From contig OX442314.1 of the NCBI GenBank assembly GCA_949358305.1, positions 27,466,001 to 27,530,000 on the forward strand: a DNA stretch of 64,000 nucleotides, read 5' to 3'. Positions 1 to 64,000 of the stretch are shown piece after piece (positions within the stretch are counted from its first letter, which is position 1; the number at the start of each line of letters is the position of its first letter). The translations under genes were made by a program, and so were the position numbers. The notes beneath the pieces were generated by a model. The model was not told where the DNA came from. It saw only the letters and a program-made list of their open reading frames with translations, and ran no database searches. The DNA is from Strigamia acuminata (Eukaryota).

Positions 1-1059
1 CCGTTTATAGGTCTTCTATCGGGTGGGTTAGCCGTTAAGTCGGTGTCTAGGGATTTGATCTCGAATAAAGGCTAGTTTAGTTATTTTAAATCAAACAGTT
101 AATCAATTTATTGAGCGTTAATTACAGGTTCAATTGAAGTGAATGTTAATAAAATGGGTTCTATGAGGATAAGATCGTCGGCGTAGAAGGCGACGTGCTC
201 GAAGCAGCGCGGGACTCCTTCGGGCGGGAAAAAGCAGTGCAGAAATGGCGACACGTCGCCGCGCAAATTCTGCGAAGTGAGAAAGGAAGCGTGAAGCCGA
301 AAGACTTCACAAAGAGTGTCGGCTGTTAAGCCTGACAAGACGGGAAATCTTGGGTTAAACCCTAGATTGCAACGGGAGATTTCCGTTGGAGACAAGTAGT
401 CAAACGGCGGGTACCGCCGATCGTTAAAACCTGACTGGAGATCCGCTACAATCTGAATCGGAATCGTCGTCAACAGGTCGAGGAGCGGCGACGATGGCTC
501 TGCAATCCTCGGCGGCTGGCTGGCGTCGATCTTCAACGGCGTGGGCGCGTTGGTCTTCGGGCGGCGGCGGGAACGACGGTGGTTTGGGCCGTCGTGCGTC
601 GTCTTCGCAGCTCGGAAAGTGATTCGTTTGAACGTTGGTCCAAACAAATCGGGTTGAAACTTTGGCAAAACTCACGAGTCACGGACAAAACAGTGTTTTT
701 GGGTTGAACAAAGCTGTGTCGGTGTGAACGGTATGAGTGTGATGCAAAGAGTGAGTAATAATTCGAATTATTACTCGGAATATGGCCGGAAAACGGCCAG
801 TGCGCAGGCGTGGCGTGTGCCAAGGCACGCTTCAGCCCTAGCAACGGTGCAAAATTTGGGGATTGACTTAGCAACGCCCCAATCCAGGGCTCAAAATGCC
901 AGGGCAGCCGTTACAGCTTCTGGGCCAATTGCCCAAAAGCGCAACAGGTGCATGGCAAAAAACACAATTCTAATGATTATGGTTAAAATATAAATAATAT
1001 GTTAAAAACGTGGTAGAAAAACTTCTCCACAAATGAAGTGAACATTTGAGATCGCAACA
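1..1059 (-). repeat. 3' LTR of Gypsy-1 (partial)
   Basis: Matches 12002-13060; preceded on the minus strand by the polypurine tract TTGGGGGGAAG (1060-1070). Confidence 0.95.
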
Positions 1060-1314
1060 CTTCCCCCCAATTAACTTTTACAATTTTTTGTTTGTTTCTT
1101 AGTTAATTACAACAAGACCAGGTAATTTTCTTTTTTCAAATTTGACATAGATATTTTTTAATATTCGTTATATAATAATAGATACATGCATTAAAAGAAA
1201 ACATTGGTGATTAAATAATTAAACGAAAGGAATGTACATGAAAATAAACGTTCCCCGAAAAGACTTATTTTCGGAAACAACCAGATTTGTTGCTGTTTTC
1301 TGGCCGCAATCGGC

Positions 1315-3948
1315 CTACTCGGGTGTTTTCGGTGAAGGTAAGTCTATTGACATCATGTCCGTCTCGTCGGACAACGGATTTCCGCTCTCGTTAACATTGA
1401 TGAACGGTTGTCCCGTATTCGGCCCTGATGAAAGGCCGGGGTTAACGTGTATCCACACACTTCGGATAAGTCGGGATAAGGCGTCATCTCCAAACGCCAT
1501 CTCATAAAATTCTTGCGGGTTGGACGGGCGTCGGCGAGCTCGGATCAGCCGTTGGTGCAACATCCACGGCCTCTTCTTTCGTATTTTCCGCTCAAGCCAG
1601 TTGAAAACGTGGTGGCAAAGTTCCACATTGTGTTTGAGCAAAATCCTCGTATGCGGATGCATCTCGAGTCTTGGGTAAGTTCTTCGCAGCTTAATGTAGA
1701 TTGGGCTGCTTTCTTGCTTCTTGGTTTCGGCAGCTCCGGCCGCCGATTGAATCTGCATCTTCGGATCGTCTTTTCCGGGCGATGGTGTGGGTGCTCGGAT
1801 AGGCGAATGAACGCTCCTTGGTGGTGTTGGCGGGTTGGGCGCCGCAGCTGACTCGTCTGGACGTTTTACGTAACAAGATCGGCCCCCTGGCCGGAGGGTC
1901 AAAGCTCCGCGCGGTTTCGGTCGCGTTTTGGGTCGCGCCCCTGAATCGGTGTTTTCGACGTGCGTGAAAAACGTGGTTGAACTTGAGGTCGTAGCTCGAC
2001 CTCGACTCGGTCCAGGTCTCGGGTCGTCGAAATTTTCTATCTCCATAGGGACATGACCATTGGACGGTTCAGTCGTGGTTTGGGCAACAGCTCGGCTTTC
2101 GATTGCGGCAGCAGTTGGCGTGTAAGTGGCTTCTGGCGTCTTCCTTCTAGGCGTCTGATCCCTCGGCGGCATTCCTGCCGGTCGAATTGTTTTCAGCTCT
2201 TGCTGGAACGTGATCTTGCGCATGTCCCACTCGCGTCGGAGACGAATGGCCGATGCGGCCGGATTTTCCCCAATGACGGCGACTTGGCGCATCAATTCGC
2301 TGCACATGGTGGGCGGATCCAATTGGATGGACCGCCAACAATCTAGAAATTCTGGTTTAACGGCCATGGCGGCCGTTCTTAGGCACGTGGTGGCAGCGAA
2401 GCCTGGCCTTGGGCTGTCGAACACCCCGGGAAACAAAATTCTCCGATAACTCGGCACAAGCTGTCGCTGTAACTCGTTCAAACGTGGGTCGTCGGGTCCC
2501 GTCGGCTCCATTCGGTTTAGTAAGCCGGCGACACGACGACTACCTTTCAAACTCTCGGTGACTTGAGCTATTTGGTATAAATCCATATCAGACAACTCAA
2601 TCTCCTGAGTCTCTAACGGCGCTTCGCAGAACCCCTGCCACATGGCGTCGTAATGCTGATCGAATCCCTTTTTCAGAATTTGGGATACCATTCCGAATTT
2701 TCTCGTGGGCAATCGAGGCTCTGGGAGACTTGGGTCCGGATTTATCGAATCCGTGTACTCTCTACACTCTACAGGAATCGGCCCTTCGATTGGCCGGTGG
2801 TTCGCCTGGTCATTCGAATTTTGTGCGTTTGGAAGACTCTTCCATTCACAGGCCGTGTTGTCGGCCATCGCGGGGGGTGAAATTCTGTAGCTTCGGTCTA
2901 CGATGTGGACTTCTGCGGAACTTCCTCCCTCCAAGGCGGACACTGACGTTGGTGTATTTAACATCAAAGTCTCATTAGATCCTATCGTTGGTTCTTCTGC
3001 ATCAGGCGATTGGAAACAGGCATCCCAATCGGCTTGCTGTTGTTCCAACGCTGCTTTCTTGCGAAGGGTGACTTGCATGGAATGCTCTTCGACTTCGCGA
3101 TCCCATCTGCCAGGTACTTCGTCGTCCTTGGGCGGTGGTGGCATCAGGGCCAAACGTTCGCGCTCTAACTTTTCACGGTTTTGTCGGCCTGCACGATGCT
3201 TGAGTCGGCCGTTGGCACGAAGCAATTCTGGTCTGGTTCCTGGGCGAGCGACGTATGGATCCACTCCTCCAGGGTATCGGCAAGCCGCGTCCCATCGTGA
3301 GACTCTGGCTTCCGAAACATTATCAACGGCTCTTGAAGCCGTATTGTGGTGATTGCCACAGGTCATCTTGGCACGTGGTTCGTTTGATGCAACTGAACTC
3401 GATCGCTCTCGCTTATCATTGCGTCCTTGGTCGTGATATGCGTCTCTTTGACGTTCCCAGTCTCGGAATCGGGCACGAGCGTGGCCGAAATGTCCGGCCA
3501 TTCCCAGAATATGCATCTCATATTGGGAACTGGCGAGATCTGCCAAATCGTAATGTTTATGTCGATCGGCCCACCAGGCCTGCTCTTCTTGTAGCTTTCG
3601 CATAACTTCATCCTTCCGGGCCTTGAGTTTCTCCCAAATGGCATCCAAATAATCGTTCCTTTTGGCGTGTGGGATTCGGAAAAACCCGTAGAAGTCCGTG
3701 TCTTCCTCCTCCGTGGGAAAGAGCCAGCCAAAAAGCAATCTGGATCTCAACGGTGATGGCGGATCGATCCTTAGGTTCCAGGAAACGGGGTCGGCTACCA
3801 TTAGCCGTCCACAAATTCGGCATCTACAGCCCCAATGTGCGGCGATGGCATTTGAGAACTCTTGTCTCACATCTTCCCACGTCTGACCAAGTTGTCGTAA
3901 ACGTCGGACTTCGGCGGATAATTCGCCTCTAAAAATTCCTGTTACCAT
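1315..3948 (-). CDS. Extra ORF3 of Gypsy-1 (877 aa), unknown function, not Env-like
   Basis: Long uninterrupted sense ORF between pol and the PPT. HWGCRCRICG motif and Pro/Arg-rich segments; no evident signal peptide or TM helix. Confidence 0.75.
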   Translation of the reverse strand: MVTGIFRGELSAEVRRLRQLGQTWEDVRQEFSNAIAAHWGCRCRICGRLMVADPVSWNLRIDPPSPLRSRLLFGWLFPTEEEDTDFYGFFRIPHAKRNDYLDAIWEKLKARKDEVMRKLQEEQAWWADRHKHYDLADLASSQYEMHILGMAGHFGHARARFRDWERQRDAYHDQGRNDKRERSSSVASNEPRAKMTCGNHHNTASRAVDNVSEARVSRWDAACRYPGGVDPYVARPGTRPELLRANGRLKHRAGRQNREKLERERLALMPPPPKDDEVPGRWDREVEEHSMQVTLRKKAALEQQQADWDACFQSPDAEEPTIGSNETLMLNTPTSVSALEGGSSAEVHIVDRSYRISPPAMADNTACEWKSLPNAQNSNDQANHRPIEGPIPVECREYTDSINPDPSLPEPRLPTRKFGMVSQILKKGFDQHYDAMWQGFCEAPLETQEIELSDMDLYQIAQVTESLKGSRRVAGLLNRMEPTGPDDPRLNELQRQLVPSYRRILFPGVFDSPRPGFAATTCLRTAAMAVKPEFLDCWRSIQLDPPTMCSELMRQVAVIGENPAASAIRLRREWDMRKITFQQELKTIRPAGMPPRDQTPRRKTPEATYTPTAAAIESRAVAQTTTEPSNGHVPMEIENFDDPRPGPSRGRATTSSSTTFFTHVENTDSGARPKTRPKPRGALTLRPGGRSCYVKRPDESAAAPNPPTPPRSVHSPIRAPTPSPGKDDPKMQIQSAAGAAETKKQESSPIYIKLRRTYPRLEMHPHTRILLKHNVELCHHVFNWLERKIRKKRPWMLHQRLIRARRRPSNPQEFYEMAFGDDALSRLIRSVWIHVNPGLSSGPNTGQPFINVNESGNPLSDETDMMSIDLPSPKTPE

Positions 3949-4270
3949 GGGTACGTAATCTGGTAATTCGTACGGTTGATTGATTGCGTTTAAAATCTAC
4001 AGAAACGTTTGAAAGTTTTAATTATTAACTGGTAAATATTATTTGGTTTAAATATTTTCTAGCAAAAGGCAATTGAGCGCCGTCGTCATGGCAACTCCCT
4101 CACAACGCTTACTAGCCGTCGGGCGAAGTCACATGATCATAAAAAATGGCGCCATTTAAAATTTGTTAAGTGATTTTTTGAACTGACAAAGTTTTTCTTG
4201 AATTTTTTCGGCCTTTTTAGCCAACTTTCGTGATAGAAAAGTGGAACGTAACTACGTGAAATTCAACGAG

Positions 4271-4585
4271 CTATTCGTTTAACATACTTTTAATACGATC
4301 TGACTCAGTTTTTACGAACTTTCGGTATTTTTCGAGCGTCCGTCGGGCTTGATTATAAATTCGTTTGTCAGCCGATTTCAACATTTCAACGGCTTTTTTA
4401 ATTTTTTCAATGGCGATATTCACCTGATTTTGCAGATCGAACTCTTCATTTAACATTTCGTCGGGTGGATTCATCACGAGATTTCTTTCGGGCTCCGAGT
4501 CCGAATCAATGTTGGGCGGTCCTTCGCCACCTTCGGCCATGATTCTGTGAATGGGCCGTTCGTTTTTCATGACAAATCTAATCAT
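4271..4585 (-). CDS. Small acidic/coiled-coil ORF between pol and ORF3
   Basis: 104-aa sense ORF with a helical charged C-terminal half. Confidence 0.35.
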   Translation of the reverse strand: MIRFVMKNERPIHRIMAEGGEGPPNIDSDSEPERNLVMNPPDEMLNEEFDLQNQVNIAIEKIKKAVEMLKSADKRIYNQARRTLEKYRKFVKTESDRIKSMLNE

Positions 4586-4753
4586 TTCAAACTAACTGTT
4601 TCACTTACGAAGTTGAATCTATTCTTTTCCTTCGTTAATCGGCGGATCGTCCCAATCAGTGTGTTGTCGGAGTGGTTTCACTTTGGAAAGTAACAGATTT
4701 TTGCAAAGTCCCCCAACTTGATGCTGATTGGTCGCCGTATGAACTACGTCATT

Positions 4754-7700
4754 TTAATTACTATTTTTAGAATGATGTGACATCATTATGTCTCCATCAC
4801 TCACTAGAGTACTGTCTTGTCGTTCGCGTTCTGCGCAGAATCGACTAGTTACTCTCTGTTTTGGTGATTTCCGGCTTCTCAAGTTATATTTTTTAGCCGT
4901 TTTTTCAGTATTTTTGTCACCATCTGAATTTTTTGGTACTACTGGGTGTAGCATGGATCTTCGCTTTGCTTTTTTCGGCTTTGTGGCCGGTTCCAGCGTG
5001 GTTTGTAGGTCATCCTGGGCTATTTGAATGTTCTCAAAACTAATCGCCACGTGTTCAACTTCGTCATCGGAATTTGGCAGCGACGGTAACGTTTGTACTT
5101 CGTCTTCAACTAATGTATTAATTTTATTTTCAGTGGGTTGTCCCACCACCTCTCCCCTCCGCCAAATTTCCTGAGTAAATTGAGGGAAATATGGTGTAAG
5201 TTCGGATGCGTGGATAGACGGGAATTTTGCATTATCTTCCAAGCGCTTTAATTCAAAGGCATTGCCTTGATGTGCACGAATAATGGCAAAAGGTCCGGTT
5301 CGGCGATCAGCGATCCCTGCTGAAATTCCTTTAACGGCGCTGGATAATACGTGTGCATTTTTCCAGACTAAGTCGTTTACTTTGAAATTATCGAACTTCT
5401 TTTCTGATTGGTGATCTTGTACTCTTTTTTGTAGATCAAATACATGTGACATCATGTGTTGATATGTGCTTGCGAGCACTTTCTCCAGTTGATGAATGTA
5501 AATATGAGGATTTTTTGGGTCCACGACAAGAACTTCATCTGGCAAGCGCGGATCCCACGGCACTCTCAATTCTCTGCCGAAATTTAAATAAGCCGGTGAG
5601 AATTCTCTTCCGGCTGCGACCGTAGTTCGCAGACTAAAGGCAAATTCTCGTAAATATTCATCCCAACGGGTGTGAACATCAGTGTATAAAGCAATCAAAT
5701 ATTTAATATCTCTGTTGGTTCTTTCAACAGGATTCGCCTGAGGATGGTACGGCGAAGTATAAGCCGGTAACATTTTGAATTTCTCGCAAAACTTCTGGTA
5801 TACTTGCGATCTAAATTGCGAGCCATTATCAGACAGTATTTTGCGTGGAAAGCCAAATTGCAGTGATAAATTATAAATACAATCAGCTATTTTAGCCGAA
5901 GTTGGTTTCGACATTGGCCGCATCTCTGGCCATTTTGTAGCGACATCGATTATAACGAGTATGTGAGTGTTACCTCGTGGAGTTTTTGGTTTTGGCCCCA
6001 TGAGATCAGCACTCAAGCAATCAAAGGGAGCATATGGACCCATTTGAGCTGCTTCAATTTCTAATTTTTGCCTTGGCTTGCAAGCCTGGCAGCGTTGACA
6101 ATGTTTGATAAAGCGAGTAATATCTCGTTTCATCGTCGGCCATGCGTAGATTCTTCTAGCTCGATACATCGTTCGAGTAATACCACTGTGTCCAGACAAC
6201 GGGTGTCCGTGAGCTGTCTAGATGACTCTGTAAACGAGATTTTCCGGTACAACCACTTTCAACGCTCTTCCGTTTTCTCCTAACTCGTCGGTGAGAGTTG
6301 GATGGAATTTCAGAAGTAAATCTTCTTCAATTAGATAAGCGGACGCCTTTCGTTTAAAACGTCTCTTGCTCATCGCGTGCTTAAGTTCAGGAGGGTAACA
6401 GCCATTGAGCAGGAAATTTCGAATTTTTTGACATTCTTTATCTTGTTTTTGCCCAACAATAATTTCTTCTCTTGTAGGTGGCTCACATTCTAATTTCTTC
6501 ACAACGTTGGCTGCAAAAGTGTGGACGAGGACATTTGATGACGGGAATTCAAACTCTTGAGTCATCATGAGATGAATTTTTTCATCGGATTCAACATTAG
6601 GAGGATCATAAGCATGCGACCAAAAATTGATTATTCTCTCGTCTTCAACAACTTCCGATGTGGGAAGCTGATTTGGTCCCCCCAGCTTCCAGTGTCGATA
6701 TGGCGATGGACAATACGCCAATAAATCGTCATCTTCACCGTCTACGTTGTCTTCTTCGGGCGTGCAGACAGGAGCTCGAGACAAAGCATCGGCCAACACG
6801 TTTAACGGCCCTTTAATATACTGGATTTCAAATGTATACGCCATTAATTCGAGTTGCCATCGCGCCAGACGTCCTGCCGGTTCTTCCAGAGACATTAGCC
6901 ATTTCAAGGCCTGATGATCCGTTTGAACGGTGAATTTGGTAAATTCGATGTAAGGGCGATATTTTCTCAGCGCCCAAACAACGGCCAAACACTCTAATTC
7001 AGTAGCTGTGTAATTTACTTCAGCCGGCTGCAAGCTACGGCTTGAATAAACGCACGGTAGTTCTTCTTGTCCACCTTTTTCAGGCTGGATTTGCATTAAT
7101 GCGGCGCCCAATCCTTGACGACTGGCGTCCGTATGAATTATGAAAGGTCGATACAGATCTGGCATGGCCATGGTTCCCGAATCTGTGAGGGCCTTCTTAA
7201 TTTTTTCAAAAGACTCTTGATGACTGGGTTGCCAATTGAAATCCATATCCTTTTTTAATAAAGGCCTCAGTGGCTCTGCCATGACCGATAAATTTTTTAG
7301 AAGTCGATGGAAAAAGTTAACCATCCCCAAAAAACGCTGAAGTTCTTTTAAATTAGTTGGGGTTGGGAATTTCGTAATTGCATCCAACTTCTTGGGGTCA
7401 ACGGCGAGTCCGCCGGTTCCTAATTTGTACCCAAGAAAAATCAATTCTTTTCTGCAGAATTTCGACTTATCCGGGTTGACGCACAAATTAGCTTGCTCTA
7501 ATTTTCCTAAAATTTTATCGACATTGATTAAATGTTCTTCATATGTTTTCGAAACAGTTATGATATCGTCTAGGTACGCCCAAGCTTGTCGCCTATACAT
7601 TTCATCGAGGACCTTCTCAATTAAACGTTGGAAACTAGTCGGCGCATTTTTCAGTCCAAATGCCATAACTAAAAACATCAATCGGCCTATAGGGCTCCAA

Positions 7701-9181
7701 AAAGCCGTTTTCGGCTGTGCAGACGGGGTTAAACCTATCTGCCAGTAGCCTTTTGTCAAGTCGATCGTGGTGACCCACTCAAATGAACCAATTTCTCTTA
7801 AAATTTCTTCGATTGTCGGCATCTGAGGAGGATCATATTCTGTATGCTCGTTTAATGGCCGGTAATCTACACAGAGGCGTGGTTCGGCCCCCGGTTTGAC
7901 CACTAAAACAATTCGCATGGCATAATCTCCAGTGGCAGGCACAGCGATTCCCTTGTCCACCATATCCTGACAGATTTGCCGAATTATTTCCCTTTTCTGA
8001 GGGTTATAACTTTTAAATGGTACCCTTATAGGTTTATCAGTTGTCAGCTTGATATCGTGCTGCACTATGTGTGTACGGCCAGGAACTCTTGATAGAATTC
8101 TCTGTCGTCTCTTTAATATTTCCGCCAATGAGAGTGCTTGCTCCAATGTTAGATTGGCATCATTCACCATTTTGGTGATATCATCTCCCATTTTCAGAGT
8201 AGCTGCACCAGCCAAAATTCCTTCATGACATACAAATGTAGCATTGTCTGGCGGTAATTCTTCAATTTTGGTTTTATATCTGTCCAAAACTGACTGCGGT
8301 ATATATGGTAGAGTTTCGGTCAATGGAGTAATAAAATTCCATGACAGCGTCTTCGGATTCGGCTGTATACTTAGCCGCTTCATGAAATCATTTCCCAATA
8401 AAATCATCGGGAAACGGTGTTCGATAACTATGAAAGGATGCACAAGGACTCCATGTGTCCATCGAAATGATAACAACAGGGTTCCGACTGGTTGAATATC
8501 TTTGCCAGCCGTTCCGATACAGAGACCTGGTGAGATGTACCGTAATTCTTTTTCCAATTTCAGATTTTCCATTACCGAAGCCGCCATAAAGCTTCTATTG
8601 GCTCCAGAATCTAACAATCCAGTAATTGGTCCTTTCATGGTTTGTAGTTGTATTTTCGGAATTCCCGTAAAATCTTCCATGTTCAAATTGCAGGTGACTC
8701 TACGTATCCGATGTTCTAATGCAGGATAATCAATAGGTAGTTCGTCCATTTCATCGTTATAGGATAGAACGACTTTTTCCATAGGTCTAGTCATTTCTTC
8801 AATTTCATCGACCTCTTTTGACCTGGGACGGAATTTTTCCCAAAGTTTATCCATCCAATTTTTACTTGGTTTGGGATAGCACTGTAGCGCTTTCCTAACG
8901 TGATATTGAAAGTATCGTTTGTCGGCCGTTTTTTCGGCCAAGACTTCGTTAAGTTTTGCAATGTCAACTTTAGGAAATCTCAGGTCACATGGCTTAAACT
9001 GAGCTACCATCAAATGTTTCTTGTCTACTGAATCCCAGTAGTCTAAATAGTTTTTGTCCAATGGTTCACGGTAATCATGGGTTACTTCCATCTTGGGACA
9101 AACGTCGACGTCTATCTCCTTAATTGTTTCCGAGGCAACGGGCGCGAGTTTCAGCGTATTCGCTGCCAAACCCGCGCTCAC
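4754..9181 (-). CDS. pol: Pol (protease-RT-RNase H-integrase) in the -1 frame to gag, with an in-frame TAG at 6218-6220
   Basis: LLDSGA protease, YLDD RT, TDAS/TDHQAL RNase H, H..H..CxxC and D-D-E (SDNG, VERTNR) integrase. ORFs 6218-9181 and 4754-6199 are in the same frame across one stop. Confidence 0.93.
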
Positions 9182-9190
9182 AAGTTTTTT
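9142..9190 (-). promoter_or_regulatory. -1 programmed ribosomal frameshift signal (gag/pol)
   Basis: A AAA AAC slippery heptamer in the gag frame (9190-9184), 6-nt spacer, then hairpin GCGCGGGTTT-GG-CAGCG-AATA-CGCTG-AAACTCGCGC. Confidence 0.85.
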
Positions 9191-11790
9191 CGGAGCAGTT
9201 CCCCCAACTTGCTGACAAGACCTTCTATCTCGGCAGCTACCGGACTTCTATCAGGACACTGATTGGACCAATGCCCCAACTTTCCACATCTATGGCACGG
9301 ATCGGTTTCCGGTGACTTGCGCCTAGGACCGTTTCCTGAAGTGGGCGACTTTGAACGAGGTTCTACGGCCTTTTTATCTGTAGCCGATTCCTTTTCAGTA
9401 TCCGGCATCACTTCGGGCTTGATGGGTAGCGGCAAAGGTGATTTTGATCGAGCATCTGTATTAAGGTTTGCTGTATTAAAAGTAACGTTTTTACCAACCA
9501 TTTTTGGTCTAAATTTATTCTCAGTGACATGCTTCGCGAGTAATACAATAGCATTCTCAACTAAAGGGTCTAGCCCTGGGTCGTCTTCTTCGACTACATC
9601 AGTGCTGTCTTCCGACAAGGCAAGATTCGCGTAAGCTCGAGAATTTTTGGGTAGTTTGTGGGGGTTCGGAGGTCCGGCACTTGTAGTTTTATCCGTCTTC
9701 TCCGCAAAGTAATCCCCTCGATCTCGGGGTTGCATTAAAGGAGCTTGTCCAAGCCTAGCTTCTTTCACATATTCTTTAATGCGTAACTGCCGTTTTTTAA
9801 TAGCTGCAGTCTCCTCCGGAGTCAAATATTCATTATACTTTTCTTCAATTCTCAGGTCATTATCCCTTAAGAATTGGGAGAGTTCTTTGAATGATCCGAC
9901 CGGCGGTGCATCAACATTTTGCAGAATACTTCGGGAATATGGTGTCATCGCCTTTCGAAATTTTCTGTCCACATCATGGTCAGTAGATGGCGTTGGTAAT
10001 GATGACAACAAATCTTCGGTTCGGCGGAGATAGGAACGAATGTCTTCTCCCGCTGATTGAGCTAAATTGTCCCATAATTGATAAATGTCTTCAGTGGGTT
10101 CAGCGTATTCTCGCATGAACGCTTCTACAAATTGATTCCAGTGCACGAATTCTCGTTCAACGAACCAATTTTCGGCGCGTGCCACCAATGATTTTGGGAC
10201 TAACTTCTCCAAAGTATCTTGAGGTGTTATACCATTTAGTCGAGCCATTCTGGTAATTTCTTCCAAAAAGGTTGATCCCATTTGGAATTCTCCATTAAAA
10301 CGATCAGGGACTAATCGATCCCATCGAATTGTTTTCACATCGGCAATTTTATGCCGCCACTTATCAGTGGTGTATTTTGCAATTTTGCGCTTCAAGTCGA
10401 ATTTACGTAACTCTGCCAGTCGTGTGGTTCGACTTGCTGACTGCGCTTGTTTTTGAAACATCGCGTCGATCTGTTCAGCGGTGTAATAACGTTCGTCGCT
10501 TGACTGAGATCTTCTTGATCTCGTCCTTGAACGACTCTTTCGCTCTTTCCGCGTCTCGGATCGAGTAGATTTTTCGCCTTCCGAAAGGGATTCGTCCTTC
10601 GACCCTCGTGGCGGAGGTACATCGTCATGGTTCCGACGTTCATCCCCCTTGTCACGATCTTCGGGATCTGGAGACGCACTTCGACTTCCAGGTTGGTCGT
10701 AATTATCGTAATTATCGTTGGACCGATGCGAATCGTTTTGTATCTTCATACGATTTCTCTCATCCATCATGGTCATGAGTTTGTCGCTATTAGTGAAAAT
10801 TTCGGCGTCTGAAGCGCCGTTCTTTTTGGAAGTAGGCCCTTCAGCATTGGAACATCTTCTTTTGCGCGACTGTCGCTCATCTTCACTTGATGATTGAGAC
10901 GATTCGTCGTTTGCAGCATCTCCTAGCCGCACGACTTTCTTTTTCACCTTGGCGGCAGGACTTTTCTGTTTAGAGGCGAATTCAGCAACACGTATTCGTT
11001 CTTGTTCCTCCTCAAATTCCTCTTGTTCTCTCAGCAGTTTGGCTCGCCGTAGCTCATCTTCAGTTTCTTGAGCTTTTTTGTCGGCGGCTGCCATTTGTCT
11101 GCGGAGTTCTTCATTAGATGATTCCTGTTGCTTTATGGAATCCCAAGCAATCTTCTGCTCTCTATTAAAGACTTCATTCTCTTTTTTAGACAAATGTTTC
11201 TTTCGAGCATCGAATTCCATGCGTTGGCGCTCCAGTTCGTCCGATTGTTTTTTCAGCTTTTCTTCACTGTGACGGTACTGAGCGTTTATTTCTCGCAAAG
11301 CTTGATTCGATTTTTCAGCAATTTCCTTGGCTTGAGACTCTAAGTTCATTTTTCGAGTAACAGCAGCCATCTGCTCGTTCATATGATCGACCAGGCGTTT
11401 TCTTTCATGATTAGACATTGCTTCGTAAATTTCCATAATCGTCATCTGATCAGTCACTTGTACCCCCTGGAGAATTGCTCGATCCAGAAGTTCCTTGTAA
11501 CCCACCGGTTGCGTGTCAGGAATCTCGATGGTGTCCAAATCCATGGAAGAATCGCCCCAGTTCGTTGGTCCAGTGGAAATCGCTACTTCGCGTTCTTCAC
11601 CGCCTGTTCCAACGTCCTTAGTCGTGGCACCCTCGGCGGCAACAGCGTCAATAGTTTCGGCCAAATGTTGAGCCGTTAGACTATTACGTGCCGTTCGAGG
11701 ACGACCCGATCTACGGCGCTTAGCGCCCGTTTTCGTACGAGTCTGTACTCCTTCATCATCAATAGGAATTTCTCCTTCTGAGTTAGACAT
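9178..11790 (-). CDS. gag: Gag (870 aa)
   Basis: Coiled-coil N-terminus, capsid-like region (RAENWF...F..EY), C-terminal CCHC knuckle CHRCGKLGHWSNQC. Confidence 0.92.
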   Translation of the reverse strand: MSNSEGEIPIDDEGVQTRTKTGAKRRRSGRPRTARNSLTAQHLAETIDAVAAEGATTKDVGTGGEEREVAISTGPTNWGDSSMDLDTIEIPDTQPVGYKELLDRAILQGVQVTDQMTIMEIYEAMSNHERKRLVDHMNEQMAAVTRKMNLESQAKEIAEKSNQALREINAQYRHSEEKLKKQSDELERQRMEFDARKKHLSKKENEVFNREQKIAWDSIKQQESSNEELRRQMAAADKKAQETEDELRRAKLLREQEEFEEEQERIRVAEFASKQKSPAAKVKKKVVRLGDAANDESSQSSSEDERQSRKRRCSNAEGPTSKKNGASDAEIFTNSDKLMTMMDERNRMKIQNDSHRSNDNYDNYDQPGSRSASPDPEDRDKGDERRNHDDVPPPRGSKDESLSEGEKSTRSETRKERKSRSRTRSRRSQSSDERYYTAEQIDAMFQKQAQSASRTTRLAELRKFDLKRKIAKYTTDKWRHKIADVKTIRWDRLVPDRFNGEFQMGSTFLEEITRMARLNGITPQDTLEKLVPKSLVARAENWFVEREFVHWNQFVEAFMREYAEPTEDIYQLWDNLAQSAGEDIRSYLRRTEDLLSSLPTPSTDHDVDRKFRKAMTPYSRSILQNVDAPPVGSFKELSQFLRDNDLRIEEKYNEYLTPEETAAIKKRQLRIKEYVKEARLGQAPLMQPRDRGDYFAEKTDKTTSAGPPNPHKLPKNSRAYANLALSEDSTDVVEEDDPGLDPLVENAIVLLAKHVTENKFRPKMVGKNVTFNTANLNTDARSKSPLPLPIKPEVMPDTEKESATDKKAVEPRSKSPTSGNGPRRKSPETDPCHRCGKLGHWSNQCPDRSPVAAEIEGLVSKLGELLRKNL

Positions 11791-11861
11791 ACTGAGTTAG
11801 ACAGATAAGAGAGAAAGATGATAGGAAAGTAGGAATAAATTCTAAGTTTAAACAATTGGTT

Positions 11862-11879
11862 ATCCCGGCCAGGCCCCCA
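11862..11879 (-). promoter_or_regulatory. Primer-binding site, tRNA-Pro-like
   Basis: TGGGGGCCTGGCCGGGAT 2 nt inside the LTR; the canonical Pro PBS is TGGGGGCTCGTCCGGGAT (3 mismatches). Confidence 0.8.
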
Positions 11880-11881
11880 AG

Positions 11882-13060
11882 TGTTGCGTTCCTGATGGTT
11901 CCAATTGACTTTTCACAACAACACTAAATTTATATTTAGTCACTATGGGATTTTTCCAATTGCAAGAGATCCCGGCGTTCACCTGTGGAAGCAGTTGAAT
12001 GCCGTTTATAGGTCTTCTATCGGGTGGGTTAGCCGTTAAGTCGGTGTCTAGGGATTTGATCTCGAATAAAGGCTAGTTTAGTTATTTTAAATCAAACAGT
12101 TAATCAATTTATTGAGCGTTAATTACAGGTTCAATTGAAGTGAATGTTAATAAAATGGGTTCTATGAGGATAAGATCGTCGGCGTAGAAGGCGACGTGCT
12201 CGAAGCAGCGCGGGACTCCTTCGGGCGGGAAAAAGCAGTGCAGAAATGGCGACACGTCGCCGCGCAAATTCTGCGAAGTGAGAAAGGAAGCGTGAAGCCG
12301 AAAGACTTCACAAAGAGTGTCGGCTGTTAAGCCTGACAAGACGGGAAATCTTGGGTTAAACCCTAGATTGCAACGGGAGATTTCCGTTGGAGACAAGTAG
12401 TCAAACGGCGGGTACCGCCGATCGTTAAAACCTGACTGGAGATCCGCTACAATCTGAATCGGAATCGTCGTCAACAGGTCGAGGAGCGGCGACGATGGCT
12501 CTGCAATCCTCGGCGGCTGGCTGGCGTCGATCTTCAACGGCGTGGGCGCGTTGGTCTTCGGGCGGCGGCGGGAACGACGGTGGTTTGGGCCGTCGTGCGT
12601 CGTCTTCGCAGCTCGGAAAGTGATTCGTTTGAACGTTGGTCCAAACAAATCGGGTTGAAACTTTGGCAAAACTCACGAGTCACGGACAAAACAGTGTTTT
12701 TGGGTTGAACAAAGCTGTGTCGGTGTGAACGGTATGAGTGTGATGCAAAGAGTGAGTAATAATTCGAATTATTACTCGGAATATGGCCGGAAAACGGCCA
12801 GTGCGCAGGCGTGGCGTGTGCCAAGGCACGCTTCAGCCCTAGCAACGGTGCAAAATTTGGGGATTGACTTAGCAACGCCCCAATCCAGGGCTCAAAATGC
12901 CAGGGCAGCCGTTACAGCTTCTGGGCCAATTGCCCAAAAGCGCAACAGGTGCATGGCAAAAAACACAATTCTAATGATTATGGTTAAAATATAAATAATA
13001 TGTTAAAAACGTGGTAGAAAAACTTCTCCACAAATGAAGTGAACATTTGAGATCGCAACA
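11882..13060 (-). repeat. 5' LTR of Gypsy-1 (1179 bp)
   Basis: TGTTGCG...CGCAACA termini; followed by the PBS on the minus strand. Confidence 0.95.
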
Positions 13061-13569
13061 ACGTCAAGAAATGATAATTCATCGATTTCGAATGGAATAA
13101 TGACCGCAAACAGTGAGCACTTACGAATTTATTTATTTTTAAATACAAATTTGCTGACTACAATATTCAAAATAATACAGGGGGGCCATGTTAGCTGCAA
13201 AACGTGTTAAAAGTGGAAAAACATTACACGGATTCATTAGTATGTGCGAATAACTTTGCAGCAAGTGATAAAACATGACCCAATTGGTAGTTTGTGCATT
13301 ACATAAATCATTACACATTCACTCGGAATGCTATTATGGCCAAAGTGAATAATAATGTCCAAAAAACAATAACAAAGACAAGTGTACTTTCTGTGGTACG
13401 TCCATAAGCTAAGGACATGTGTCTGGAAGGTGTCAGATCTAGCAGTGATGCGTTTAGTCTTTAGACCATGTGAGGCTACAAGGTACAGTGTAACTTCGGG
13501 GTCCCACAGGCGAATTTACGGTCTGACGGCCTTCTTAGCAGTCTTTTTCGGTGCCCTTCACACAGATGG

Positions 13570-16500
13570 TTAGTATTTTTTCTTTAATTTTAATAACTTA
13601 GAAACCAGCTTTTGCAAGAGTTGTGGAATTGCAAGAATCGAAAAGCCAAGCATCAGTGAAAAACAATTTCCAATGTCACAACACAGTGCAACTGCAGTGT
13701 AGGATAATACTTGTTTAAACTCTTCAATTATGTTATTCAGTGGAATTATTGAAAGAACTTTGATTGGCCATGCATCGGGATGTTGAAAGTAAACATATGT
13801 GTCAAACACTTGTTCTTCACAAAGTGGATGACAACCGCACTCTTTCATTACATTAATAGTTAAAGATCTGTTCATGAACAATGCCAATGAAGTTTTAGCA
13901 TCTTCAATATTAGTACAATCATCCTTTTTGATGTTGACCAAAAATGGTAACCTGAAAATATTTGAATAACACATTACAAACTACATCGTAGAACGTTTAG
14001 TACAAAGTTCGAAAGTGTCATTTCTTTGGGTTTTTTATTTTGTAAAGAAAGAAAAACCACTAAAATGATACGTATGACAAATTTCTGCGTGAATGCTAAA
14101 AGAAAAAATACTCACTTGCACTGAATTTCATTATATATCTTTTTTTCGTAGCAATCGTCTTGGCATCTTTCGTGTTTGTCTCTGTCAAGGCAAGGTTGAG
14201 ATTGTAAATTCAATCGGATGGTCTAAATTAAAGCAATTAGTTAAGCAGTTTTGTTTAGAATTGTCTGCAAACATCGTACTTTAAACATTTTGAATGTGAG
14301 AATGGTAAACGTTTTTGTTTTAATAGATCTTCTGCTCTTGAGAATTGATGGAATGGATGGGATTGTCGCTTCGCTTTGTTGAAAGTACACCTGCAGAAAG
14401 AATAATATAATTTATTGTAGTATTCAAGATCAGTTTGCTTCTGATGAAATAGCCTTGCAGTTAACTAACAAGGGGAGCACATGAATAACACACTCACAGA
14501 TTGTTGTCATATTAAACAAGAAGGATTGTTATATCATGCTGAATGAGACCCTAAAGTTATTTCATTCCATAAACAGCCAACAATGCAAACAATGAGCTGA
14601 AAGTTGGCACTATTTTGTCTGTGTATACATCCAATCTGAGCAATCAGGCCTAGTGTATGAATACGATAAACAACAGTTGCTAGGTAAAAAGTAGTTCCAA
14701 GATCCAAGTTGAATTTTATCATTTGATATTCAATGATGTCATTTCATCATTTGAGATTTAACGATGTCATGACATCAGAATTTTGTTTACCAACATGACT
14801 GTCTTCATGAAGACAACAATAGTTTGTAGTGGTGGTCCAGTGGTTAAGGCAATGGACTAGGAATCTTTCTACACAGGTTCAAATCCTGATGTGTTTGAAA
14901 ATTTTTACTCCTATATTTTAAATTTTTTTTGCAGTAATTTTAATGTTTGTAATTTTATGTTTGTTAAAAAATTAAAATTAATTAATTATTAAAGTTTTCT
15001 AAAAACAAACATAAAATTACAAACATTAAAATTACTGCTAAAAAAAATTAAAAAACAAAAGTAAAAATTTTCACAGACAGCAGGATTTGAACCTGTGTGG
15101 AAAGATTCCTAGTCCATTGCCTTAACCACTGGACCACCACTACAAACTACTATTGTCTTCATGAAGACAGTCATGTTGGTGAATAAAGTTGTGATGTCAT
15201 ATGTCATGAGATATCAAATGATGAAATGACCTCATTGAATATCAAATGATAAAATTCAACTTGGATCTTGGAACTACTTTTTACCTAGCAACTGTTGTTT
15301 ATCGTATTCATACACTAGGCCTGATTGCTCAGATTGGATGTATACACAGACAAAATAGTGCCAACTTTCAGCTCATTGTTTGCATTGTTGGCTGTTTATG
15401 GAATGAAATAACTTTAGGGTCTCATTCAGCATGATATAACAATTCTTCTTGTTTAATATGAAAACAATCTGTGAGTGTGTTATTCATGTGCTCCCCTTGT
15501 AAGCGTCTACAGCAGCGGTCGACAATAGGCGGATGCGGAAGGTCGAAACTTGGACCGCGGTGACGTTTTAGCGACGTTTTTCTTTCGGTTTCTTTGGTTT
15601 TTCTTTTTCGGTGTTTTTTTCTTGTTTTTCCTGTTTTTTTTTCCGTGTTTTTTTAGGTTTTATTGGTATTTTTTGGGTTGTGTGTGTTTATTGGGGGATT
15701 TTTTGGTTTTTAAATGTTTTTTCCGTTTTCTTAGGTTTTTAGTAAGGCTTTTAAGTGTTTTTTTTTTCTACACCGGGATAAAAATTTTCAATAGTATCCG
15801 GACCCCACTTAAAATTAATTCCCAACCCCTGGCCTACAGTATATGCCAAGTGCAATGCACTTATCTGAGTGCAAATGACAAATGGAACTTATTCATTACT
15901 TCGTAGTCATCTGGCTTACAGATTTGGCGACTGTTTGGTCGAAAACTAAAATATATTGCTGTAGCAACACCTGCATATGTTAGTGGACCTAAGAAAACAA
16001 TGTTGTTTTAGTAGTCCTATAATGTTTGCACACATGTTTAATTACCCATTTGAGATTGATAGCATGTTCCTGTGTGCATTGGTATTTTGCTCCAAGATAC
16101 ATTTGATCTGAATCCTAAGTTCTGATAAGAAAATACTTTTACCGGTCTACATAATTTTCTTAAATTTGGTTGAATTTGATTAAAGTCACGAGTTTCATTT
16201 AGCACTCACATTTTATCTAATAAGTTACATTTATCAAACGCCTTTTGAATCAATGGCTTTGTTTACATAATGCTTATGGACTCAATAGTGAGTTTGCGGT
16301 TGCCAATTGTTCCTTATAATTATGAGTTACAAGCTCATAATTATAAAATTGGACTTATAACATAACGTAACTCCTCAATTTTTACACTATTTTGTAAAAT
16401 AAGGGAGCCAATCAGATCGCTTAACACTATTTTAAGCTCCTCCCACTATTGCAAATGGCGCTGATGGTGCTAATAGAAATTCAAAATGGCTGCCTGACCT

Positions 16501-19500
16501 GTTTCAACAATCAGCCTCAATCACAATTTCTTTCTGCCATCGAAGGATAGAAACAACTAAAATCATTCCAGGTAAGCAAATAAATGAACTGGAAGACAAT
16601 TTCATGTCTGAAAACTGTCAAATTAGTAAAACTACAGATTTTCATTTTCTTTTGCATATGGATTTGTTCTACCATTACATGCAAGAGATTTGTACTGTTC
16701 ACATGGTATTTATAAGTATAATTTATAAAATGTTTATTGTACCGCAAGTGCCTATTTCAAGAAGGAATTATAATTATAATTATGAGCTTGTAACTCATAA
16801 TTATAAGGAACAATTGGCAACCGCAAACTCACTATTGACTCAACAGACATTTTTAAATATCGGACCAAACACTTACACTTTCAGCAAATTCCATGATGAC
16901 CTTATCCATTACGGGTGTTTGAAATCTCCATATATCTTCCATCGATGATTTTTTCCCTCCGATAGTCTTATTCATTAAATCAATGAAGTGAATTTTACAT
17001 TCTGGAATGCCTGTAGTTTTGGCATATTGGCTTCTGTAGTGTGTCATTAAGGGTCCATCCATACATGCAATGACGTTGGGCAAATATAATGTGTTATTTT
17101 CTTGAATATTTACTACATATCTTGTCGGTTCGCTCAAATATAATGCGATTCTTTCTTTGCTCACATAAACCGCTAGTAAGCCGGAAATAAAAACAAGAAT
17201 ACGATACAAGGTGCGTTGAAGCTTGGGCGAAGTTTTCATTGTCTTTTTCTTCAAATTTTCCAATTTGATTTGATTAACAATTTTGGTTTTTATCTGAGCA
17301 TGTAGTCGAACAGGTCTGATATAATTGCAGAAGAGGAGCAAACCAAAGTGTACAATTTCAATTATAGAGAGGAGTGACAATCCCAAGCAAAATCCTAGGT
17401 TGCCGCCCAAATCAATCACCAAATTAGGGATTTTGTAAATGTAGATTTCTGTCATCCACACAGATGTTTCTTGTGACACTTTAAAATTAATACTTGTACG
17501 ATTTATATCACTGGGTTCATCTTCAAAATCTAGCAGTTAAAGATAAATAATTTCATTATATTTATGCGTTAAAATGATATTGTTTGACGTAACTAGTATC
17601 GGTGTGCACTATTAGGAGATAAACTCTTGTTTGACAAGGTCTTAAGCAACCACATTCAATTGTTGCCAGCGTGGATGTTTCGGGTTTATACGAGTTTTTG
17701 TACACTTGATCCACGATTGATTTGTTTGCTTCTAAACTGCAGTCTGGCAGATTTTTGTCAGCCATGTAAGGCAATCTATCAAGTAAGTTAACCATCTATT
17801 AGCATCCTAATGAATGATCAATGTTTACGTTAAGTAAGTTTAAACCTGCACTTAGGATTGGCTTTGAGATTTTGCTTGGTCACACAGTTTTTATAACATT
17901 CGGTCTGCTTCTTCAGACTGGGCTCACAGTAGGGGTTTCTTGAAGGCAAAAATTGATACTTGCAGGAAAGAAATACAGTTTTACTATTTTGGTTATACAA
18001 GTATGTGTTGATTTATAAATTAAATGTATTATAAAAGATTTATAAATCATATGTATTATAAAAGCATAGAGATAACTATTTATTCAATGCGATTCACAGT
18101 TGAATAAGCTGCAAGAACTATACAAACAAGCAATTATAACTCACTTGACGCAAAATAAATTGAAATTCAGCTTCAATTCCCATCTGTATTGGCATAGTAT
18201 ATCTATACGGCATGACACCATCCTTCATTGACATCTAGCATTAAATGGTGGTATGTATATTATTTGTCTTGTGTGCGGTAGCGGTATACCGCACCGCGGT
18301 AATTTTTTGGGACGCAACACTGCGGTATTCAGCAAAATACCGCAAAACGGTATACCGCAATACCGCAAATACCGCAATACCGGATAATACTACAATACCG
18401 CAAATACCGCAATACCGGATAATACTACAATACCGCAAATACCACAAAAAGCTGCAACAAACTAAATGGCGCTTTAACCAATTGATCTGAAATTCTATCT
18501 AAACGCATAATGCCTTATACCAAAACGGGTACATTTTACTTTTATCTTTCCAACGGTTAAAAATACCGGATAAGGCTACCGATAGGTGCAGGCTATTTTG
18601 TCTAATCAGTTTATTTGACGCCATCTTTATGGCAACGACTATAGCAAGCTGATTTGACGAATCGATTTTGACAAAATAAACTGACCGTAATCATTGGTGC
18701 TTTACAGGTCCCATTTTTCTTAATGACGACATTAAATTTTCTGTTTAGAGCTAGTTTTAAATCTAGAAAAAATAGTTTAGTCAAAAATTATTTAAACAGA
18801 CTAGATGATTATCGTATATTAATTTCACCTGTTATTGTTACAGTCAGTGTACGGCCTGCTACATAATCGTTGTATTTTAATGCAATTGTTTTACCCCGAT
18901 TTGTATAATTGCCACTTTTTATCTTAGTGCCAAGTAACACAGTTTTGTCCTAAAAAAATTATTGGCAAATTATTGGAAACAATATTTATTAATATGACTT
19001 TTTTACGTATCCAAAAGAACATACTGTATAGTAAATATAATTTCTTTTTAAATTGCATAAAGGAATAAGGTTCCTTACCTGTCTGAATTTTATGTGCTGC
19101 AAATTTTCTGAAATGTTGGAATGTTCCCACAAGTGAGAATAATTTTCAACCTTGACTTGCTGTGAGATGATTCCTCTTACTGGGAGCCTGCAATCTCTCA
19201 TTAACTCGCTTGCACCATCAATTGTGTTCGGTTCTGGTATTTTGTCCCAGTACTTTGACATCAATGGAGTATCTAGGCCCATGAGCATAACTTCAGGGAA
19301 TCTGTTTTCCTGTATTGGAACATATTCAATTTCAACTTTGAAAGGTCCAGTCATGTAGAAGCGAAATCTTTCCCAAGTTTGATAACTGAAGATGCCGAAA
19401 CAAACGACTAAACCAAACAACCAAATGAAACGAAGTATTCCAGTGTTCTCGAGAACTTGGTTTATAAATTGAAAACTATCTTTGTCCGTCAATGAAGTTA

Positions 19501-19573
19501 TCATCTTTCGTTGCACGAATTGGCGAATACGATTACGGGTCCGGCGAATAAACAACGCTCTAGGAGCCGTCAT
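13570..19573 (-). CDS. Tandem two-domain DEG/ENaC-like channel, copy A (12 exons, ~830 aa)
   Basis: Phase-consistent GT-AG exons, approximately 19573-19079, 18949-18829, 18762-18687, 18234-18145, 17958-17846, 17780-17595, 17529-16877, 16121-16046, 15988-15900, 14391-14280, 14223-14117, 13951-13570. Motifs in order: RFIW-TM1, FPEV, Cys-rich thumb (CGCLRPC), DLGGNLGFCLGLS; then TM1', LPNVIAC, GTCY, CGCHPLC, DIGNCFSLMLGFS. Confidence 0.85.
14826..14893 (+). pseudogene. tRNA-Ser-derived sequence (Pol III A/B boxes), left arm of the foldback
   Basis: GTAGTGGTGGTCCAGTGGTTAAGGCAATGGACTAGGAATC...GGTTCAAATCCTG resembles tRNA-Ser(AGA); variable arm shortened, acceptor stem imperfect. Confidence 0.65.
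15073..15143 (-). pseudogene. tRNA-Ser-derived sequence, right arm of the foldback
   Basis: Inverted copy of 14826-14893. Confidence 0.65.
16287..16833. mobile_element. MITE (possibly PIF/Harbinger-ISL2EU group) in a copy A intron
   Basis: ~60-bp TIRs AGTGAGTTTGCGG...CCGCAAACTCACT, flanked by AAT/ATT; empty site in copy C near 36220. Confidence 0.75.
18270..18650. repeat. Intronic insertion with AATACCGCA-type short tandem repeats (non-autonomous TE remnant)
   Basis: Repeated AATACCGCA/AATACCGGAT units; present only in copy A. Confidence 0.5.
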
Positions 19574-19888
19574 TTTTCTTCAAATCAACTTTTAAAGCTA
19601 AAACTACATAACAGTTTAACGTTGATGGTACTTAAATGATGAAAACTAATTATATTTTAAATTAACTTTCGTATTTGGAAGTAATTTTAAATTAATTTAA
19701 TTTTTTTTTCAAACGAACTGAAAATGATTATGGTTGTAAAACTCCAAAAGTTAATTTGTTTTGAACTTAATATTATCTAAGGCAATGACTCTTTTCAATT
19801 TGTCAACATTAATGAAGGAAACTAAAGTCATTAAAGTTTAATGAAATATTGATGTTTCAAAACTATAAGCTGAATTTATGATGGATGT

Positions 19889-22800
19889 TGTGACGGTTTA
19901 TAGGTGCTATTTATTAATAACACGGCTGAATTTTAAGTGTTTTCGGCAAAACCTGCATTTGTCAATGCTCCGAGTCGCCACTATATGGCGCGATTACAAT
20001 TCAGCAGTAAATTTGAATTACGAGTTAAAAAACTGGTAAATAAATATAAGAATATATTTATGAGAATGAAACGAAGCTTTACTAGTATTAATATAAATAT
20101 ATATTAATAATTAGTATTAATAATAATTGACTTGAATCTCCAGTTCGGCAGAAAAAGGAGATTTGGCGATCAATCGATCAACCGATCGATCTGATTGGTG
20201 GATCCATTTCCGGTCCTAGGTATCCAGTTCCGGTTGTGGTGAGAATTAGCATAATGTTCCTCCGTATCCACTTCCGGTGATACGGGATTGGAGGGATTCG
20301 TGGAACCAATGTTCCAATTGGATAACTGGATTAATCCTTAATCCAGTCAGGTTATATAAACCCGAACAACAGGCCATTCCGGGGCTCTGTTTGATTATTT
20401 CTGTTTGGTATTATTACTTAAGAAATATGATTCGTTGTCCATGAAAACCATTTGGTTCTTTGTTGATTTATTCGCAAAGAACCGCGGCATGATTCTACCG
20501 AATCATGCAACCCCCGGCAACTGAAGCCGACGTATTGGATAATTATGTAGCATAACTGTTTCAATCTACGGTCTTGCCGAGGAGAACCTGCTTTCTATGC
20601 AACTCAGTATCCTCCGGGCAGGTCCAAGTGGTCATTTTCGGTATGAACACATTTCGTAACCGTGAGTAAGCACCGGGACTGTTGAGAATTGGTTCCTTCA
20701 CCTGATGGTGCCAAAGCAGTCTGTTTTACAGTAACCACGAGTAGCACCAAGTGTTTGGCAAGCTGATTCTCATGGTATTCGGTGCCAAAAGTAGTCGGTT
20801 TGTTACTAGTACCGCGAAGGACTAAACTGCTGTGCGGAGCCGCGAGCTATCGACTCCTGTGAAGTGGTGCCGTCAATCGCCAGACGAACGACCGCGCTGC
20901 GATGCAGGGGACGCTTGATACCGTTCTGCATGGCAAGGCGTATTCTATCGATGGCAACTGTGTGATTGCGACGGGAAGCTTAATATATTTATCTTTTCCA
21001 TTTATATAGCAAAAGCTAACTTGAAGACAAGTTGGCTACTCAAGTCAGAAGACTTGATTACAATACATTTGACACCAATGTAAAACAATAAGTTGACAAC
21101 AGCTTATTGCGCGAAATATCTAATAGGAAATCACAACGATACGAATTAAATATAATTCGTATATCGGACTATGGGTAAGTAAATGAAATGCATTTACTTA
21201 CACCAATATCCAACCTAAGTTGTGGTGGTGCACATGAGTCAACCGCACCTCTCAGATCTCTCGATTCATCGACGTGCGATGATTTACACAAGCGAACCAG
21301 GGAACCAGCGAAGCTGTATCAGAATCCAGGACACAGCCAGCCGGTTTAGATGACATCTGTAACCAGGTCGAGCGATGGGGAAACCGCTTCCATATTCCAG
21401 ACACGTAATGATATTATTTTAGGGCCAATTGGCCAACTCATTGTATAGTTTAAATAGTCAGTTAACTTGCCAAATGTCGGCATTAGTCTTATGTATAATT
21501 TAGCCTCGATTCCATTGTTTGCCAACAATAAACTGTCATGTATCGATAACCATTCTTGTCTTGTATTTATCTCTCGTTATATTCACTGTTTATTTATGCG
21601 ATCTATTCCCGGTACCATTGTCAAATGGGAGTTGTGGTCGTCACCGTCACACGTGGAGGTCCCACCGAGATAGGTTGCAATTAATCCGATTGAATTGTAA
21701 AAGTGAATTTCCTGAGATAAATAAAAAGACAAAAAACTTTAAATAAGTTTTACAAGTTACAAGTTTTAAAAGGTACATTTTATTTTCTCGAGGAAAATGA
21801 ATAATTCAATTCTGAACGAAAGAATTGCAACCAGATTTCTAAATCTATCACATGATAATTGAGATAGGTTTATTCGAAGTGTTAAAGATTAAAATTCGGA
21901 GAATTCGATGAATATAAATACAGAATAGTATATTTTGATATTTGCTTTATTTTCGTGAAAAAGTAAAAGTAAGAACAACTTTAGACATGTTTAACGAATC
22001 ACAAGAAAAGAAAATCTTGCAAAAAAATTGGAATTTTGAAGTAAATCCAGTATTAAGGAGAAGTTACAATAATTGGAAACAATTGACAAAAATTGAAAGT
22101 GAATTTATTTTATTCTCGTGAAAAATACAATTTTGGGAATATTTACGAATATCTCTCGAAGGAATTTTATTTTATCGGTAAAACTAAAATGTCGAAGGGA
22201 ACGGACTTAGTAGAAAACAACTAACAAAAATATTACGTCTGTTATACTATTGGTTGATAGCAAATCGGCCAATCAGGAGCTAGGAGATCTAGGGATCCCC
22301 AGCCCCCTGCTATTAAAGAAGAGCCAGATCAGACAGTGATCATTCGCTTCCAGACCAGACCAGCAGACGTGTTCCAGTAACCATCCTGACCGCGCCATCC
22401 GATTCTAGTTACGATTCGAAGTTTTCCACCGCAAATTAGTAAACGACTGATTCAATTATATTTATATATAATGGATCCGAACAATCTTCCTAACGAAGAG
22501 AAAGCCGCAAAAGAAGTATCTAGCTTGAATTCAAGTTATGTAAAACTTTGTGATCAAACGGAAATGATTCCCAATGATTTCACACTGTTTTGTATTCATA
22601 ATGAACTGGATAAAACCCAGTTCAAAAACATAATCGAAGCTTCCGACTTTGTGACAAAGCGGGCGCTACGTAACGTGCGTATTAATCCAACTCCTGAACC
22701 ACGCGTAGAACTTTCAAAAGAAAGCTTGGCGAACCATAATTCTAAATTGGACCCGATACCTTCGCCAAAAGATCTACCCGAAGAAACCAGATTACGATCA

Positions 22801-23560
22801 AAGACTCCACAACGAAAATTGGGAGATCAAGCGAGAATTAAAACCTCGTCAATTCGAAATCAAGACATTCGAGAACTATTTCGAACATCAAGCAAAGGAT
22901 CACTTGATCAATCAAGCTTAGAAAGTGGATCTCCTCCTTCCCGCCACGACAGTTGCAACCATTCTCCTAATATCCCAAAGACGGGAGGATCTAATTTTTC
23001 GTCTTTTCAACCAGACAACGTTAAAAAGACTTCAAATCCACATATTTATACAGAGAATGGAAATAGACATTTTGCCAAACAAACCCCTAAAGGGCGAGGA
23101 GGCAAATCGGTGATTCGACGGAGAAAATCTCCACTTCCATCACCTGTCTTAACTCAAACTCGACAAGAACAATTGAGATTAGACGAAGTAGAAAAAGAGC
23201 GACTTCGGCAAGAAGCAATTAATCAAAAGAAGATTAACGACGAAAAGATTTGTCAAGATAAGCTCAGCGAAGAAACTACTAAACAAAACGAAATTCGCAA
23301 GAAAGCAGCGGAAGATGAAGAGATCCGACAAGCTGCTATCAGCCGAGATAAGATCCCCCAATATCAAGAACCAGCTTTAGATCTAAACAAGTTCATGGAT
23401 GAACTCAAAAGACAACAGGATGAGCTCAACAGACAACGAGAAGAACTCGAAGAAAAATCGAAGGATTTATTCAACGCCGAAACCAACCAACGAGCAAGAG
23501 AAGAACTCTTAAACTCTCGTCTTAGTCTCGCCTCATCCACTCATGTTAATCATTTTGATG
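19889..23560 (+). mobile_element. Truncated LTR retrotransposon: 5' LTR 19889-21651, tRNA-Gln PBS, gag-like ORF
   Basis: TGTGACGG...CCGTCACA termini. PBS TGGAGGTCCCACCGAGAT (21654-21671) is complementary to the tRNA-Gln 3' end. Interrupts the upstream flank conserved in B and C. Confidence 0.85.
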
Positions 23561-23589
23561 CTTCAAATCGCCGCCAGATTGTTTCGTGA
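22471..23589 (+). CDS. N-terminal part of a putative gag (coiled-coil), truncated
   Basis: 372-aa ATG ORF after the PBS and leader; charged coiled-coil; the last codons come from the next repeat. Confidence 0.55.
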   Translation: MDPNNLPNEEKAAKEVSSLNSSYVKLCDQTEMIPNDFTLFCIHNELDKTQFKNIIEASDFVTKRALRNVRINPTPEPRVELSKESLANHNSKLDPIPSPKDLPEETRLRSKTPQRKLGDQARIKTSSIRNQDIRELFRTSSKGSLDQSSLESGSPPSRHDSCNHSPNIPKTGGSNFSSFQPDNVKKTSNPHIYTENGNRHFAKQTPKGRGGKSVIRRRKSPLPSPVLTQTRQEQLRLDEVEKERLRQEAINQKKINDEKICQDKLSEETTKQNEIRKKAAEDEEIRQAAISRDKIPQYQEPALDLNKFMDELKRQQDELNRQREELEEKSKDLFNAETNQRAREELLNSRLSLASSTHVNHFDASNRRQIVS

Positions 23590-24119
23590 TTCTGATTGCC
23601 GTGATCGTGCCAAAAAAACTTTCATAAAAGTACTTTTTCTAAATAATATTAAAAAATATATATATATGGGCAGATAGGAATTTTTGTTTTAACCAGGTTT
23701 AGCCTGGTTTCAGAATTTTTAAGTCTTATTTTAATGCCGAAAACATCAAAATTCGCATCGGACGAACATTTTGGCATCCATTAAAGGACACGTGTTCCGC
23801 CAGGTGGCGCTGCAGTTTGAAAAGTTACATTACAGGTCACGTGACTGGACGTTGAACCACACATTTCCGGAAGCAGTATGTAATAGACGGCTAAAAGTGT
23901 ACTAAAACCAATTTTTTAATTCAACCGGAGGTCGGAGAAATACGAAAATACCTTAAAAACCCAATACAGGTATGCTGAGTTCATTGCCGTTGCCCGTTTG
24001 GCTTTACCTGCTATAGTTTTTGAGATGTGGATGCAGACAGACGGACAGAACCGTTTCATTAGACTTTCTAAACATCAGGTTTAGAAGTCTAATAAAAGCC
24101 TTTAATAAAGCCTTTAAAA
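23560..24119. mobile_element. Helentron/DINE-like non-autonomous repeat fragment
   Basis: Inverted homolog of 26041-26580; CAGACAGACGGACAG microsatellite and tandem TAATAAA(A)GCCTT end in an A/T run. Confidence 0.5.
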
Positions 24120-24420
24120 ATGGTTTGTATTTAGAGTTAATGAATTCAAAATTGGTCAATTAATTTCCTTTTTAAATATTCAGTTATAACATGTCATCAG
24201 AAGTGGAATTTCTCAATTTGCCGGTTAGAAGTTTAGCGGATAAAAGTTGCCTGGTGGGTGTGTGGACAACAAACAATAGTTATTTGATTAATTATGTGAA
24301 ATCGCAAATGTTTCCTCATTGGGGCGTGGAATACATCACAGATTGGCACTCGGTTAAAGTATTTTTAACGAGAATTTGTAATTTTGAATTAATATTCACA
24401 GATGTTTATTGGTTTTTAGG

Positions 24421-24575
24421 CAGTGCTGGACTGGCCCGGCGGGCTACCGGGAGTTTCCCGGTGGCCCGTGGCCGCTGTGGCCCGTCGCAGCCGGCTGTAG
24501 CCTGTCCCGACTTCATTAATTGTGGCCCGGACACCCAGATTTCCCGGCCATAAATTTGTTCCCAGTCCAGCCCTG
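24421..24575. mobile_element. hAT-type MITE
   Basis: CAGTGCTGGACTGG...CCAGTCCAGCCCTG with 8-bp TSD TTTTTAGG; empty site near 34070. Confidence 0.85.
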
Positions 24576-25591
24576 TTTTTAGGTGACGCGTTATGGAGAG
24601 TTTGCTGAAACAAAGAAACCGTACGAAAACTTAATTCTCGTCGAGTAGTGGGCTCGACAGTAAATATACCGAAGGATTTTATTTTTGTCAGCGTTCCTGG
24701 TTGTTTTCATTCGCACAAACCACTGATCAAGGGCGAGAAAGTGATTAAAGTGCTTATTGTAGGATATATATTAGAATATTTAATTTTTCATTTTATTGAA
24801 GGATTTTGTTCTGGCAAAGGCGAAATATTTGGAGATATTCAATGGTTCGCTTTGTTCAGGCTGGACCAGCTTCGGCGATGAGGTAAACAAACAATGTGCT
24901 CTGTGCAGTTTTTTTAGTTTAATTGAATTCTGTTATAACAAAACAATTCATTTCTAGGTACTAAAATTTCAAAAAATTGATCTATACGTCAAGAAATGAT
25001 AATTCATCAATTTCGAATGGAGTAATGAGCGCAAACAGTGAGCACAATACGAATTTATTTTTTTCGAAATACAAATTTGTTGACTACAATATTCGGTCCT
25101 GTCTTTCCCCCTGTAGGCTATGGCTGTTGGGAGGGACAGGATTACTTAGGTAATATCAATAAATTATTACGGAGTATATTATTATTAATACAAGGGAGCC
25201 ATGTTAGTTGCAAAACGTGTTAAAAGTGGAAAAAATTCCACAGATTCATTAGTATGCGCAAATAACTTTGCAGCAAGTGATAAAACATGACTCAATTGGT
25301 AGTTTGTGCATTACATAACTGATTGCACATTCACTCGGCATGCAATTACGGCAAAACTGAATAATAATGTCCAAAAAGCAATAACAAAGACAAGTGTACT
25401 CTCTGTGGTGCGGACATAAGCTTAGGACAGGCGTGTGAAAGTTGTCAGGTCCAGCAGTGATGCATCTACATCATGTGAGGCTCCGAGGCCCAGTGTAACT
25501 TTGAGGCTTCACATGCGAATTTCCGGTCGGACAGTCTTTTTAGCAGCCTTTTTTCGTGCCCTAATTATATACAACTTCACACAGATGGTGA

Positions 25592-28500
25592 CTATTTTTT
25601 CTTTACTTTTAGTAACTTCGAAACCAGCTTTTGCAAGAGTTGTGGAATTGCAAGAATAGAAAAGCCAAGCATCAGTGAAAAACAATTTCCAATGTCACAA
25701 CACAGTGCAACTCCAGTGTAGGATAATACTTGCTTAAACTCTTCAATTATGTTATTCATTGGAATTATTGAAAGGACTTTGAATGGCCATGCTGCTGTGT
25801 GTTGAAAGTAAACATATGTGTCAAACACTGGTTCTTCACAAAGTGGATGACAACCACACTCTTTCATTACATTAGTAGTTAAAGATCTGTTCATGAACAA
25901 TGCCAATGAAGTTTTAGCGTCTTCAATATTGGTACAATCATTCTTTTTGAGGTTGACCAAAAATGGTAACCTAAAAATATTTGAATAACATATATTATAA
26001 ACTACATCGTAGAACGTTTAGTACAAAGTTCGCGAGTGTCTTTTTAAAAGCTTTTATTAAAGGCTTTTATTAAAGGCTTTTATTTAACTTGACTTGAATG
26101 TTTGTGTGTGGGGTTCAACCTTGGACTAATGAGTCCAAGGTTCAACTTCCGGTTTGTGTAATGTCCACAAACAATGAATTAAAAAATTAATCGTAAGATT
26201 GGGAAGTAGACTTTTCCGGTGCAGTTTTTGATCTACTTTTCAATTATAACAATAAAATTAATATTAAAAGTAGTTAAAGGGAGAAAATGTTAAATTACGG
26301 CGAAATGTAATGGAAAACAGTGTCACCTGGCGGAACCTATGTCCTTTAATGGATGCCAAAATGTTCGCCCGATACGAATTTTGATGATTTCGGCACAAAA
26401 AAAGAATTTATAAATTCTAAAACTAAGCTACCGTAAATCTGGTTAAAATGAAAATTCCTATTTGCCCATATATTTTGTTTTTTAATATTGTTAAGAAAAA
26501 GTACTTTTTTGAAATTTTTGTTTCAATCACGAAACAATCTGCGGTAGTAGCGCACTCTGGTGGCGATTTGAAGCCCCAAAATGACGTCACCCATTCGTGA
26601 TTTATGCGGCGTATACGTTTTTGATTGACGCCAACTCTGTCACCGATAGGCCTCTTTCTCTTAGTACCGCTCTTGCATCGTTTTGGCTTGCACCCTCTCA
26701 TAGTTTCCAGCATATCTACCGCCAACGCCTCAATACGCTCGCGTAACTCTTCCGACGGACACCGACCCAGATCCGCGAAGAGAACCTTAACCCTCTCGCA
26801 GACGGAAGGTGCACCGAAGAATAGCATAAAAGCCTTTTTCCAAAAACGTACCATAGTTCTTTTGTTTTACTTGTTTTGGTTTTTTTTATTTTGCTGAACA
26901 AAGAAAAACCGAACAAATAATACGTATGACAAATTTCTGCATAAATATTAAAAGAAAAAATACTCACTTGCACTGAATTTCATTATAAATCTTTTTTTCG
27001 TAGCAATCTTCTTGGCATCTTGTGTGTTTGTCTCGGCCAAGGCAAGGTTGAGATTGTAAATTCAATCGGATGGTCTAAAATAAAACAATTGGTTAAGCAG
27101 TTTTGTTTAGATTTGTCTGCAAACATACTTTAAACATTTTGAATGTGAGAATGGTAAACGTGTTTGCTTTAATACTTCTTCTACTTCCTAGAATTGAGGG
27201 AATTGATGGAATTGTTGCTTCGCTTTGTTGAAAGTACACCTGCAGAAAGAAAATTATATTTTATCACTGTATTAAAGATCAGTTTGATTCTGATGAAATA
27301 GCCTTGCAGTTAACTAAAATACAAGATGGTGCAGGTATATTTTATCTTCGTGCATACTGCTAACTTGTAAGGTCTATAGTAAATTTCTTACAGCATTAAT
27401 TAGTTAATTATGACTAGATCTTGGATAAATGCATAAATGCATAGAATATATTTATATTGAATAAAAAGCCGAAATTGGCTTAAATTGCATATTTTGCGAA
27501 AATCGGTAAATAAATGCAAACCGGTAAATTGCCTTTTTTCCAGGAAAAAACGGCGATTTGTGTCTTTTTTTAATGATATGTAACATGTACGTATCAATTT
27601 TTGCCTTTTTTTTAAAGACGTGTATCGTGTACATATGCTTTATATTCGGAAAACTGAGGACTTCGCCAATAACAGACACCAAGGGAATCACTAAATGAGT
27701 GTCTAGAAAATATTTTCAGAAATAAACAAAAAAAAAATTAAAAAAAAGAAAGAAATGAATTGTAATTACTAATTATAATTCATTTACATCAAGAACACTT
27801 GGAAATAGCATTACTTCAGAGCTTTGAACTAGAAGGAGCTCTCGAGTGAACTTTGAACTAGAATGAGCTCTCAGTTCAAAGTTCAAAGTTCACTCAAATA
27901 AATTTTTTTATTTTGCATAAAATGGAATTTTTGGTGCATATAAAACGAAATTTATTTTTCATAAATATCTGGGGTCTAAATGACGGAGTTTGTGTAGTTA
28001 GCTAAGCTCCTATTTGCCAAGTGCAATGTGCTTATTTTAGTGCTGTGTAAGATCAACAGTTGGTGAGAAATAGGAATTTATTCATTACTTCGTACTCATC
28101 TGGCTTACAGATTTGACGACTGTTTGGTCGAAAACTAAAAAATATTGCTGTAGCAACACCTGCATATGTTAGTGGACCTAAGAAAACAATGTTGTTTTAG
28201 TAGTCCTATAATGTTTGCACACATTTCTAATTACGCATTTGAGATTGATAGCATGTTCCTGTGTGCATTGGTATTTTGGTCCAAGATACATTCGATCTGA
28301 ATCCTGTGTTCTGATAAGAAAATACCTTTTACCAGTGAATTCAGTTACCTTAAATTTGGGAGAATTTAAGTAAAGGCACGAGTTTCATCTAGCACTCACA
28401 TTTTATCTAATAAGTTACATTTACCAAATGCCTTTTGAATCAATGGCTTTGTTTACACAATGCTTATCGACCCATTGACCCAACAGAATACAGAAAATTT

Positions 28501-31189
28501 TAATTATCGGATCAAACACTTACACTTTCAGCATATTCCATGGTGACCTTATCTATTACGGGTGTTTGAAATCTCCATACATCTTCCATCGATGATTTTT
28601 TCCCTCTGATAGTCTTATTCATTAAATCAATGAAGTGAATTTTACATTCTGGAATGCCTGTAGTGTTGGCGTATTGGCTTCTGTAGTGTGTCATTAAGGG
28701 TCCGTCCATACATGCAATAATGTTGGGCAGATATAATGTGTCATTTTCTTGAATATTTACTACATATCTTGTCGGTTCGCTCAAATATAATGCGATTCTT
28801 TCTTTGCTCACATAAACTGCTAGTAAGCCGGAAATAAAAACAAGAATACGATACAAGGTGCGTTGAAGCTTAGGCGAAGTTTCCATTGTCTTTTTCTTCA
28901 AATTTTCCAAATTGATTTGATTAACAACTTTTGTTTTTATCTGAGCTTGTAGTCGAACAGGCCTGATATAATTGCAGAGGAGGAGCAAACCAAAGTGTAC
29001 AATTTCGATTATAGAGAGGAGAGACAATCCCAAGCAAAATCCTAGGTTGCCGCCCAAATCGATGACCAAATTAGGAATTTTGTAAATGTAGATTTCTGTC
29101 ATTCTGACAAATGTTTCTTCCATCGCTTTAAATTTTATACTTGCTAAATCTTTACTACTGGGTTCATCTTCAAAATCTAACAGTGAAAGATGAATAATTT
29201 TGTTATAATTACACGTCAAAATGATATTGTTCGACTTAACTAGTATCGGTCTGCACTATTAGGAGATAAACTCTCGTTTGACAAGGTCTTAAGCAACCAC
29301 ATTCAATTGTTGCCAGCGTGGATGTTTTGGGTTTGAACGAGTTTTCGTACACTTGAGCCACGATTGATTTGTTTGCTTCTAAACTGCAGTCTGGCAGAAT
29401 TTCGTCAGCCATGTAAGGCAACCTAAGTTAACCATCTATTAGCATACTAATGAATGATCAATGTGTACGTTAAGTAAGTTTAAACCTGCACTTTGGATCG
29501 GTTTTGAGATTTTGCTTGTTCACACAGTCTTTATAACATTGGGTTTGCTTTATCAGGCTGGGCTCACAGTAGGGCTTTCTTGAAGGCAAAAATTGATACT
29601 TGCAGAAAAGAAATACAATTTTACTATTTTAGTTATATGTATTGATTTACAAATCAAATGTATTATAAATGCATAGAGATAACTAATCATGCAACGCGAT
29701 TCACAGTTGAATAAGCTGCAAGAAATATACAAGCAAGCAATTATAACTCACTTGACGCAAAATAAATGGAACTTCAACTTCAATTCCCATCTGTATTGTA
29801 AAAGTATATCTATACGGCAGGACACCATCCTTCGCAGACATCTATTATTAAATTGTGTTATGTATATTATATTAATTTTACACTAGGTGCATTCAAAATA
29901 TCATGTTTCAAATGTTTTGTTTGTTTTTCTTATTCTTTTTTTGACATCAGAAATCAAAAACACAAATCCATACAGTGGTCGCCAAAAGTTTAGCACCACT
30001 ACTGTCATTTGCACTATTTAGTGCTTTTACAACAAGTAAAACCTGCAGCGTTTTTGTGATATAAAATATAAATTTGCCATTAAATTCTAAATTCTTAAAT
30101 GCTAAAACATTTAAACAAATCATACATTGTAATTAACAATAGTAATTTTTAGTGTTTGTATACAAATTGTTGCTGGACAAAGGTTTAGTACCAAATTCAA
30201 AAATGCACAAAAAACCTGGTTTCTTCAGAAAATCATTATTTATTTGAACAATATATTTCAATATTTTGTTGGCTAACCAACTAATAAGTTGATTTGACTT
30301 ATCGATTTTGCAAAATGAACTGACCGTAATCATTGGTGCTTTACAGGTCCCATTTTTCTTAAAGACGACATTAAATATTCTGTTTAGAGCTAGTTTTACA
30401 TCTAAAAAAAATTGCTTAGTCAAAAATTATATAACCAGACAAGATAATTATCGTATATTAATTTTACCTGTTGTTACAATCAGTGTACGGCCAAAAACAT
30501 AATCGTTGTATTTTAATGCAAATGTTTTACCCTGATTTGTATAATTGCCACTTTTTATCTTAGTGCCAAGTAACACAGTTTTGCCCTAAAAAAGTTATTG
30601 GCAACAATATTTGTTAATACGGATTTCTTAGGTATCCAAAAGAACAGTATATATAATTTCTTTTTAAATTGCACAAAGGAATAAGGTAACTTGCCTGTTT
30701 GATTTTGAGGTACTGCATATTTTCTGATATGTTGGAATGTTCCCACAAGTTTGTATAATTTTTAACCTTGACTTGCTGTGAGATGATTCCTCTCACTGCG
30801 AGCCTGCAAGCTTTCATTAACTTTTGTGCACCATCAATTGTATTCGGTTCTGGTATTTTGTCCCAGTACTTCGACATCAATGGAGTGTCAAGAGCCATGA
30901 GTCTCACTTCAGGGAATCTGTTTTCCTGTATTGGAACAAATTCGATTTCAACTTTGTAAGGTCCAGACATGTAGAAGCAAAATCTTTCCCAAGTTTGATA
31001 ACTGAAGATGCCGAAACAAACGACCAAACCAAGCAACCAAATGAAACGAAGTATTCCAGTGTTCTCGAGAACTTGGTTTATAAATTGAAAACTATCTTTG
31101 CCCGTCAGTGAAGTTTGCATTTTTTGTTGCACATATTGGCGAATACGGTTACGGGTCCGACGAATAAGCAACGCTCTAGGAGCCGTCAT
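25592..31189 (-). CDS. Tandem two-domain DEG/ENaC-like channel, copy B
   Basis: Same exon series and motifs as copy A; the intron-1 donor is GC (GCAAGT). Not every exon was translated. Confidence 0.82.
26041..26875. mobile_element. Helentron/DINE-like insertion in the last intron of copy B
   Basis: Same family as 23560-24119, inverted; absent in A and C; inserted in a T-run. Confidence 0.5.
27415..27978. mobile_element. Degenerate TIR element in a copy B intron
   Basis: TAGATC...GGTCTA imperfect ends; absent in copy C; TSD unclear. Confidence 0.4.
29973..30270 (+). mobile_element. Tc1/mariner-like remnant shared by copies B and C (C: ~37709-37990)
   Basis: TA|CAGTGG..AAAAGTTTAGCACC end at the same intron-3 position in both copies. 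Confidence 0.55.
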
Positions 31190-31490
31190 TTTTCTTCAAA
31201 TCAACTTTAAAAGTTAAAACTACATAACCTACGTACAGTTTAACGTCGATGGTACTTAAATGATGAAAACTAATTATATTTTAAATTAATTTTCGTATTT
31301 GGAAAGTAATTTTAAATTAATTTAATTTCTTTTTCACACGAACTGAAAATGATTATGGTTGTAAAACTCAGAAAGTTAATTTGTTTCTAACTTAATGTTT
31401 TCTAAGTCATGACTCTTTTCAATTTGTCAACAGCAATGAAAGGAACTAAAGTCATTAAAGTTTAATGAAATATTGACGTTTCAAAACTAT

Positions 31491-31920
31491 CACTAGAAAA
31501 AAAAGTAAATTTCCAAACATTTCCAAGTTGGAAATTAATATGGAAAATTTGAATTTCCTATTATGAGAAAATTTGTTGGAAATGTGTTGTAAATATTCAT
31601 ACATTTCCACACTTTTGGAAATGAGTAGTAAAAGTGAAATCTATATTTCCAATAAATTGTAAATTTGTTTTTAAAATATTATATTTACAATCAGTTTTTT
31701 TTCAGATGAAAATGTTGTTTGGATATTTCCAAAACATTGTAAATATAAAGGTAGATGGATCTTACAAGTTTGGAAATTAGATTTACAAACAATTGAAAAA
31801 ACGTTTTTTCTCAATATATTTATAACCTATTAAAGAGACCATTTACATGACTTTTATATTTACATGACCTTTATATTTACAATGTTTTACAAAAATGTAA
31901 ATCTACTTTTTTTTCCAGTG
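31491..31920. mobile_element. CACT-ended MITE (CMC/CACTA-like)
   Basis: CACTAGAAAAAAAAAGTAAATTT...AAATCTACTTTTTTTTCCAGTG flanked by TAT; absent upstream of A and C. Confidence 0.75.
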
Positions 31921-32149
31921 TATACTTGTAAGCTGGATTTATGATGGTTGTTTGCGAGAGAGGAGTCCGTTTACATCATTTTTTACTATGAATTTTTTGA
32001 AAGTATAAATACCTCGCCACGGTCATTTATTTTGTCGCGTCCTTTGCAGGTAATGTTAAATAACCAGTTCAAGGTGTAACTTCCGTGGTTTGTTTTATCT
32101 GATAGTTTCTACCAAAATAATATTCTACAATATACTTAAAGGAATAAAG

Positions 32150-32630
32150 TGTTTGTGACGTGTGCAGTCTTGTCCATAGCAAACTGGGGATTGATTACTA
32201 TGGGTGGGACTGGCCCTCACGTAAATAATGGAGACAGGGATTCCGGATTGTTGGGTTTTGGTCTGTAATCCGCAGTTCCCATCACCCGTGTCGGCGATGC
32301 CCTTAGAGCATTCCACACCCGCAACCGACCCATCACACATGGGCGTTTGCCCGTGAGTGACATGGTCGGATAATACTGTTGCATTTATGATGTGTGCAAC
32401 TCCGACTGCAGGAATGCAGTCGTCATGTTTGTCTTCCTGTTTGGGCATGAAACCCAAGAGAAAGTAAGACGTGTTACGTATATGAGTCGGATTTTGAAGT
32501 CGACTAGTTTATTTATTGCATTAAGAATGGTTGGTTGCCTAGGAGAATCCGTACATGATTGTTGTTAGTCAAAATGGAGTGTGTGATACACAACATGCCT
32601 TCCCCCTGTAATAATTTTAGAAGGGGAAGA
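32150..32630 (-). mobile_element. Isolated LTR (~445 bp) with adjacent polypurine tract
   Basis: TGTTGTG...CACAAACA ends on the minus strand, preceded by CAGGGGGAAGGCA; internal AATAAA. Confidence 0.6.
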
Positions 32631-32694
32631 CAGTGCGAGCGGTGGCTTGGCGTCCTGCGACGGGTGTAGCGTCCCACGATGAGCGGTGACGGAG

Positions 32695-33020
32695 TTACTT
32701 TAGAATATGGCCCGCTTCAGAATGGGCCAAAAATTTGGTTACATGCCAAACAAACCTCCCTAAGTCCGAAAATGACACTTAAAAATGTCGGAAATGAACC
32801 TAACTTGACATGGCCTAGCCTATCCTTAACATAACCTAACCTAACCTAACAATACCATTAAGATTAGGTTAGGTTAAGGATAGGCTAGTCCAGGTTAAGT
32901 GAGGTTAAAGTTAGGTTCATTTCCGACACTTTTGAGTGTCATTTTCGGACTCAGGAGGCTTTATTTGGTAAGTAACCAAATTTTGGGCTCATTCTGAAGC
33001 GGGCCATATTCTAAAGTAAA
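32695..33020. mobile_element. MITE with long TIRs and AACCT repeats
   Basis: TACTTTAGAATATGGCCCGCTTCAGAATG...CATTCTGAAGCGGGCCATATTCTAAAGTA. Confidence 0.75.
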
Positions 33021-33176
33021 CCCGCGGTGACTGTGGCAACAAGATGCTCGGACTGGTGGCAGGGTGTGGCGGCTATGTCGCCAGTGGCGGATGCGACGAT
33101 GACTCACCGGATGCGACGATGACTCACCGGATGCGACGGCGACTCGCAGATGAGGCGGCGATGTGCTTTGTGAAAT

Positions 33177-33950
33177 GGCTCTGAACAAAAGGCAGGGTAC
33201 ACCCAAAATAGGGTACCCAATTTGGGTACCCAAGTAAAACGAAATTTATTTATTTTTTAATAAAAAGTTTTACATTTCTATAAGATATGTTATTACGGGA
33301 AATTATTTAACACATTTATATACTTGATGACATTGATCGTGAATTATTTTTTCCACAAATATAACTTCTTCGTTTTGTTTAGAGAAATCATTTCTCCTTT
33401 TTGGTTTTACAAAATCAGGAAGAGGTAAACAATCGAAAAAAAGAAATGACGCCTGTGTTTGAGAAACACAGCACTGATTTTTAATGAATTTAAATCGATT
33501 TTGATGAATTTTTAACGAATTTAAGTCAGTTTTCAACGAATTTAAGTCGGTTTTCAACGAATTTAAGTCAATTTTTAACGAATTTATGTCGATTTTTACC
33601 GAACTTAAGTCGATTTTAACAAATTTAAGTCAATTTTTAACGAATTTAAATAGATTTTTAACGAATTAAGTTGATTTTAATAATTTATAATAAATTTAAA
33701 TCGATTGTGATAACTTTTTAAAATGATTTTGATGATTTTTTGAAATGATTTTTATAATTTTATGTCAATTTCATGTTTAATGCTGACAATTTTGTGTTTA
33801 ATTTTGTTTAATTTTTAATATTTGTGTCATAATAAAAATTATATTGATTACTGAAAATTGTAAAAAAAAGTTAATTAATCAATCCAGGAAATCTTGGGCA
33901 CCCAAATTGGGTACCCCACATTGGGTGTACCCAGCGTTTTGTTCAGAGCC
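33177..33950. mobile_element. Mutator (MULE)-type MITE with an internal 22-bp minisatellite
   Basis: GGCTCTGAACAAAA...TTTTGTTCAGAGCC, 9-bp TSD TTGTGAAAT; empty site near 24295; a lone related end at ~54311-54368. Confidence 0.88.
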
Positions 33951-34722
33951 TTGTGAAATCGCAAATGTTTCCTCATTGGGGCGTGGAATACATCACAGAT
34001 TGGCACTGGCTTAAAGTATTTTTAACGAGAATGTGTAATTTTGAATTAATATTTACAGCTGTTTATTGGTTTTAGGTGACGCGTTGTGGAGAGTTTATTG
34101 TCCCGTTGGACAATCATACAAAGAAACCGTACGAAAACTTTATTCTCGGTCGAGTAATGGGCTCGACGATAAACATACCAAAGGATTTGATTTTTGTCAG
34201 CGTTCCTAGATTTATTGGAGGATTTTGTTCCAGCGAAGGCGAAATATTTGGAGATTTGGAGATTTCGAATGGAGTAATGACCGCAAACAGTGAGCACCGA
34301 CTAATTAATTTATTTCAAAATACAAATTTGGTAACTACAATATTCAAAATAAAACAGTAGGGCCATGTTAGCTGCAAAACGTGTTAAAAGTGGAAAAACA
34401 TTACACGGATTTATTAGTACGGTATGTGCGAATAACTTTGCAGCAAGTGATAAAACAAACATGACTCAATTGGTATTTTGTGCATTACATAAATCATTGC
34501 ATGCTATTATGGCAAATCTGAATAATAATGTCCAAAAAGCAAACACAAAGACAAGTGAACTCTCTGTGTTACGGACATAAGCTTAGGACAGGCATCTGAA
34601 AGGTGTCAGGTCCAGCAGTGATACGTTTACACAATATGAGGCTCCAAGGTGCAGTGTAACTTCTGGACCCTTCGTAGTAGCCCTTTTCGGTGCCCTAATT
34701 ACATATGACTTGACACAGATGG

Positions 34723-37700
34723 TTAGTATGTTTTCTTTAATTTAACTAACTCAGAAATCAGCTTTTGCAAGAGTTGTGGAATTGCAAGAATAGAAAGGCC
34801 AAGCATCAGTGAAAAACAATTTCCAATGTCACAACACAGTGCAACTCTAGTGTAGGATAATACTTGTGAATACTCTTCAATTATGTTATTCAGTGGAACT
34901 ATTGAAAGAACTTTGATTGGCCATGCATCGGGATGTTGAAAGTAAACATATGTGTCAAACACTGGTTCTTCACAAAGTGGATGACAACCGCACTCTTTCA
35001 TTACATCAGTAGTTAAAGATCTGTTCAAGAACAATCCCAATGAAGTTTTAGCGTTTTCAATATTGCTACAATCATTCTTTTTGATGTTGACCAAAAATGG
35101 TAACCTAAAAATATTTGAATAACTTATATTACAGACTACATCGTAGAACGTTTAGTACAAAGTTCGTAAGTGTAATTTCTTTGGGTTTTTTTTATTTTGT
35201 AAACAAAGAAAAACCAAGCAAATGATACGTATGACAAATTTCTGCGTAAATACTAAAAGAAAAAATACTCACTTGCACTGAATTTCATTATAAATCTTCT
35301 TTTCGTAGCAATCGTCTTGGCATCTTTGGTGTTTGTCTCGGTCAAGGCAAGGTTGAGATTGTAAATTCAATCGGATGGTCTAAATTAAAACAACTGGTTA
35401 AGCAGTTTTGTTTAGAATTGTCTGCAAACATACTTTAAACATTTTGAATGTGAGAATGGTAAACGTGTTTGCTTTAATTCTTCTTCTGCTTCTGAGAATT
35501 GAGGGAATTGATGGGATTGTTGCTTCGCTTTGTTGAAAGTACACCTGCAGAAAGAAAATTATATTTTATCATTATTAAAGATCAGTTTGCTTCTAATGAA
35601 ATAGCATTGCAGTTAACTAAAATACAAGATGGTGCAGGTATATTTTATCTCCGTGCATTCTGCTAAGCTCTATAGTAAATTTCTTACAACATTATTTAGT
35701 TGGATTATGAGTGTATGACAATGAGTTTTTGCAGTTAGCTAAGGTCGAGCTTAGCAGATAGGGTTGTATCTGCCAAGTGCAATGTACTTATTCGAGTTCT
35801 GTGCATGATCAACAGTTGATGACAAATGAAATTTATTCCTTACTTCATACACATCTGGCTTACAGATTTGACGACTGTTTGGTCGAAAACTAAAAAATAT
35901 TGTTGTAGTAGCACCTGCATATGTTACTGGACCTAAGAAAACAATGTCGTTTTAGTCGTTCTATAACTTTTGCACAAATTTTTAATTACTAATATGAGAT
36001 TGATAGCATGTTCCTGTGTGCATTGTTATTTTGCTCCAAGATACATTAGATCTCAACCCTGTGTTCTGATAAGAAAATACAATTTTGTTAAATTTGGGAG
36101 AATTTGATTAAAGGCACGAGTTTCATCTAACACTCGCACATTTTATCTTACGGGTAACGACTTACATTTATCAAATGTCTTTTGATTCAATGGCTTTGTT
36201 TACACAATGCTTATTGACTCATTGACTCAACAGACATTTTTAAATATCGGACCAAACACTTACACTTTCAGCAATATCCATGGTGACCTTATCCATTACG
36301 GGTGTTTGAAATCTCCATACATCTTCCATCGATGATTTTTTCCCTCTGGTAGTCTTATTCATTAAATCAATGAAGTGAATTTTACATTCTGGAATGCCTG
36401 TAGTGTTGGCATATTGGCTTCTGTAGTGTGTCATTAAGGGTCCGTCCATACATGCAATAATGTTGGGCAGATACAATGTGTCATTTTCTTGAATATTTAC
36501 TACATATCTTGTCGGTTCGCTCAAATATAATGTGATTCTTTCTTTGCTAACATAAACTGCTAGCAAGCCGGAAATAAAAACAAGAATACGATACAACGTG
36601 CGTTGAAGCATGGGCGAAGTTTTCATTGTCTTTTTCTTCAAATTTTCCAAATTGATTTGTTTAACAACTTTTGTTTTTATCTGAGTTTGTAGTCGAATAG
36701 GTCTGATATAATTGCAGAAGAGGAGCAAACCAAAGTGAACAATTTCAATTATAGAGAGGAGAGACAATCCCAAGCAAAATCCTAGGTTGCCGCCAAAATC
36801 GATCACCAAATCAGGAATTTTGTAAATGTAGATTTCTGTCATTCTGACAAATGTTTCTTCCATCACTTTAAGATTTAAACTTGCTAAATCTTTACTACTG
36901 GGTTCATCTTCAAACTCTAACGGTGAAAGATGAAGAATTTTGTTATAATTACACGTAAAAATGATATCGTTGACTTAACTAGTATCGGTGTGCACTATTA
37001 GAAGATAAACTCTTGTTTGACAAGGTCTTAAGCAACCACATTCAATTGTCGCCAGTGTGGATGTTTCGGGAAGGTAGGAGTCGTCATACACTTTAAACAC
37101 AATTGATTTGTTTGCTTCTAAACTGCAGTCTGGCAGATTTTTGTCAGCCATGTAAGGCAACCTAAGTTAACAATCTATCAGCATTATCAATTGTTTCAGT
37201 GAACTAAGTTTACAGACCTGCATGGTGGATGTTTTTTTAGAGTTTGTTTTGTCACACAGTCTTCATAACATTGCGTTTGCTTTATCAGGCTGGGCTCACA
37301 GTAGGGCTTTCTTGAAGGCAAAAATTGATACTTGCAGAAAAGAAATACAATATCACTATTTTAGTTACATGTATTGATGTACAAATCAAATGTATTATAA
37401 ATGAGAGATAACTAATTATGCAACGCCATTAACAGTTGAATAAGCTGCAAGATATATAGAAATAAGCAATTATAAGTTAACTCACTTGACGCAAAATAAA
37501 TTGAAATTCAACTTCAATTCCCATCTGTATTGGCATAGTATATCTATACGGCATGACACCATCCTTCATTGACATCTAGCATTAAATGGTGTTAAGTATA
37601 TTATATTAATTTTACACTAGCTGCATTCAAAAAGTCATGTTTTAAATGTTTTAGGTGTTTGTTTTTCTTATTCTTTTTTAAACATTAGAAATCAAAAACA

Positions 37701-39318
37701 CAAACATACAGTGGTGGGCAAAAGTTTAGCACCACTATTGTCATTTGCAGCGGCTTTCTAATACAAAATATGAATTTGGCCTTAAATTTTGCTTTTAGAA
37801 AATGCTAAAACATTTAAACAAATCATACATTGTAATTAACAATAGTAATTAACAATAGTAATTTTTAGTGTTTGTATACAAATTGTTGCTGGACAAACGT
37901 TTAGCACCGCATTCATAAAAGCACAGGAAACCTGGTTTTTTCAGAAAATCATTGTTGATTTGAACAATACATTTCAATATTTTGTTTGCTAACCGACTAT
38001 ACTCTGTCCATGTATAACTTGGTCCTATTTCCCATTGGCTGAGCCTCATAACTCACTTTGTGCTGCCACCAGGAAAAATAGTTCAGAGTGATCTTAAATT
38101 TGTTTGATGATTTTAATCATTGAAATGATGTAATGTTGTTTGTATTTTCTAAGTAAATGTATCTTGAAGTTATAAAATAAAGATTTATGTTGGTTTATTT
38201 CAACATTCCTGTTTATTAAGTTTATTGCTTGCTTCTTCCAGGAAACAAAAGAATTTTTAAATTTTTTTATTGGTTGTTTTGTCTGGAAAGCAGTCAAAAT
38301 GGCAACCATTGTTTTGATCTATTTTTGGCATCACTACACAAGTGAAAAGGCTCTGCCAATCGGAAATAGGCCCAAGTTACACAAGGACAGAGTGTAATAA
38401 GTTGATTTGACGTATTGATTGTGACAAAATAAACTGACCGTAATCATTGGTGCTTTACAGGTCCCATTTTTCTTAAAGACGGCATTAAATTTTCTGTTTG
38501 GTGCTAGTTTTAAATCTAAAAAAAATAGCTTAGTCAAAATTTATATTAACAGACAAGATAATTATCGTGTATTAATTTTACCTGTTGTTACAGTCAGTGT
38601 ACGGCCAAAAACATAATCGTTGTATCTTAATGCAATTGTTTTACCCTGACTTGTATAATTGCCACTTTTTATCTTAGTGCCAAGTAACATAGTTTTGCCC
38701 TAAAAAAGTTATTGGCAAATTATTGGAAACAATATTTATTAATATGGCGTTTTTACGTATCCAAAAGAACATGTAGTAAATATAATTTCTTTTTAAATTG
38801 CATAAAGGAATAAGGTTACTTACCTGTCTGAATTTTATGTGCTGCAAATTGTCTGAAATGTTGGAATGTTTCCACAAGTGAGAATAATTTTCAACCTTGA
38901 CTTGCTTTAAGATGATTCCTCTCACTGGGAGCCTGCAATCTCTCATTAACTCTTTTGTACCTTCAATTGTGTTAGGTTCTGGTATTTTGTCCCAGTACTT
39001 CGACATAAATGGAGTATCAAGAGCCATGAGTCTCACTTTAGGGAATCCGTTTTCCTGTATTGGAACAAATTCGATTTCAACTTTGTAAGGTCCAGACATG
39101 TAGAAGCGAAATCTTTCCCAAGTTTGATAACTGAAGATGCCGAAACAAACGACCAAACCAAGCAACCAAATGAAACGAAGTATTCCAGTGTTCGCGAGAA
39201 CTTGGTTTATAAATTGAAAACTATCTTTGCCCATCAGTGAAGTTTGCATTTTTTGTTGCACATATTGGCGAATACGGTTACGGGTCCGACGAATAAGCAA
39301 CGCTCTAAGAGCCGTCAT
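34723..39318 (-). CDS. Tandem two-domain DEG/ENaC-like channel, copy C
   Basis: Same exon series and motifs as A and B (DFGGNLGFCLGLS; DIGNCFSLMLGLS). Not every exon was translated. Confidence 0.83.
38000..38394. mobile_element. TA-flanked MITE in copy C intron 3
   Basis: TACTCTGTCC...GGACAGAGTG TIRs with TA TSD; empty site in copy B near 30280. Confidence 0.8.
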
Positions 39319-39954
39319 TTTTCTTCAAATCAACTTTAAAAGTTAAAACTACATAACCTATGTGCAGTTTAACGTCGATGGTACTTAAATGATGAAAACT
39401 AATTATATTTTAAATTAACTTTCGTGTTTGGAAAGTAATTTTAAATGAATTTAATTTCTTTTTCACACGAACTTAAAATGATTATGGTTGTAAAACTCCG
39501 AAAGTTAATTTGTTTCAAACTTAATGTTTTCAATTTGTCAACAGCAGTGAAAGGAACTAAAGTCATTAAATTTTAATGAAATATTGACGTTTCAAAACCA
39601 TAAGCTTAATTTATGATGGTTGTTTGCTAGAGAGGAGTCAATCCATATCACTTTTCACCAATAATTTCTTTGAACGTACAAAAATACAAAATACCTCGCC
39701 ACGGTCATTTCTTTTGTCGGGTTCTTTGCTGGTGACGTTACCAACTCAAGGTGTAATTTCCGAGGTTTGTCTTACCTGATCGTTTCTACCAAAATAATAT
39801 TCTACAATATACTTAATGGAATAAAATGTTTTATTAAACAGGCTATATGTTTTAAAAATATTAATGTAATAATTTATTAACAATGGCGTCTAAGAATTCG
39901 GATGTCGTGTTGGTTCCTTTCGTGTCGTCTTCGGGTCCGATCGTCGGATGCGGT

Positions 39955-40300
39955 GGAATGCGCAGATTTCTTAATTCAATTCTCGCGTCCATTTGTTTTT
40001 CAACAGTTCTAGTGGCATGCTGCGCTTTCAAAATTTTCCCAACCCTTTTCGAGTTTTTCTCTCAGGTAACCGGTCGCCTCTTCTTCAGATGGTGAAGACG
40101 ATTATTCCTAACCCCTCGTTATTTTGCTTAGACCATTCCTTGTGGGCCTTCTCCTTAGTATCAAAATCAGCGGCTCGTCGAGCAGGCTGTTCCGGTTCGT
40201 CATCAGTAATTACACTGTTCCTTGGCGGACAGCAATGCTTCGACTTTATATTGCCATAGGAAGTAGTTGCTTACATCAAGCAAATTAATTCTGCTTTTAA
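39955..40300 (-). pseudogene. Degenerate Copia gag fragment
   Basis: Frameshifted translation RINLLDVSNYFLWQYKVEALLSAK...HKEWSKQNNEGLGIIVFT...LKAQHATRTVEKQMDARIELRNLR aligns to the N-terminus of the 45903-49967 polyprotein. Confidence 0.8.
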
Positions 40301-40855
40301 TTACAGTCTCAAACGATTCATTTTAAATTATTTAACCCTTTCAACCGTAAGATGGGTCATTTTGTGACCCCATTTTAAAAAAATCATTATTCTTATAATT
40401 ATGTGAAATAAATTTTTTTTTATCTGTTTTTTTTGCTGACTATTCCTTTGAAACATCACTAGACACTACCACAATTGAAATTTTTATAATTTTTTAATTT
40501 TATCTGTAATTTCAGCCCAAAGATTAACTGGGTCAAAAAAGACCCATCTTAGGAAGGAGTCTAAAGGACATAAATCATGATCATCAGCAGGCTCCGCTAA
40601 TGTCAATCATGCCCATTGCCCACCATATAATTTTAGTACTTAAAACGTCCATATGACGTTCACTACATGAATAGTCAATCTAACCCCATTGGCTAGATTG
40701 ACTGAAAACGTCCAAGCGACGTTTGTATTATTTGGGGTATATAAACCCCCCTACATCCTGAATAAAATATCAGTTGTTTTGTAAACATTCCTGTTGTACA
40801 CTCCTTTGGGATTCCCTAAAACCCGGATCTTGCACGTGCGGCAGGATCTGAGAAA

Positions 40856-41158
40856 GCGATTTCATGGGGCGTATTTCTCCGAAGTTAATCGCGATTTTCG
40901 AGTCGGTGATGATGCCAAATTATTTGAAGCGGCCTACTGGGGATGATCTTTTGGCGTTACCGGAAGTAGTGGACGTGTGGCAAAAGAGGAAAATTATTTA
41001 TTAGCGGTGAAATAAATAATTTTCCTCTTTTGCCACACGTCCACTACTTCCGTTAACGCCAAAAGATCATCCACACTAGGTCGCTTCAAATAATTAGGCA
41101 TCATCATCGACTCGACAATCACGATTAATTTCGGAGAAATACGTCCCACGAAATCGCG
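40856..41158. repeat. ~300-bp imperfect palindrome (~145-bp arms, short loop near 41005)
   Basis: Arms are reverse complements (e.g. GGAAGTAGTGGACGTGTGGCAAAAGAGGAAAATTATTTA and its inverse). Confidence 0.85.
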
Positions 41159-42993
41159 AGGACTTTTTCGCCTTCTCTCCCGGAAATTCAAATTGCACGC
41201 CAATTCCAATATGGTGATCTCTAAACTATAACAACTGTTCAAAACACTCATCTAGAAAAGTTGTTTTTCTAGGTTAGTGTTTTGAACATTTCATGGATTG
41301 TAGTCCCGCTAGGCCGAAGTACTTTTCTCGACCCCAACATTTGTCTGGAAGTCAAAATTATTAATTAATTAAATCAATCACCAGCGCCACATTCGTAGCT
41401 CGGGAAAGACGGACAGCAGGACGATTGTTTTTGGCGTGACGTATTTGCCGCTGTCGGATGTAAAACATTTAAATGGCTTATGAGGGCTTCTGTAAAACAC
41501 TCAATGTTCGTGAAATATAATTTGTAAAATTGATGCCTTTTTAATTTAATTTAATGTAATCGGTATCTTTTGTATCGAATAAAATGTTGACAATTTGCTG
41601 AGCCAACACTTAACTTATCCTTCAATGTCACAATTACTTGTAATATCGTACAGAGAGAGTGTAGCTGCACAATCAGAACACATGTAACTTACACAATGTC
41701 AACATGCTTGAACGCCGTACTGTACAAGCTGCGGTGAAGACTAAATGCGTGTACACAATAAAGCTGCATTCGAAAAGCGAGCTTCAAAGTGCTCAGGTCA
41801 TGTGAAAACTTTATTTAACTATAATTTTAACAATTGTGAGGGACACACTCCTCCAGTCTCCTTGTCAGTTCGTGCGGCGTGCCAAATTACATACTAATGT
41901 CCACTTACTTGTTAATACCAGGTATTTTGGCAATCAAAAAGTCTTTAACAAACCTGAGTCCAAAGCTATACCATTGTCAACACAATCCAACTATCCACGA
42001 CCGATTTCGCATGCAGTTGGAAGCATTCCGGCGATCCTTTCAAAAATGGCGAGTCAATTTCAAATTGGGCTCATCATTACGATCAAACGCAAAAAAGAAT
42101 AACACCATTAGTTCAGCCAAAAGCTCAATTAGTATACAGCAAAGAGACCGCATTTTCACTCGAAAAGGAGGAAATATATGTGACGCCTGCACGCCGCTTT
42201 ACGGATGACAGCCACGCTGGTGAGTGGTGCACTGTGCACTGGCCAACTGGCAATCTGTTTCGAAAATTTCTTGGCGCAAAAACCAAGAGGAAATTTGACG
42301 ATCTCCCGTGGAGTAATAAAAGTATGTTTAAAATTAATTAAGTTTTGATTGATTGATTGATTGATTGATTATTGTTTTTAGTATACAGAATTGTTACAAT
42401 ACAGAGTAATGCTGATTTGGATTGGAATTTTAGGCGCAAACCGTAAGTAATTAAGAATTAAATTTATTTTTCATCAGTGTAGAATTCATATATTATAAAT
42501 ATGGAATTCCATGGGTTTAATCCTCATATAGTTTACTTGACGATTAGGGCTGAGTTCAGGTCTCGGCCCTAATTATGGAAAGAAATAAAAGAAAGTGTTT
42601 TTAGTGTAACTTATGTCCAGACTGACGTTCGAATTGACAAAAGTGGTTTCTAAGTAATCCACCTTGGCAACGAGATACATTGTTTGCAAAACAAATGATT
42701 ACAATAAGGATTATTTGTTACTAAATCATAAAATAGTTTAACGTGGTTGAAGTTTTCAAATTATTAAACTAAAATACTCAAAACTATACAAGGTGTTGCT
42801 AATATTATAGTGCTCACAACTACAGGGAGAGACTTAAAACAGTATAAATAGAACATATTCACGTTGCTTAAATCACATATACTAGAGTACAAAACCAACA
42901 ATCCTAACTGCACAAACTATGCCAGAATATGCGAGTTTGATATGCAGAGCAAGAAAGCGAGCCTGAAATAAGAAATATTGATAAAATTACGTC

Positions 42994-43403
42994 TATACTC
43001 TGACTCATGACCTCTTCTTATTGGTCGAGCCTATTTACTCATCAGTCATCACTGTTATCTGTATACTTTCACAAGGAGAAGTGGTTTTGTTGTTGTTATA
43101 ATTAGTTTGATTATTTTAGATGCATGAAATGATGTAAAATGACTAATATTTAATAATAAAATGTATTTTAAAGTCTGGAAGCAATGTAACTTTTTCTGAA
43201 TTCAAGATTCTTCAGTTCGCTCAGTTTATCGATTGCTTTGTCCAGCTGTTTTTGAATTTGATGATTGATTGTTGCATCTGGACACAAAATGGCTTCCCGT
43301 AACTCGAGCGTTTGTATTTTGGCCTACTAATATGTAACCCTACACCAGAGAATAGGCTCGACCAATCAGAAGAGGTCATACTCTTGTGATGAGCCAGAGT
43401 ATA
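42994..43403. mobile_element. TA-flanked MITE
   Basis: TATACTCTG...GACCTCTTCTTATTGGTCGAGCCTATT and its inverted counterpart. Confidence 0.6.
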
Positions 43404-43605
43404 TTTTTAAACTTGTGTTACTAATTTCCCACCTACATAGAAGATTGGTTAAATAAATTAATAAATCCATTTCAATTCCAAAGGATTGGTGACTTTAAAT
43501 AACAATTGTAAATTATTGTTCATGTTAACCGGTCCCAGCATTCACAGTGAGAAGCAAAATGACACAGAATGACCAGGCGGCCCTCTGCAACCCAATAATA
43601 CCGTT

Positions 43606-44573
43606 CCGTCCCATTTCCGTCTCATTTTCGTCCCATTTTCGTCCCATTTCCGTCCCATTTCCGTCCCATTTCCGTCCCATTTCCGTCTCATTTCCGTCTC
43701 ATTTCCGTCTCATTTCCGTCTCATTTCCGTCTCATTTCCGTCTCATTTCCGTCTCATTTCCGTCTCATTTCCGTCTCATTTCCGTCTCATTTCCGTCTCA
43801 AATCCGTCTCATTTCCGTCTCATTTCCGTCTCATTTCCGTCTCATTTCCGTCTCATTTCCGTCTCATTTCCGTCTCATTTCCGTCTCATTTCCGTCTCAT
43901 TTCCGTCTCATTTCCGTCTCATTTCCGTCTCATTTCCGTCTCATTTCCGTCTCATTTCCGTCTCATTTCCGTCTCATTTCCGTCTCATTTCCGTCTCATT
44001 TCCGTCTCATTTCCGTCTCATTTCCGTCTCATTTCCGTCTCATTTCCGTCTCATTTCCGTCTCATTTCCGTCTCATTTCCGTCTCATTTCCGTCTCATTT
44101 CCGTCTCATTTCCGTCTCATTTCCGTCTCATTTCCGTCTCATTTCCGTCTCATTTCCGTCTCATTTTCGTCTCATTTCCGTCTCATTTCCGTCTCATTTC
44201 CGTCTCATTTCCGTCTCATTTCCGTCTCATTTCCGTCTCATTTCCGTCTCATTTCCGTCTCATTTCCGTCTCATTTCCGTCTCATTTCCGTCTCATTTCC
44301 GTCTCATTTCCGTCTCATTTCCGTCTCATTTCCGTCTCATTTCCGTCTCATTTCCGTCTCATTTCCGTCTCATTTCCGTCTCATTTCCGTCTCATTTCCG
44401 TCTCATTTCCGTCTCATTTCCGTCTCATTTCCGTCTCATTTCCGTCTCATTTCCGTCTCATTTCCGTCTCATTTCCGTCTCATTTCCGTCTCATTTCCGT
44501 CTCATTTCCGTCTCATTTCCGTCTCATTTCCGTCTCATTTCCGTCTCATTTCCGTCTCATTTCCGTCTCATTT
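43606..44573. repeat. Homogeneous 11-bp tandem array (CCGTCTCATTT), ~88 copies
   Basis: Direct reading; a few variants, mostly at the left end. Confidence 0.97.
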
Positions 44574-45637
44574 CTCTCCCATTCTGCAGAATAATGCTGA
44601 TTTGGATTGGAATTTTAGGCGCAAACCGTAAGTAATTAAGAATTTATTTATTTTTTATAAGTGTAGAATTTATATGATACAGATATGGAATTCCAATACG
44701 GGGTGGATGGGTTTAATCCTCATATAGTTTACTTGACGATTAGGGCTGAGCTCAAGTCTCGGCCCCAATTATGGAAAGAAATAAAGGAAAGTGTTTTTGG
44801 TGTAACTTATGTCCAGACTGACCTTCGACAAAAGTGGTTTCCAATTAATCCAGTAAATCCACCTTGGCAACGAGATACATTGTTTGCTTAATACAAGTAA
44901 TTACAATATGGATAATTTGTTAAGAAATCAGAAAATAGTTTAACGTGGTTGGAGTTTTTTGAAATAACAAATATTGATAAAATCACAAATTTTTAAACAT
45001 TTACCACCTACATAGAAACGACAAATGTATTTAGAGATGCATTCCAAAACTGACAAGTCTTTTGTGTGTCCATCCAGTCCAATGTGTTAGTAAAAGTGAA
45101 ATCCGTGAGAAACACGTTAAAAGATTAGTTTCAGTTAGTTTACGTGTGTTACTAGGTGACCAAATTAGCTTTTGATTATCTTACAATTCTTTCAAATTAT
45201 ACTAGTCAATACGTGATCTATCTCGAGTGCATTGATGAATGCATTCGTAAATGTGTCAAAGTTTAGCTTGAGCTGAGATAAAACTGGAGGTAAAAGTAAG
45301 AGCGGAATGTTTGGAATGCATCTTGTACATAATGTTATTACGGTATTGCTATTGTGCATGCACTGTAATACGTATTGGGCACCGACAACGGATATACACA
45401 TTTATAACTTAGAAGAGCGAGTAGGATTATATTTTTGATGCAGAATTACGTCAAAGAGGGCATCATCACCCACAGAAGTAACAACCAGGATATTCAATAT
45501 CACAATAAAAAACAATTTCAGGAATAAACAGTGCCAATAGAAAGCAATTCCCATCAAGAGAGGGCATTAAAAGCACAACAAACAATCCCCTCTGAATCTT
45601 TTTTTAGCCTCAATTTCTTTTGACCTGGATTCCTATC

Positions 45638-48600
45638 TGTGAGTGTACGTGTGTGTGCAGAAAATGTAGGAAGAAGAAAGCTTTTTCAACAAGAAACTGA
45701 TGAGATGTATATTCAATACAAGTAACACAATAATACAGAACATGCGCGCAGTGCGCGTTACCAAGCAACTTAAACTATGATAACATATATATCTCACAAA
45801 TCCCCCTCATAGGTTATCATTTGTTTAAACTTAAAAAGAAAACTAACTCTAACAACAAACATGAATGAAAGAGAAAAACGAATAAAATATTAACAACAAA
45901 AATTATTGTTCTTCTTCTTTCATCTTGGCATCATCTTGAAGACCCACACGATCACGGCCTTCTTCAAACTTGTCCTTTGCCAGCGGTTTAGTCAAGAAAT
46001 CCGCAACCATTTCTGCTGAAGGAAGGTGGACCAGCTTGATATTTCCCAATTTTAGATCGTCCTTAATAAACATCATATGTCGATTCATATGCTTGGTCCG
46101 CCCAAACTGGTTTGAACCACAAAGAACTTGAATGCCGGGTGTGCAGTCAGTGTAGATTGGTACGCATCTTGGCACGCAATCCCCCTCACCGACCTCGCTT
46201 AGGAAATCTCTTGCCCATTTGATTATTTTGAGCAGTTCACAAATCGCAAGTATCTCGCTCTCGGTGGTGGACATCGCCACCAAACGTTGTCTTTTCGTTT
46301 TCCATCCGATAGTTGCGTCGCCGATCTTTAAAATCAAGCCCGTGTGTGACTTAGCATCTTGGGTTACACACCAACTTGCGTCCGCGAATCCTTGTAAGCT
46401 TCCTTCTTTGCTTGAGAAGAACAAACGCAAATCTTTTGTACCGTTGACATAACGCAAAACGCGTTTCGCTGCTCGAAAGTGCAGTTGGCGAGGATCTTTG
46501 GAGAAAGCTGAGAGAGCGCTCACAGCATATGACAAATCCGGACGAGAAACAATCATCAGGTGCATCAAAGAACCGATGATCTGCTGGTATAAATTCTGAT
46601 CAACCTTCTTTGATTTGTCGAAGTCCTCCAAATCCTGTCCTGTTGCCATCGGCGTTTTCGCAGTGATCCCATTGAGTAAGTCAAATTTTGTCAAAATGTC
46701 GTTTACATATTTTTGTTGTCCCACGTATACTCCGTCCTTAGTGACCGAAATTTCCATTCCGAGAAGGAAGTGAACTTCCCCCATGTCGACTATTTCGAAA
46801 ACCTTCTTTAGTCGTTTTAGTATCCGATCAAGAATTCTTTGTCTCGTGAAAGCAGCCAAAATATCGTCCACGTACACGCCCAAAATTATGTAGTCATTTT
46901 TATGTCTATAAATATAGACACACCGGTCGTTTATGAGCGGTTTCAAGCCAATCTTGATCAGTTCCTGGTCAAGTCGCTCGTTCCAGCATCGCCCCGACTG
47001 GCGCAACCCGTACAGGCTGCGTTCCAGTCGGCAAACGAGATCGTCTTGCTCGTAACCTTCCGGTTGTTCCATAAAGATGACTTCGTCCAACAATCCGTAA
47101 AGGTACGCGGTCTTAATGTCGAACTGTCGCGTCAACAGTCCGTGTCTGGCTATCATCGAAAGTATGATCCGGAGCGACTCCATCCTCACTACGGGCGAAA
47201 AAGTCTCCGTGAAATCCACACCAGGTCGTTGGGAATACCCCACCGCCACCAGGCGTGCCTTATACTTATTGACGCTTCTGTCGGCATTAAGTTTAATGCG
47301 GAAAATCCATTTGCTTTTCACCGTCACTGTCTGTCTTTCCCTCTTTACAAGTGTCCATACTTTATTGATGTGTAGAGAATTAATCTCGCTGTCCATCGCT
47401 TCTTGCCATTTCTTTCTGTCATTGCAGTTTACCGCCTCTACGTAAGTTTCAGGAGTGAACAGCTCTTCCACACACTCTATTGCAGCATTGACCGCCTCTT
47501 GTTGCGCTGCTATGCGCTCCGAGCGTCGCACTCCCTCTTGTTGCAATCGCTCTTCGCGCTGCGCAAGCTGTTCCGCCAGTCTCTGCTCAAGCGCCGCTTT
47601 CGTCGCGCCCCTGGGTCGCCCCACCTGCACCGGCTGAAGTGGCTGCGGTGCGGCGTCGTCAACAGCGATAACCGGGTGTTCGACCTCGTCTTGAGCGTCC
47701 TGCAACTCGTTCACCGGTTCAACAGGAAAAATGGCGTCTTCCTCTTCTTGGCAAAAACGTTGCTTTGCCCCCTCATCGTTTAAACCAAAAACGTCTGCAC
47801 CTCGCACCTCCTCATTGAATCCTACCGTCCTGCCCTCTTCTACTTTACCGTCTTTCGGAACGTAAATTCGATAGGCTTTCCTGTCGACTGAATAACCGAC
47901 AAATATGCCGTGTTTGGCTTTCGGATCCAATTTCCGTCGCTTTTCCTCCGGTATGTGCAAAAAGGCTTCGCAACCAAAAATCCGCAAGAATGCAACTGTC
48001 GTCTTGTGTTTCGACCATAACTCCTCGGGTGTAAAATCCCCATTCGGCTTGGTAAACGATCTATTTTTGACATAGACCGATGTGGCGATCGCTTCGGCCC
48101 AAAACTTCAAAGGAAGGCCCGATTTGATTAGCAGTGTCCGAGCCGCCTCTACCAGCGTACGATTCGCTCTCTCAGAAATTCCATTACTAGAAGGATTAAA
48201 GGGAACCGTAAGCTCGTGCAGAATGCCCTCAGATTCGAAAAAACGCTTGAAATTTGCATTGACAAATTCCCCACCGTTGTCACTTCTAAACCTTTTGAGT
48301 TTGTAGCCAGTTTGCTTCTCTGCCATGTTCTTGAATATTTCAAAATGTTCAAAGCATTGAGATTTCTCCCGCAAGAAAAACGCGAATTTTTTGCGTGTAA
48401 AATCATCAGTTAGAATCAAAGCATACTTGCTGCCTCCCAGCGATGCAGTCTGAAACGGTCCAACCATATCCCCATGAATAAGTTGCAAAACTTCAGATGA
48501 CTGCTTCCCCTTGACTCTTTTGTACGGGCTTCTCGTCATTTTTCCCAACGTGCATGCAGTGCATTTTTCCAAATGCACGTCCGCATATTCCAGCCCGTGC

Positions 48601-50248
48601 ACAATCTGTTTGTCTCGCATTTTATCTATTGCACGCTCATTTAAATGACACAGTCGCTCATGCCACAATTCCTTGCTGGCTGGGCGAGGTTGCACAGAAA
48701 CTGCGTTGGCTTCCTCTCCAACCCATTGGTGCAGTAAATACATGCTGCCATTTAATGTTCCTGTTGCAATCGTCATTCCTCTTGGGTCCTTAATTTCCGC
48801 GACTTTATTGTTGAATGAAATCGCATAATTATTAGCGGTAAGACGTGGAATTGACAACAGATTGCCTTTCAACTCTGGCACAAATAAGACGTCGAGGAGC
48901 AAAATCTTCATGAATTCCGTTTCTGAAAGCTTGCATCTCAAAATGATATTCCCTTTCCCCGTAGCCAACAATTTTGCGCCCTTTTTGGCTGTGGTGACCA
49001 CTGCTTCGATTTCCTTGAAAGTCCCAAACAATTCCCGTTTTCCAGACATATGCGCCGACGCGCCGGAATCGAGAATCCACTCGTCTTGACAATCGTCGCC
49101 GCCCAAATCGACGACAAAAGCATGCTGGATAACCGCTTCCTGTTGTGCTATTTTTGCCGTGGCTGCCTCTCTTGGTCGTTGTGACGCTGGACTCGGCCTC
49201 TTTTCGGGGTAGCGCTGCCAACAATTCTTGGCAATGTGGCCACTTTTACCACATTCATAACAGGCTGATTTTGAAACGTTTTTCAACTTCTTGCCGCCCG
49301 AATTACGTCCCACCTGCGCCTTGAACGCAACCGTCACGTTGTCCACGGTCTGTCCCTTTGAGTGGAATGTCGCCCACTGATCTTCCATTTTCAGTGACCG
49401 TCGCAAATCTTCAAATTTCGCGTCTGCCGCGTCACGATAATTTCGTGCAATATTGCCATATTTTGGCAAAAGTCCTCGTGTCGTGTAATGAAGAATCTCG
49501 CGGTCCGAAACAACCTTTCCTACCGCTTTGGCTTTTGCCTGAATCGACTTGGCCCTGTTCAAGTAACCATCCGTCGACTCGTCGTGTCTCATGCGCAGCT
49601 CCGCAAGTTCCGAACCAGCGTCAATTTGTCGCTCTTCCGTGGTACCTGCGTACTGCGCTTTCAACGCCTCCCAAAGCGCCTTGGCCTCGGTAAAAGCCAT
49701 ACAGTTTGTGGCTTCTTCGTCCGACATCGTTAAAACTATAATCCCTAAAGCCTCGTCATTATTTTTGGCCCACGCTTCGTGCTTCTTCAGCGCGTCTGCA
49801 TACGTTGCATCCGTCGCGTCGGGCACTATCGGCTCCGGTTTCGTGATGACGCCTTTCAAACCTTTTGCAGCTAGAAGTGTCCCCACTTTGAATTGCCAAG
49901 TAAAATAGTTTTGAGGTTTTAGAAGTTCAATTCGATTCAAAGATGTACTTGCAATCGCATCCGCCATCTTCCTTGTTCGATCGTTACGCCTTGTTTTTCA
50001 ATTCTTCTTTCACCGCAAATTCTCCACAAATCGTCGCCAAAATGGAACGTTTCTATCTTGCAAAGAAACCAGACTCCTGCTACCACTTGTGAGTGTACGT
50101 GTGTGTGCAGAAAATGTAGGAAGAAGAAAGCTTTTTCAACAAGAAACTGATGAGATGTATATTCAATACAAGTAACACAATAATACAGAACATGCGCGCA
50201 GTGCGCGTTACCAAGCAACTTAAACTATGATAACATATATATCTCACA
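45638..50248 (-). mobile_element. Intact Ty1/Copia LTR retrotransposon
   Basis: Identical 161-bp LTRs (45638-45798, 50088-50248; TG...CA), 5-bp TSD CTATC, iMet-like PBS TGGTAGCAG (ending at 50085), PPT GAGGGGGA. Confidence 0.98.
45903..49967 (-). CDS. Copia Gag-Pol polyprotein (1354 aa), uninterrupted
   Basis: CCHC knuckle, DSGAS protease, LWHERLCH..CTAC, integrase SDNGGE, RT YVDD, RNase H ADFLTK, in Copia order (IN before RT). Confidence 0.96.
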   Translation of the reverse strand: MADAIASTSLNRIELLKPQNYFTWQFKVGTLLAAKGLKGVITKPEPIVPDATDATYADALKKHEAWAKNNDEALGIIVLTMSDEEATNCMAFTEAKALWEALKAQYAGTTEERQIDAGSELAELRMRHDESTDGYLNRAKSIQAKAKAVGKVVSDREILHYTTRGLLPKYGNIARNYRDAADAKFEDLRRSLKMEDQWATFHSKGQTVDNVTVAFKAQVGRNSGGKKLKNVSKSACYECGKSGHIAKNCWQRYPEKRPSPASQRPREAATAKIAQQEAVIQHAFVVDLGGDDCQDEWILDSGASAHMSGKRELFGTFKEIEAVVTTAKKGAKLLATGKGNIILRCKLSETEFMKILLLDVLFVPELKGNLLSIPRLTANNYAISFNNKVAEIKDPRGMTIATGTLNGSMYLLHQWVGEEANAVSVQPRPASKELWHERLCHLNERAIDKMRDKQIVHGLEYADVHLEKCTACTLGKMTRSPYKRVKGKQSSEVLQLIHGDMVGPFQTASLGGSKYALILTDDFTRKKFAFFLREKSQCFEHFEIFKNMAEKQTGYKLKRFRSDNGGEFVNANFKRFFESEGILHELTVPFNPSSNGISERANRTLVEAARTLLIKSGLPLKFWAEAIATSVYVKNRSFTKPNGDFTPEELWSKHKTTVAFLRIFGCEAFLHIPEEKRRKLDPKAKHGIFVGYSVDRKAYRIYVPKDGKVEEGRTVGFNEEVRGADVFGLNDEGAKQRFCQEEEDAIFPVEPVNELQDAQDEVEHPVIAVDDAAPQPLQPVQVGRPRGATKAALEQRLAEQLAQREERLQQEGVRRSERIAAQQEAVNAAIECVEELFTPETYVEAVNCNDRKKWQEAMDSEINSLHINKVWTLVKRERQTVTVKSKWIFRIKLNADRSVNKYKARLVAVGYSQRPGVDFTETFSPVVRMESLRIILSMIARHGLLTRQFDIKTAYLYGLLDEVIFMEQPEGYEQDDLVCRLERSLYGLRQSGRCWNERLDQELIKIGLKPLINDRCVYIYRHKNDYIILGVYVDDILAAFTRQRILDRILKRLKKVFEIVDMGEVHFLLGMEISVTKDGVYVGQQKYVNDILTKFDLLNGITAKTPMATGQDLEDFDKSKKVDQNLYQQIIGSLMHLMIVSRPDLSYAVSALSAFSKDPRQLHFRAAKRVLRYVNGTKDLRLFFSSKEGSLQGFADASWCVTQDAKSHTGLILKIGDATIGWKTKRQRLVAMSTTESEILAICELLKIIKWARDFLSEVGEGDCVPRCVPIYTDCTPGIQVLCGSNQFGRTKHMNRHMMFIKDDLKLGNIKLVHLPSAEMVADFLTKPLAKDKFEEGRDRVGLQDDAKMKEEEQ

Positions 50249-50647
50249 CTATCGACATAAGGAGAAAACGCCTTCCTTTCGACCAGTATTCTAGTCGACC
50301 CAGAATTTTTATACAGGATTTTTTCGACCAGCTGTAATTATCGATCAGGATTAATTTTGACTTGTTATTATGTTCAACCAGGTTTTCCTTCTACCAAGGG
50401 GATAAACTAAATGTTAGGTTCGTTGGGGGTCGAGGGGTTCTAGGTCAAGGCAGAAGCCTCCCCTTTGTTAGGGAAAGAAAAAAAGACAAAAACAATTTCC
50501 AGTAATTTAAAAGAAATATAAGCCCATATTCATTACGTATTCAACAATACGTAAAGATTAGAGTTCAATAAGAAATGTAGGTGGTAGATATTATTTGATT
50601 TTAATTTTACTTGGCTTTATAATGCCATCATGGGATTGTGAATGCGG

Positions 50648-53600
50648 TTAATATATTTTTTTGAATTTTGCTAATTGAAAATACATTTTGTGCAAGAGTT
50701 GTGGAATTGCAAGCATAGAAAGACCAAGCATTAGTGCAAAACAATTTCCTATATCGCAGCAGAGTGCAACTCCATTATAGGATAATATTTGTGTAATCTC
50801 TTCGATTATATTATTCGTTGGAATTATGACGAGAATTATGAGTCCCCATGCTTCAGGATGCTGAAAGTAGACAAAGGTGTCGAACACTGACTCTTCGCAA
50901 GGTTGGTGACATCCACAATCTTTCATTAAATCAACTTTTAAGGAACTGTTCATGAACAATGTCAATGATGTCAGGGCATCTTTAGCGTTGGTACAATTAT
51001 CCTTGTTTATCTTGTTCAAAAATGGTAACCTGGAAATATAAAACAAGGACATATACGGAGCACATTGAAACAGATATACTGTATATCTTTTCCAATCTTT
51101 TTACAACTCACTTGCATTGGATAATATTATATATCTTTTTGTGGTAACAATCATCCTGGCACCTTTTATATTTGTCGGGGTCGAGGCAAGGTTGCGAATG
51201 CAGGTTCAATCGAATGTTCTAAATTAGAATAATATATTAATATTAATTTTATTTTTAATTTATAATTATTTAGGCCTGTGCTTTTAGCATCCTGAATGTA
51301 AGCACGGTGACTGTGTTTCGTTTAATATTTCTTCTACTTCTGAGAATTGATGGTAATTTTTCTTCACCTTTTTTAAAGTATATCTAAAGGTAGAAATTTA
51401 TTGTTTACAACAATTTTTTCTGGCATCATATGATCAGAAATGGACGTCATTTGGCATATTTTATTCACAAAATTGATACATTACTTCGTACATGTCCGGA
51501 TTGCAGGTTTTATCTGAGTTTGGTAAAAAACCGAAAAATATCACTGAGGCAGTCCCTGCATATTTCATTGGTCCTGAGAAAAATTATGACCATTAAATTT
51601 TAAATAGTTCACTAAAATTTGAAACTACAATACCGATATCAGATTCGAAGCATAGTCCAGTGTGCATAGCTTTTATGTGCCAAAATACATTATTTTTTAA
51701 GCTAGTTAACTGCAAAACATTAATAAACATGAGGTTTTTAGCGAAATAAAGGATTTAGAAAATTGTCCTACTCTCTCCCATTATAAATTATTACGGAGTA
51801 TTATAATTAACATCTTTGAATTAGTGAGCTCTTAAACAGAGCAGGGCTTCTTAAACTGTGGGTTGCAAATCCATATGGGATTTTGTAACTGAATGTGGGG
51901 TCGCAAAAATGTTTGATTTGTATAGACACCTATATACAGTACCAGCTTAACTAGATGATGATTCATCTAAAACTTACTTTCTTAGCCAGCCACATATTAG
52001 GATCATCCATTTTATGTGTTTGCAGTCTCCATACATCCTCTATTGATTGAGTTTTTCCTCGGATAGTCATATTCATTAAATTGATGAAATGCATCTTGCA
52101 TTCATTCGTGCCTATTTCTTTGGCAAATTTTCTCCTATAGTAAATCATTCTGGGTCCATCCATACATGCAATTACATTAGGCAAATACAATGTGTTATTT
52201 TCTTGGATAATTACTACAAGTCTTGTCGGTTCACTTAGGTAAAGTGATATTCTTTCCTTGCTAACATAGAATGCTAGTGGGACGAAAATAAATATGAGAA
52301 TAAAATAGAACAGGCGTTGCAGGACAGGTTTCATTTTTTGCTGCAATATCTCTTCCTGTGAATCTGCAATTGCATTTTTTTTATGAATTGCCAAATGCAT
52401 TTGACTGGTAATTTTACTCTTGATGTTAGCTTCAAGTTGACTAGGTCTGATATACTTATACAAAAGGAGCAGAACGAGCTGTGCAATTTCAATTATAGAG
52501 AGAAGAGAAAATCCCACGGAGAATCCCAAATTGCCCCCAAAATCTATCAGCAAGTTAGAAATTGTGTAAATGTAGACTTCTGTCATTCTGATAAATGTAT
52601 CTTCCAGCATTTTCATGTAAAAGCTTAAAAATTCTTTGTTCTTTTTAACATCTTTAAAACCTAACAGAGATGAATTATTTTATTTATTATACATGAACAT
52701 GGTTTATATTAGCTTAACGGTTATCGCTTTGTGTAATGGGGAGATAAACATTGTTATGACAAGGTCTCAAGCAGCCACATTCTAATGATTCCAATGTAGC
52801 TATTTCATGACTGAAAGATTTTGCATACAACGTAGCCACAATTGATTTGTTTGGTTCTAAACTGCAGTCTGGTAGATTTTTGTCTGTCATGTAAGGCAAC
52901 CTAATTTAAAAATCCATTACTATAGTGTTCATTGGTTTACTTTGTATAATAGGTTTTGACCTGCATTTAGGATGAGTTAGTTGGATTTGTTTTGTCACAC
53001 AGTCTTCATAACATTAGATTTGTTTTTTCTGATTTGGTTCGCAAAAAGGATACCTCATAGGCAAAAATTGATACTACCAATAAGAAATACAGGATGTTCA
53101 CAAAGTCTTTAGACAAATTGAAAATAAATTTACACCCTAATATTAGATGGTAGCAAAACACAGTAATTTCTTTTTGCATATTAATCCTCAGAGGCATAAG
53201 GCTATATGAGTTTAAGAACGAGTACTTTACTTTATTGAATTGGAAAATGTTTTCCCTATTGATTTTGTCACAATTAATTTGAGTGTTATAAATTAATTTG
53301 ACTTAGTATCGTGCAAAAGTTAATTTGGCGCAAATAAGTGTACAAAGACCTAGATGCAATTGCTCAGGAAATATTTGAGGGGAACAGACTTTTCTTCCAC
53401 CCTGTATATTGGTAGTTTCACATACTTTTCGAAAAAGAAGTAGTATTCCAGTCTCTATTCCCACTTTCATCGGCATAACATATCGATATGGCATGCTATC
53501 ATCGTTGATACCTACCTGTAAAGAATATTAAATTTTTCTGAATTGAAATTACATTTTGGCATAGTGAAATAAAAATAATTTTAAATGAACGGTCTTACAG

Positions 53601-53866
53601 TAAGAAATGGTACATCACATGTTCCATTTTTTTTAAACATCATCTGGGTTGTCATAGTTTGAGCTACTTTTGCGTTATTGACATCTAAATAAAAATTGAG
53701 AAAATGTTAGATAGAAAGTAAAATTAAAACATTCTGACTTCCTGTTACCAAGCCTAATGATCAGCACATTTCCAACTACGGCATTTTTATATTTATATGA
53801 AATAGTAATGCCCTCATTTTTATAAATTCCATTTGCCATTGAAGATTCCAACAATACAGTCTTGCC
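50648..53866 (-). pseudogene. Divergent two-domain DEG/ENaC-like paralog, copy D (from exon 2 onward), probable pseudogene
   Basis: Homologous exons (DFGGNLGFSVGFS, LPNVIAC, CGCHQPC, DIGNCFALMLGLS). In-frame TAA at 53014-53016 where paralogs have CAA/GAA. Exon 1 not found in the window. Confidence 0.72.
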
Positions 53867-53985
53867 CTGAAATAAATTTAAAAGTACTGTTATCATTCAT
53901 TAAAATATTTTTGTATCTTGCCCAAAGATATCAAATGAAAGACCAAAATTTAAACCTGAAACATGGCAGCCCTTTAAGCAAAGGC

Positions 53986-54284
53986 AGTGGCTACGTTCAC
54001 GTCCGACATGAACGTATTATTTTCATGGCGCGCTGTGATTGGCTGAGATCCATTGATGTCGATTTGTTTCATCTCAAATTCGATGTTCTCGAAGTTTTAG
54101 CTTTTTTTTTCTTACAAGGAGGGGTATAGCCTCCCTTGACCCCCCCCCCCCCTCGCCCCCGACCTAACCTAATCCGTTTTTAGCAAAGTAGACCGAACTT
54201 CAGTTCGTATTTCAATGCATCTCACAACCAATCACAGCGCTTCATGAAAATAATACGTTCAGGTCGGACGTAAACGTAGCCACT
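53986..54284. mobile_element. MITE with ~70-bp TIRs
   Basis: AGTGGCTACGTTCACGTCCGAC...GTCGGACGTAAACGTAGCCACT. Confidence 0.75.
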
Positions 54285-54369
54285 TCGAAAAAATAAATAA
54301 ATTTCATGTTACTTGGGTACCCAAATTGGGTACCCCATTTTCGGTGTACCCTGCATTTTGTACAGAACT

Positions 54370-55290
54370 GCCAACCATTGACGAGATTTATAAATCTCTA
54401 GATTTAAAAAAGATTTATGGATTTAAAGATTTCTTTGGGATTTATTAATTTATTGATTTATTTGGAGATTTATGGATTCATTTCGAGATTTATTGATTTA
54501 TTTTGAGATTTATTGAATTATTTTGAGATTTATGGATTTATTTTGAGATTTATGGATTTATTTCGAGATTTTCGTAAGTACAATATCATTAAAAAAAATT
54601 GAAAATAGACCGTACTGCCTCAATTTAACGCCGGGCATAATTAAACGCCGGGCACTCAGCGACGATTTCAGCAATTGTCGCCAGCCCCAAATAAATGCTG
54701 GGTCCCAAGAAATCACCGATTTTTTTCAAAAAATTGGTGATTTTTACGAAATAATGATCATTTTTAGCAAAAAATCGGCGATTTTTTAGTTATGCACCGG
54801 AGCTGAATAAGCGTCGGGCCTCGAATAAGTGCCTGGCGGGCTAGTCGAAAAAACTATTAAACGCCCCGGCGTTTATTCGAGGCAGTGCGGTAATGTATCT
54901 AACGTGGATGTCGGCGACCAATAAAGTGTACATGTGATTTTTTTAAGTTTGAAATCAAGATTTAATGTGTGATTTAAAGATTTACTCAAGATTTAATGTG
55001 TAATTTCAAGATTTTTTCAAGATTTAATGTGTAATTTCAAGATTTTTTCAAGATTTAATGTGTAATTTCAAGATTTATTCGAGATTTAAGGATTTATTCA
55101 AGATTTAGGGATTTATTCGAGATTTAAGGATTTATTCAAGATTTAGGGATTTATTCGAGATTTAGGATTTATTCAAGATTTAGGTGATTTATTCGGGATT
55201 TAGGATTTATTTGAGATTTGGGGATTTGTTCGAGATTTAGGGATTTGTTCGAGATTTATTTGGGATTTAGCCAACCATCAACGAGATTTA
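54370..55290. repeat. GATTTA-based ~19-21-bp minisatellite region
   Basis: Units such as GAGATTTAGGGATTTATTC; bounded by GCCAACCAT..ACGAGATTT direct repeats. Confidence 0.75.
54610..54890. mobile_element. Tc1/mariner-pogo-type MITE nested in the minisatellite
   Basis: CCGTACTGCCTC...GAGGCAGTGCGG|TA. Confidence 0.7.
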
Positions 55291-55309
55291 CAGCGATTGT
55301 CGGCCCCCT

Positions 55310-57170
55310 CGTTTGAGGGTCATTTGAAGGTAGTTTGGGGGTTGTTTGGAGGTCGTTTGGAGATTATTTGAGGGTCGTTTAAAGGTTGTTTAGAAGTTGT
55401 TTGGGAGTTGTTTGCAGGTCGTTTGAGGATCCTTTTGAGATTGTTTAAGTGTCGTTGAGAGATGTTTGGAGATTGTTTGGAAGCCATAGGTTTTTGGGGT
55501 CTTTGGGAGTCATTTGGGGATTGTTTGGGAATCGTTTTGGGGTCGTTTGGAGGTTGTTTGGAGGTCATTTGAAGGTCATTTGGAGGTCGTTTAAGAGCTG
55601 TTTGGGGATTGTTTGGAGGTTGTTTGGGTTTCATTTGAGGTCATTTGGGAGTCATTTTGGGAGTCATTTTGGGGGTCATTTGGAGTTTTTTTTGGGTCAT
55701 TTTAGTTTATTTGGGGGTCAAGTAACACGTAACAAGTCCTTTTTCTGAGATTCTAAAAGTGGAAATAGTTATGAAGGTGGAAATGGAAATGGAAATAAAC
55801 GTGGACGTGGACGTGGACGAAGTGGTAATTACGGGTTTCAATCCTACAATAAGGAATTCAGACGACATTTGGGCGGCAGAAGGTCGTTTGAAAGTCGTTG
55901 AAAGGTTGTTTGGAGGTTGTTTGGAGGTCGTTTGAAGGTCGTTTAAAGGTCGTTTAAAGGTCGTTTGGGAGTTGTTTGGATGTCGTTTGAGGATCGTTTG
56001 GAGGTCGTCTGAAGATTGTTTGAAGGTCGTTTGGAGGTCATTTGGGAGTTGTTTAGAGGTTGTTTGAGGATCATTTGGAGGTCGTTTGAGGGTCGTATGA
56101 AGGTAGTTTGGGGGTCGTTTGAAGGTTTTTGGGGGTCGTTTGGGTATCGTTTGGTGGTTGTTTGAAGGTCGTTTGAGGATCGTTTGGAGGTCATCTGAAG
56201 ATTGTTTGGAGGTCATTTGGAGGTTGTTTAGAGGTCGTTTAGAGGTCGTTTGAAGATCATTTGAAAATTATTTGTGGGTTGTTTAAAGGTCGTTTGAAGG
56301 TCATTTAAAGGTTGTTTGAAGGTCGTTTGGAGGTTGTTTGAAGATCGTTTGGAGGTCATTTGGGGGTTGTTTGGAGGTCGTTTAGAGGTCAATTGAGGGT
56401 CGTTTGGAGGTTGTTTAGAGGTCATTTGAGGGTCATTTGGAGGTTGTTTGAGGATTGTTTGGAGGTTGTTGAAGGTTGTTTGAAGGTCATTTGGAGGTCA
56501 TTTGGGAGTTGTTTGGAGGTTGTTTGGGAATCGTTCGGTGGTCGTTTGGAGGTTGTTTAGAGGTCGTTTAGAGATGTTGTTTGAGGATCGTCTGGGAATC
56601 GTTCGGTGGTCATTTGGAGGTTGTTTAGAGGTCGTTTAGAGATGTTGTTTGAGGATTGTCTGGAAATCATTTGAAGGTTCTTTAAAGGTCGTTTGAAAGT
56701 CGTTTGAGGGTCATTTAAAGGTCGTTTGAAGGTTGTTTGGAGGTTGTTTGGAGATTGTTTGGAGGTTGTTTAGAGGACGTTTGTGAGTTGTTTGAAGGTT
56801 GTTTAGAGGTCGTTTAGAGGTTGTTTGAGGGTCATTTGGAGGTCATTTGAAGGTCGTTTGAGGATTGTTTGGAGCTCGTCTGAAGATTGTTTGAAGGTCA
56901 TTTGGGGATCATTTGGAGGTTGTTTAGAGGTCGTTTAGAAGTTGTTTGAGAATCGTTTGGAAATCAATTGAGGGTCGTTGAAAGGTTGTTTTGAAGGTTA
57001 TTTGAGGGTCATTTAAAGGTCGTTTGAAGGTTGTTTGAAGGTCGTTTAAAGATCGTTAGGGGGTTGTTTGAAGGTTGTTTGGGGATCCTTTTGGGATTGT
57101 TTAAGGGTTGTTTGAAAATCGTTTGGAGGTCGTTTAGGAGTCGTTTGGTGGTTGTTTGGAGGTTCTCGTT
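55310..57170. repeat. Degenerate 11-bp satellite (consensus ~GGAGGTCGTTT) with a short internal interruption
   Basis: Direct reading. Confidence 0.9.
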
Positions 57171-58843
57171 TAAGATTTGATGAAATATTTCGTGGACGAT
57201 CACGAAGGGCTGGCGATGTTTTAACCGCAAAGGTAGGAAATGTACTCACTTGCAATTCACTTATGTATCATCGTCACTCGCTGTAGTTTTGTTTATGAGC
57301 CATTTGTTACTCTCAATTAATCGAGTGCTTTAACTGGCTCGATTGGTTTGATTCGTTCTAACTTCTAACAATTTGGGTTTTTTGACCTATTTTTAGGATA
57401 TTTTGTTGATATTTATACAATCTTGTAGCATGAGGTACTACATATTCCAAAAAAACTGTATCGTGTTTACAACTTGAGTTGATTTTTGTTTTGTATTGCT
57501 TCTTTATTGAATTCGCCTTGTATTTTTTATTCATGGATGCATGCAATCAACATTTAGAATACTAAAGTGAATTTTGGAATATTAAATCTTTATTCGTGAA
57601 TTAATTCATAGTTGTGAGTACATTATCACACAGATTTTTCTGTGCTTAGGAAACATCAATAATTTCTGTTAACTTATTAGTGAACAGTGTGGTGACCTCA
57701 AATATTCCTATTTGAGTGCGCACCATATTTCCAAATTGTCTTATAAACATATTCAACAAGCTTATATGTTTTGTTTCAATGTAAATTGAAATAAAACATA
57801 CATTAATAAAATATAAAACAAGACACAATATTACCCAAATAATATTGTGTTTTGCAGCAAGTTTTGGCCCAGCAACAGCGTCAACCAATCGCGCTGCAGC
57901 GTGCATTGCTTTGATGATGCTGCTAGGCGTGTGCCTGGGCGGAGCATCCCTTCCCCTCGCGCGTGCCCGGCTCGATTGTTGCACACGACCCGAAGGCGGC
58001 CGTGTGTGATCTTCATGCAACTCGTCATCTGCGCAGCTTTTCTGAGCAGATTTAGAAGTGAGCCAAACGGTTTTGGCCCACTCTTCCCGCATTCTTGATT
58101 CTGCTTCCAAACCATTCACATCTGTGTCAAACTTATGCCAACCATTGCTAAGTGTGATCTGTGATATCTGGAAGAGTTGAGATTCATTGCTGGTCCGTGC
58201 CAACTGTACGGAATAGCGCCTTTCTGCTTGAATTACTACGCGTAATTTAAGCCATTTCTGTGTGGAATTGACATAGAGCTTGCTCTGTCAATTTGAAGGC
58301 TTTGTGTTGAGTTTAACTCCACAAAGCGAACTGTGTTAAGACGGATTGTTACGTCGAGCTTGCTCCGTAATAATCACTTTCACTGTGTGTGAGAAGTATT
58401 CTCGTGTCGAGCGTGCTCCACGAGGATTTTAGAATATTTAGCAACGTATTTTAGCGTCGAGTTTACTCCGCTAAAATCCCGCGCTCACACGACGCCGTCG
58501 ACGCCATCTTGGAGCCAACGGTCAACTGTGAGTGTACATTTGAAGAAGAAGCCAGATCGACCCCAAACATTTTAAATAATACCTCCTTTGTATTTTGAAC
58601 GATTAAAACTATCTAATTTTTCCTTTACTCTGTGTAAAATCATTCCCCTAGACAAACATTTGGCCACAGAGTAGAAGTCCTGTACGGCATCTCTACGACG
58701 ATTGCTTATTGAATTTACATAATTTAATAAGTAAAAACCCGGATCGCCGCACTTGGGGGCCCGTCCGGGATAGTTTTGATTGTTAAAATCCGATTTTTGC
58801 GAAAAAATCCTTTATTTCCATTGTTCTTTTTCAATTTGACAAA

Positions 58844-61738
58844 ATGGCGACGCCAATGCAAATTGTAAAACGACAGCGAGGTCGACCAAGCACTCAGAAA
58901 CGAGCAGCGACGGTTTTGCCGGCTCTCGAGCCTGAAATGCTTATGGAGAAAATTATTTCCGAGGAAATAACACCAGTTCCAGATCCGAAACAACTTAAGG
59001 ATGCTGAAAATGAAGTTGCTAGAGCATTAAGCGCTTCAAGTACGAGTTCTAACGACCAAGAACTCCCGCCACTTCCACTGGAGGAAGTGGAAAATACGTT
59101 ACGTGAAATGGAAAGTGAATCGTCTCACGAATCACCTCCTCGCATGACCATGCTGGATGCTTTGAGAAATCAAGCACGCCAGGATGGCGCCCAAATAACG
59201 GACGACATGACGGTGGAAGAGATTCATCGCGCCATGATACGACTTCACACTGACCGAGCCGTTTCAAATTTAAAATTTGAAATGGAACGGAAAGAAGCAG
59301 AGCTTCAACAACAAAAAGCTGAGGTTGAGCTTCAACACATGGAACTCAATCGACAAAATGAGGAATTTCTAGCCCAAAAAGCTAGAGAATACCGATTAAA
59401 AGGTGAAGTGGAAGATCTTTCTAAAATGAACGCTAGAAATGAACTTTCAATTCGCTCACACCAAGAGGCGCGAAGACAGCTCGAGCTTACCAAAAGTAAA
59501 CTGGAGCAGAAAAATAAAGAACTGATTGATTTGGCAGACCACTACCAACGCAATCATAATCAACTAGTGAGATATGCTGCTGAATTAGACACACGTGCTA
59601 AAACACAGCGTACTCGCGAAAGCAAAATAGCTAAGCGCGAAGATGAGATTTTCCACTCGCTGGATCAACCCAGTACGAGCGGACAAGTCAAGTCTAGCGA
59701 CCCTGCTAAGCGATTACAACCAGAAGAATCGCAAAATCAAATAAATGAGAATGAAATTCTCTGAGCTGATTTGTTGCGCGCTCAAGAGGAGCTTGCAGAA
59801 ATGAAAGATCGTTTGCAAGCAAGGAATTATACTGACCAATTGGTGCAACCAGAAATGGCTGCGCCAACTGTCCCTATTTTGACTCCCGAAACAATAACAA
59901 TTTCTGTTGTTTCAGAGTTAAGTAGCCAATCTGGATTATCGAGTGATGACGACCAACGTTCGCGTCGCCGCCATCGCTCAAAAAGAAAACGTCCTTCAGA
60001 TTCCGAGGAAAGGAAAGCTGATCGCAATCCACTTCCTGGTAATCGAAATCCTATTTTTCACAACAGTGACCGACTGTTGGGAATGGTAGACGATCGAAAT
60101 AGACGGCATGAAACTGGTATTCATGTTGCTCGAACGGTACCACTGGCTCAACAGCAAGACTCGTCGAAAAGAAGTCGACGAGACACGAATCCAGCACGCG
60201 AACCACCCGACGGACATGAAAGCCCGCCAGGTGGGGGTCAGTATAGGAGAAATCCACCAGATGGAGGAAATCCAGATGGACATGGAGATGGACCACCTGG
60301 AGGTGGACGTCGACCGCCAGACGATGACGGCGACCCACCCGACCCACCTGAAACACCACATTTTAACACGCCTTCAAATTCACAATCTGATTCAAGGTCG
60401 GATTCTGATGTGAATGCGCAACAAGAACGCGATAATCGACATCGATCTCATCGACGTCGACATCGAGGCCATTCTTCTCGGCGTAATACACATTATTACA
60501 CCGCTGAAGAAATCGATCGATTATTAGCTGATCGTCGATCTTCCGATCGATCTGACGCTACTGCCGATAATGCTGACATCGCATTACGACAGAAAATTGC
60601 CCAATATACTGCAATCAACTGGACACACGATCTAGTTGACGAAAGGACTATTAGATGGGATCACATCAAACCCGCTTTATTCGATGGAGAATGGGAAGCT
60701 GGATCCACTCTTTTAGATGAAGTTTTACGAATTTCAAGGTTGAATGGCATTGCATGTCACACTGCTTTGAAAAGAGTAGTACCAAAAGCTCTTATAGACC
60801 GAGCTGAGAAATGGTTTTATTCTAAACAATTTCAAAATTGGAACCACTTTGTAGAAGAATTCATGACTGAGTATGGAGAGTCAAGTGAAGACTTATTACA
60901 AATGTGGGATGATCTTTCTCAAAATAAAGGCGAAAGTCTTCGCTCTTATTTAAGAAGGACTGAAGATTTATTGGTCACTCTCCCTTATACGATGGGAGAC
61001 GCAGCCATTGATCGTCAATTCCGTCGTGGATTGACAGATTATTCAAAAAATGTTCTACTTTCTGTACGAGCACCTTATCCGGGTGGTTTCGCTGAATTAG
61101 CCAAATTTATGCGAGCCAATCAAATAAGGATTGACGAAAATTATAAAGCTTATCTACCAGCTGATGAAAAAGTTGCGTATGCTAAGCGACAGCAACGGAG
61201 AAAGGAATTAGCTAAAGATACACGTTTTGCTAATACCCCTCTTTTGCAACCCCCAAAACGAGGAGATTTTTTGGCAGAGACTGCTAAGGAATCTAAAAAG
61301 GGATCGGATGGGAAAAATCCACATCCAACCCCTAAAGCTCACTTAGCCGAAGTGACAGAAATGGAAACTGTTTCTGAACCAGAGAAATCTGACTCGGAAC
61401 CAGAAAGCGAGGCTGCAGCTGCTTTATTAGCACGTAATAACGCAGTAGCCAGAAAATTTGGACCAAAGATGGCGCCTAAAAACGTTACTTTTGGTTCACC
61501 AAAGACAGACGCGCTCAGTAGATCGAAGTCGCCGACCCCTAAAAAGGACGAAGCCAAACGTTCAAGTTCGCCTTCGCCAAAAGTCGCGAAATCGCCTGCT
61601 ACTGACCCGTGTAATATTTGTAAAAAATTGGGACATTGGGCTAAAGAATGTCCTGACAGAAAATCGAGCAAAGACAAGATTATAGAAGAGTTCGAGAAAT
61701 CGATGAAATGAATCGGCGAACTTCTAAAAAACTTGTAA
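58844..61738 (+). pseudogene. gag: Gypsy-2 gag with two premature TGA codons (59762-59764, 61709-61711)
   Basis: In-frame continuation to GELLKNL*, matching Gypsy-1 GELLRKNL*; CCHC knuckle CNICKKLGHWAKEC. Confidence 0.85.
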
Positions 61739-64000
61739 GCGCGCATCCAGACGGTCTAGTGGATGCGACGCCTACCGCCTCGGAAAATGAACTAACACCA
61801 TCTCAAATTTTAGATGAATTTTTGAATACTCAGATTAAATTAGAATTAGAAAATAATTTAATATTTTCAAAAATTGATGTTTCCAGTTTAAGGCTTGTGC
61901 TGCAAAATGAAAACATCACTGAAGAATTTTTTAAAGAAAAAGTTCAACAATTAAAAGTTGATTGGGAATCTAAAATGAAAGATGCTGTTACTTTACTAGA
62001 TGGAAAAGCTAGGCCCACACCTGAAATCACTGAAGGATCAGATAAAATTGATTTACCTGGTCTTGATGAATGTATTGAAAAATTACTGGCTACAACATTA
62101 GTCACTAATGATTTATTGGACGAATTACCATTGGATCCGCCGATAGAAATTAAACCACCGCGACGTTTTAAATGCAAGTACGCGGACATACCAAACAGCA
62201 ATGATTTGCCGACGATTCGATTGCAGACGGCAAACGGTATGATAACAGGGATGTTAGACTCTGGAGCTAATCGAAGCTTCATGGCCTACTCCGTAGTAAT
62301 TTCACTGAAACTGGAAGATGAAATTCGACCAATTGGACCGGATGTGAGAGTTACGACTGCTTCAGAAGATGTAGTCCCTGAAGGAACTCTCCTACTTTCT
62401 TTTGCGTGGACACACGGGATGTTAAGTCATCCATTCATAATTTTAAGAAATAAATATCCTATTATTTTATTAGGATGTGATTTCATGAATCGACTCAATA
62501 TTCAACCAAATCCTAAGACCATGTCTTGGAATTTTGTCAAGTCTTTGAAAGAAGATTTACCTTTTGTTCCTCAAGCGATTCTTGATCGTTATCAAGAGTT
62601 TCTTGATCCACCCGAAGAAATCATGAAACGCGACTTTATTAAAGCAAATCACATGAAAGCTGGTTCCGCCACTGCATGTCAAGCTAAAGTTGCCGATGAA
62701 GAAAATATAGTACAAAGACTTGTTAGCGACGCTAATTTGTCAATGGAAAATAATTTAATGCTTGAAAGAGTATTAAAGAAACATGAAAAGATTTTATCAC
62801 GCCGACCAGGTAGAACACCTCGTTAGGCATGAAATTAAACTGGACACTAAAGTTCCTATTAGAGTTCCGTTTAAAAGCGTAAATCCACAGAAACGTGAAA
62901 TTATCCGTCAAATCTGTCAAGATATGTTGGATAATGGGTACGTTGAACAAGCCACTGGAGACTATGGGATGCGAATAGTTCTAGTGATGCGTCCGGATTG
63001 TGATCCGAGACTATGCATTGATTTTAGACCACTCAATGCACATACATTATACGACCCTCCTCAAATGCCCAGCATTGAGGAAATCTTGCGAGAACTCGGA
63101 AGGTTTGAATGGGTCACAACAATAGATTTGTCAAAAGGCTATTGGCAAATAGAGGTTCATCCGAATGACCGTGCTAAAACTGCGTTTTGGAGCCCTTTGG
63201 GTCGACTTCAATTTCGAGTCATGCCCTTTGGTCTCGTAAATGCGCCGTCAACTTTCCAAAAGTTGATAGAAAAAATTTTGGGGGACGCCTATCGAAAATT
63301 CGCATGGGCATACCTCGATGATATAATTATTATATCAAAAAATTTTGAAGAACACATGATTCATCTGGAAGAAATTCTGAGTAAACTTGAAAATGCAAAT
63401 CTTCATGTTCATCCAGAAAAATCAAAATTTGGCAGAAAAGAATTAACTTTTCTTGGTTACAAGTTAAGTGTTCAAGGAGTTAGTGTCGACCCTAAAAAAG
63501 TCGCAGCTATTAAAGAAATGCCAGCTCCTTCGAATTTGAAAGAGTTGCAAAGATTTTTGGGAATGGTGAACTTTTTTCACCGATTACTTAAAAATCTTGC
63601 AGTAATGACAGAACCTCTACGTCCTTTACTCAAAAAGGATGTGGAATTTATTTGGTCAGAAATTCATCAAGAAGCTTTTGATCAAATAAAAGATGCTTTG
63701 ACAAATGCAGAAACAATGGCCATGCCTGATTTGACAGAACCATTTATTGTGCATACCGACGCCAGCAGAAAAGGACTTGGCGCCGCGCTTATGCAAATGA
63801 GGGAAATCGATGATCAAAATATAGAAGTGCCTTGTGTTTATGCCAGCAGAAGTTTACAACCTGCTGAGATAAATTACAGCGCCACAGAATTGGAGTGCCT
63901 AGCGGTAATCTGGGCATTACGTAAATTTCGACATTACTTGGAATTTACAACATTCATAGTAAGAACTGACCATCAAGCACTAAAATGGTTGATGCAGTTA
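61726..64000 (+). pseudogene. pol: Gypsy-2 pol (PR-RT-RNase H, partial) with a frameshift near 62818
   Basis: MLDSGAN protease; apparent 2-bp deletion at GRT(H); YLDD near 63311; TDAS and TDHQAL motifs. Confidence 0.88.

Follow-up and report, generated by a model that had tools for sequence, protein, structure and literature searches.

Four two-unit DEG/ENaC paralogs, all on the minus strand, lie in the window analysed here (the whole stretch of 64,000 nucleotides from Strigamia acuminata), and the three intact ones, copies A, B and C, are predicted to encode two channel subunits in a single polypeptide, while copy D is broken. By the accepted view, DEG/ENaC/ASIC channels consist of three separate two-TM subunits, and the order of subunits in heteromers has mostly been studied via artificial concatemers. 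The window sequences belong to the superfamily, since they have the ASC domain, which spans TM1, a cysteine-rich extracellular loop and TM2, but they violate its rule of one two-TM subunit per polypeptide. As read from the gene models, the predicted chain of two units and four TMs is a departure from the family norm.

A natural two-subunit DEG/ENaC chain was not found described in the searched literature, mostly main texts with open access. Look-ups of fusion-related terms in PMC8438182, PMC5203786, PMC10148893, PMC9822975, PMC9974506 and PMC12714832 brought up no passage on a natural DEG/ENaC fusion, and the Strigamia genome paper makes no mention of ENaC. From a natural, old and expanded family of two-unit chains one could learn how a trimeric channel handles the mismatch of two into three; such a family would offer evolution-selected, position-specific pore residues and would add a large overlooked group of candidate sensory channels in myriapods. 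It would also serve as a warning that two-domain ENaC gene models, often thrown out as merges, can be genuine.

Gene structure and constraint

Copy A (13570..19573, minus strand) encodes two DEG/ENaC units of together 831 aa in 12 exons: 19573-19079, 18949-18829, 18762-18686 and 18234-18145 (exons 1-4); 17958-17846, 17775-17594, 17529-16877 and 16121-16046 (exons 5-8); 15988-15900, 14390-14280, 14222-14116 and 13951-13570 (exons 9-12). The preliminary description had these exons chaining in phase, and they do, with GT-AG introns and zero internal stops. Copy B (25592..31189, minus strand; 829 aa) and copy C (34723..39318, minus strand; 830 aa) are likewise intact with 12 exons each, the donor of intron 1 in copy B being GC. 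Copy D (50648..53866, minus strand) shows approximately 58% identity to A-C and has exons 2-12 only; an HMM search did not find its exon 1 within the window. It has one weak GC donor and a premature TAA in the thumb exon (53016-53014), the same stop being present in an exact-match genomic contig. Copy D is likely a pseudogene. The earlier claim that all four genes encode two subunits in one polypeptide stands for A-C (829-831 aa) and falls for D, given the premature TAA and the missing exon 1.

Compared with copy D, dN/dS amounts to 0.27-0.39 in both halves, with unit 2 under no weaker constraint than unit 1. Constraint among A-C is weaker, with 0.32-0.79 per half and 0.70 overall between B and C. 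A family HMM screen of the whole window identified no convincing further exons, such as those of a hidden third unit, outside the four gene models, and the window holds no single-unit partner gene. LTR elements are abundant in the window.

The junction exon and its linker

In all four copies the reading frame cited earlier for the junction is stop-free on the minus strand and has the described order of D[LF]GGNLGF..G[LF]S..IIE, basic linker, second TM1 and LPN[VI]IAC. In copy A the junction exon is exon 7 (16877..17529), which encodes the end of unit 1 with TM2, the linker, and TM1 plus the first palm/finger part of unit 2. Its counterparts are at 28524..29176 (B), 36264..36916 (C) and 51978..52660 (D), all on the minus strand and all running stop-free from TM2 through the basic linker to TM1. 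The exon of copy D has 683 nt, 30 nt more than in A-C, with the frame kept. The linker of copy A (17225..17314, minus strand) comprises aa 432-461 with an in-frame Met457. The linkers are basic, as stated previously, but slightly shorter than the quoted 35-45 aa: with the anchors used here the TM segments lie about 40 aa apart in D and about 30 aa apart in A-C.

Each junction exon yields a pair of Pfam ASC (PF00858) matches, with E-values from 1e-14 to 9e-12. Since a stop-free stretch of 36-46 codons has a chance of 3.5-7% at intron composition, the case for fusion rests on this two-sided ASC homology, the in-frame 30-nt difference of copy D and the relatives described below. In both DNA runs, which include introns and look like genomic DNA, exact contigs span the junction of copy D, and so does a contig from a diverged paralog. 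This excludes an assembly join there. With ASC homology on either side of a junction that lies within a single exon, the earlier assertion that the fusion is not a product of gene-model merging is sustained.

Among 22 aligned junctions the linkers range from 23 to 51 aa and share no common motif; the linker is predicted to be cytoplasmic. In each of the four copies an in-frame Met directly precedes the second TM1; of the 22 linkers, 16 contain a Met versus 11.5 expected, a marginal excess (p ~0.04) among rows that are not independent. Unit 1 lacks its own stop codon, AATAAA and ATTAAA are absent from the junction exon of every copy, and unit 2 of the window genes has lost the region that precedes TM1.

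Homology of the halves

In copies A, B and C, each half spans the whole of a profile made from 40 single-unit DEG/ENaCs, at 139-153 bits, hence both halves have the expected DEG/ENaC homology. Pfam ASC scores above the cut-off in six of seven stretches (junction exons, exon 1 and last exon), the thumb exon being without match. Four TM helices had been anticipated, and four hydrophobic peaks are seen (KD 1.46-2.2), of which the second TM1 is weakly hydrophobic in A-C (KD ~1.5). Both units retain TM1, TM2, the GxS motif and the thumb cysteines. No HG motif precedes TM1 of unit 1 in A-C or occurs in the linkers; according to PMC12714832, however, PDPNaC1 conducts without it, so HG is not obligatory.

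Intron phases run 0-1-0-0-2 in either half, with four of the five introns at the same aligned site. The equivalence noted before, at C-[RK]|LP[YF], therefore holds and is joined by three more. The repeated phases, the whole-domain halves and the topology test given below support the proposed origin from two tandem ancestral genes.

Relatives and age of the fusion

The closest relative is Strigamia maritima P0001, with 63% identity and the same junction. A search of related genomes for fused orthologs had been suggested, and Strigamia maritima has further two-unit proteins, its uncharacterised two-unit proteins being T1ITA9, T1JD34, T1ITL7, T1IPM9, T1J963 and T1JEH2. These and proteins of the shrimp Halocaridina rubra show the TM2-linker-TM1 junction of the window genes, and for the multi-unit proteins of both species the only database entries are automatic ones labelled 'uncharacterized'. 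In the shrimp each chain comprises three units, which are placed apart from the centipede units in the tree; if real, they are ready-made single-chain channels. Some other multi-unit hits resemble merged neighbours, such as P0015 and P0017, with units that cluster by protein or with single-unit genes.

In the phylogeny unit 1s cluster together (SH-aLRT 95; 84 under the mixture model) and unit 2s make up a second cluster (89; 84 under the mixture model), where supports are SH-aLRT only, branches are long, BRTNaC1 and PDPNaC1 were left out and few insect PPKs were included. The units thus group by position rather than by protein, which indicates an old fusion. A recent internal duplication was considered and rejected, the topology that keeps the window halves together having a p-AU of 0.00025. 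We infer that the fusion was probably one old event that joined two diverged tandem genes. Pickpocket chains rank below centipede, FaNaC and ASIC5 chains in sequence matching, and in trees with few insect PPKs the window units do not group with midge units.

Word-based protein searches, a weak method, matched 0 of 1123 longer candidates, 3 of 7864 and 1 of 2661. A transcript-derived two-unit centipede protein was not encountered. An Atlas search with P0007 returned ASC clusters only, those listed having single-unit sizes.

Predicted structures and pore residues

P0007, a relative at approximately 21-26% identity, stood in for the window protein in fold tests. Its AlphaFold2 model (pLDDT 69.7, pTM 0.67) has four TM helices, two DEG/ENaC folds and a mostly helical linker. 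Both halves match BRTNaC1, PDPNaC1 and ASIC chains at Z 13-21, with the palm/thumb/beta-ball fold of ASIC1, the best matches being unit 2 versus BRTNaC1 at Z 20.8 and unit 1 versus PDPNaC1 at Z 19.1. A complex prediction of P0007 unit 1, unit 2 and a unit-1 ectodomain, computed without alignment, scored 0.02, which speaks neither for nor against the assembly. The model of the three-unit P0084 is poor (pLDDT 53.3, pTM 0.36) and shows six long helices.

The TM2 signature is DLGGNLG...GLS in unit 1 and DIGNCFS...G[FL]S in unit 2, in which two glycines are replaced. TM2 of copy A unit 1, in the junction exon, has Ile398 at the Deg site and GLS at 409-411; that of unit 2 (13600..13698, minus strand) is of the DIGNCFS type, and its Ser803 aligns with PDPNaC1 Gly378. 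All 21 unit-1 rows have the second Gly of DxGG, against 1/10 unit-2 rows, and Gly stands at the Gly378 position in 19/21 versus 2/10, four near-identical window copies being among the ten unit-2 rows. The second Gly is also replaced in the single-unit relatives P0023 and P0031. Gly378Ser in PDPNaC1 is tolerated and gives higher Na+ selectivity (PMC12714832).

Possible assemblies of the channel

Since DEG/ENaC channels have three subunits, a two-unit chain would likely take two positions and need a third partner. We give roughly even probability to an arrangement in which the two units fill neighbouring positions of one trimeric cation channel that is completed by a separate single subunit. The old fusion would then have locked two kinds of subunit into a set order and partnership, as in an ENaC beta-gamma dimer made covalent, with unit 1 contributing a Gly-rich and unit 2 a bulkier pore helix. 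A gene with one unit might supply the third subunit, or the two-unit gene itself might do so through an exon-skipped hybrid. Joining exon k to k+7 keeps the frame in 5/5 cases in A, B and C and gives products of 418-434 aa, which score 121-139 bits for copy A. Such exon-skipped subunits could arise as a matter of arithmetic only, being a by-product of the duplication.

An assembly that needs no other gene is possible though on the doubtful side: two chains would form one trimer with one unit hanging, or three chains two linked pores, two of them taking two positions each and the third bridging both. Engineered double ASIC1a fusions work alone (PMC4529235), and an outside partner may thus not be needed; the motifs kept in both units and the window without a partner gene point the same way. 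Against this, short linkers (23-51 aa), mostly helical in the model of P0007, make it harder to bridge two bulky trimers, given the dimensions of these channels, and a 2:1 mix of either unit would fit a fixed pore asymmetry less well.

Separation of the halves, by cutting in the linker or by an internal start at the linker Met, with ordinary heterotrimers as the outcome, appears improbable. The Met ahead of the second TM1 leaves room for an internal start, and the linkers are basic and engineered fusions give smaller bands (PMC4529235). Yet the Met excess is marginal, the linker is predicted to be cytoplasmic and lacks a common motif, unit 1 has neither a stop nor a polyadenylation signal of the two types sought in the junction exons, and the pre-TM1 region is gone from unit 2. 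Linker cleavage is the least supported of the four assembly options in the preliminary description.

It is very unlikely that the chains are non-conducting accessories or sensors modulating other DEG/ENaCs, or that one unit is a mere scaffold. The replaced pore glycines of unit 2, the missing HG of unit 1 and the weak second TM1 in A-C would suit this, but PDPNaC1 conducts without HG and tolerates Gly378Ser, single-unit P0023 and P0031 share the replacement of the second Gly, and unit 2 is no less constrained than unit 1 relative to D. That the genes are duplicates in decay, or artefacts created by the assembly or by gene modelling, yielding no single expressed protein, is hardly credible: broken copy D, the LTR-rich window and the merged appearance of P0015 and P0017 speak for it, but the single-exon junction with its contigs in D, three intact frames of approximately 830 codons with canonical splice sites, P0001 and the grouping of units by position speak against it.

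A wider proposal, which we consider rather unlikely, is that single-gene, hard-wired DEG/ENaC stoichiometry arose twice in arthropods, as a geophilomorph two-unit family with an open slot (same-gene hybrids included) and as crustacean three-unit chains. If true, the geophilomorph chains with single subunits or hybrids (exons k+1 to k+6 skipped) would be a combinatorial sensory-channel system, and the crustacean chain a whole asymmetric channel on one polypeptide.

Comparison with known channels

Among solved chains the centipede antennal channels BRTNaC1 and PDPNaC1 are the best sequence matches of the window units, at a low identity of approximately 18-21%. They have compact subunits of approximately 420-430 aa, as here, but are single two-TM subunits, PDPNaC1 forming a homotrimer, whereas each window chain combines two diverged units with four TMs in total. 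The BRTNaC1 gene has seven exons (PMC9974506), the number found in the unit-1 portion here, in a comparison of counts rather than intron positions. By analogy, a sensory role in pH, heat or chemical detection may be guessed for the window chains.

Engineered ASIC/ENaC concatemers have the head-to-tail TM2-to-TM1 linkage proposed here and form working channels; in PMC4529235, fusions of two ASIC1a subunits conduct without a co-expressed partner, and smaller bands suggest cleavage or incomplete synthesis. Those constructs join identical subunits with full termini, in contrast to the natural, old and diverged halves with trimmed termini in the window.

ENaC beta and gamma can form a dimer whose third position is left empty (PDB 9BTU; 10.1101/2024.05.28.595834). 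With two fixed unlike subunits and a third slot fillable by several subunits, it may serve as a model for the window chain, although the present family lies outside the ENaC subfamily (11-12% structural identity). ENaC beta and gamma are separate genes forming a non-covalent dimer, whereas the window units are covalently joined. Natural fusions of channel subunits in one chain are known from K2P, two-pore (TPC) and four-domain Nav/Cav channels, but their two or four repeats fit a tetramer evenly, while two units do not fit a trimer.

The fused genes and their junction

The fusion of two DEG/ENaC subunits in one reading frame is very probably real as a predicted coding feature. All four junction ORFs are open, as the preliminary description had claimed, and its expectation of two ASC hits is borne out by two above-cut-off Pfam ASC stretches per ORF, the best being the profile's C-terminal TM2 end. 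In two genomic runs of the same study the junction of copy D is bridged by exact contigs (52174-52508 and 52158-52508), which together with the open ORFs and paired ASC stretches upholds the view that the fusion is no gene-model artefact. A further contig aligns gap-free over most of this junction but differs at 25 positions, which suggests that another fused paralog or allele is present elsewhere.

The gene models of A-D are DNA-based predictions, all on the minus strand. Copy A (19573-13570), copy B (31189-25592) and copy C (39318-34723) have 12 exons each, encode 831, 829 and 830 aa without internal stop and have GT-AG introns, except for one GC donor in B; splice sites of B and C were transferred from the hand-built copy A. 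Pairwise identity is 86-88% within A-C and 58% between D and A-C. Of copy D only exons 2-12 are present; a TAA interrupts it at 53016-53014, one donor is a weak GC, and an exon 1 HMM search of the window found no first exon for it. An exact contig over the thumb exon includes the premature stop, whereas 5-6 other contigs have a sense codon at its position, so D has been disabled while its relatives are intact. Over copy D (51900-53900) the depth of exact-match contigs is 220-280 in X1, about half of what unique pieces from the A-B interval show (420-555), and the same region also attracts many diverged contigs. Copy D may thus be confined to a single haplotype, and there are further paralogs elsewhere.

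As a whole the window is AT-rich animal DNA that contains LTR elements. The LTR retrotransposon at 1-13060 is a very recent insertion; its terminal repeats (1-1059 and 12002-13060) are 100% identical, and its ORFs are a gag-like one (11796-9181) bearing a zinc knuckle and another of 893 aa (3996-1318) lacking a Pfam match. A related retroelement protease ORF lies at 61657-64000. Immediately downstream of copy D sits a Copia-type element (45638-50248); its 1364-aa polyprotein is intact, its 161-bp LTRs are identical, and it has a target duplication of 5 bp. Intron 9 of copy A carries a MITE-like inverted-repeat insertion (about 14680-15290, read by eye) in a very high-depth region. A short-period tandem repeat (43573-44628) yields a long spurious ORF, and a low-complexity repeat block occupies 55300-57180.

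Both halves as whole subunits

A profile of 40 single-unit DEG/ENaCs spans almost the full length of each half in A, B and C, at 139-153 bits; its members were drawn from the matches of the large profile search described below and are therefore no blind set. Judged by sequence, each half is a whole subunit. Identity between units 1 and 2 is about 20%. Each chain has four hydrophobic peaks, the third being weak (KD ~1.5 in A-C, 2.2 in D). Against D, the halves have a dN/dS of 0.27-0.39 and the linker one of 0.53-0.60; within A-C the ratio is 0.32-0.79, with a linker value of 1.89 that rests on 8 differences.

The AlphaFold2 model of P0007, a full-length two-unit relative from outside the window, has four TM helices (pLDDT 69.7, pTM 0.67). 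In fold comparison its unit 1 best matches the single-subunit centipede channel PDPNaC1 (Z 19.1, rmsd 4.6, 313 aligned) and unit 2 BRTNaC1 (Z 20.8, rmsd 4.3, 326 aligned), with ASICs ranking below. Copies A-C agree with DEG/ENaCs in every sequence and fold comparison, the latter performed on P0007, except for chain architecture and HG.

Origin of the fusion

The profile search covered 1.84 billion representatives and gave 109 matches, with Strigamia maritima P0001 on top (E 8e-99, 63% identity, same junction), which makes Strigamia or a near relative the probable source of the window. A TM2-then-TM1 junction occurs in 35 of 110 proteins in the set, at least 9 being from S. maritima by record; others, among them P0011, P0012, P0036 and P0042, were grouped with its two-unit proteins in trees. 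The proposed origin from two tandem genes gains from intron phases 0-1-0-0-2 recurring in both halves (chance about 1% given the gene's own phase frequencies), and the equivalence of intron positions holds for 4 of 5 pairs within one column of an alignment blind to introns.

In the main tree (90 rows, 7 short units dropped) a branch with SH-aLRT 95 sets the 11 first units apart, and the 9 second units form their own group (SH-aLRT 89); a second tree of 45 rows under a mixture model supports both groups with 84. Forcing the window halves together was rejected (p-AU 0.00025). Unlike centipede units, the units of midge P0015 cluster together and leech P0017 has its units placed with single-unit proteins, the patterns expected of merged neighbours. 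On the simplest reading, a single ancient fusion came first and the fused gene then expanded; supports are moderate and branches long. P0002, P0004, P0014, P0036 and P0068 form a separate group, in which one member is single-unit and the models otherwise hold two or three nearly identical units; these may be merged neighbours or a chain-forming family of younger age; the S. maritima group P0002, P0004 and P0014 was left out of the support for fusion. The two-unit relatives P0011 and P0012 have longer linkers with a pre-TM1 remnant FQxPGLQYIL, possibly an intermediate stage of fusion.

Three-unit chains in Halocaridina rubra and related proteins

Three TM2 signatures were found in Halocaridina rubra P0022, P0035, P0038 and P0085 and in six related ENA/Logan proteins (P0064, P0084, P0087, P0096, P0110, P0111). 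P0022 and P0035 have three full units; in the others the middle unit is shrunken. Several are uninterrupted ORFs on contigs of 3-4.5 kb, with six predicted TM. Merged gene models were rejected for P0084 (1029 aa, contig 3405 bases), P0087 (999 aa, 3960 bases) and P0064 (941 aa, 3247 bases), because these contigs leave little or no space for introns. The units group by position, first units with support 97 and third units with 86 (7 of 8), apart from centipede units. Fold prediction of a three-unit chain was poor; such a chain could possibly represent a whole trimeric channel in a single polypeptide.

Pore residues and the Deg site

Unit 1 of all four copies has a bulky Ile directly before the TM2 Asp (copy A Ile398, 17416-17414), at what we take to be the Deg site. 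In the other 19 first units of the alignment this residue is S, T, C, A, G or N, with Ala in P0001. In RPK a Deg-site Val has a dominant activating effect (PMC2132602), so basal opening of the predicted window channels is possible by analogy.

All 21 first units, but just 1 of the 10 second units, keep the second Gly of DxGG. At the position of PDPNaC1 Gly378, numbered from the alignment, Gly stands in 19 of 21 first and 2 of 10 second units; four of the ten second-unit rows are window copies. Gly378 forms the constriction in PDPNaC1, and Gly378Ser raises Na+ selectivity (PMC12714832). PDPNaC1 is also without HG, as are the window chains.

Assembly and relation to known channels

DEG/ENaCs are trimers (PMC9974506), so two units per chain leave one position open. 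The chain would supply two different walls of one pore, which fits the fixed pore-residue asymmetry between the units. Chances are about even that a single subunit completes the third position. It could come from the same gene through exon skipping (exon k to k+7): A, B and C keep the reading frame at all five such joins, and the products would be 418-434 aa long, with scores of 121-139 bits in copy A. S. maritima P0112 (T1IS61, 514 aa) has this layout, a unit-1 front and a unit-2 back, and may be a prediction error or artefact.

Engineered two-subunit ASIC1a fusions function alone (PMC4529235), which speaks against the need for a partner; self-assembly of tandem chains is nevertheless the less likely reading. 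That the halves become separate subunits is improbable; in its favour, Met is present in 16 of 22 linkers where 11.5 would be expected (p ~0.04), but the linkers share no motif and the junction exon contains no poly(A) signal.

Literature searches retrieved no natural fused DEG/ENaC; supplementary gene lists, outside the search, may contain such models, and fused proteins are already in UniRef as uncharacterised automatic models. The natural two-unit chain is a new variation on DEG/ENaC architecture, the assembly and expression of A-C being putative. With two positions filled and a third left to a partner, the proposed chain resembles the ENaC beta-gamma dimer in which the first position is empty (10.1101/2024.05.28.595834).
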